This document shows, piece by piece, positions 1 through 32,000 of a DNA stretch of 32,000 nt. The notes below the pieces were generated by a model that made no database searches, had not been told where the DNA came from, and saw nothing but the letters and a program-made list of their open reading frames with translations. Each line of letters starts with the position of its first letter. The stretch's first letter is position 1. This DNA is from Candidatus Saccharimonadota bacterium (GTDB lineage: Bacteria > Patescibacteriota > Gracilibacteria > BD1-5 > UBA6164): contig OZ245922.1 of NCBI GenBank assembly GCA_965229705.1, positions 330,001 to 362,000 of the forward strand, in the 5' to 3' direction. Made by a program: the position numbers and the translations under genes.

Positions 1-738
1 TATATCACCATTCACTGCCAGTTGTCCAATCGCATGACCTGTGAGTTCAAGGTCATCTTTTAGGAATTTCCAAACAGGCTTTTCAGGGTTATCTTTGATC
101 TCATCTGTCTTTAGGAGGTAAGATACTTTCGTCTCTATATCACCAGTCAATGTGAGTTGCCCAATAGAAGAACCTGTGAGTTCAAGGTCATCTTTTAGGA
201 ATTTCCAAACAGGCTTTTCAGGGTTATCTTTGATCTCATCTGTCTTTAGGAGGTAGGATATTTTGGTCTCTATATCACCATTTACTGCCAGTTGCCCAAT
301 AGAAGAACCTGTGAGTTCAAGCTCATCTTTTAGGAATTTCCAAACAGGCTTTTCAGGGTTATCTTTGATCTCATCTGTCTTTAGGAGGTAGGATATTTTT
401 GTCTCTACATTACCAGTCAGTGCCAGTTTTCCAATCGCATAACCTGTGAGTTCAAGGTCATCTTTTAGGAATTTCCAAACAGGTTTTTCTGGACTATCCT
501 TCATCTCACCTGTCTTTAGGAGGTAGGATATTTTGGTCTCTATATCACCAGTCAATGTGAGTTGTCCAATCGCATGACCTGTGAGTTCAAGGTCATCTTT
601 TAGGAATTTCCAAACAGGCTTTTCAGGGTTATCTTTGATCTCATCTGTCTTTAGGAGGTAAGATACTTTCGTCTCTATATCACCAGTCAATGTGAGTTGC
701 CCAATAGAAGAACCTGTGAGTTCAAGGTCATCTTTTAA
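1..738. repeat. 120-bp tandem repeat, ~6 copies, coding (40 aa per unit), with a 540-bp higher-order duplication
   Basis: The unit ...ttcaaggtcatcttttaggaatttccaaacaggcttttcagggttatctttgatctcatctgtctttaggaggta... recurs every 120 bp. Positions 21-197 are identical to 561-737. Confidence 0.9.
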
Positions 739-1296
739 GAATGAAGCATAAGATAAAATAATACTTATCCTCTTCTCTCCGTCAGATTTAATAGCAATTT
801 TTAATAGATGATGCAATTTAGGAAATAGCTTCTGATATTCTCCTTCCTCATTAGCCCAAGCCAATATATGAAACCAACTTCCATAAAAAACTGCTTTAAT
901 AATATTTTTTTTAATTGTTTGATCTGTGTGTGTTGCAAGAAAGTCTTTCAAACTTGCTACATCAAATGACTCACATTTCTTTCTAATATCATTTATCAAG
1001 TCCAAGTTTTCAAACGCTGTTAATTCCCAAGCTGTTGTTGTGAGATGACCTGAAGATTGCAACACTTGGAGGAGCTCAACTTGCGTAAGTCTTTTAGCTC
1101 GCAAACAGCTCAAAGCTTGAACCAAAATAAGTTGAGGCAACTCTTCTAGGCTAGCTGACCGTACTCGTTTTTTTAGGCAATTTGCCAAATCTTTCCTCTG
1201 TCCAAGAATAATATGTAATAATTCCTTTACCTTATCTCACTGCTCAAATTTTTCAGTAGCTGAAGGACTTGCTCATTGTTGTGTAAGCTCATTCAT
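1..1296 (-). CDS. hypothetical tandem-repeat protein: unique ~185-aa N-terminal region followed by 40-aa repeats. The 3' end runs off the left edge of the window.
   Basis: The minus-strand frame is open from ATG 1296, with an in-frame TAA upstream at 1339-1341, down to position 1. There are two in-frame TGA (1273-1275, 1237-1239). It starts MNELTQQGASPSATEKFEQGDKVKELLHIILGQRKDL. From ~738 leftward it reads (ETKVSYLLKTDEIKDNPEKPVWKFLKDDLELTGxxIGQLxLTGDI)n. It is absent from the ORF track because it has no stop inside the window. Confidence 0.6.
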
Positions 1297-1389
1297 TGAA
1301 AGAAGTAAAATGTAATTGACACAAGTAATATAAATTTTTTAATGAATATTTCAAATTTTTATTGTTTTTCACTTTTTCTGGCTTTATTT

Positions 1390-2430
1390 TTACACAACTT
1401 CTCACAAACCAGGTCTTTTCGAGAGATTTTTACAAAACTTTTCTCTGAGTTCTCAGAGTGTTTCTTGCGTCATCTCAAAAGACTCAGTAGTCACTAAACG
1501 CTTTCGATAGTCTTTCACTCATGGAAAGGATTTGAGATATTGCACTAGATGCTTGCGAATCTCAAGTGATCATTTTCTCTCTCACTTTGTTTCTACCAGT
1601 TTTTGTGCGTGAAACTCCATCGCGTCAAGCATTTCTTGCAAAGTTGGCTGATAACAACCATCTACAAAGGCATCTCTTGGGTATAGTTCAGGATGTTTGT
1701 CAGCATGTTCTTTCCCGATAAAACACCAAGGATTCCCAAAGCTTCTTCGTCCTATCATAAAACCTGCTAGATTTTTGAGCTTTGTTATACCATCATCATA
1801 GTGTTCTATATCTCCATTACATATGACAGGAATATCAAGATTTTTTTGAAGTTCGTATATGTTGGTAAAATCAGCTTTTCCCGTATAGGCTTGCTTTGCG
1901 GTTCTTCCATGAATAGTGATCAATCTTGCTCAGGCTTTTTGTAGTCATTGGGCAAAGGCTATGAGGTCTTGGTTTCCGTCAAAACTCAGCCGCGTTTTTA
2001 CAGAGATTGGGAGATCAACAGACTCGTCAAGGGCTTTCACGATATCAAAAGCTGTTTGTTCGTTGATAAGCAGACTTGATCCGTGTCCGCTTCTGACAAC
2101 CTTTTTAGCAGGACATCACATATTGACGTCTATTCCTGCAACTCCATAGTTTTTGATAATCTTTGCTGACTTGGCAAAGTTTTCAGGGTTTTTTCCAAAT
2201 ATTTGAATAATCAGAGGCTGTTCTATCTCTTGATGGAGGAGGACACTCTCTGCTAAGAACTTTGAATGCACGAGTCCATCAGCACTATAAAACTCACTCA
2301 CGCAATAAATATGAGGTGCAATACGCTTCATAGACTGACGATACGCACTATCTCCATATCCATCCATTGGGGCGAGAAAGCAGAGATTTTTCTGTTTTTC
2401 GAGTTGTTGTTTCCAAAAATTTTTATGCAT
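1390..2430 (-). CDS. dus: tRNA-dihydrouridine synthase (Dus family)
   Basis: Standard-code fragments 2116-2430 and 1582-1923 lie in one minus-strand frame and join when TGA is read as Gly. Motifs: FLAPMDGYGDSAYRQ; IDVNM-G(TGA 2116-2118)-CPAKKVVRSGHGSSLL; ITIHGRTAKQ; C-terminal HLVQYLKSFPGVKDYRK. The stop is TAA 1390-1392, and the former stop at 1582-1584 is a TGA. Confidence 0.9.
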
Positions 2431-2491
2431 AAATCTTTCTTTTTTTGAGGGATTATAAGAAAAAATACATTTTTTTGAATTTTTTTACTTC

Positions 2492-3073
2492 ATGTCAACT
2501 TCTTTTATTTGCAAGAAAAAGAAAAGGTATGCTAACATAGGGATATATATTTTTTTATCACTTTTTATGAACCTTTCAGAAATCTTAATAAAGAAAACAG
2601 ATATGCGTGATGCATATAAAGAAAAATACAACCTCCCAAAACGATCGAAAATACTTATAGCGCTTTGCTGTAAAGACACAAAAATAATAAAAAAAATACA
2701 AAAAGGCCTCGCAGTTCTTCCAGCAAACTTTATCATTTTTTGAAAAGTTGAAGAGCAAATAGAGGCAAAAAATGTTGCCTATGAGTCAGACTATCTCTCG
2801 TTTGATATGATGGGAGTAGACGCAGTAATAAATGATGGTGAAGGTATGAAGATAGAGAAGAGCATGAGTGTATGAGTTGTGCCTATTCTTCCAGAGAAAA
2901 ACTATCTTGGAAAAATACTTTCTGAATTTCATGCTGGAAGGGGAGAGGGGAATGCCTTTCTCTTTGAACAGGATTCTCCTTGGTCTATGTATTATGCGCT
3001 TGTACGATATATCGAAAATCATAAGTTTCCCTATGATAATAGAAATCTCGTAAAAAATACCTTATGAGTATAA
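2492..3073 (+). CDS. hypothetical protein resembling only the C-terminal (Glycos_transf_1-like) half of a GT-B glycosyltransferase. It may be truncated, and the start is uncertain (ATG 2492, 2603, 2807 or 2810 are all in frame).
   Basis: One frame is open from 2492 to TAA 3071-3073 once TGA 2741, 2873 and 3065 are read through. The sequence LPANFIIFGKVEEQIEAKNVAYESDYLSF...GVVPILPEKNYLGKILSEFHAGRGEGNAFLFEQDSPWSMYYALVRY resembles the G..P.V....G.....V......G.LF......L..AL pattern of GT1/GT5 C-terminal domains. No N-terminal GT-B half lies upstream, because divergent dus starts at 2430. Confidence 0.35.
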
Positions 3074-3546
3074 ACACTATTTGAAAAAACTTTAATACTC
3101 CTCAAGCGGGAGCTGGGAGTATTATAAAAATCATCAATGATATTTCACAGTCTGTCGGAGAAGAAGTCCGTGTAGTCACTCATCCTGACGCAGAAGGTTA
3201 CATGATACGGTCTCGAAAAGATGGAGAGTTCATATGAGAAATATACGAGGGAACATATCAATTTTGAGACCAAAAACACTTTCATTTATGAGTAGAAGTA
3301 CCTGAGAAAATTCGTAGAAAAGGTATAGGAACAAAGCTCTATGAGCTATGGGAAGCATTTTGACGCGAAATACCAGAAGAGGAATTTACGAGAGATAGAG
3401 GACAAGTAGATTTTTTTCAAAGACTGGGTTATCAGCCAGTATCTCTGATAAGAGATTGTAATGGAGAGGAAGAAGAGATAGATGGACCAGTATCATACCA
3501 ACATATATGAAAAGGCTATTCTCTGAGAATGATAATGGAAAAATAG
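3064..3546 (+). CDS. small GNAT-family N-acetyltransferase-like protein (160 aa)
   Basis: Runs from ATG 3064 (overlapping the upstream ORF by 10 nt) to TAG 3544-3546, with several in-frame TGA. Motif-A-like HLGVEVPEKIRRKGIGTKLYELW is followed by RGQVDFFQRLGYQPV. Confidence 0.6.
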
Positions 3547-3567
3547 CTTTCACGGCTATTTTTTTTT
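3541..3567 (+). terminator. candidate intrinsic terminator after the GNAT gene
   Basis: aaatagc-tttcacg-gctattt forms a 7-bp stem followed by a run of T. Confidence 0.45.
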
Positions 3568-3593
3568 GACTTCACTTTTTTTGCTCATAGAGT
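3566..3593 (+). promoter_or_regulatory. candidate sigma70-like promoter for topA
   Basis: TTGACT (3566-3571), a 16-nt spacer, then TAGAGT (3588-3593), ~33 nt upstream of ATG 3626. Such matches are common in AT-rich DNA. Confidence 0.25.
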
Positions 3594-3625
3594 AGTGCCG
3601 TGATTTTTATTCTTGCAAAGCACTT

Positions 3626-5911
3626 ATGGCAAAAAACCTCGTAATCGTCGAGTCACCAGCAAAGGGAAAGACTATAGAAAAATACCTCTGAAAAGATTAT
3701 AAAGTTGTCGCATCTATGTGACATATACGAGACCTCCCACAAAAAACTCTCGGAATAGATATAGAAAATAACTTTGTTCCAGAATATCAAATATCAGATG
3801 ACAAGAAGAAAACTGTCTCTGAACTCAAGAAACTCGCAAAATCTTCAGAAAATATCATTCTTGCTACCGATGAAGATAGAGAATGAGAAGCAATAGCCTG
3901 GCATTTGGCACATGTATTTTGAATTGACCCAAAAACTGCGCAAAGAGTGACCTATCATGAGATTACAAAAACTGCGATACAAGAAGCATTTTCTCAACCA
4001 CAAAAAATAAATCTAGAACTCGTTAATGCTCAGCAAGCAAGGCGACTGCTTGATCGACTTGTATGATATAAAGTTTCTCCGGTACTCTGGGATAAAGTAA
4101 GAAGAGGTCTTTCAGCAGGAAGGGTACAGTCTGTTGCCGTAAAACTCATTGTAGAAAAAGAACGCGAAATACAGGCATTTACTCCTGTAGAAAGCTGGAG
4201 TATTAAAGCGCAGATGGAGTTTGGAAAAGAAAAGTTTGAGATATACTTCTCAAAACAAGATGGAAAAGTAAAAAAACTCACTAGCAAGCAAGACACGCAG
4301 AAGATTCTTGCAGCTCTCATAGATGATATCAGCTCTCTTAAAGAAACAACTACAAAAAAAGATACCAAACAGCTTTCAGAGAGTATTTCTCTCCCATTTG
4401 AACTCACTGATATTATCAAAAAAGACTCTCAAAGAACACCATGAGCACCATTTACGACCTCTACCCTTCAGCAAGAGTGAGCTCGAAAACATAGTTTGAG
4501 CGTGAAACAAACTATGATGATAGCACAAAAACTCTACGAAGGTATAGATCTAGGAGATGGAGAGAGACAATGACTCATAACATACATGAGAACTGATAGT
4601 CTTCATCTCTCAACAGAAGCGCTCACAAATTGTCAAAAAGTGATTACCGAGACATTTGGAAAACAGTATCATAAAAAACGAACATACACCACAAAATCTG
4701 CAGGTGCTCAGGAAGCTCATGAGGCTATACGACCAACTGATCTCTCACGAACACCTGAGAGTCTGAACCAGTTTCTTGACGCAAACCAACTCAAACTTTA
4801 TACCCTCATATGGAAGCGCACGCTTGCAAGTCAGATGAGCAATGCTCTCGTTGAAGTGACAACCTATAACTTTTGCCCTAGCAAGTCTCCAAAGCAAACT
4901 TGGCAGGCAAAGTGAGAGGTAATACAGTTTGATGGTTTTATGAAACTTTATATAGAGTGAAATGATGATGAAGAAGAAGATACAAGTGAAAAGTGATGAC
5001 TACTTCCAGCGATGAAAGAAGGTGATATTGCTCACTCACAACAAATAATTGCCACACAAACATTTTCTCGTCCACCAGCCCGGTATACAGAAGCCAGCTT
5101 GGTAAAGAAACTTGAGTCAGAAGGGATAGGGAGACCATCAACCTATGCTCCTACTATTTCTACGATTATTGATAGGGGGTATATAGAAAAAAAAGACCGA
5201 AAATACCTACATCCAACAGATACTGCTTTTTTGGTAACCGATTTTTTAGAAAAGTTTTTTGAACAGATGATGCAGTATAGCTTTACAAAGTCTGTAGAAG
5301 AAGAGTTCGACACTATCGCAAAATGAGAGCTGACATATCAGAATATGCTCAAGAAGTTTTGGGAAAAAACTCTCAAAGCCTCTATTGAACATGCGGGAAC
5401 TCACGCAGAAAGAGTGGTACAAAAAGTAGGGAAGAATTGTACAAAATGTGATGGAGGGGAGCTTGTATATAAATACTCTGCTTGAGGAAAATTCATCTGA
5501 TGTTCAAACTATCCTAGTTGTAAACATATAGAACAACCAGAAGAACTAAAAAATGCTCTTGATACCCTCAGAAATAAGTATGAATGAAAACCTTGTCCAG
5601 ATGGTATAGAGGGGACTATTGTTGTAAAAACTGGTCGTTTTTGACCTTTTCTTGCGAGTAGTGAATATCCAAAGGTAAAATGGATAGGAAAAATAAAAGA
5701 TGAGAAAGAAGAAATCCTTGAAGAGATACTGTGAGAAAAATGAATGCTTGTTGATGAAGAGACAGGAGAAGAAATGGTAGTCAAAAATTCTCGTAGAGGA
5801 CCATTTCTGGCAGCAAAAAGATATCCAGAAGTCAAAATAGCAAAAAATATTCCAAAAGAAGTATGGAATGAAGTAAACGAAAGGCTCAAACAGATAGAAG
5901 AAATAAAATAA
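3626..5911 (+). CDS. topA: DNA topoisomerase I (type IA) with C-terminal zinc-ribbon repeats
   Basis: ATG 3626, TAA 5909-5911. Toprim region: [22 protein letters not shown](TGA 3689)[10 protein letters not shown](TGA 3719)-HIRDLP. Active-site Tyr region: [15 protein letters not shown]. Also AHEAIRPTD, and Cys clusters [28 protein letters not shown]. Standard-code fragments 4214-4444, 4586-4915 and 5012-5326 are all in this frame. Confidence 0.95.
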
Positions 5912-6034
5912 TTTTTTTATAGATATCAATTTTTTATAACAAGTAAATAAAAAAAGTCTATAATAAATTTGATTTTAATAAAAATATACTCATAATATAT
6001 CTTATATAATTTATGTAAGATATATTTATTTTTT

Positions 6035-9000
6035 ATGAAAGGTATTCAAAGAGTATGACAGTGAGGAAGTGGTTCACTCGAAATATGACAATGAATTAAT
6101 AGTTCGACTACTCCTGTATATGAAAGTACTTTGGGAGAAGTTCATGATATCCTTAGTGGTCAATCACATATCAATATTGCCAGTGAAGAAGATGTTCAAA
6201 AATTATTCGATGAGTTTTGACTGTGATCTCATACTTCTTGAGCGTTGGTATTCAGAACAAGATGTTTAGGTATTATTCATGGTTCCTATGAACATAAAAA
6301 TAATGAAGACGAAGCTCTTTCTGATTATGTAATTGGAAAACAAACACTCAGTAAGCTGAGAACCTCATTTCCTTTTAAGGTTACAGTTACAAATACTTCT
6401 GTTGTTAAACACATCAGTTTAATGGAAGTTATACTTCATCCTGTGAAAATACTCCCAAGAGTATTAAAGAACGGAAAAGTAAATGATTTTTTAAATGATG
6501 GAGACACCTGAAAAGAATTTTTACTTTGAACCATACCTGCCCAACTCACCGGGTGACAAATTAATAAGTATGTAAATAAAAAAGATATTATACAAAATGC
6601 TCTTTTTGTTCTTATGGTCCCAAACTTTTTGATACAACAAGGAGAGAAATATCAGAATAATTTTTTTCAGATTCTATTCAAAGAGATAAAAAGTTCAGAA
6701 AAAAAGAGACTATTGTCAAAAGACTCATTTTTTTATTCGTATTTGCAAGAACATTTTTCGAGTATTTCGTACCTGAAAAAGCATTTTTTTATACACAGAG
6801 AAGAGAGTCAGAAAAATCTATGAAAAAATGTGAAACATAGTACTACTCAAGTAGATTATCCGCAGAGAAATCTTTCTGGAGAGAATACTTCTCAGGAGAA
6901 ACGGCAGATAGATCCAGGATTTCAAGAAGTAGTCGCAAGACAAGGAGAAGATTTTGAAAGGTTTATGTGACATATAACAGATATACTCAGAATTTTCAAG
7001 TGTAGTAAGAGACTAAGCTTTATATGTTTGAATATATACGATTTGCAAAACACAAAAAAACTAAATACTCCACTAGAAGAAATGAATATTTGAGAAATTG
7101 TTGATCTATATATTGCCTGACAGATTGATCTTGAAACGGCGCAAAGAGCAAAAGGTTTTGGTATGGATGAAGATCAATCAGAGAATCTCATACTTTATAC
7201 AGAAAAACTGAGTTTAGATCAAGAAACAATCGAGAAAATTAATCAAGATTATGGTGATGATGAAGACCCTTTTCGTCAGTGAGTTGTACTTTCACGAATA
7301 GATCTCTGAGTTTCTCTCTGAGAAGTGAAAGCAGAGAGGATGATATATTACCTTCTTCCACTGATACTCTATCCAACTTTTATTGTCAAACAACACCCAG
7401 AATACCAAAAAAGAGTGATAGAAATATTTCTCATAAATATCCAAAGATTGACAGAGTACTCTCTCAGTAGAGAAGATTTGCAGTCAGTTTTTATGTATTT
7501 AGAAAAGTATTTTCCCACATTCAGAGAACTTATGGATTATCAAGAAGAACTTTTGGATATAGCATGACTCCTTCAAGCCTTTGAATATCCAAGAGGACTA
7601 TGATACATTGCAGAGCTAAAGTTAGAGTTTCAAAGAGTATCATGAAAGCCAGTAACTAGTAAGGAAGATCTAGAGGCATATTGACTCGAAGATGCAAGTT
7701 TAATGCTCCTCTCATGAAAGTATGCTATAGATTCGATAAAAGAAGATATTTTTCCTAATTCTGAGAAAAAACACCAGCCATATGAGATTACTCATTTGTT
7801 AGGTCTTGCCAAAAATACAGAATTACAAAAACAATTTTTGAATATTTGTGATCAACAAACTAATAATATTTCTTCATTTGAAAACATCGATAGTATATGA
7901 ATACTTGAAAAAAGTATTCTTATGATGGCAATATTTCTCATAAGATCAAAAGAGAGTCTTATTTCTTCCGTAAAAGTGAGATATAAATATCATTTACTTT
8001 CATTACTCATTTATCCACAGTATATTCAAAAAACATCAGCAAAACAACAAAGAAGATTTTTCCAACTCCTGTTTCAACTCTTTAGTGAGAAGCAACTTCT
8101 TGGTGATGAGAGGATATATAACTACCTCCAAAAGTATTTTTGAAATATTGAGAGTCTCCAAACAAAAATAGCTTCTTATAATAAAAAGAAAGAATGAAAC
8201 GGCAAGGGAGTAAGACTGAGAAAAGCAGGAACGATGAAAAAAGGATCAAGAACAGACAGCCAAAAACTTACGGTTCCAATGTTTCCAATAGAAACATCAT
8301 CAATACCAGAAAAAGAGACTCCAAGAGAAAAGTCTCTTGAAGAGATACTTGAAGATGTACCGAAAGTTACGCGAGAGAATACTCGGGTAAGCAAGTTAGG
8401 GAAAAAGTATATTATTGATTCTGATATCGCCGTTCCAGAAGGATTTACGGTATTTATATGTTTGTGGGCAAAAAAGAAATGAACAACTTTGAAAGAACCT
8501 CAACAATTTCATACTTACACGCTGTGAAAAGCTATAGATATTCCTAGAGGATATCATCTTACAGTATGAGTTTTCCCTGAAAACACAGAGTTCAATCGTT
8601 CACTTTATGATCAACACAGTGAAAGTTTTCCTCATATTTACACTTCAACTGTACCAAAAAGTAGCAAAAAACAATATCATTGATGAGGCTTTTGAAGAAA
8701 GCAAGACTCATCAAAAAAACAAAGTGTAAAACCAGAAACACCTACAAACCATAGCACTACAAGCGAAGCAGAAAAAGATGTAGATCTCCTTCAATATGCA
8801 GTGACTGAGCATATCAATCGCGAAAATATGCGTATAAAGGGTGATGTGCTCAGCTTTGATATTCCTGAGTGAACAGGAGTTTTAGATACATCAGGTTATT
8901 CTGGGGAGGCAAAAACGAGAACTATCAAGATAGAGATGACGGGAGAAAGTAGTTATAAATTGCTATGTTTCTTATGAATTTCACAATTGCAAGTTACTGA

Positions 9001-10015
9001 TAATGACCTAGACACTGCTTTAAAACAAATAGTAACAGAAATCCAAAGAGAGAGACAAGAAGCAGAAAAAAAGAAGAAAATACAAGAAATGGCAAGGGAG
9101 AGAAAGAGGATACATGGACAACTCTCAGAACCCATAAAAAAGGCTACGGTATTTCTCTGACAGTGTCAGCCATCAGAAATAAAAAAGGTTACAGGAAACA
9201 GGACATTTTATGTATGGCAGATGCCGAGAAAGCAAGAGTTTTATGATAAAATCTCTGATATGTATAAAGGTATTTGATATGATATACGCTTTATACAGTG
9301 AGAAAAGCGGATATTAGACGCCGTGAGTATTAACGAGTATACTTTTGATATTCACTCGTCTGGGAAGGTAAAAAAAATTACTTGTGATAAAAAACTGGAT
9401 TTTTATCAAGACCAGATTTTGAGAATTATCTTAGAGTGAGTTTTGGCAGTGTTGGTAGTAAAATACTATCAGGATGATAATTTAGCCACAGAGAAGGCTG
9501 AGGTACTCTCACGAGTAAACGCATATATTGCTGATAGAGCTTCAAAAAGAGAAGAGTTAGTTACAAGACTCAAAGAAGGGAGAGCTTCTTTTGTTGATGG
9601 ATGGGAATACCATGAAAGTGAGAGTGTTGGCAGCAATCACCCCGAAATCACATATCGTGATTTACTCTGAACACGAGGACATATTAAGTTTTTTTGAAAT
9701 AAAATATTTAAAGAAGAGACTCTATTGCGCAACTATGAGGAACTTTTTGAAGAAATGGAAGAACATAAAGGAGCATTGACAGAGTATGTATTTATGAGGC
9801 TTACAAGTACCGAAAGAATACAGAATCAGAGTCAGAAAATACAGTATATATTATATTGATTTCAAGATGAGGGACTCTCTTTCGAAAGTGATGATATTAA
9901 GGGAAAACATGAGTTTTGTCTCAAAGTTCTCTCTGCGATGAGGAAAGCAAAAATAGGAGTCGAGCTTATTCGCCCTACATCATTTTTATATGAAGAGATT
10001 GAAGAGTTTTTATAA
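6035..10015 (+). CDS. large hypothetical protein (1326 aa) with no domain I can recognise and three related internal modules
   Basis: ATG 6035, TAA 10013-10015. I walked every codon and found 40 in-frame TGA and no TAA/TAG. Standard-code fragments 6245-6511, 6614-6823, 7325-7567, 7922-8143, 8234-8482 and 9443-9670 all lie in this frame. Confidence 0.7.
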
Positions 10016-10033
10016 TCTTGAACTATTTATACT

Positions 10034-10783
10034 ATGCAGGAACATCTACGCGCTCACCTCCAAACTCGTAAACAGCCGCAAGTTCTACAAAGGTTTTTTT
10101 CAAAAATACAGTGAAAAGTGTCAAATATCCTCAAAACATGATACACCAAGATTCTTGAGGGATTGGACAGTACTTCTATTTCTCCAAATAGACTGGTAAC
10201 ACTGAGAACAGTAACGGCAATTAGCGTAGCAGGTATACTCACTCTGAATGATAATTTGTGAATGCTTGCTGAGTATGGACTTCTTACTGTGTGAGCACTA
10301 GCGTTGATCTCAGATAAGATAGACGGTGATCTTGCAAGATACACGCATCAAACATCAGTAGAAGGAGAGGTATATGACGCTCTTGCAGATAAGATAACTG
10401 TATACAGTATTCTTGCTCTTATATGGACTCAAGCTTCAGCAGAATCTCATTATCTTATACTTCTTTTACTGACATGAATGTCTTTTTCTCTCGACGCTTT
10501 CTCACAGTCTCTCAGGGGCAAGTATAATATTCAAGCACTCAGATCATTTTGGATGAAGCCCTTGAGTACTGAACAAAGGCAAAAAAATACTCAAAAACAG
10601 CAAACACAAAATGCTGCTAATATCTATGGTAAGCTCAAAACTTGTGCTGTGATGTCTGCTGTGTGAGTAGGAGTGCAGGATGTACTTCCACTCTCAGAAG
10701 AGAGTAAAATAACTATAGCAAACTGCTTGCTTACAAGTGGGATAATACTTTCCTGAGCAAGTCTTTATAATAAGTTTCGTTAA
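10034..10783 (+). CDS. CDP-alcohol phosphatidyltransferase family protein
   Basis: ATG 10034, TAA 10781-10783. Signature D-G-x2-A-R-x8-G-x3-D-x3-D: SDKIDGDLARYTHQTSVEGEVYDALADKI (from 10310). N-terminal ISPNRLVTLRT and several hydrophobic segments. In-frame TGA at 10112, 10139, 10157, 10259, 10292 and others. Confidence 0.8.
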
Positions 10784-10790
10784 GGAGACT

Positions 10791-10886
10791 CTGAGAAAGT
10801 CCTTTTTTTTCTCCTTTTACAAAGGAGAGATGGCTCGACAGAGCTAGAGAGGATTGGAGAATTCTTGTTTTCTCGAGACCGGTCTC
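10791..10886 (+). repeat. dispersed intergenic repeat, long/composite copy (head CTGAGAAAG + ~60-nt hairpin module + palindrome CTCGAGACCGGTCTC)
   Basis: The sequence ctgagaaagtcctttttttt-ctccttttacaaaggagagatggctcgacagagctagagaggattggagaatt-cttgttttctcgagaccggtctc is near-identical in its middle to the reverse complement of 21177-21264 and related to 27881-27974. Its head and palindrome match 31805-31843. It lies between convergent stops (10783 and 10948). Confidence 0.8.
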
Positions 10887-10947
10887 TTACACAAGATTTT
10901 TTCTATTTCTCAGAAGTTTCTTGAAAATCTAAGTAGTCTCATCTTTC

Positions 10948-11691
10948 CTATCTCCCTCTCTTTCAAAGAAATATGTATAATAGTATCCCTCATATTATCA
11001 TAGGAATACTCAGTAAGCTTCACTGCGTTAAAAATCAAAGATAATATCATATGTGACTATCAGGCTGCCTGATCCATATCTCTACTATCACTCGAAACAC
11101 TCAATAATATATCAAAAAGAGAGCTGATATCTTTCAGGAAAAACTCTTTTTATAAATAAAGTTAAGGAGTACAAAAATCACGCATCACTCTAAAAAAGCT
11201 TCTACTAAAGGAGAAGGGAAGTATGAACCATTCGCTGTCTGCACAGCGAGAAATCAATCATAGGAAAATCATAACAGTTCCTTATTGAGATAATTTCCTA
11301 TTCTTCATAAAAACAAACCTACTGGAACTATCATAGCAAGTGTATCAAAAAGTTGAAAAACATCTTTTTTATACCTTTTTGCAAATATAGAGACCGCGAG
11401 TATCACTCATAACAGTCATCCATGAAATGCCATTCATCATTGCCATATATATAAAACTACAAGAGGATTTTCTATAAGCTCTCTAGGATAATAAAAGAGA
11501 AAATTTCCCAACCTCCCACCAATAATCACTCCTATAAATACAAAGTAAAAAAGCATCTCTCTTTCTCGATCATTATAGGGAAGGAATTTTTTTATTGCCC
11601 ATATACCATAAAAAAAAGCAACAGCATACATCAGTCAATAATAGCTTGGAGCAAGGGTTACTCAGAAAAAAGTGAGTTCAAATATTTTCAT
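10948..11691 (-). CDS. lgt: prolipoprotein diacylglyceryl transferase
   Basis: ATG 11691, TAG 10948-10950 (744 nt). Motifs: MKIFELTFFGVTLAPSYYGLMYAVAFFYG; YIWQ-G-G(TGA TGA at 11434-11439)-MAFHG-G; GRIGNYLNKELLG; PSPLVEAFLEG. Standard-code fragment 11437-11631 is the middle of this gene. Confidence 0.9.
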
Positions 11692-11879
11692 ATATTACAA
11701 AATAAAGTAAATATTTGACAATAATATATTTTTATGATTCAATAATAGTACAGAAATAATTTATGTACACAAATAAAAATATGTCAATAAAAAAGATTTT
11801 TGTTTTATAGAGAGATAGTACACCAAACTCTCTGAAATACAAATATCTCCTTTGACGAAATTATTTCTAACTATTTCGT

Positions 11880-14225
11880 ATGAAACGAACACTACAAACA
11901 TATACCGCGATAGGAGTTCTGGCACTCTTTCTGTTTCAGGTGGTTATTCCATACCATGTTGCAGCAAATGCCAAGGTTGAGCTCATGTATCCGATACAAG
12001 AGATGTCCAAGCTTGAATGTCGTTTTCAAGAGTTTCGCTCACTCTCTTCAAACTGTAAGATGATTCTTCCAGTTTTAGAAACAAAGGACTATGAGAGATA
12101 TGCCACAAAAAATGGAGGGTATAACGACTTTACCAGAATATATACTGTTCTCTGGGCATCAAGTTATAAATACGGCTGGGATGTCGGAAGTGGAGGTCAC
12201 CAAGGAGTTGATATTGCTACTTCACGAGGAACGCCTGTGTATAATATCGCTGATGGAAAGGTTATCCGTACAGGAAACGATATTTGATGGGGAAAATTTG
12301 TCTCTGTAGAACATACAATTAAGGGAAAAACCATCGTTGCAAACTATGCCCATCTTGACTCTATTGATGTAAACAAAGGACAAAAACTTGATATAGGGGA
12401 TACCATAGGAACCGTTGGTTCTACAGGAAATTCAACAGGAAATCACTTACATTTTCAAATTGATCTTCCTTACAAATTTCACCCCTATTACTATGACAGT
12501 AGTACTTGCCCTTATTCATACTATGAAATTACAGAAACAGGAGTATGTTTCGAAGACCTCGCAACGCACACGATAGATCCATTAAAATTTTTAGAAACAA
12601 ATGGAGCAGTACTTGATGATATAAAAGTGCAGGAGGTCGAAAGAGCTGTGGCTGTTTCACAAAGTAGTACTATTTCGCCAAGAGATATTTTCTCTACAAC
12701 CGTATATTATGGATATGGAAGTAGCAATGATGTAAAAGAAGTACAACGTATATACAATAAGCTTGGATACTACGATGGGCAAATCTCTGGAGACTTTGCA
12801 GATGTAGAAGAGAGTATCATAGACTACCAAATAGCAACAGGAGTACTCAAAACACGTAATGACGAGTGAGCAGGATGGTTTGGACCAAAAACTCGAACTC
12901 AAACGCAAAAAGACTATGATGCATATGTCGCATCTGGAGGACAGTCAGCATTGAGCGTGAGTACCAGCTGAGGGGCATCTATAGAAAATAAAAATTCTCG
13001 ATCTGAGGTACAGGTACAAACAGAAAAAGTTTCTCGAAAAAATCTCATGACTCGAGAAGAAAGACAAGCACAAGAAATGGCAGAATTCCTAGAAATGTAT
13101 AGTATTGATTTTGAAAATAGTATTTCACAAATTGATACCAATACGACTAAAACAACCTATATAAAAATACACAATAAAAAAGGAAAACCATTTAGAGGAA
13201 ACACTCCAGGAAACATTAGTTTTGAATATGATAGTGAAAAAATATCTATTTTCCCTAATAGTTTCTATAACTTTACTGATGGAACAAGAAAAATAAAAAT
13301 CACAGGACAGTCTGAGTGACATACGAGCGTGAGTATTAAAATCGGAGAAGTTATCGTGAAAACACTTTCTGTAACTGTCGGTGAGGCAGGTAGGGCTAAG
13401 ACGCCAAGTTCTGCAAAGATTTATACTCCAAGTACGAACTTCCAATGAGAGAAATCAACGGCTATCGTACTTATGAAAGACCAGTACAGCAACAAAATAG
13501 TATGAGCAGAGTATGATGATAGATTTACCGTTTCAGCATGAGATAATGCTCAGTATTGTATAAAAAAATGATCACTGCGAGATGTAAAAGCTATATATGC
13601 AAGAGACTGTGTTATGCAAGAATACAAAAATACTCTTGAGTTTGGTTATGAAGATACGATTGCATGAGTACTCATATTTGACTATAAAATATATACACAA
13701 TGAGGAGAGACTCTCACTCTCAAAAAGGAAGGAAAAGATTTTTCTTCTCAGTGAATACTCGTAAAAGGTCCACAAGACTTATATGCAAATACCCTCTATA
13801 GTGATGCAATACACTACAGTCTTGAAAACCAGATTGCCTCAACCAAACAATGATACTTTATGCCAGAGAGGGAAATCAGTTCTTATGATGCTCATGATTG
13901 GCTCAAGAATCAACTCAGACAAGAAGGGAAAAGTGATACAGATGTTCCAACATGAAGCCAGCTTTCTACCCTTACGAGAAAAGAGTTTCTGACTCTTGTA
14001 AGTAGCTATTATGAGACAGCCTCTTCCAATGATCAGAGAAAATATAGAGATGCTGATGAAGATATAGAGAGACTTGTAGCGAGCACTCTTGGTGTAGACT
14101 ATAGCTGGAAAGATCAGTTTTGAGAGTTTTATTTTCAACCAGATAAAAATATCACAAGATCAGAGGCAGCATATATGCTCTATATGCTTCACAATAAAAA
14201 ACATGTAGAACTTGCAAGAAACTAA
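11880..14225 (+). CDS. secreted M23/LytM-family peptidase with a peptidoglycan-binding domain and a long C-terminal extension (781 aa)
   Basis: ATG 11880, TAA 14223-14225, every codon walked. The N-terminus looks like a signal peptide. Motifs: HQGVDIA...GKVIRTGNDI-G(TGA 12285)-WGKFVSVEH...ANYAHL...GTVGSTGNSTGNHLHFQI. PG_binding_1-like VKEVQRIYNKLGYYDGQISGDF...GAGWFGPKT. C-terminal SLH-like FQPDKNITRSEAAYMLYML. Fragments 11880-12287, 12627-12869 and 13047-13319 share this frame. Confidence 0.85.
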
Positions 14226-14287
14226 GAAACCACAATAGACCAGAATACTATGTATACACCACACATTTATATTCTTAAAAATATACT

Positions 14288-14488
14288 ATGAAACATACAG
14301 ATATACAATGCCTTGCTCCAGAAGTGAGAGAGTCGCTTCAGGTATACAATACAGCCATAGATAACGCTCTAGGAGCTGTACAAAAACTCGAAGCTATATG
14401 TATCACAAAAAGACTTGCAGAAATGTTTTGAACTCAGGATCAACAAGTTGCAGAAATGATACGAGAAGATTACCTTGTGAGTGTGTAA
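14288..14488 (+). CDS. small hypothetical protein (66 aa)
   Basis: ATG 14288 to TAA 14486-14488 with one in-frame TGA: MKHTDIQCLAPEVRESLQVYNTAIDNALGAVQKLEAICITKRLAEMFGTQDQQVAEMIREDYLVSV. A strong terminator follows directly. Confidence 0.4.
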
Positions 14489-14511
14489 AGACACGCAAAA
14501 GCATGTATGAG

Positions 14512-14545
14512 ATCTCTTATGTATAAACACATAAGAGATTTTTTA
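14512..14545 (+). terminator. intrinsic terminator
   Basis: atctcttatgt-ataaac-acataagagat forms a perfect 11-bp stem followed by tttttt. Confidence 0.7.
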
Positions 14546-14557
14546 TGAAATAAAGTT

Positions 14558-14585
14558 TTGATAAGTCTATATATTTGCATAATAT
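14558..14585 (+). promoter_or_regulatory. candidate sigma70-like promoter upstream of the 33-aa-repeat gene
   Basis: TTGATA (14558-14563), a 16-nt spacer, then TAATAT (14580-14585). Confidence 0.25.
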
Positions 14586-14715
14586 ATAAACAAGGAACAT
14601 TATTTTCCTAAAATAAGAATATGTGTTTCTGTGTATTTTTTAACTCCATAGTTTTATGTTATGAACAGCAACTTTTACAAGAACAGACATAGAGATGTTA
14701 TGAACAGCAGAGTAT

Positions 14716-16338
14716 ATGCCTCTTAAAACAGCACTTGAAGAGTGGAAAAAGAGTAAATTTAGTAAGGGGCGTTTAATAATCAAACAAAAAGTAGAAGACT
14801 TTTTAGAATTTCTTGATGATGAGTCTCTCCCTGATATACAAATATCTTGTCGAGATGTTGAGTTTCTCAAGATGTTCGTAGAAAAAAGGGTTAAAAAAAT
14901 GATTATTTCTTATCAAAAGAAATATAATGGAGAAGTTTTTCAAGAATGAGAAAATAGAGCTGATCTTGAATGATATCCTATAATATGAGCGAGAGAGTTA
15001 TGAATATTTTTAGGAGAAGCCCTAAAAATAAATTTTACTTTTCATCATATACTTCCCTTTATGGAAAAAGCAGAGGTTATAGAGGCTAATCATCTCTGAC
15101 AGTCTCTCAAGATAGCTTATAGAGATAAGAGTTGTACTTTTCAAGATATAGTATTCATGCTTGAAAAAGCAGAGATTATAAATATCACTCATCTCTGACA
15201 GTCTCTCAAGATAGCTGTGAGAGATGAGAATTGTAATTTTCAAGATATAGTATTCATGCTCGAAAAAGCAGAGGTTATAGAGGCTCATCATCTTTGAGAA
15301 GCTCTCAGGATAGCTAATAGAGATAAGAGTTATACTTTTCAAGATATAGTATTCATGCTTGAAAAAGCAGAGGTTATAGACGCTAATCATCTTTGAGAAG
15401 CTCTCAGGATAGCTAATAGAGATAAGAGTTATACTTTTCAAGATATAGTATTCATGCTTGAAAAAGCAGAGATTATAAATAATGTTCATCTTTGGGGAGG
15501 TCTCCAGATAGCTGTGAGAGATGAGAATTGTACTTTTCAAGATATAGTATTCATGCTTGAAAAAGCAGAGGTTATAGACGCTAATCATCTTTGAGAAGCT
15601 CTCAGGATAGCTAATAGAGATAAGAGTTATACTTTTCAAGATATAGTATTCATGCTTGAAAAAGCAGAGATTATAAATAATGTTCATCTTTGGGGAGGTC
15701 TCCAGATAGCTGTGAGAGATGAGAATTGTACTTTTCAAGATATAGTATTCATGCTTAAAAAAGCAGAGGTTATAGAGGCTAATCATCTCTGACAGTCTCT
15801 CAAGATAGCTGTGAGAGATGAGAGTTATACTTTTCAAGATATAGTATTCATGCTTGAAAAAGCAGAGGTTATAGAGGCTAGTCATCTCTGACAGTCTCTC
15901 AAGATAGCTTATAGAGATGAGAGTTGTACTTTTCAAGATATAGTATTCATGCTTGAAAAAGCAGAGATTATAAATAATGTTCATCTTTGGGGAGGTCTCC
16001 AGATAGCTGTGAGAGATGAGAATTGTACTTTTCAAGATATAGTATTCATGCTTGAAAGAGCAGAGGTTATAGACGCTAATCATCTAAAACTTATACTCCT
16101 TATTGCAAGAAGAAAAAAAGGGCATTGGTTAGACTCTTTAATATGAATTTTAGAGAAAAATGTAGGTATGAGTGGTGAGTGTTTTATGCTATTACTCCAA
16201 ATTGCTCTTAATGATGATAGCTGTACCTATGAGAAGTTTTTATTCTTGCTAAAGATTGGAAGAGAAAAAGGAGTAAAATTTACTTCTAGGCATTTGCAGC
16301 TTATAAATAAAATACAAGAAAAGCTAGATAACAAGTAG
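14716..16338 (+). CDS. 33-residue tandem-repeat protein (ankyrin-like periodicity, alpha-helical repeat), 540 aa. Alternative in-frame starts at 14656 and 14695.
   Basis: The frame is open from ATG 14716 to TAG 16336-16338 when TGA is sense. A unique N-terminus (MPLKTALEEWKKSKF...) is followed by ~10 copies of MLEKAEVI(E/D)ANHL-G-(Q/E)(S/A)L(K/R)IAxRDxSxTFQDIVF and a degenerate last repeat plus a unique tail. Fragments 14716-14949 and 15949-16146 share the frame. Confidence 0.7.
15061..16083. repeat. 99-bp tandem repeat, ~10.3 copies, coding, in three sequence variants
   Basis: Repeat units start at 15157 and every 99 nt after that, preceded by a first 96-bp unit at 15061. The block 15355-15552 is identical to 15553-15750, a perfect 198-bp tandem duplication. 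Confidence 0.95.
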
Positions 16339-16399
16339 TGAAAAATCGCAGAAAAGATGAAAAAACCCACAGAGAAGACGAAATAAAAAAAAGTAAACT

Positions 16400-18877
16400 A
16401 TGAAACTACAAGGAATAAGAATAGAACAGAGATTTATCAGTAAAGAAGAACTATGAGATCCAAAAATATTGGATATTTTTTGAAGTGTGTGAGATCAACA
16501 TATCACAGGAATACAAAAAGAGATTTTTAACGCGTGACTTGACTGTCTGAGACAAACTCACTCATGACAAGAGCTTGGTATACTCCAGCAAGTAAAACTT
16601 GCTGCTTTTGAGATTATTACTTGAGCACAGATGGTTTTAGAGTGAGAAAGAACTGCTCCAGATAGAGAAACACTCTCATTTTTTGATCCTCAAGATGTTT
16701 TACGTATCATCAACTCTACAAATGAAGATAATGCAAGAAAAGAGATAGAGCAGGCAAAGTGAAAAATGGAGAAAAAACCCTTTTTCCTAGAAGCAGATGA
16801 AGATGGATACTGATATCTCTGTGATAACTCTGGAGAATATATGTGAGAGATATATACCCGTTCAGGAGGTTTTACTCATATAGAGAGTATGGAGAGAGAA
16901 GAATATGTGTATCTGCTCGTTCAAAAAAATAGAAATATAGAAGTGTATAAAGCGTCATCATCAAATCTTTATGAATATGAAGAAATTTTTGTTATCTTTG
17001 GTGGAAACCTGCAAAATATTATAAGTGCCCCTGCGTGAGCAAATGACATATTGATATATCAGAAAGATAAAAATATCATTGTATATGATCTTTTAGATGA
17101 TGGTGATATATGTTTTTCTGAGTCAGAAAATACTTGTCTTGAAGTAACAGATGTTGTGAGGTATGGGCAAAAAATATATGTTCATTATGTATCAGAGTTT
17201 GAACAACAAGAATTCTATATCATACAAGACTGTGATGAACAAGAAGAAGTTATCAGAATCTCCTATGAGTATAGATTTATTCCTCATGACAAGGGATATG
17301 TAGTGATATTTTACGACGATGAGGAAGAATGCTATACACTTTTTGATCAAGAGGAAACTACTATTACCAACATTGTTGCTCTTATCTCTCAAAAAACATG
17401 AAATCCAGTTTCTCAGTGAGACTTCCTAGAAATATCAGAGTATTATCTTGAGTCATGAAAACTTTGTATTCCTTTTGTATATAAAAATCAAGCTGGAGAA
17501 CTTTATGAGGGAAGCTATGTTTATCAAGTAGATGATGTATCCCGACTCCATGGTCAGGTATATACTGAGCAAAAAAAGTTTCTTTGATGAAATACATGAG
17601 AAGAACTATGAATACCACCAGAAGATGATTATGAAGCCATAGAAGACGCTCTAGATCTTGTATGAGATATCTTCGAACGCTCCTCATATTTTGATCAGCA
17701 ATTCACGGCAGTGTTTTGAACAACATTAAGGAGTGTGATTTTAGAGGGGGTGGTTTTTTCAAAATCAAGCTTGAATCATTTTCAGGAACTACAAAGACTT
17801 GATATTCAAAAATTTGAAAAGTTTATGAGAGACCTCGACTACGATATTATAGAAGAAAAGTTATCTCTAAATATAGAGACAGGCTTTATTACTTGTTTTA
17901 TCAGTCAATTGAAAACAATAATACAGGAAGCAGAAACAACATTGAGAGTATTTACAGAACTTGGGAATGAGAAAAATCATCAAAATTTTATAAAAATAGA
18001 TACCTCCGAGTGATATACTCTTTTTCAAGAAAAAGAAACGCAGGAAATATTTCTTTGTATCAATGGAGAGTTCATACCTGGTATTAGATATCCTGATAGT
18101 CAAAACTTTGTTCACTTTCAGACAAATACGCATTGCTATATTTATGAATTTGATACTGAAAAAATGCAAAAATTTGAGTGAGAGTTTGAAGAGGCTTATA
18201 TTTTTTGAGGCAAATATTACCTACAAATAGCATACCCATGTTCTGAAAATATCTCATCATCAAAGATTTACTGCTGAGAAGATCACTGCGTATATGAGAA
18301 AAAAGTTCTATGAAGTATCTGACGTATCATATGACTAGTGGAAATTTGAAATGATATATACGCCTTAGAGGTAAAGCAATCTTTTGAAGAATCAAGAACC
18401 TATAAAAAAGGAAAACTTTACTATACTTGAGAGTGTAGTGATCAGGAAATAGTGTGTGTGAAAAGTATATATAGCTGAGCAATTCTCTGAGAGTGAAAAG
18501 GAGTGTATGTGAGGCATTATACCTTTTGAGAAGAACTAGTGCTAGAAACGATTTTCTGAGACACAATATATATTCAAGTAATGAATGAATATAACGGTGA
18601 TGTATCATCCCTAGAGTTGTATTCCCGTGATATTTACACACGAATACGCACAAAAAACTCTTTAACCTATGTTGTTCAGTGAGAAGATGGATTATTTTCT
18701 CTCATAACTCTTCCATATCTTGTACAATATTGAACAGAAAATCCAAAAGTCACTCATATAGGAAATGTTCAGTACATGTGAGAGAACCTCACAGAACCCT
18801 ATGTAGTACTCCATTTTCAAGATGGAGGAAAGTGAAAGTTTCTTCTTGAAAGAAGCTATGAAGAAACTCTGCATTAA
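16400..18877 (+). CDS. large hypothetical protein (825 aa), acidic and Tyr-rich, with no recognisable domain
   Basis: ATG 16400, TAA 18875-18877. I walked every codon and found 38 in-frame TGA and no TAA/TAG. Standard-code fragments 17051-17401 and 17735-18013 are in this frame. Confidence 0.7.
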
Positions 18878-18903
18878 ACTCCTTGAAATAGGAGTTTTTT
18901 TCT
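18877..18903 (+). terminator. candidate intrinsic terminator
   Basis: aactcct-tgaaat-aggagtt forms a 7-bp stem followed by a T-run. Confidence 0.5.
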
Positions 18904-18941
18904 ATATATTTCTTGTAGTTTAGATATTCATTATTTCACGC

Positions 18942-21164
18942 GTGCCTCAAAAAAAATCATCAGGTTTTCTCTCACAAATTCCTCAAGAATACAAAACACA
19001 TTTTTTTGCGATACTATTTCTTGTTTTATGAGTGATAGTGCTGATGTGAGATACGAAATCTATTGTAGGGTTTCAGCTATTTCATTTTCTTACAAAGGCT
19101 TTTGGAGAGTATTACATATGGATATTTTCCCCTGTACTTATAGTCTTGGCTATTTTCCTTTTTAAAGAAAAAGACCTACATTTCAATGCCTATAGAGCAT
19201 GTGGACTCTTATTTTATTATGTTTCTCTTACAAGCATTATTGCTTGGTATATTCCATGATATGAGGCTCTATTCAATATTCTTCCGAGCCTAGAGCCTGT
19301 TTTTGGTATGGCGCCACTACTCGCATGTGTTTTTGGGCTTTTTGGTGTATCACTCTTTATCTTATTTCGCTTCTCTCTGCTTGATCTAATACTTAAGGGC
19401 TCAAAGTTATTTCCAAAGATAGGCGATATCACGGAAAGCTTTTTTCAAGATACGAAAAAACATGCTTCTCAAAAAAACTCCTACAAAACTCGCTCCTCAT
19501 CAAAACAAGAACGAGAAGAAGAGAAAAGATCGCTAGAGCTCGAAAAACAACTCGAAGAACTTCGCAGAGAAAAACTCGAACTGGCAAAGCTCAAACAACC
19601 AAAACAACTTCAGCTCGAAAAACAAAAAAACAGAAAAGTTCCTGTAAGTGGCAAAACTACCTGATGAAAAATAGCTTCTCTCTTTTGAAAATCAGAAAAA
19701 TCTCAAGAAACGCAAGGACAGAGTAATCATGCAATAAACTTTCAAAATTGGTCACTTCCTCCTCTCACTCTTCTCACAGAACATCACAATGATACTCATA
19801 CAGATGAAGATGAGATTCGCATGAAAGAAATAGAAATCCAAGAAAAACTTCTGCAGTTTGGTATATCTGTTGAAATGGTAGGATACAAGGTAGGTCCTAC
19901 TGTTATACAGTATAGACTCAAACCATCTCGAGGAGTCAAGCTCCAAACAATCGTGAATCTCAAAAAAGACCTAACTCTCGCACTACATGCGAAAAATATT
20001 CGTATTCAGGCTCCAATCCCAGGACTCTGAGTTGTGGGTATTGAAGTCCCAAACGATACGAGACAAACCGTGTGACTCAGAGAACTCCTCGAAAGCCAAA
20101 GCTTCACTTCAAAAAAAATGGAGATACCCATAGCTATCGGAAAAGATGTGTCTGGAGAAATGATATTTTGAGATCTGACAAAGATGCCTCATCTCCTTGT
20201 TGCCTGACAAACTGCTTCAGGAAAGTCAGTAGGAATGAACGGTTTTTTGATCTCTATGCTTTATAAGTTTTCTCCTTCTGAACTGAAAATGATTATGATA
20301 GATCCAAAGCGTGTGGAACTCTCAATATACAATGGTATTCCACACCTCTTAACGCCTGTTATTACCAATCCTGAAAAGGCTTTAAACTCTCTCAAATGGG
20401 CAGTTGCTGAAATGCTGAGAAGATATGATCTCGCAACGCAGGTAAACGCTCGAAATCTCAAGGAATATAACGCAAAAGTATCCCGCTCAGAAAAACTTCC
20501 CTACATAGTAATAGTCGTTGATGAACTTGCTGATTTGATGATGTCTGGGCAAAAAAAAGAGGTAGAAGGAAATATTGCCCGTATAGCGCAAATGGCACGA
20601 GCAGTATGAATGCACCTTATTGTCGCAACGCAAAGACCTTCAGTTGATGTTATTACTGGTCTTATTAAGGCAAATATCCCAAGCCGTATAGCCTTTACCG
20701 TCGCGTCACAAATAGACTCTCGAACAGTACTAGACAAGATGTGAGCAGAAGACTTACTGGGAAGATGAGATATGCTATATTATCCAACAGGAGAACTGGA
20801 ACCACTGAGAGTACAATGAGTCTTAGTAGAGTGATCAGAGATAGAGAGTATTGTTACAGAACTTAAACTGACTATAGACCCTGATATGCTGAAAAATATG
20901 CAAGATCCAGAAATAGCAAATGGAAAGTCTGCAACGGCAGGAAGCGTCCTAGAATGATATGATGGCGATCAGGAGGAAGATCCAGAAATCATAGAAAAAG
21001 CTATTGAAATAGTGAAAGAATCTCGAAAGGGAAGTACCTCTCTCATACAAAGAAAGCTTTCTTTATGATACGCTCGAGCAGCAAAAGTACTCGATATTCT
21101 TGAGGAACTCTGAGTAGTTTGACCTGCTAATGGGAGTAAGCCAAGGGAAGTGTATTTGGAGTAA
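18942..21164 (+). CDS. ftsK: DNA translocase FtsK/SpoIIIE
   Basis: The frame opens after TAG 18921. GTG 18942 is the first start, and the next in-frame ATG (19044) would remove the first hydrophobic helix. Stop TAA 21162-21164. Architecture: N-terminal membrane segments, a charged EK-rich linker, then MPHLLVA-G(TGA 20205)-QTASGKSV (Walker A), [14 protein letters not shown] (Walker B), [27 protein letters not shown], and gamma domain [31 protein letters not shown]. Confidence 0.9.
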
Positions 21165-21172
21165 AACTTCAT

Positions 21173-21286
21173 TTAAGGAAGCTCTGAAAAAAAAATTCTA
21201 ATCCTCTCTGGCTCTATCGAGCCATCTCTCCTTTGGAAAAGGAGAGAAAAAAGGAGTTTCTCAAAGGTTTGCTTAAGGAGAGTCTC
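21173..21286 (-). repeat. dispersed intergenic repeat, long copy (reverse orientation)
   Basis: The reverse complement of 21177-21264 reads ttgagaaactccttttttctctccttttccaaaggagagatggctcgatagagccagagaggattagaatttttttttcagagcttcc. It contains hairpins ctctccttt/aaaggagag and ggctc/gagcc, and is flanked by TTAAGGA(A/G)..TCT at both ends (21173-21185 and 21272-21284). Confidence 0.8.
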
Positions 21287-21325
21287 ATATAATAACATAC
21301 AATACTTCTATAACCCTTTTATATT

Positions 21326-22027
21326 ATGAAAAAAATAGTTGTTCTGTTTCTTCTGATCTTTGCTCTCACATCTTGCGCAAAATCTCAAGATATTATCAAC
21401 CCAGAGGCTGAGTATCGTTATTTTTTCTGAGCAACATGTCCTCACTGTCAGGAGCTCAATAGACTCTTAGAGTCAGCCGATGTTCTCTCTCAGATATCAG
21501 TAGAAAAAAGAGAGGTATATCACAACACCGAAAATCGCCAGATATTCGCTGATCTTGTTGCACAGCTCAAGCCGCGAAGCGATGGAGTGCCTTTTGTTTA
21601 TGATACGGTGAGTTGAGAGGTAGCTGTATGAGTAGCTCCAGCGTTCAAGCTCCTCACTTCAAGGATAGAGTCTTCTCCAGAAGAAACATCTATGCAAGAA
21701 GAGAAATATCCAAAATGAGAGACAATTCTGAACCCAGATGCAGATTATATCCTATTTTATGGAGATGATGACGAAGACTCTCTGAGTATAAAAGATACTC
21801 TGCAAGAGATGAAGATATCTCTAGAAATTCGAGAAGTGTATTCACACTCTCAAAATGGAGCATTTTTTATGACCTTTGCCAAGAGAAGTGGCATTGCTAC
21901 TGAGAGTCTTGATGTTCCTTTTCTCTATCATAAGTGAAGTGCAAAGTATGCTCAGTGATCAGAAGAGATACAAAAACTCGTAGAAAACCCTCAGCTATAT
22001 TCTATTCCTGATGAAAAAGAGCTTTAA
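21326..22027 (+). CDS. lipoprotein with two tandem thioredoxin/glutaredoxin-like modules (first CPHC, second degenerate)
   Basis: ATG 21326, TAA 22025-22027, every codon walked. Signal peptide plus lipobox: MKKIVVLFLLIFALTSC. First module: YRYFF-G(TGA 21428)-ATCPHCQEL. The second module (NPDADYILFYGDDDEDSLS...) parallels the first (NPEAEYRYFFGATCPHCQE...). Confidence 0.65.
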
Positions 22028-22043
22028 AAAAGCTCTTTTTTTT
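22018..22043 (+). terminator. intrinsic terminator
   Basis: agagcttt-aaa-aaagctct forms an 8-bp stem followed by ttttttt. Confidence 0.6.
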
Positions 22044-22078
22044 GTAGTATACACACATATATTCTCTATATCGTATTT

Positions 22079-22903
22079 ATGAGAAAGTCTCGTTTTGCAT
22101 CCAAGAAAAAACCCGGTCATCAACAAAAGATGCAAGTAGCACGAAAGAAAAGACCAGCTCCATACCAAATGCGAGACAAATACTTTGAAATGGCAAAGCA
22201 AGATGGATATAGAGCCCGTAGCGCTTATAAGCTTAAGGAAATACAAGAAAATTTTGAGCTTATAAAACCTGGCATGAATATTTGTGATATTTGAGCTGCG
22301 CCGGGGAGTTTTATACAGTATATGAAACGCATTATATCTGACACAGGAGTTATCGTAGGAATTGATCTGAAACCTATAGCAAAATACTCTCAAAAAAATA
22401 TTATCACTCTTGAACATGATATTTTCGAATGTGATTCACTGAGAGTGAAAATCATAGAACTTTTAGAAGATGTGGCATTGAAGGAATCTTTGAGAAACAA
22501 AAAAACCTTGACTGAGAGACTAGTCTCAAGCTCTTGAAATAGTAAACTCGAGACCAGTCTCGAGAAAATAAAATGACTTTCTCAGGTGCTCAATAAGTCA
22601 TCTTCTCCCGCGAAAGAAAGTGTATACTTTGATCTGATAACAAGTGATATTGCCCCAAACACCACAGGGCGAAAAGATATAGATCAGTATGCAAGTGTAG
22701 AACTCAATATAGAAGTTTTAAAATTTGCAGATATATTTCTCAAAACATGATGAAATCTGTTACTCAAAGTGTTTAAGGGAGAGGATTTTTGAGACCTTAC
22801 ACAAGAAATACATAAGAGATACCAACGTTTTACAGAGTTTAAGCCTTATGCTTGTCGGGATAGAAGTTTTGAAGAATATCTTATTTGCTTTGGAAAAAAA
22901 TAA
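22079..22903 (+). CDS. rlmE: 23S rRNA 2'-O-ribose methyltransferase RlmE/FtsJ carrying a ~50-aa internal insertion
   Basis: ATG 22079, TAA 22901-22903. Motifs: [30 protein letters not shown](TGA 22292)-AAPGSF; ITSDIAPNTTGRKDIDQ; G-G-NLLLKVFKGEDF; KPYACRDRSFEEYLI. Fragments 22079-22294 and 22322-22537 are in this frame. Confidence 0.85.
22511..22585 (-). repeat. palindromic repeat element copy embedded in frame in rlmE
   Basis: The sequence is ctgagagactagtctcaagctcttgaaatagtaaactcgagaccagtctcgagaaaataaaatgactttctcag. The reverse complement of 22547-22585 (ctgagaaagtcattttattttctcgagactggtctcgag) matches 31805-31843 (ctgagaaaggcatttttatttttcgagaccggtctcgag). The ends are inverted (CTGAGA...TCTCAG), and it holds two 12-nt palindromes, GAGACTAGTCTC and GAGACCAGTCTC. 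Confidence 0.75.
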
Positions 22904-23523
22904 TGACCTTTCTTGATATTTTGTTGTTCCTTTTGGGATTAAGTGTAGGAGTATGGAGTTACTTTTCATGAAGAGATAGCCTCTATAAGCTATTTATATG
23001 ATTGGTTATAGGCTTTTTGAGTTTTTTGGTTGTAAGCTATCAGATACATATATCAGAGTTGACTCATGGTATTGAGCTGAGAGCCTATGACAGATTTCTG
23101 TTAGAACATAAAGCAGGGATCCTCAATATTCTTTTTTTTTGTGTTCCTACATTGGGAATATTTTTTATGCTTCATCCTCGTATCATCATCGAAACCCGGC
23201 CCAAGAGTATTTCTCATATCCTCTTAGGTATGATACTTCCATTTTTTATGATGTGAATGATATATCATACTCAGAGTAGCTTTATATTAGGAGAACATTT
23301 TCTTTGAAACGCTGTGCGAGAGAGTTTTCTCTACGGACTTTTTGAATATATTTCAGGACTCATGTTTTATCTTATTGCGGTTTTTATTTGTTATAAGTTT
23401 CTTTTCTTGGCTCTTTTAGAGTTTGCAAAATGGATCAAAAATGATTGTATGGCAATACTTTTTGCAAGCTGGGGGAGGAAGAAAAAGAGGAGAATAGATG
23501 AAGAAGAAGACTTATGAGAATAA
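22903..23523 (+). CDS. integral membrane protein, possibly CvpA family (206 aa)
   Basis: ATG 22903 overlaps the rlmE stop (TAATG). Stop TAA 23521-23523. It has 4-5 hydrophobic segments, a CvpA-like N-terminus MTFLDILLFLLGLSVGVWSYFSG, and a basic/acidic tail. Fragments 23002-23256 and 23314-23517 are in this frame. Confidence 0.5.
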
Positions 23524-23625
23524 GTAAAAAATAGGGAAAATAAAAAAAAGTGCTTGAAAAGCTTGACTTAATTAATTATTGATTATTTTAAATAAAACAC
23601 AAATCAAAAATACAAGGAGGTCTTT

Positions 23626-24045
23626 GTGTTCAAAAAATTGCTTACATTTCTTATCTTACCCTCCCTTTTTCTGGGGTGCGAAAGAAGGGAATATGTGGTG
23701 ACGTACTATAACGTTTCAGGCCTTATAGAACAGCGTGAAGAGGAAATAAAAAGGCTGATCGAAAGCGATCAGCAAATTAGAGAAGAAATGGGTTATGAGG
23801 GAGTAGTGTGTGACAACTCTGCAATTGGAGAGTTGTACATGAACTCTCTCCTAGAAGAGACTTCTATCTTAGAGATAATAAAAATTTTGTCAGATCTAAG
23901 AATAAAAGACCCTCTTCCCGGCGAGGTGTCTATAAGACTTCTCCAAGGCCAAAGTTTGCCTTCCAAATATGCAGCTGCGCTTTTTTGCCTCCTTGAGGCA
24001 AAAAAAGCTAATGAGGCAGAGACCTCTGTTGGTGATTTTCGCTAA
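23626..24045 (+). CDS. small putative lipoprotein (139 aa)
   Basis: GTG 23626 is preceded by AAGGAGG with a 5-nt spacer. The ORF is intact under the standard code (TAA stop, no TAG or TGA in frame). Signal peptide plus lipobox: MFKKLLTFLILPSLFLGC. Confidence 0.6.
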   Translation: MFKKLLTFLILPSLFLGCERREYVVTYYNVSGLIEQREEEIKRLIESDQQIREEMGYEGVVCDNSAIGELYMNSLLEETSILEIIKILSDLRIKDPLPGEVSIRLLQGQSLPSKYAAALFCLLEAKKANEAETSVGDFR

Positions 24046-24070
24046 ATCACTCGATAGAGCTTTCTCACAA

Positions 24071-24098
24071 CATAAGGCGCCCATTTGGGCGCCTTATG
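24071..24098. other. GC-rich perfect hairpin downstream of the lipoprotein gene (no clear U-tract)
   Basis: cataaggcgccc-attt-gggcgccttatg forms a 12-bp perfect stem, atypically GC-rich for this window. Confidence 0.6.
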
Positions 24099-24226
24099 AC
24101 TTTCTCAGAACTTCCTTACAAAGATACCCTTGAAAAAATTACTTCATCACTATAATACGGCTACTTCATTTTTCCTACACCGAAAAATACCAGTAACCCT
24201 GCAAGTTATTCTCTTACATATTTCTC

Positions 24227-25315
24227 ATGCGATACACACAAAAATATCGTCTTTTAACCTTTTACAAGTTTGTAGATGTGGCAGACCCTGAGGCAGAATG
24301 CCTAGAACACCTTACATTTACCAAAGACATTTGAATGAAAGGTAGAGTCTACATATGAAAAGAAGGCATTTCAAGTACTGTTACCGGAAACCAGTGACAA
24401 ATACAGGCCTATAAACTCTACCTTGATAATCATCCCCTTTGGAAAAATATCCAAGATATAGATATCAAATCCAGTCCCACAAACACCCATCAGTTTTCTC
24501 GAATGCAAGTAAAAGTTCGTGATGAAATCGTTGTTTTATGAAAAAAATATTCACAAAAAGAAATACAGCAGGCAGGTAATAGAATGAGTATAGAAGAATT
24601 TAAAAAGATACTTGATAGCGAAAATAGGCAGGACTATGTGATCTTAGATATGAGAAACAATCATGAGTATCAACTCTGACATTTCAAAAACGCTATCAGA
24701 GCAAACACTCTGAACTTTCGTCAACTCGAGAAAGAAATAGAAACTTATAAAAAAACCTTTGGTAATAAAAAAATTATTTCTTACTGCACCGGAGGTATTC
24801 GATGTGAAAAATCTACTGTTATGCTCCAGAAAGCTGGACTCAAAAACACCTACCAACTTGACGGAGGAGTCGTAAAATATATCAACACTTACAATGACGG
24901 CAATTGGCTTGGAAATCTCTATGTATTTGATGACAGAGTCAGTCAGCAGGTCTGAGATGAACAGACCCATACCACAATAGGAGAGTGCCTATACTCACAG
25001 AAAAAAACAGACAATTGTGAAAATTGCCGACTTTCTCGCTGCAATGCCCGTATTATTGCCCAGAGAAAAGAGTATAAAAAACACGCATGATTTTGTAGTG
25101 AAGAGTGCGCTCAAGAAGCGCTTTCAACCTTACTGGTAAAAACAGATTTTTCTCTTGATCCTGTCGACTATAAAAAGAAAAGATGAGTGATAAAGCAGCA
25201 TCCAGAACTCCGAGAACGTATCGAAAATGAGCTTCGTACACACCTCAAAAAACAACTAGATGGAGTCGTGTTTCCTCATAAAGTATCACAAAAAGAGGAT
25301 TATATATTGGACTAA
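24227..25315 (+). CDS. trhO: rhodanese-domain tRNA uridine(34) hydroxylase TrhO (YceA/UPF0176 family)
   Basis: ATG 24227, TAA 25313-25315, every codon walked (8 in-frame TGA). Motifs: LTFYKFVDV...; MRNNHEYQL-G-HFKNAI; active-site loop YCTGGIRCEKST; C-terminal Cys cluster CLYSQKKTDNCENCRLSRCN...FCSEEC. Confidence 0.85.
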
Positions 25316-25380
25316 AATCCCTTGCAAATATGTATTTATCGCTATAATTCCAGCGTTTTATTATTTTACATATATATATT

Positions 25381-25824
25381 ATGGAAACGAGTTTGATTCT
25401 CCTAAAACCAGATTGTGTAGAGAGAGGTCTTATAGGTCAGGTTATTAGCCGACTAGAGCAAAAATGACTCAAGATATCATGACTCAAGATGATGCAGTTA
25501 GACGATGCACTTATCAGCGAACACTATGATTTTCTTGCGGATAAACCTTTTTTTCCAAAGATACGAGAATACATGTCTCGAACACCTATTGTAGCTCTTG
25601 CCGTGAGTGGAACAAGTGCTATTGCAACTGTGAGAAACCTTACAGGCGCAACAAATCCCCAAGAAGCACTTCCAGGATCTATTAGGGGAGATTTTGGCCT
25701 GACGATTGATGGAAATATTATTCACGCAAGTGATAGTGAAGAAACAGCTCAAAAAGAGCTTGAAAGATTTTTTGCAGGAAAAGATATTTTTGACTACCCA
25801 CGAGGAGTAGACAAGATACTCTAA
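25381..25824 (+). CDS. ndk: nucleoside diphosphate kinase
   Basis: ATG 25381, TAA 25822-25824. Sequence: [40 protein letters not shown]...EHY...GATNP..A.PGSIRGDFG...NIIHASDS. Confidence 0.9.
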
Positions 25825-25847
25825 ATACTTCTCTTCAATACAAAAAT

Positions 25848-27341
25848 ATGTCTCCACTCTATGATACCATGCTTGCTGAGTATCTCAAAAACCCTTGAGG
25901 ACACTGACTGAGTCTAGACACTCTTGCAGAGAAAAAGTACGACTATGAGATGATATCTTATAGCGATATCACTGAGAAAAAAAATCTTACTTTCCACGAA
26001 GTCTCACTCGAAAAAGCAGCCGCTTATTCATGAGAAGATGTATACATCACATACAAGCTCTACAAAGATCAGCAAGATGAGACCTATAGAGCAAAGGCAA
26101 TATCTCAGCAAGAAAATACGAATCATAAAAGAGATATTCTCATAGATATAGAATTGCCACTTATGCAGGTACTCTCTGACATGGAGATGACGGGTATAAA
26201 AATAGATAAAAAGATACTAGAGTGAATCGGAGAAAGGCTCTCATGAGCGATAGAAGAACTCCAAGAAGAGATATATACTCTTGCGGGAGAAGTATTTAAC
26301 ATACACTCTCCAAAACAGGTATGAGAAATACTCTTTGAGAAACTTGCTCTTCCAAGTTCTAAAAAAACAAAAACTGGTTATAGTGTGAATGCTGAAGTTC
26401 TCGAAGGGCTCAAGAAAGAGTATCCTATTGCTGAGAAAATAGTAACATATCGTCACTACTGCAAGCTTCGTTCTACCTATATAGAAGGTCTTTTGAAACT
26501 TGCAACAGATACAGACAGGATTCACACTAGTTACAATCAAACTGTTACTTCTACCGGAAGACTCTCAAGTAATAAACCAAATCTCCAAAATATACCTATT
26601 GGAAATGATATTGCTGGAGAGATTCGTTCCGGCTTTATTCCAGACGAAGACAGTATTCTTGCAGCGCTTGATTATTCTCAAGTAGAAGTGAGACTCTTAG
26701 CTATTATGAGCCGAGATGATAATCTCCTGAAAGCTTTTCAAGAAGAGAGAGATATACATCAGGTAACGGCTGAATATATTTTTTGAAGTAGTCATATAAG
26801 CCCAAAGCAGAGACAGTTTGCCAAGGCAGTAAACTTTTGAGTGATATACGGTATAAGTCCTTTTGGGCTCTCAAATATGATAGATATTAGCCAAAAAGAG
26901 GCAAAGACTTATATCGAGAGTTTTTATGAAAATTACCCAAAGGTACGGAGCTTTTATGACGATATTATACTTAACTGTAAGAGGCAGGGATATGTTGAGA
27001 CTCTTTTTTGAAGAAGGAGGTATATCAAGTCTATCAATGACCAAAACAAGATGATGCAAAAGTGAGCAGAGAGAGAGGCTATCAATATGCCGATTCAGGG
27101 AAGCAGTGCAGATATCATTAAACTAGCAATGATACAAATATCCAAAATGCTTCGTGAGGAGAGTTTTGAGAGTAAGATGCTTTTGCAGGTACACGATGAG
27201 TTAGTGTTTAATATTAAAAAGTCAGAGCAACATAGCATTCTCCCAAAGATACAACATATCATGGAACATGTTCTTCCCAGCTCTCCTATACCACTCAAAG
27301 TTGATATTGCTATAGGAAATAATTGGAAAGAGTGTAAATAA
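25848..27341 (+). CDS. polA: DNA polymerase I, polymerase (family A) domain only (497 aa)
   Basis: ATG 25848, only 23 nt after the ndk stop. Stop TAA 27339-27341. It begins at the Exo III region (YDTMLAEYLKNP...AAAYSGEDVYITYKLY). Motif A: LAALDYSQVEVRLLA. Motif B: RQFAKAVNF-G-VIYG. Motif C: LLQVHDELVF. No 5'-nuclease or Exo I/II sequence precedes it. Confidence 0.9.
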
Positions 27342-27358
27342 TCATAACTTTTATATAT

Positions 27359-27586
27359 ATGGAATTTATCGTTGATATATTTTATGCTTTTTTGTTTATC
27401 CTCTGAGGGATGGCAATCATAAAATATCGAAGAAATCTCAAATGATGGACAGGGAATTGGTTCTGGGCAGAAAGATATCTCTGAAGTGGGGGCACATATC
27501 TGGTGATGATCATTATAGGATTAGCAATGATATTTTTTGGAGTGTTATACCCATTTTGAGCAGGGGATTTCTTGGGAGGAGTTTAG
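27359..27586 (+). CDS. small membrane protein (75 aa)
   Basis: ATG 27359 to TAG 27584-27586 with 4 in-frame TGA. It has two hydrophobic helices: MEFIVDIFYAFLFILGGMAII...GTYLVMIIIGLAMIFFGVLYPF. Confidence 0.45.
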
Positions 27587-27620
27587 AGAGCTTGTATATG
27601 CTCCATAAGTAAATCCTTGA

Positions 27621-27866
27621 GTGTTTTTGCTAGGTTTTCAGGACGCTTGCATACCTTTCAAAGAGTCTATACTCTGAATTAATTTCAATGATTATACTCA
27701 CAGAACATTAGTGACTCGTGATTATGGAGTATACAAAAATGCAGGTGGACACATTTATAGCTTTATTCGTGGCGGCAATGCTAATAATGGTGCTATCGGC
27801 GCGCCAGTTTCGTTGAACTTGGACTTTAACTATTATATTGATGTCTCGTTTCGTCCTTCTGTGTAA
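27621..27866 (+). CDS. short ORF, possibly a gene remnant (81 aa from GTG 27621)
   Basis: The frame is open from 27609 to TAA 27864-27866 with one TGA (27675), and the region looks locally richer in G+C. It ends ...YGVYKNAGGHIYSFIRGGNANNGAIGAPVSLNLDFNYYIDVSFRPSV. There is no ATG start and no clear family. Confidence 0.2.
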
Positions 27867-27867
27867 T

Positions 27868-27974
27868 GCTTGAGCAGGTTTTGAGAAAGTCTTTTTTTTC
27901 TCATTTTGAAAGGAGGGATTTCTCACTAAAGCTAGAGTGGATAAGAGAATTTTTGTTTTTCAGAGCTTGCTCAA
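27868..27974 (+). repeat. dispersed intergenic repeat, long copy (more diverged)
   Basis: ttgagaaagtcttttttttctcattttgaaaggagggatttctcactaaagctagagtggataagagaatttttgtttttcagagcttgc aligns with the copies at 10791 and 21177 (rc). Short inverted ends: gcttgagca (27868) and tgctcaa (27968-27974). Confidence 0.7.
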
Positions 27975-28042
27975 AAATCTTTCGTGTTTTTCAGCTTTCT
28001 TTATACAATAAGTTTCGCGCTTATTTGTATTACATACCTACT

Positions 28043-29470
28043 ATGAAAAAACAGATTTTTATCACTGTCTTGTGTCTGACAGTATTATTGTTTCCATATA
28101 TAACAGAGGCATGAACCTGGAAAGACTCTCTCATAGATATCTCTGAAACAATAGAGAGAGAAACGCCCAAGAGCTATGAGTACATTAGTCTCAACTTTCA
28201 GCGTGTACCAACAAACTCTCAAATAGAACTCGCTCTCAAAAAACTCGTATATCATGATGTGATAGAAAACGCGAGTGTTGCCCTCCCATTTTCTCAGGAA
28301 ATTTCTAAAGAGTTTGAAAACGCGATAAAACGCAAGATAACAACTCTCAATCAAGAAAATAAAACGCTTCATATAGAGCTGTGAAATACTCAATCTCAAA
28401 CACAACTCTCAGAAAAAGAAAGGGTCTTTTATGATGTGCTTAACACGCTCCAGGACTCACATGTATATAAAGATGAGTTTAGCCAAGATGATCTTCTCGA
28501 CGCCGCAATAACTGGTCTCACTGAGTGAACAGATGACAGCTATACAACTTATTTTCCTCCCGCAAGAAGTACCACTCTCTACCAATCACTTGATGGGGAG
28601 TATGAGTGAGTCTGAGCCTATGTAGAAATGCCCGAGCCTGGAGTCATCATCGTTGTGTCTCCGATAGTATGATGACCTGCAGAAGAAGTATGAATAAAAG
28701 GTGGGGATAGAGTCACTCATGTAGATGGGCAAGAAATCACAGAAGATATTTCATTGCAGGAGGCCGTCAGCTGGATCAAGTGACCGAGTGGAACACGCGT
28801 TGAACTGACCGTACTGAGAGGCGAGGAAGAACTGGTATTTTCTGTAGTCAGGCAAAAAATAGTCCTCAAAGATGTAGAGCATGAGAAACTCTCGTCAGAT
28901 ACATACTATATTCAGATCAAAAACTTTGGAGATAGTGTTGATACCGAGTTTCAAGAAGCTCTTTCTGTTATCTCTGACGATAGATCAGTAGATAGAATTA
29001 TTTTTGACCTCAGAAATAACCCAGGAGGATATCTACACAAGGCTTCCTCTGTACTGAGTTACTTTTTGGACGAATGATCTCCTGCTGCCGTGATACGAGC
29101 AGGAGATGAAGAAACTCGCTATATATCCGCCTGATATGATCTTATTGATTTTGAGGACTATGAGCTCATATTTCTGCAAAATAGCTGAAGTGCCTCTGCC
29201 TCTGAGATCATGATAGGAACAGTAAAAGACTATTTTCCAGATGCAATAGTGATAGGGGAACAAAGTTTTTGAAAATGATCAGTACAAACTCTCAGACCAT
29301 ACAGAGATGGATCAACACTCAAATATACCAGTGCAAAATGGTATACAGGAAAAAGTAATACAGGAATAGACGGTGTGTGAATCATTCCGGATATTGAGCT
29401 CCTTTTTGATAGAGAAAGATGGGAAACATACAAAAAAGATAATCAACTCGAAAGAGCGCTCGAATACTAG
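28043..29470 (+). CDS. ctpA: carboxy-terminal processing (tail-specific) peptidase, S41 family, with a PDZ domain
   Basis: ATG 28043 (MKKQIFITVLCLTVLLFPYITEA, signal-like), TAG 29468-29470, every codon walked. PDZ region: VSPIV-G-G-PAEEV-G-IKGGDRVTHVDGQ...IK-G-PSGTRVELTVLR. Also DLRNNPGGY, NS-G-SASASEI and EQSF-G(29270)-K-G(29276)-SVQT. The standard-code ORF 27866-28114 is only an upstream read-through of the same frame across the repeat. Confidence 0.85.
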
Positions 29471-29475
29471 TCACT

Positions 29476-31491
29476 ATGAGAACCTATTTCATCCAAACAT
29501 TTTGATGCCAAATGAATCAGGCTGACAGTGAGAAAATACATATGGTATTTTTGCAGTCGGGATTTTGTCGAGCTTGAAATATTCAGAGTGCGGATATCGT
29601 TATTTTTAATACTTGCAGTGTCCGTCAAAAATGAGAAGATAGGGTATTTGGTATGATGAGAGATCTCGCTCGCAGTTCTCACAAACCTCTTTTTGCTATC
29701 ACTGGTTGTATGGTACGCAAAACAGGTCTCGCAAAAAGATATCTTCCTACAGCTCAAACAAAGACAAAGAAGAAAAATACTACAAAACACATACAACTCC
29801 TAGACCATGAACAATGAATATATAACAGTGAAGATACACTCTTTGTGCGTAGCGAGTATATTGATTGCGTTTTTCGTATAGAAGAAACACGCTACATACC
29901 CCATATACTTTCACATATTTACGGTGAAAAAATCGGGCAAGAAGATAAATATGATGACTACCTCAAACAAGTCCAACAACGAGAAAACCCCTTTTCTGCA
30001 TCAGTGATTATCCAAACAGGTTGCGATAACTACTGTACATTTTGTATTGTTCCATACACGCGGTGAGGGGAAATATCTCGTCCAGAAGATGATATAATAA
30101 ATGAGTGTCAAGATGCCGTCTCCAATGGAGCAAAAGAGATCACGCTTCTCGGGCAAAATGTCAATTCCTATGGGAAACAAAAAAATAGCAAACTTTGGAA
30201 TAGTGAAAAATCGAGATGGAATACTGCTCAAAAAACTCTTAAAATAGGAGTCGATCTTGATGATACTCTCTTTGTTGTACTCAGTGAAGAAGTCATACAA
30301 AGCTATAATGCCAAGTATCATAAGATTCTCGAGCTCGATGATGTGCGAACATTTAACTGCAATGGTATACCAGAGCTTATGCAGGAATATCACAACTATG
30401 AACAGAGACACCGATGAGATATGTCTCTCCATGAGAATGGAAAAAAGGTATTGCAAAAATTATACGCTGCAGGACACAAAATATATGTGATCACCTCAAG
30501 ACCAGCAAAAGAGAGAAAGACTACAGAAGCACTTTTGGAAAAATATTTTTGAAAATGATTTTTTTCTCAGATATGTTTTGTCAGTGAGCTTGGGCATGAT
30601 AACAAGTATGAGATTGCCAATACTCTCCAGCTCGATGTGGTTATCGATGATGGACCACATCATATCCGTGCCTATCAAAAAAACTTTTCAGGAAAAATAT
30701 GTATATTTACTCAACCATGGAACAAGACTATCTCAGAAGATGGGCAAAAAACCTATAGAGTCAACTGCTGGAATGAGTTTGCTGAAAGGATAGAGAGTTT
30801 TCAGTTTTATTCGCCTTTTCGATCTCTCTTAGAAAAAATAGATACTCTACAAGGTCTTGATCGTATACGATTTACTTCCAGCAATCCACATGACATGACG
30901 AGAGATATTTTGGATGCTCATAGTGAGCTCTCAAAAACCTGCAATTATCTCCACTTTGCTCTCCAGTCATGAAACAATAAAATGCTCAAAAAAATGAATA
31001 GGCGTCATAGTTATGAAGATTTTCGTGATATGGTAACGTATCTGCGAAAAAAAGATCCTCTCTTTTCTATTTCTACAGATATTATTGTATGATTTAGTGG
31101 AGAAACTGATGAAATGTTTGAGGATACTGTTCGCGCGTTTCGAGAGTGCATGTTTGACTTCTGTTATACAGCGAGGTACTCTGTGAGACCCAATACCCTT
31201 GCAGCAAAAGTTATGCCAGATAATGTTCCTGAGAGTGTCAAAGCTGAGAGGTGGCATATACTCAATGATCTTTTGTTAGAAAATATTTCTCAGAGAAACG
31301 AGCTCATGCTTGGAAGAGTAGAGAAAGTACTGATATCATGAAAAAAAGATGCCGTATTTTTTGGGAGAACACGTAACTTTAAAGAAGTTTTTTTCGAAGC
31401 TCCAGAGAGCTGTAATATCTGAGATTTGGTAGACATAAAAATAACCGATCGTGATAGATATGTACTCAAGGGAAAGTATACAAATACATAA
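29476..31491 (+). CDS. miaB: tRNA methylthiotransferase MiaB with a nested HAD-superfamily (NT5C-like) domain (671 aa)
   Basis: ATG 29476, TAA 31489-31491, every codon walked. Motifs: [37 protein letters not shown]; radical-SAM [16 protein letters not shown](30064)-GE; [10 protein letters not shown]; [insert 30238-30804]; [14 protein letters not shown]; LHFALQS-G-NN; IV-G(31090)-FSGET; TRAM-like C-terminus. Fragments 29845-30066, 30637-30972 and 31114-31341 share the frame. Confidence 0.9.
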
Positions 31492-31497
31492 AATGCT

Positions 31498-31797
31498 ATG
31501 CAAATACCAAAGGAAAAATTTCAAGATCTTCTCCGTTCATGAGAATATATACTCCTGGATGTTCGTACGTTTCATGAGCAGGAAACCCATGGAGTGATAT
31601 CACAAGAACAAATACATATAGATATTATGGAAACTGATGCTTCGGAAAAAATCAAAAATCTTGACCATCAAAAAAAATACCTCATCTATTGCTGGCATGG
31701 CAGGAGAAGTGCGACAACAAGAGAATATATGCAGGCTCATGGTTTTAAGAATGTGTATGATCTCCAGTGAGGAATAGATGCTTGGAAAGAGCTTTAA
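31498..31797 (+). CDS. single-domain rhodanese-like sulfurtransferase (99 aa)
   Basis: ATG 31498 (6 nt after the miaB stop), TAA 31795-31797. Motifs: YILLDVRTFHEQETHG...; active-site loop YCWHGRRS; AHGFKNVYDLQ-G-GIDAW. Confidence 0.75.
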
Positions 31798-31804
31798 AAA
31801 AATT

Positions 31805-31843
31805 CTGAGAAAGGCATTTTTATTTTTCGAGACCGGTCTCGAG
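31805..31843 (+). repeat. palindromic repeat element, short intergenic copy
   Basis: ctgagaaaggcatttttatttttcgagaccggtctcgag contains the perfect 16-nt palindrome tcgagaccggtctcga and shares head and palindrome with 10791-10886 and 22547-22585 (rc). Confidence 0.8.
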
Positions 31844-31934
31844 TTCATTATTTTAAGTGTAAGAAACTCTAGGGTTGTTTACACTTTTGGATAATCTGTA
31901 CAGCAGAATATTTTAGAAGTTAAACATAAAGGAA

Positions 31935-32000
31935 ATGAATATACATAAACGAACAAGGCTCACTGAAATGCAAAGAAAAGATATATGGGAGAAATATAAA
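31935..32000 (+). CDS. possible IS481-family transposase, N-terminal 22 codons only (runs off the right edge)
   Basis: ATG 31935: MNIHKRTRLTEMQRKDIWEKYK. The M-N-x-H-K-x-x-R-L-T opening resembles the N-terminal HTH region of IS481-type transposases. The fragment is too short to be sure. Confidence 0.3.
   Translation, partial: MNIHKRTRLTEMQRKDIWEKYK

Follow-up and report, generated by a model that had tools for sequence, protein, structure and literature searches.

The locus raises the question of how TGA is read in it, and by what kind of organism. The window, meaning the whole 32,000-nt stretch that was analysed, has a GC content of 35.6%, a coding density of 89% and about 23 genes once TGA is treated as a sense codon (Table 1).

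Reading frames and gene ends

With a minimum length of 100 aa, the table 11 ORFs of the whole window summed to 5,356 aa, the longest being 412 aa. Reading TGA as sense raised the sum to 21,100 aa and the longest ORF to 1,339 aa, while the controls, TAG as sense or TAA as sense, gave 9,012 aa and 10,304 aa, respectively. Because the frames were restored only when TGA was read as sense, we conclude that it is a sense codon here. Each of twenty long ORFs carried 2 to 40 in-frame TGA codons, and the 9,529 codons examined contained 250 in-frame TGAs but no in-frame TAA or TAG. Pfam models ran the full length of the proteins, through the TGAs, for dus (Dus), topA (Toprim, Topoisom_bac and Zn ribbon), lgt (LGT), ftsK (FtsK alpha, motor and gamma), rlmE (FtsJ), trhO (UPF0176_N, Rhodanese and Rhodanese_C), ndk (NDK), polA (DNA_pol_A), ctpA (Peptidase_S41 and PDZ) and miaB (UPF0004, Radical_SAM and TRAM). 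The ORF totals and the full-length Pfam coverage thus bear out the original prediction that the standard code fragments these genes and that sense TGA restores them. The counts of 40 and 38 in-frame TGAs that it gave for two ORFans, and the coordinates that it gave for the TGAs in the TopA, Lgt, Dus, RlmE, FtsK, S41 and MiaB motifs (Table 1), proved exact. For polA, the predicted uninterrupted frame was found, but the product is not a full-length PolA; it is a 497-aa protein composed of the polymerase domain and a stub of the 3′-5′ exonuclease domain.

TAA terminated 15 genes and TAG 4, and the proteins ended where the Pfam profiles do. The expectation that every coding sequence ends in TAA or TAG therefore held, partly as a product of the ORF definition; these gene ends are still meaningful because the Pfam profiles matched right up to the C termini. 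In this window, UAA and UAG are the sole gene terminators, and UGA serves as a regular glycine codon.

The gene map also includes a single-domain rhodanese that was missing from the first gene list.

Table 1. Genes of the window with TGA read as sense
Gene or product	Coordinates	Strand	In-frame TGA	Remarks
Tandem-repeat protein, 135-nt units	1..1296	-	two near N terminus	3′ end beyond window
dus (tRNA dihydrouridine synthase)	1390..2430	-	8	NM-G-CP codon 2116-2118
Hypothetical protein	2567..3073	+	3	conserved in 39 Gracilibacteria topA loci
GNAT acetyltransferase, weak match	3064..3546	+	6	
topA	3626..5911	+	19	SM-G-HIRDLP codon 3719-3721
ORFan 1, 1,326 aa	6035..10015	+	40	without Pfam match
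CDP-alcohol phosphatidyltransferase	10034..10783	+	8	
lgt	10948..11691	-	17	TGA TGA at 11434-11439
Peptidase M23 family protein	11880..14225	+	14	
Tandem-repeat protein, 99-nt units	14656..16338	+	14	10.3 copies at 15064-16085
ORFan 2, 825 aa	16400..18877	+	38	no TGG
ftsK	18942..21164	+	19	Walker A VA-G-QTASGKS codon 20205-20207
Hypothetical secreted or lipoprotein-like protein	21326..22027	+	6	
rlmE/ftsJ-type methyltransferase	22079..22903	+	6	D-I-G-AAPG codon 22292-22294
Hypothetical membrane protein	22903..23523	+	6	
trhO (UPF0176/rhodanese)	24227..25315	+	8	
ndk	25381..25824	+	2	
Short polA, 497 aa	25848..27341	+		NF-G-VIYG codon 26838-26840
ctpA (S41 peptidase with PDZ)	28043..29470	+		F-G-K-G-SVQ codons at 29270, 29276
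miaB with inserted HAD/NT5C domain	29476..31491	+	12	V-G-FSGET codon 31090-31092
Single-domain rhodanese, 99 aa	31498..31797	+	2	

Source of the window

We are highly confident that the window belongs to the chromosome of an uncultured bacterium of the Gracilibacteria (BD1-5) and that this organism uses translation table 25. GTDB places the source organism in the Patescibacteria class JAEDAM01. Among the best matches (59-75% identity), all named close homologues of TopA and MiaB come from Candidatus Gracilibacteria, with the complete genomes CP042461 and CP017714 among them, and the order dus-hyp-topA-lgt-M23-ftsK recurs in Candidatus Gracilibacteria loci. A scan of GTDB r232 species representatives returned no topA locus above 74% TopA identity. 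Genes for rRNA and ribosomal proteins are absent from the 32-kb window, in which Rfam at gathering thresholds gave 0 matches.

UGA could also be glycine in a window that came from an Absconditabacteria (SR1) genome or from a phage of such bacteria. Absconditabacteria also use table 25 (PMC8629427), and a Gly-type tRNA(UCA) is encoded on some phage contigs with TGA recoding, but the named homologues and the gene order are those of Gracilibacteria, and the genes are cellular housekeeping genes on a contig of 1,006,762 bp. The arginine codons speak against SR1 as well. An extended Absconditabacteria code, in which UGA is Gly and CGA/CGG are Trp, has been predicted with Codetta (PMC8629427); it has UGA = Gly in common with the window, whereas the 63 CGA and 11 CGG codons of the window fall on conserved Arg, as in TopA GHI-R-DLP and PPA-R-Y, Dus KT-R-L and MiaB PYT-R-G. 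We therefore regard an SR1 or phage source as very unlikely, and the original assignment to either Absconditabacteria or Gracilibacteria can be narrowed to Gracilibacteria/BD1-5 on the strength of the named TopA and MiaB homologues and of CGA/CGG = Arg. An extra reassignment of CGA/CGG in the window was likewise rejected, since these codons occupy invariant Arg positions in the TopA, Dus and MiaB motifs.

Glycine or tryptophan at TGA

Over the 9,529 codons, GGN occurred 384 times and TGG 59 times. With TGA read as Gly, TGA is the commonest single glycine codon (250, against 208 for GGA) and supplies 39% of all glycine, which then makes up 6.65% of residues, compared with 4.0% without TGA. With TGA read as Trp, tryptophan would rise from 0.6%, the share from TGG alone, to 3.2%. 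The composition with TGA = Gly fits and a Trp content of 3.2% is implausible, which favours Gly.

Alignments gave the same answer. We counted by eye the residues aligned with TGA in solved-structure homologues from standard-code organisms, namely E. coli Lgt, TopA chain 6ozw, E. coli TopA, Bst PolA, P. aeruginosa FtsK, T. maritima Dus, B. uniformis MiaB, B. subtilis CtpB and human FTSJ3. Gly was found at 47 of 77 such positions and Trp at none; in lgt, the TGA pair aligned with the GG of E. coli Lgt W-D-G-G-M-S-F-H-G-G. The residue was non-Gly at ∼39% of the aligned TGA positions in these distant homologues, and the GGN codons of the window showed the same rate, so this share reflects ordinary divergence. 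We also compared topA codons across 73 loci of GTDB species representatives, 46 of them Gracilibacteria-type and 27 from other Patescibacteria. Each of the 46 Gracilibacteria-type loci had 2-47 in-frame TGAs; the other 27 had none. In these 27 standard-code loci, columns holding TGA in the window contained GGN at 49.7% and TGG at 0.2%, and columns holding GGN in the window contained GGN at 54.7%, about as for the TGA columns. Columns holding TGG in the window were TGG at 96.5% in the code-25 relatives, and never TGA or GGN. The log-likelihood ratio for TGA in topA was +21 nats for Gly, with Asn next best at −14.7 and Trp at −30.1.

A contig from a strain of the same species, 95.6-97.9% identical overall to the window at the nucleotide level (about 96%), provided a further comparison. 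One GGA/TGA exchange was present between the strains in each of dus, topA and the CDP-alcohol phosphatidyltransferase gene. Structures, topA codons and strain exchanges are three independent comparisons that support the claim that TGA is Gly and not Trp; a preference of TGA columns for Trp, named beforehand as the contrary outcome, was looked for in the structure and topA alignments, with the counts given above. A selenocysteine reading was set aside on general grounds: the 250 sites occur in all kinds of proteins and align to Gly, not to Cys or Sec.

Some observations in fast-evolving genes involve TGG. Within the protein built of 99-nt repeats, 9 units have TGA and 3 have TGG at one and the same codon of the repeat. 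ORFan 1 diverges fast between the strains, and two of its TGAs are TGG in the sister strain. TGA density in such lineage-specific proteins reaches 4.6% of codons. The alternation and the strain differences would fit a partial ambiguity between UGA and UGG, and PMC8629427 raises the risk that U34 of tRNA-Gly(UCA) wobbles onto UGG. It is nevertheless very unlikely that the two codons are not cleanly separated and that ambiguity is tolerated, or even used, in fast-evolving TGA-dense proteins. Ordinary single-base substitution in rapidly diverging genes accounts for the same data, and these changes do not outweigh the evidence for Gly from conserved genes.

The same TGA/TGG changes could be cited for translation table 4, in which TGA is tryptophan as in Mycoplasmatales and several insect endosymbionts; table 4 also restores the same frames as table 25, and a public protein collection translated the window genome with it. 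Against it stand the Trp content and, above all, the structure and topA comparisons, in which Trp was absent or almost absent at TGA and TGG columns stayed TGG. On these alignments we consider the table 4 reading refuted, and its residual probability is minimal. Another notion is that the source uses the standard code and that its TGAs are genuine stops, the genes being pseudogenes or the TGAs errors of sequencing or assembly. It draws on the fragmented table 11 ORFs and on no other support, and it has an even smaller, negligible probability. It is refuted by the absence of in-frame TAA and TAG, by the TGAs that 46 other genomes have at homologous Gly sites, by the recurrence of 36 of the 38 TGAs of ORFan 2 in the independent strain assembly (the single homologue found for this ORFan) and by the excess of synonymous over nonsynonymous strain substitutions in conserved genes (topA, 36 versus 8; M23, 33 versus 3).

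Decoding, annotation and related codes

How UGA = Gly would be decoded we infer from what is established for the lineage. A dedicated tRNA with anticodon UCA and the glycine identity set G1-C72, C2-G71, G3-C70 and U73 would read UGA and would be charged by GlyRS. Loss of release factor 2 (prfB) would leave no competitor for UGA, RF1 would handle UAA and UAG, and AT-biased mutation pressure may let GGA and UGA swap freely as synonyms. A tRNA-Gly(UCA) with these identity rules is expected in such genomes (PMC8629427), and prfB was absent from all BD1-5 genomes then available, according to the account in PMC6851277, citing PMC4032931. ARAGORN found no tRNA genes in the window, in 53 Gracilibacteria topA loci, in the loci of the same-species strain or in the miaB loci; those it found were in non-Gracilibacteria loci. 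Searching with a structural pattern of Gly-type tRNA(UCA) yielded 2 viral matches and 45 from metagenomes, many of them eukaryote-like or odd-loop tRNAs on contigs without recoding. The only convincing matches (L108, L124/L081 and L082) are on contigs unrelated to the window genome. On other TGA-recoded contigs, Gly-type tRNA(UCA) genes adjoin genes whose TGAs appear, as read by eye from the sequence, to fall in Gly-rich motifs; a gene for sigma-70 region 4 and one for a methyltransferase with LDV-X-CNT-X are examples.

In practice, the lesson concerns clean annotation. With table 11 every gene of the window falls apart, and in a public collection of 5.8 billion sequences the window TopA and the strain ORFan carry Trp at TGA positions, which shows that table 4 was used for their translation; the warning against standard-code annotation is thus confirmed. 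With table 4, ∼2.6% of all residues become Trp, among them residues of catalytic Gly motifs such as the FtsK Walker A, the RlmE SAM-binding loop and the Lgt GG pair, and such entries will mislead homology searches and structure prediction and skew composition statistics for the Gracilibacteria lineage.

The phenomenon itself adds nothing new. TGA = Gly here is translation table 25 in a lineage where it is expected; the reassignment became known in 2013, both in Gracilibacteria and in Absconditabacteria, and NCBI lists it as a separate table. PMC8629427 credits the first descriptions of this Candidate Division SR1 and Gracilibacteria code to Campbell et al. 2013 and Rinke et al. 2013, and the relevant statement in PMC6851277, citing PMC4032931, reports proteomics validation of UGA = Gly in Gracilibacteria. 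The window shares with known table 25 users the placement of sense UGA on Gly, UAA and UAG as sole stops, low GC and a small genome (a contig of ∼1.0 Mb); its closest relatives are Gracilibacteria/BD1-5, which also carry in-frame TGA. There is no difference in kind. The source species lacked a near match among the GTDB r232 representatives scanned, the best TopA identity being 74%. Table 4 (UGA = Trp) is used by Mycoplasmatales, Hodgkinia, Zinderia, Nasuia and others. There, as here, UGA is the reassigned codon and the genome is reduced and low in GC, and by analogy the route, loss of RF2, would be the same. The difference is that UGA encodes Gly instead of Trp, and the expected tRNA would derive from tRNA-Gly, not from tRNA-Trp.

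Reading frames and residue identity at TGA codons

The original prediction held that the standard code breaks the genes of the window. This was borne out, as open reading frames (ORFs) of at least 100 aa sum to only 5,356 aa under table 11 versus 21,100 aa with TGA read as sense (longest, 1,339 aa). Little ORF content was gained when TAG or TAA, in place of TGA, was freed. Twenty long ORFs cover the window (35.6% GC; coding density, 89%) with 2 to 40 in-frame TGA codons each; the 40 and 38 predicted for two ORFans were exact, as were all coordinates quoted. Three more small genes were found, among them one for a rhodanese, and the window genes end in TAA (15) or TAG (4). The 9,529 window codons include 250 TGA, 384 GGN, and 59 TGG. 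With TGA as Gly, the encoded residues are 6.65% glycine and 0.6% tryptophan; with TGA as Trp, they are 4.0% glycine and 3.2% tryptophan. Judged from first to last profile position, full Pfam profiles were matched across TGA codons for Dus, TopA (Toprim, Topoisom_bac, and Zn ribbon), CDP-alcohol phosphatidyltransferase, Lgt, M23 peptidase, FtsK (alpha, motor, and gamma), FtsJ/RlmE methyltransferase, TrhO, Ndk, the DNA_pol_A domain, S41/PDZ protease, and MiaB.

The window proteins tabulated below, with X written for every TGA codon, were aligned to structures solved for standard-code organisms, and we tallied the residue opposite X. Gly was found at 47 of the 77 aligned TGA codons (61%) and Trp at none. 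The Gly residues include the GG and HGG of W-x-G-G-M-x-F-H-G-G in Lgt and the Walker A glycine of FtsK. E. coli TopA and 6ozw agree at the conserved sites, and TGG codons of TopA aligned with Trp in the structure (AIAWHL, PVLWDK, ESWSI, and LIWKR).

Residues opposite TGA codons in solved structures
Protein	Structure	TGA aligned	Gly	Others
Lgt	E. coli Lgt	16	12	I, Q, A, Y
TopA	6ozw	12	7	D, P, A, T, K
PolA	Bst PolA	7	2	Q, E, Q, H, F
FtsK	P. aeruginosa FtsK	13	8	T, R, T, D, T
Dus	T. maritima Dus	6	4	I, A
MiaB	B. uniformis MiaB	8	5	D, A, K
CtpA	B. subtilis CtpB	11	7	T, K, S, D
RlmE	human FTSJ3	4	2	C, Q

A TopA scan of GTDB species representatives yielded 80 loci, and topA from 73 was aligned codon by codon. 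In-frame TGA occurred in topA at all 46 loci of ≥59% identity (2 to 47 per gene) and at 0 of the 27 loci from more distant Patescibacteria (44 to 49% identity). In these 27 standard-code genomes, the window's 19 topA TGA columns hold 49.7% GGN and 0.2% TGG, and its 27 GGN columns hold about the same share of GGN (54.7%). In the code-25 relatives, both sets of columns are TGA/GGN mixtures, and the window's TGG columns are 96.5% TGG, with no TGA or GGN. For the TGA columns, the Codetta-style log-likelihood ratio was +21.0 nats for Gly, −14.7 for Asn (next best), and −30.1 for Trp. Together with the structure tally, this upholds the prediction that TGA encodes Gly and not Trp. Across the 46 relatives, TGA makes up 4% to 93% of topA glycine codons, a share that drops with rising locus GC (Spearman rho, −0.61). 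The topA genes of the window's two closest relatives have just 5 and 2 TGA codons.

Most of the 46 TGA-bearing loci carry the label Candidatus Gracilibacteria, and automatic labeling put some elsewhere (for example, under Peribacteria or Patescibacteria group). Two complete Gracilibacteria genomes (CP042461 and CP017714) contributed topA loci, and the partial gene order dus-hypothetical-topA-lgt-M23-ftsK was found again in Gracilibacteria topA loci. All named members of the best 120 TopA clusters and best 120 MiaB clusters are Candidatus Gracilibacteria. The exact window TopA protein sits on a 1,006,762-bp contig (NCBI, ENA), and no GTDB r232 representative exceeded 74% TopA identity to the window.

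Decoding machinery

Our data show the decoding outcome (UGA as Gly); for the machinery we draw on the literature. BD1-5 genomes are reported to lack prfB and keep prfA, and proteomics confirmed UGA as Gly (PMC6851277, PMC4032931). Such genomes also carry a tRNA(UCA) with G1-C72, C2-G71, G3-C70, and U73 (PMC8629427; gTranslate preprint 10.64898/2026.05.24.727570). From these reports we infer that a tRNA(UCA) with this glycine identity set would read UGA and that prfB would have been lost and prfA retained. No tRNA gene was found in the 32-kb window or the other examined loci of the species. As a proxy, we ran a structural pattern for Gly-type tRNA(UCA) beyond this genome and found such genes on TGA-recoded contigs of 25 to 29% GC, with acceptor GCG...CGC and U73. 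Two of the tRNA(UCA)-bearing contigs are IMG/VR viral contigs. In the adjoining sigma-70 gene on L108, 2 of the 7 TGA codons lie in the region 4 motif TLEEI-X-EFY-X-TTRERIRQIE. These predicted genes, on unrelated contigs, show that the known tRNA(UCA) mechanism exists in nature, not that the present genome uses it. Because a terminase gene with 10 in-frame TGA codons shares a viral contig with tRNA(UCA), some phages may employ the recoded UGA and also bring along its tRNA.

Coordinates of features in the window and in compared contigs (L-numbers)
Feature	Position	Remarks
Tandem-repeat protein, 135-nt units	1-1296	at least 5.5 copies; extends beyond the window
ORFan 1	6035-10015	1,326 aa
Tandem-repeat protein, 99-nt units	14656-16338	10.3 copies; repeats at 15064-16085
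ORFan 2	16400-18877	825 aa
RlmE/FtsJ methyltransferase	22079-22903	274 aa
PolA	25848-27341	497 aa; starts just past ndk
MiaB	29476-31491	
HAD/NT5C insert of MiaB	about 30184-30856	~220 residues
Rhodanese	31498-31797	
PolA of a relative	L130 6424-7887	487 aa; DNA_pol_A only
Transposase_mut insertions, same-species strain	L128 16614-18877; L131 8215-9363	absent from window
tRNA(UCA)	L108 1549-1622	adjoins sigma-70 gene with 7 TGA
tRNA(UCA)	L124 11751-11823 (= L081 480-552)	with glycosyltransferase and methyltransferase, SAM motif LDV-X-CNT-X
tRNA(UCA)	L082 7794-7867	with phage terminase

Strain variation, ORFans, and domain architecture

A same-species contig (ctg43927) from ENA assembly ERZ25074195 is 95.6 to 97.9% identical to the window at the nucleotide level. 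Synonymous differences prevail over nonsynonymous ones in the conserved genes (dus, 27/5; topA, 36/8; M23, 33/3), which also show three GGA/TGA exchanges. No Pfam model matched ORFan 1, and its 114 nonsynonymous versus 44 synonymous codon changes suggest near-neutral or diversifying evolution. ORFan 2 has 38 TGA and zero TGG codons; among 5.8 billion proteins no homologue was found outside the species, the sole match being the same-species strain. By these searches, both large ORFans are restricted to the species. One strain transposase, together with a 344-aa ORF, separates lgt from the CDP-alcohol phosphatidyltransferase gene, and the other occupies the place of the window's 99-nt repeat gene. 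Nine units of the 99-nt repeat have TGA as the codon following H-L (HL-X-QSL, HL-X-EAL), and three have TGG there (HLWGGL).

MiaB carries a 5′-nucleotidase-like (HAD/NT5C) insert within its radical-SAM core, whereas the solved B. uniformis MiaB (7mjz) lacks it and has ~20 residues at that place. About half of the 120 best homologue clusters have the long MiaB form (650 to 697 aa), and one long form bears the JGI name "MiaB/5'(3')-deoxyribonucleotidase"; other Gracilibacteria MiaB proteins have 463 to 532 aa. PolA consists of the polymerase domain and a 3′-5′ exonuclease stub, without the 5′ nuclease. Since a relative has a similarly short form, short PolA looks like a lineage trait and not a truncation artifact. 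A ~65-residue insert in RlmE (aa 117 to 183) makes the FtsJ profile (181 positions) align as two separate blocks.

Public translations and known codes

The one point worth reporting is that a large public protein collection stores this genome's proteins in table-4 translation. Its copy of this genome's TopA (P0001) has Trp at 19/19 TGA sites, and in ORFan 2 of the sister strain, 36 of 38 aligned TGA sites are Trp; P0001, P0126, and P0127 (this genome's MiaB) therefore come from gene calls made with table 4 instead of table 25. Table 4 itself (UGA as Trp) is rejected, with 0/77 aligned TGA codons opposite Trp. A change of CGA/CGG to Trp has been predicted for Absconditabacteria, as their extended code, and for some Gracilibacteria (PMC8629427). 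Across all window genes, however, the 63 CGA and 11 CGG codons lie at invariant or conserved Arg positions, so neither this change nor the extended code applies to the window. Every defining feature of NCBI translation table 25 open to test was found here. The window uses table 25 in the very lineage for which that table was made, and the finding is therefore already known and not new in kind.

Follow-up and report, generated by a model that had tools for sequence, protein, structure and literature searches.

REPs are extragenic by definition, and REP/REPIN sequences move by means of RAYT (Y1) transposases. The highly iterated palindrome of the cyanobacterial genomes, HIP1, is very dense and usually replaces existing codons. 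Rickettsia palindromic elements (RPEs; Ogata et al. 2000) are palindromic repeats of ~100-150 nt that lie in frame inside genes (PMC10969869), and prokaryotic MITEs with occasional intragenic copies include ERIC, BOX, QMITE1 and Correia (PMC10969869). In-frame selfish palindromic repeats in essential genes have so far been documented mainly in Rickettsia; the case analysed here comes from a lineage that is unrelated to it, has an ultra-small genome and uses an altered code, and concerns a repeat copy inside the gene rlmE, within a window (the whole stretch of DNA that was analysed) of 32,000 nt.

The rlmE repeat resembles RPEs in several respects. It is a hairpin-forming palindromic repeat found both between genes and in frame in conserved housekeeping genes, the peptide it adds would be translated at a site compatible with the protein fold, and its host is a small-genome, host-dependent bacterium. 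It differs in that the host belongs to an unrelated phylum and uses genetic code 25, in that the traceable unit measures 64-84 nt (28-32 nt for the doublets found elsewhere) against ~100-150 nt in RPEs, and in that its core is a perfect 12-bp palindrome where RPEs have a long consensus. Because the host has a Gracilibacteria-type genome, we claim no membership of an RPE family; the comparison supports an element that is RPE-like in its mode of action, and it is set beside RPEs by behaviour alone, kinship in sequence not being expected. To that extent the analysis supports the preliminary description of this DNA, which had proposed an RPE-like element inserted in frame, and we infer its mobility.

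Read with the standard bacterial code, the region of rlmE consists of short broken ORFs. With TGA as a sense codon it becomes a single ORF on the plus strand (rlmE/ftsJ, 22079-22903) of 274 codons, six of them in-frame TGA (Gly), which encodes a protein of 274 amino acids. UGA encodes Gly in the Gracilibacteria and Absconditabacteria (PMC8629427). The same reading is supported here because the TGA at 22292 stands at the invariant Gly position of the SAM-binding motif DIGAAPG in the rlmE product, and no other Gly codon is as frequent in the window as TGA (27 per 1000 codons). The product matches the Pfam FtsJ family (PF01728) with E = 3e-41, as well as PDB structures of the FtsJ/RlmE family. 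Its closest database protein, P0001, is encoded on a contig of 1,006,762 bp and differs from the window translation mainly in having W for G at the TGA codons. Other RlmE relatives are no more than 64% identical, the next-closest being RlmE proteins from Gracilibacteria.

In an alignment with 49 orthologs, the catalytic K-D-K-E tetrad (K51, D190, K230 and E265) and the SAM-binding motif fall in invariant columns. The features of an RlmE/FtsJ 23S rRNA 2'-O-methyltransferase, namely the FtsJ domain, the SAM-binding motif and the K-D-K-E tetrad, are thus all present. The deposited twin protein was modelled with AlphaFold (mean pLDDT 87.5, pTM 0.82, pLDDT above 90 in the core), and the modelled core compares with E. 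coli FtsJ (1EIZ) at a TM score of 0.86 and with human MRM2 at 0.82-0.88. Judged from sequence and model, RlmE with its insert looks still functional.

The matches to solved structures fall into two blocks, residues 27-121 and 184-272, with ~62 residues between them where the structures have ~13-16. The stretch from HDIF to FDLITSD is 22 residues long in 39 of the 50 aligned orthologs and 71 in the window RlmE, and comparison with the 49 Gracilibacteria orthologs puts the extra part at 48-49 residues (nt 22481-22624). Its boundaries, ~22481-22624, were set by comparing codons with those of L105, L106 and L107, three syntenic genes without an interruption. They enclose 144 nt, a multiple of three, and an in-frame segment of 48 codons on the plus strand (KESLRNKKTLTERLVSSSGNSKLETSLEKIKGLSQVLNKSSSPAKESV) that lies between helix aC and strand b4, and forms a gap in the structure matches. 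The preliminary description had counted about 50 extra residues between the RlmE blocks, which agrees with these 48 codons; as for the conservation of the insert among homologs, the alignment answers that it is not conserved, the 39 orthologs having the short loop in its place. No empty site was found in any close relative in the databases searched, where the best non-self RlmE ortholog is 64% identical.

Two in-frame TGA (Gly) codons lie within the insert on the plus strand, at 22535-22537 and 22574-22576; both had been pointed out earlier, and translation with TGA as sense confirms them together with the peptide quoted at the time. Three of the six frames of the insert are without TAA and TAG, and the rlmE frame is open only under this genetic code, because it contains the two TGA codons. 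For a random 144-nt segment of this DNA, the chance of being open rises from 12% to 34% when TGA is sense. The insertion leaves the reading frame and the essential residues of RlmE intact (144 nt, open frame, tetrad). In the AlphaFold model the insert extends helix aC and returns as a helix before b4, with pLDDT 62-82. In the FtsJ Rossmann topology the N-terminal end of b4 is at the sheet edge opposite the SAM/catalytic site, and the modelled insert may be a surface arm on the side away from that site.

Part of the insert can be traced to a repeat. This part, copy C of a short-form repeat (22507-22590, minus strand), was recovered with nhmmer and blastn as a match to 31801-31877. The matching copy, D (short form, plus strand), was found by the same two methods; it starts 4 nt past the stop codon of a rhodanese gene and carries the palindrome GAGACCGGTCTC at 31829-31840. 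As reverse complement, 22545-22585 matches 31845-31805 at 88% over 41 nt (E ~1e-6 within the window). The ungapped match between C and D covers 64 nt at 80%, that is 51/64 identities, where 40 dinucleotide-preserving shuffles gave 36 on average and 39 at most. The same sequence occurs in apparently intergenic DNA (31801-31877) and inside an ORF (22507-22590) of one genome. The preliminary description had taken the centre of the insert for a copy of the element at 31805-31843, and this stands, the similarity persisting under both formal alignment and shuffling. The matches show the central 64-84 nt of the insert to be repeat-derived at the sequence level. The repeat-traceable share amounts to only ~64-84 of the 144 nt, and ~60 nt have no identified source. 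The C/D insertion event appears to be old, because the copies are only 80-88% identical.

Copy C contains the two 12-nt palindromes that had been described in the insert, which a motif scan placed at 22516-22527 (palindrome 1, GAGACTAGTCTC, with CCGG changed to CTAG, read R-L-V-S) and at 22550-22561 (palindrome 2, GAGACCAGTCTC, read E-T-S-L). On the minus strand of copy C the two pair as a 16-bp hairpin, with z = -3.0. The palindrome GAGACYRGTCTC, which both C and D contain, occurs four times in the window where 0.00 are expected, and is still limited to four window sites when up to two mismatches are allowed. CTGAGAAAGNC, with which both C and D start, also occurs four times, against 0.19 expected. 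Within the 32 kb there are only two short-form copies and four palindromes. At their core the genic palindromes read CTAG and CCAG, and those between genes, at 10875 and 31829, keep CCGG intact; the changes in the mnmA doublets of three species, described below, are likewise restricted to CCGG. The genic copy may be the older, and deamination at a methylated CCGG is a possible source of its changes.

The inverted ends of the form CTGAGA...TCTCAG that had been proposed for the insert are present in copy C; the left end lies at 22512-22517, not at 22511, and overlaps palindrome 1. These ends are weak, comprising only 6 nt (CTGAGA/TCTCAG) in C, and the second end is missing from D. Neither a target-site duplication nor a strong terminal inverted repeat is visible, and there is no flanking direct repeat. 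A second element terminus at 22490 (TTGAGAAAC) was considered and rejected: TGAGAAA is found at 44 places in the window, where it represents ordinary codons of the Gly-Glu-Lys type. No Rfam family matched anywhere in the window, and a metagenome scan specific for C/D returned no matches.

A second family of repeats, the long form, is present in the same window. Copy A (10786-10886, plus strand; nhmmer and blastn) lies between convergent genes and ends in the GAGACCGGTCTC palindrome at 10875-10886. Copy B (21181-21268, minus strand; nhmmer E = 7e-25) is without a palindrome and is intergenic, after ftsK, and copy E (27876-27966, plus strand; nhmmer E = 2e-22) lies upstream of the probable start of the S41 peptidase gene. 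A solitary terminus, CTGAGAAAGTC, was located by motif scan at 24098-24108 on the minus strand, in intergenic DNA. Copies A, B, D and E and this terminus are apparently all intergenic, and C alone is genic. A and B match over 64 nt at 92% (E = 2e-20). What A and C have in common is only the 16-nt 5' end and a palindrome block of 19-24 nt; the interior of A forms, with B and E, a separate long-form family of ~90 nt (nhmmer E = 1e-22 to 1e-27). The preliminary description had equated the sequence at 10791-10886 with the rlmE copy, which is correct for the end blocks and overstated for the interior. The long-form copies (10786-10877, 21181-21268 and 27876-27966) share a two-hairpin core, CTCTCCTTTT..AAAGGAGAG and GGCTCGAYAGAGCC, with fold z-scores of -2.2 for copy A and -3.5 for copy B, and the family could be a structured RNA or a REP-like element.

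The loop that carries the insert is also expanded in other Gracilibacteria. Expanded aC-b4 loops, of about five types, occur in eleven of the 50 aligned orthologs. At locus L102 (protein P0016, +44 residues), rlmE nt 10420-10514 match intergenic positions 11483-11577 of the same contig over 95 nt at 82%, with a blast E of 3e-18 over 64 nt. A relationship of this repeat to the long form of the window was considered and rejected, its nhmmer E exceeding 0.2; because that similarity is not significant the two are treated as separate families, and nhmmer found no significant relation of the L102 repeat to either window family. In the L103 clade (P0073, P0078, P0081, P0088, P0094 and P0096) the loop DNA consists of decayed GAGACCGGTCTC units in succession, which encode ETGL..GDRSPD. 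The insert of P0037/P0053 (+13 residues) contains a hairpin with an 8-bp stem, and no second copy of it was found within 19 kb. Different repeats have thus entered this permissive RlmE loop independently of one another.

Palindromes of the same kind were found in other genes of TGA-recoded bacteria. A scan of a genome collection with an 18-mer gave, among the matches listed, five useful ones in Gracilibacteria/Peribacteria; these include two palindromes within mnmA, where the peptide is IETGLEKTRPVSY, and a single one within an RNase Y-like ORF. The other listed matches were mostly due to chance, in unrelated genomes. When metagenomes were scanned for two palindromes 4-34 nt apart, at least 120 loci were obtained, where roughly two are expected, and those listed included ~17 low-GC TGA-recoded contigs. 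These contigs have 10 pairs within long ORFs and 9 between genes. The pairs within ORFs are read as ETGL-xx-RPVS or RPVS-x-ETGL, and occur in Mfd, RecG, TsaD, MnmA, AlaRS-like, HemW-like and other proteins. In eight locus groups (L136, L215, L116, L201/L020/L032, L139, L155, L110 and L211), GAGACCGGTCTC pairs 16-20 nt apart are inserted in frame in genes for Mfd, RecG, TsaD, MnmA, a HemW-like protein, two proteins similar to aminoacyl-tRNA synthetases (one of them AlaRS-like) and a prepilin leader peptide, and the peptides are always ETGL plus RPVS.

The pair in Mfd (L136) appears as a clean 14-aa gap against the structure 6m6a, between helicase motifs II and III, and is not in the 18 nearest homologs; no close ortholog with an empty site was available for comparison, the best being 59% identical. 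The RecG pair adds ~16 residues. By alignment, the Mfd and RecG pairs are lineage-specific insertions. Coding pairs of different contigs have only the 12-mers in common, with differing spacers and flanks. In full-text literature searches no account of such repeats in Gracilibacteria came up, nor any of the 12-mer as a repeat. The many GC-rich doublet loci were rejected as related insertions, the pairs there being, in all probability, ordinary operator sites. At L109, L115, L122, L128, L129, L134 and many other GC-rich loci the 12-mer pair has a spacing of 21 nt and is situated in a divergent promoter region, with the gene of a LacI-family regulator on one side and an amino-acid ABC transporter operon on the other, and it is probably the operator of that regulator.

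The genic palindromes are strongly biased in reading frame. Twelve of 23 are read as GAG ACC GGT CTC, eleven as AGA CCG GTC TC and none as xGA GAC CGG TCT. The chance of this is ~(1/3)^11, because there are 11 independent pairs and one of three placements avoids CGG in both palindromes. With RLVS and ETSL, the rlmE copy too avoids the CGG frame. No Arg codon is rarer in the window than CGG (1.0 per 1000), and CGG is reported to be reassigned to Trp in Absconditabacteria and some Gracilibacteria (PMC8629427). Avoidance of the CGG frame is indirect evidence for translation of the inserts and for their being filtered by selection. The only palindrome unit seen in the CGG frame (GDRSPD) is that of the L103 clade (L103 3825-4595 and its relatives P0073-P0096), a lineage in which CGG may be an ordinary Arg codon.

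We consider it likely that a non-autonomous palindromic repeat entered rlmE in frame and was tolerated there, in the manner of an RPE. A small repeat of this kind, otherwise located between genes in this genome, would have inserted into the rlmE coding sequence at the aC-b4 loop, on the side of the Rossmann sheet opposite the SAM/catalytic site. With no TAA or TAG in its frame and two TGA codons read as Gly, it would be translated as a 48-residue, probably helical, surface arm, leaving the enzyme functional. Purifying selection would purge insertions that break the frame or the fold, and permissive sites such as the aC-b4 loop would retain them. That only permissive sites keep insertions may be the reason why this loop has been filled several times in related lineages. 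The route would be transposition in trans, and homologs in related genomes suggest a Y1/RAYT-type transposase as one candidate enzyme: in the syntenic loci L102 (4845-5375) and L107 (3236-3802), RAYT-like Y1 (HUH) genes lie between ftsK and rlmE. They score 38-40 bits with Pfam and match the NCBIfam REP-associated tyrosine transposase at E = 1e-14 to 2e-18, below its curated cut-off.

Like REPs and REPINs, the elements are short palindromes, often in hairpin-capable pairs and mostly at gene ends, and RAYT-like genes are found in related Gracilibacteria. Unlike REPs, copy C lies inside rlmE and so is not extragenic; the window encodes no transposase, and a RAYT homolog was found neither there nor in the doublet-bearing contigs; palindromes do not flank the RAYT-like genes of L102 and L107, GAGACCGGTCTC being absent from those loci; and no conserved 5' tetranucleotide was seen. 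The elements resemble MITEs in being small, non-coding, structured repeats that sometimes form in-frame fusions, and differ from them in that there are no convincing terminal inverted repeats and no target-site duplication, and that no parent insertion sequence was identified. A common 12-mer with differing spacers and flanks is, moreover, unusual for a conventional transposable element.

A wider reading, which we hold tentatively and rate somewhat short of an even chance, is that TGA-recoded Patescibacteria (Gracilibacteria and Absconditabacteria) host minimal GAGACCGGTCTC elements, usually as hairpin pairs, that enter genes as readily as spacers. They would add ETGL/RPVS-type peptides to RlmE, Mfd, RecG, TsaD, MnmA and AlaRS. 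The loss of TGA as a stop would make coding DNA about three times as permissive, CGG avoidance would set the surviving frames, and the RlmE aC-b4 loop would have been hit at least four times by different repeats.

The palindromes might instead be iterated DNA-level signals, similar to HIP1, to uptake sequences or to binding/modification sites, and spread by mutation bias, gene conversion or selection with no mobile element involved. Like HIP1, they are short and perfect, are present in coding and non-coding DNA and are read in more than one frame. Only the 12-mer is conserved in the coding doublets, while spacers and flanks vary; the same 12-mer is probably a protein-binding operator in unrelated GC-rich bacteria; its variation falls at the central CCGG (CTGG, CCAG and CTAG), as expected from deamination at a methylated site; and the mnmA doublet is conserved in three species. 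We nevertheless regard a signal of this kind as an unlikely, though serious, rival. The window palindromes always lie within longer repeats (41-64 nt for C/D, a 100-nt unit for A), the events add 14-48 codons where HIP1 usually replaces existing ones, and a density of 4 per 32 kb, with GAGACCGGTCTC found zero times in ~90 kb of syntenic relatives, is unlike that of HIP1 or uptake sequences.

Two further explanations concern rlmE itself. That the extra segment evolved as a functional extension of RlmE, for example an arm contacting the ribosome, with 31801-31877 a fragment copied from the gene, seems very improbable: the inserts of different lineages are unrelated in sequence and length, and what C and D share includes palindromes that are also present at 10875 and in many unrelated genes. 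The intact CCGG of the intergenic palindromes, against the derived CTAG/CCAG of the genic ones, likewise suggests that the genic copy is the more diverged. The segment has, on the other hand, been kept in frame, the model shows it as a regular helical hairpin, and several lineages have an expanded loop, as such an extension would have it. We give almost no credence to rlmE being a decaying pseudogene or an assembly chimera whose frame is open by accident. Openness alone is weak evidence, because 34% of random 144-nt segments are open under this code; the 274-codon frame is unbroken throughout, however, no catalytic or SAM-binding residue has been lost, a public 1.0-Mb contig (that of P0001) contains the same sequence, and comparable inserts are kept across whole clades.

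In-frame insertion of a palindromic repeat, as favoured here, would suggest that such events arise generally where genome reduction and repeat activity come together, and would link codon reassignment to the tolerance of insertions in coding DNA. The inserts would provide a natural map of permissive loops in conserved enzymes. They also carry a warning for annotation, since odd extra protein segments in these bacteria may be repeat-derived rather than new domains. The frame bias, with 23 of 23 palindromes avoiding CGG, could serve as a sequence-only readout of problematic codons in uncultured lineages.

Other internal repeats and extensions were observed in the course of this analysis. A MiaB-like radical SAM gene at 29476-31491 of the window has 672-683 codons and an additional mid-gene domain; its L102 ortholog has a weak NT5C match between two Radical_SAM matches. 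Tandem 135-nt repeats (at least five copies, 73-91% identity) occupy window positions 1-840, in a long minus-strand ORF that runs off the start of the window. At 14932-16221, eleven tandem 99-nt repeats, corresponding to 33-residue units, lie within an ORF of 565 codons (14644-16338).

What the first reader, a model, noticed from the sequence alone, without database searches (positions are those of the whole stretch)
30238..30804. Complete HAD-superfamily (NT5C-like 5'(3')-deoxyribonucleotidase-type) domain nested in frame inside the radical-SAM core of MiaB
Seen: between the conserved MiaB blocks [10 protein letters not shown] (30148-30174) and [14 protein letters not shown] lies a ~190-aa segment. 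It shares the miaB frame, has no TAA/TAG, and contains 3 TGA-Gly codons (30415, 30550, 30556), so it uses the host code. It carries all HAD catalytic motifs in order: motif [10 protein letters not shown] (DxDxT), motif II YVITSR, and motif IV VVIDDGP. Its tail, FTQPWN...YRVNCWNEF, is like NT5C/YorS-type nucleotidases. Standard-code fragment 30637-30972 already spans the distal junction (…[39 protein letters not shown]…). Typical MiaB proteins are roughly 440-480 aa and this one is 671 aa. I do not know of a radical-SAM methylthiotransferase carrying a phosphatase inserted in a barrel loop. Inference: either a functional fusion (for example acting on nucleotide by-products or substrates of tRNA modification) or a domain-insertion event tolerated in a surface loop.
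Basis: partly seen in the sequence, partly recalled or inferred. Interest (0 to 1): 0.8.

Follow-up and report, generated by a model that had tools for sequence, protein, structure and literature searches.

The report
Nucleotidase domain nested inside MiaB
In a group of tiny TGA-recoded bacteria (Gracilibacteria), the tRNA-modifying enzyme MiaB carries a complete, apparently active small phosphatase (a 5'(3')-nucleotidase-type HAD domain) spliced into a loop of its catalytic barrel; this domain architecture is real, old and conserved, was not found in the searchable literature, and its purpose is unknown.

Summary
Read with TGA=Gly, window 29476-31491 (+) is one 671-aa MiaB-type methylthiotransferase. 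Residues 255-443 (30238-30804) form a complete NT5C-type HAD phosphatase domain (Pfam PF06941, 41.6 bits against a cutoff of 24.8). The closest fold is 3BWV (TM 0.83), then the human 5'(3')-deoxyribonucleotidases. The domain sits in the loop between strand beta2 (LLGQNV) and helix alpha2 (SPFRxLL) of the radical-SAM barrel.

It is not an assembly artefact. At least 63 database protein clusters and 15 species-representative Gracilibacteria genomes share the architecture. All HAD catalytic residues are invariant in 64/64 sequences, although module identity falls to 28%. Module and MiaB core co-diverge (Spearman 0.80), and composition is native.

The distribution is patchy. Close sister MiaBs lack the module through a clean in-frame indel of about 594 nt, and rare free-standing copies branch inside the nested clade. 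This points to one old insertion with repeated losses.

The best reading is a bifunctional protein: an intact MiaB plus an independently acting nucleotide phosphatase. Related NT5C domains fuse to NUDIX, HD and kinase domains. Coupling to the MiaB pathway is hinted at by single cases only and is unproven. I rate it a new variant of a known kind, of moderate interest.

The parts
29476..31491 (+). miaB-type methylthiotransferase ORF with nested NT5C module: 671 codons plus a TAA stop, with 12 in-frame TGA(Gly) codons
   Evidence: Table-25 translation. NCBIfam TIGR00089 (MiaB/RimO) scores 383 bits against a cutoff of 251. The AF2 model of homolog P0007 superposes on B. uniformis MiaB 7MJZ with TM 0.78.
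29485..29724 (+). N-terminal MTTase (UPF0004) domain, aa 4-83. The auxiliary-cluster cysteines are C11, C47 and C78 (C78 lies within this domain span).
   Evidence: Pfam PF00919 scores 74.8 bits. The cysteine columns are invariant or conserved in the 83-sequence alignment.
29986..30174 (+). First part of the radical-SAM domain, aa 171-233. It contains CxxxCxxC (C183, C187, C190; 30022-30045) and strand beta2 'ITLLGQNV'.
   Evidence: Pfam/NCBIfam split match. Model secondary structure has a strand at 220-224. Alignment to 7MJZ.
30175..30237 (+). Gracilibacteria-specific loop and N-side linker, aa 234-254 ([21 protein letters not shown]). It is also present in insert-free relatives as KQxxxKLWNxEKSKWN.
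   Evidence: Junction comparison. It is absent from B. uniformis MiaB.
30238..30804 (+). Nested NT5C-type HAD phosphatase module, aa 255-443. Motif I is D260/D262/T264 (30253-30267), motif II is T340-S-R (30493-30501), motif III is K377 (30604-30606) and motif IV is D391-D392-x-P-H-H (30646-30663). A helical cap lies between motifs I and II.
   Evidence: Pfam NT5C above cutoff. Catalytic residues are invariant in 64/64 sequences. The module-only AF2 model has pLDDT 95.3. Its best fold hit is 3BWV at TM 0.83, then mdN/cdN. It aligns end to end with free-standing 185-195-aa proteins.
30805..31134 (+). C-side junction (F444-Y445) and second part of the radical-SAM domain, aa 446-553. It begins with helix alpha2 '[10 protein letters not shown]' and strand beta3 '[11 protein letters not shown]'.
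   Evidence: Pfam Radical_SAM best stretch is 452-553. The model has a helix at 446-455 and a strand at 462-466.
31306..31476 (+). C-terminal TRAM (RNA-binding) domain, aa 611-667
   Evidence: Pfam PF01938 scores 28.4 bits against a cutoff of 21.
31498..31797 (+). Single-domain rhodanese gene starting 6 nt after the miaB stop (active-site loop CWHGRRS). It is a possible sulfur-relay partner and is not part of the insertion.
   Evidence: Pfam Rhodanese scores 60.7 bits. It is conserved immediately downstream of, or overlapping, miaB in L004, L006 and L008, and lies nearby in L011.

Best explanation
The gene encodes a bifunctional, four-module polypeptide. An otherwise ordinary MiaB-type tRNA methylthiotransferase has a whole free-standing-type NT5C/HAD phosphatase of about 190 aa inserted in the solvent-exposed beta2-alpha2 loop of its radical-SAM barrel. 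The MiaB part comprises the UPF0004 auxiliary-cluster domain, the radical-SAM domain and the TRAM domain.

Shown:
- The insertion is real, in frame, compositionally native and uses TGA=Gly.
- It is old and vertically inherited within Gracilibacteria.
- Every HAD catalytic residue (Asp nucleophile, Asp+2 acid/base, Thr/Ser, Lys, acidic pair) is invariant.
- The module folds confidently like capped 5'(3')-deoxyribonucleotidases.
- The MiaB cluster cysteines and fold are intact.
- The module has been lost cleanly several times and occasionally exists as a separate gene.

Inferred:
- The module is an active Mg2+-dependent phosphomonoesterase acting on a small, cap-enclosed substrate, most probably a nucleoside 5'- or 3'-monophosphate.
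- It works independently of MiaB's methylthiolation chemistry.
- The fusion mainly provides co-expression or stabilisation in a streamlined genome that depends on nucleotide salvage. It is not an obligatory catalytic partnership.
For: Architecture and reality; 63 database clusters at 46-98% identity; 15 species-representative genome loci, all nested and all with in-frame TGA.

Catalytic competence: D260, D262, T/S340, K377, D/E391 and D392 are invariant in 64/64 sequences, while module identity drops to 28%.

Fold: the module model has pLDDT 95.3 and matches 3BWV at TM 0.83 and mdN/cdN at about 0.74. The profile against PDB sequences gives 3BWV at E 6e-7.

MiaB intact: the full model has pLDDT 87.5 and pTM 0.74 and superposes on 7MJZ/7MJV at TM 0.78 across both flanks. 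Cluster cysteines are conserved.

Native and old: GC is 36.8 vs 37.1%, codon usage lies within the random-chunk distribution, and TGA density is equal. The Mantel test of core against module distances gives r=0.80 with 0/999 permutations reaching it.

Independence from MiaB:
- P0046 (insert) and P0097 (no insert) are sisters in 100/100 bootstraps at 85% core identity.
- A single in-frame indel of about 594 nt separates L035 from L034.
- No core column tracks insert state across sister pairs.

Nucleotide substrate: related NT5C domains are fused to NUDIX, HD and guanylate-kinase-like domains.
Against: - No activity or substrate is demonstrated.
- The subgroup has its own invariant residues that differ from characterised mdN/cdN (TSR after motif II, DDxPHH, PWN, a C-terminal Trp), so the substrate may not be a canonical dNMP.
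- Gene fusions often signal a functional link. A nested insertion retained across more than 50% sequence divergence is hard to explain by co-expression alone.
- I could not read model coordinates or PAE, so the geometry between the HAD site and the MiaB site is unknown.
- Insert-free genomes were not shown to lack or to possess a compensating free copy.
Confidence: 0.55

Rival explanations
1. Functional coupling to the MiaB pathway. Under this reading the module processes a phosphorylated molecule tied to i6A/ms2i6A-tRNA metabolism or to radical-SAM turnover, so the fusion is a Rosetta-stone signal. Candidate roles are dephosphorylating i6AMP or ms2i6AMP released by tRNA decay so that they are not re-used, acting on a by-product-derived sugar phosphate, or supporting Fe-S/sulfur supply.
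For: - The closest well-sampled free-standing copy (P0125, code-25 genome) is the third gene of a tight sufS-like / NifU-SufU / NT5C-like operon.
- A more distant free copy (P0132) sits in an overlapping ThrRS-NT5C-MGMT-MiaA string.
- P0156 joins ELP3_N plus a radical-SAM start to an NT5C-like domain.
- A rhodanese gene abuts miaB.
- The module is retained in different genomic contexts.
Against: - Each association is a single case. Other close free copies lie next to thioredoxin/RecA or PNPase, and more distant ones next to ParB or YhbY.
- None of 31 Elp3-homolog loci carries the module.
- The module is lost cleanly in many lineages, and the free subgroup is rare at about 8 clusters.
- No core positions co-vary with module presence.
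- None of MiaB's known substrates or products (SAM, SAH, 5'-deoxyadenosine, methionine) is a phosphomonoester (established biochemistry).
Confidence: 0.25
2. A non-catalytic passenger or structural element. Under this reading the HAD fold is merely tolerated in a permissive loop, or serves as a scaffold or tRNA-binding surface, without phosphatase activity.
For: - The loop is a hotspot of length variation, with other expansions of 28-51 aa.
- The module evolves faster than the core (48 vs 68% mean pairwise identity).
- It is dispensable in many lineages.
Against: All six catalytic positions, plus about 15 further positions, are invariant across 64 sequences down to 28% identity. The free-standing relatives show the same conservation. 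A decaying passenger would lose these residues first.
Confidence: 0.08
3. An RNA-end phosphatase. Under this reading the module removes a 3'- or 5'-phosphate from (damaged) tRNA held by MiaB, in the manner of the HAD-type phosphatase domain of polynucleotide kinase-phosphatases.
For: The module belongs to the same superfamily and has the DxDxT chemistry. Pnkp1 (4XRP) appears as a weak profile hit at E 0.011. The host protein binds the anticodon stem-loop.
Against: The module has an NT5C-type helical cap between motifs I and II (model helices 20-30 and 48-60). Its best matches are mononucleotidases, not cap-less Pnkp. Capped HADs enclose small substrates (established HAD structural classification).
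Confidence: 0.05
4. An artefact or selfish element, meaning a chimeric assembly, a frameshifted gene pair, an intein or a mobile insertion.
For: The distribution is patchy among close relatives.
Against: - The same junctions occur in 15 independent species-level assemblies and 63 protein clusters.
- The segment shares a single frame with the host and uses its TGA=Gly codons.
- Codon usage is native.
- Module and core co-diverge.
- No intein termini are present. The module starts with LKIGVDLDD and ends with ...ESFQFY|SPFR, with no C-terminal His-Asn and no nucleophile at +1 (read directly from the sequence).
Confidence: 0.01

Closest known systems
MiaB, tRNA (i6A37-C2)-methylthiotransferase (e.g. 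Bacteroides uniformis MiaB, PDB 7MJV/7MJZ)
   Same: It has the three-module layout of UPF0004 domain, radical-SAM domain and TRAM domain. It has the three N-terminal cysteines and the CxxxCxxC motif. The fold match has TM 0.78. The best NCBIfam equivalog is MiaB, well above MtaB and RimO.
   Different: A 190-aa NT5C/HAD domain lies in the beta2-alpha2 loop, together with a lineage-specific extension of that loop of about 14 aa. It scores just under the MiaB equivalog cutoff even with the module removed (351.4 vs 355.3). NCBI therefore names these proteins only 'radical SAM protein'.
NT5C family 5'(3')-deoxyribonucleotidases: human mitochondrial dNT-2/mdN (1MH9, 1Z4I), cytosolic cdN (2I7D, 2JAO) and the uncharacterised S. 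epidermidis homolog 3BWV
   Same: It has the HAD Rossmannoid core with a small helical cap, all four catalytic motifs and the same length (about 180-195 aa). It passes the Pfam PF06941 cutoff. TM is 0.83 to 3BWV and about 0.74 to mdN.
   Different: Identity to solved members is only about 20%. Subgroup-specific invariant residues (T-S-R, DDxPHH, PWN) replace mdN's T-S-P, DDRPD and HN. It is embedded in another enzyme instead of free-standing. No substrate is known.
End-to-end bifunctional HAD fusions, e.g. Acinetobacter MtlD mannitol-1-phosphate dehydrogenase/phosphatase (7OCN), and NUDIX-NT5C, NT5C-HD and NT5C-kinase fusions seen here
   Same: In each case a HAD phosphatase is joined to a second enzyme in one polypeptide.
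   Different: Those are terminal fusions of consecutive pathway steps. Here the HAD is nested inside the partner's catalytic domain, and no shared pathway step is evident.
HAD-type phosphatase domain of polynucleotide kinase-phosphatase (T4 Pnkp, Pnkp1 4XRP)
   Same: It uses DxDxT chemistry and is associated with tRNA or RNA.
   Different: Pnkp phosphatases lack the cap and act on polynucleotide ends. The module here is capped and resembles mononucleotidases.

Membership tests
HAD superfamily phosphatases | Motif I, DxDx[T/V], after a hydrophobic strand (nucleophile Asp and Asp+2) | tested here: met
   The query has KIGV-D260-L-D262-D-T264. Both Asp residues are invariant in 64/64 sequences and in all 15 genome loci.
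HAD superfamily phosphatases | Motif II Ser/Thr, motif III Lys and motif IV acidic pair (DD/ED) | tested here: met
   T/S340 is present in 64/64, K377 in 64/64, D/E391 in 64/64 and D392 in 64/64.
HAD superfamily phosphatases | Rossmannoid alpha/beta core fold | tested here: met
   The module-only AF2 model has pLDDT 95.3 and pTM 0.91. 282 PDB matches at E<=1e-3 are dominated by HAD hydrolases.
HAD superfamily phosphatases | Mg2+-dependent phosphoryl-transfer activity | not testable with these tools
   This requires an enzyme assay.
NT5C (Pfam PF06941) 5'(3')-deoxyribonucleotidase family | Score above Pfam's gathering threshold over most of the model | tested here: met
   The score is 41.6 bits in the full protein and 43.7 bits for the segment alone, against a cutoff of 24.8, covering profile positions 4-172 of 180.
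NT5C (Pfam PF06941) 5'(3')-deoxyribonucleotidase family | Closest solved relatives are NT5C members, with a small helical cap inserted after motif I | tested here: met
   The profile search gives 3BWV at E 6e-7 and 1MH9 at 8e-4. The fold search gives 3BWV at TM 0.83 and rmsd 2.9 A, and mdN/cdN at TM 0.64-0.75. Cap helices at 20-30 and 48-60 lie between motifs I and II.
NT5C (Pfam PF06941) 5'(3')-deoxyribonucleotidase family | Nucleoside-monophosphate substrate, and the base/sugar-binding residues of mdN/cdN | tested here: inconclusive
   The flanking signature residues differ (TSR, DDxPHH and PWN against mdN's TSP, DDRPD and HN). Fusion partners of related domains are nucleotide enzymes.
MiaB/RimO radical-SAM methylthiotransferases (TIGR00089) | Score above the curated subfamily cutoff | tested here: met
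   The score is 383.4 bits with the module and 396.8 bits with the module deleted in silico, against a cutoff of 251.
MiaB/RimO radical-SAM methylthiotransferases (TIGR00089) | Three conserved Cys in the UPF0004 domain (auxiliary cluster), CxxxCxxC (radical-SAM cluster) and a C-terminal TRAM domain | tested here: met
   The query has C11, C47 and C78, and C183, C187 and C190 (sequence). These columns are invariant in the family alignment. UPF0004 scores 74.8 bits and TRAM 28.4 bits.
MiaB proper (equivalog TIGR01574; acts on i6A37) | Score above the equivalog cutoff, and clearly better than MtaB and RimO | tested here: inconclusive
   The score is 342.8 bits, or 351.4 bits with the module removed, against a cutoff of 355.3, so it falls just short. 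MtaB scores 278.7 and RimO 217.7. The fold is closest to B. uniformis MiaB.
MiaB proper (equivalog TIGR01574; acts on i6A37) | Presence of MiaA (the i6A37 synthase) in the same genome | not tested
   No IPPT gene lies within the 32-kb window.
Inteins / mobile in-frame elements | N-terminal Cys/Ser, C-terminal His-Asn followed by Cys/Ser/Thr, Hint fold and foreign composition | tested here: not met
   The module begins with LKIGVDLDD and ends with ESFQFY|SPFR. Pfam finds only NT5C/HAD. Composition and codon usage are native. The module co-diverges with the host.

The most novel reading that the evidence does not exclude
The NT5C-like module, nested in MiaB here, occasionally free next to sufS-sufU or miaA, and once seen joined to an Elp3-type radical-SAM enzyme, could be a dedicated partner of radical-SAM tRNA-modification enzymes. 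For example, it could be a nucleotidase specific for hypermodified adenylates (i6AMP/ms2i6AMP) released from tRNA, or for a phosphorylated by-product. The fusion would then mark an unrecognised step of ms2i6A metabolism or quality control in minimal-genome bacteria.
Probability: 0.12. Interest if true: 0.8.

Novelty: new variant of a known kind. Interest (0 to 1): 0.5.

Why it matters
Domain insertions inside the catalytic barrel of a radical-SAM enzyme are unusual. This one is a natural, repeatedly 'knocked-out' experiment, because closely related MiaBs exist with and without a fully conserved phosphatase in the same loop.

- It identifies a permissive site in MiaB that could be used for engineering.
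- It explains why NCBI's pipeline demotes these proteins to a generic 'radical SAM protein', which is an annotation fix.
- It defines a distinct NT5C subgroup (TSR / DDxPHH / PWN) whose substrate is unknown.
- If the module turns out to be linked to tRNA-modification metabolism or nucleotide sanitation, it would reveal how ultra-small episymbiotic bacteria handle modified nucleotides.

Tried and rejected
- **Insert-only word-indexed protein search.** It returned nothing, not even the window's own protein, which is a tool limitation. The exhaustive HMMER search replaced it.
- **Single-sequence phmmer against PDB.** It gave no real hit. An alignment profile was needed.
- **Chimeric assembly, intein or mobile element.** Rejected and on the junction sequences.
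- **Fe-S/sulfur-operon linkage of the free-standing copy.** It did not recur in other close free copies.
- **MiaA adjacency.** It was seen once only, and in a distant homolog. Other contexts were ParB and YhbY.
- **Elp3-NT5C protein P0156.** Its DNA could not be fetched because the look-ups were exhausted. None of 31 Elp3-homolog metagenome loci has the module, so it stays an unverified singleton.
- **MiaB-core positions co-varying with module presence.** None was found apart from the junction column.
- **Intermediate-length loops (28-51 aa) as decayed modules.** They show no detectable homology. Only the xF[KT]-SPFR junction motif is shared.
- **The MiaB structure paper (Esakova et al. 2021, PMC9107155).** It is not held, so tRNA contacts of the beta2-alpha2 loop could not be looked up.
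- **Model coordinates and PAE.** They are not exposed, so inter-domain geometry could not be measured.
- **L018's apparent 837-aa ORF.** It is just upstream read-through. The real start gives about 679 aa.
Full report
**1. What is in the sequence**

The window is about 36% G+C, and its genes are shattered under the standard bacterial code. Read with table 25 (TGA=Gly), long ORFs appear throughout. Positions 29476-31491 (+) form one 671-codon ORF with 12 in-frame TGA codons, including 30415, 30550 and 30556 inside the segment of interest.

Pfam finds four things in this ORF:
- UPF0004 at aa 4-83
- a Radical_SAM domain split into two stretches
- NT5C (PF06941) at aa 257-437, at 41.6 bits against a gathering cutoff of 24.8, covering profile positions 4-172 of 180
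- TRAM at aa 611-667

NCBIfam matches the MiaB/RimO subfamily model in three collinear pieces (383 bits against a cutoff of 251). The only correction is one codon: [10 protein letters not shown] spans 30145-30174.

**2. The module is a whole enzyme of NT5C type**

An exhaustive HMMER search of 1.84 billion representative proteins with the segment found 868 relatives. The nearest non-MiaB hits are free-standing proteins of 185-195 aa that align end to end with the segment. For example, query residues 7-184 align to residues 4-181 of the 185-aa P0123 at 36% identity (alignment).

A profile of nested and free sequences finds the S. epidermidis 'putative 5'(3')-deoxyribonucleotidase' 3BWV at E 6e-7 over its full length, followed by human mitochondrial deoxyribonucleotidase.

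An AF2 model of the module alone is very confident (pLDDT 95.3, pTM 0.91). It has a helical cap between motifs I and II. Its best structural matches are 3BWV (TM 0.83, rmsd 2.9 A) and then mdN and cdN (TM about 0.64-0.75).

The subgroup also has its own invariant residues, shared by nested and free copies: T-S-R, DDxPHH, PWN and a C-terminal Trp. These differ from mdN/cdN, so the exact substrate cannot be transferred from those enzymes.

**3. Where it sits in MiaB**

Alignment of an insert-free relative to B. uniformis MiaB (7MJZ) places the site in the loop '...[25 protein letters not shown]...'.

In the AF2 model of homolog P0007 (pLDDT 87.5, pTM 0.74), the order is strand 220-224 (beta2), the loop, the module at pLDDT 87-97, helix 446-455 (alpha2) and strand 462-466 (beta3). 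The only low-confidence stretch is the cofactor-less cluster loop. The whole model superposes on MiaB 7MJZ/7MJV at TM 0.78 across both flanks.

So the barrel is predicted to stay intact, with the module as an excursion from the beta2-alpha2 loop. From general knowledge of radical-SAM folds (not tested here), loops that follow the beta strands lie on the cluster/SAM face of the barrel. I could not obtain coordinates, so the distance between the two active sites is unknown.

**4. It is real, lineage-specific and under selection**

Of the 120 best database hits to the full protein, 63 clusters share the architecture. They are 589-697 aa long including fragments and 46-98% identical to the query. 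The rest are 463-532-aa MiaBs, also from Gracilibacteria, without the module.

A scan of one genome per species found 15 bacterial loci, all nested in a MiaB ORF with 2-28 in-frame TGA codons. They come from independent MAGs, including oral GN02-873. All keep motifs I, II and IV. This excludes misassembly.

In 64/64 sequences D260, D262, T/S340, K377, D/E391 and D392 are invariant. Meanwhile module identity drops to 28% and mean pairwise identity is 48%, against 68% for the core.

GC content, codon usage and TGA-Gly density of the module match the rest of the gene. Module and core distances correlate strongly (Spearman 0.80; 0 of 999 Mantel permutations reach it).

**5. Patchy distribution: one old gain, repeated clean losses, occasional free copies**

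On a tree of the MiaB core alone, insert-bearing proteins are not monophyletic (0/100 bootstraps). P0046 (with the module) and P0097 (without) are sisters in 100/100 replicates at 85% core identity. P0054 and P0070 are sisters in 88/100.

At the DNA level, the P0046/P0097 genes (loci L035 and L034) are 79-81% identical on both sides of a single in-frame indel of about 594 nt.

The junctions are sharp:
- Insert-free loops are uniform: 48 of 55 are 22-23 aa long and end in [ED]G[ILV]GK-SPFR.
- Insert-bearing proteins read ...WN-linker-K[IL]G-xDxDD ... xF[TKV]-SPFR.
- A few insert-free proteins have 28-51-aa loops that keep the xF[KT]-SPFR junction motif, which is consistent with partial deletions.

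The free-standing proteins P0123, P0125 and P0127 branch inside the nested-module clade, but this free subgroup is rare, at about 8 clusters. Because the module tree mirrors the core tree, one ancient insertion followed by several losses (and perhaps fissions) is more parsimonious than many insertions at the identical site. A rooted maximum-likelihood analysis is still needed.

No MiaB-core position tracks module presence across independent sister pairs, so I see no sign of a co-adapted interface.

**6. Clues to function**

(a) *Fusion partners.* Related NT5C-like domains are fused to nucleotide-metabolism domains: NUDIX (P0182), HD (P0247) and a guanylate-kinase-like P-loop (P0218). This supports a nucleotide substrate.

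(b) *Gene contexts.* The contexts of free copies are mixed.
- One close copy in another code-25 genome ends a tight sufS-like / NifU-SufU / NT5C operon.
- One distant copy lies in a ThrRS-NT5C-MGMT-MiaA string.
- Other copies lie next to thioredoxin/RecA, PNPase, ParB or YhbY.

(c) *P0156.* This protein combines ELP3_N and the start of a radical-SAM domain with an NT5C-like domain. It is a singleton that I could not verify, and none of 31 Elp3-homolog loci has the module.

(d) *Rhodanese.* In the window and its nearer relatives, a single-domain rhodanese gene abuts or overlaps the 3' end of miaB. This is plausible as a sulfur relay for MiaB but is unrelated to the insertion.

The known small-molecule substrates and products of MiaB are not phosphomonoesters (established biochemistry). 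A direct role in the methylthiolation cycle is therefore not obvious.

**7. Conclusion and comparison with what is known**

The host is a member of the MiaB/RimO methylthiotransferase family and is MiaB-like. With the module deleted in silico it scores 351.4 on the MiaB equivalog model, just under the 355.3 cutoff, against 278.7 for MtaB and 217.7 for RimO. The guest is a member of Pfam NT5C and forms a distinct subgroup of it.

The most likely mechanism is a bifunctional protein. An unaltered MiaB is combined with an independently acting, capped, Mg2+-dependent nucleotide phosphatase. The combination is retained for co-expression or stability in streamlined genomes that depend on nucleotide salvage.

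Functional coupling to ms2i6A metabolism remains possible at roughly one chance in four.

Public records carry these proteins only as 'radical SAM protein' (NCBI). One JGI record has the automatic name 'MiaB/5'(3')-deoxyribonucleotidase'. Eight full-text literature searches found no description of the architecture.

I therefore rate it a new variant of a known kind. It is moderately interesting, and the experiments that would settle it are clear.

Noticed in passing
window 31498-31797 (+): A single-domain rhodanese gene (active-site loop CWHGRRS) starts 6 nt after the miaB stop. In close relatives it overlaps the miaB 3' end (L004, L006, L008). It could be the persulfide or sulfur donor for MiaB in these organisms.
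   Followed up: partly
whole window, e.g. 29476-31491: The genome uses TGA as a sense codon (Gly, table 25), and nearly every long gene has several in-frame TGA codons. Public gene calls for relatives are variously truncated at TGA or translate it as Trp (W), which creates spurious fragments such as P0121-P0131.
   Followed up: yes
window 30175-30237, and aa ~84-130 (29725-29865): All Gracilibacteria MiaBs, with or without the module, have a lineage-specific extension of the beta2-alpha2 loop (KQxxxKLWNxEKSKWN, about 14 aa longer than B. uniformis MiaB). They also have an extra basic segment between the UPF0004 domain and the radical-SAM domain.
   Followed up: partly
L001 4386-6576 (code-25 metagenome contig, ENA ERZ25038117): The closest well-sampled free-standing homolog of the module is the last gene of a tight operon: sufS-like cysteine desulfurase, then NifU/SufU scaffold, then NT5C-like gene, with gaps of 9 nt and 1 nt.
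   Followed up: partly
L023 141-3727: A more distant free NT5C-like gene lies in an overlapping gene string of ThrRS, NT5C-like, MGMT-like DNA_binding_1 and IPPT (MiaA). MiaA is the enzyme that makes MiaB's substrate.
   Followed up: no
protein P0156 (ENA, 16-kb contig; DNA not retrieved): This 440-aa protein has an ELP3 N-terminal domain, a radical-SAM cluster motif (CPHGKCIYCPGG) and the IFMGGTF strand, followed by an NT5C-like domain. It then ends. It may be a second nesting of this module in a radical-SAM tRNA-modification enzyme, or a truncated gene call.
   Followed up: partly
public records for P0007, P0025, P0047 and P0059 (NCBI MCH8518218.1, NDK09685.1, NUJ97583.1, NRH20518.1): NCBI names the insert-bearing proteins only 'radical SAM protein', while insert-free relatives are named 'MiaB/RimO family radical SAM methylthiotransferase'. 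The insertion, together with lineage divergence, pushes them under the naming cutoffs.
   Followed up: yes
window 1-1338 (-) and 14644-16338 (+): Two ORFs consist largely of long tandem protein repeats. One has units of about 45 aa (...KFLKDDLELTGxxIGQLxLTGDIETKxSYLLKTDEIKDNPEKPVW...). The other has units of about 36 aa (...FQDIVFMLEKAEVIxANHLGxxLxIAxRDxSxT...). Their function is unknown.
   Followed up: no
window 5996-10015 (+) and 16397-18877 (+): Two very large ORFs (1339 aa and 826 aa under table 25) have no obvious family from reading the sequence. They were not searched.
   Followed up: no
window 24197-29470: The gene order TrhO-like (UPF0176/rhodanese), Ndk, PolA fragment, S41 protease (PDZ), MiaB, rhodanese is conserved in the nearer species (L004-L010). 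It is not conserved in more distant insert-bearing species (L013-L018).
   Followed up: yes
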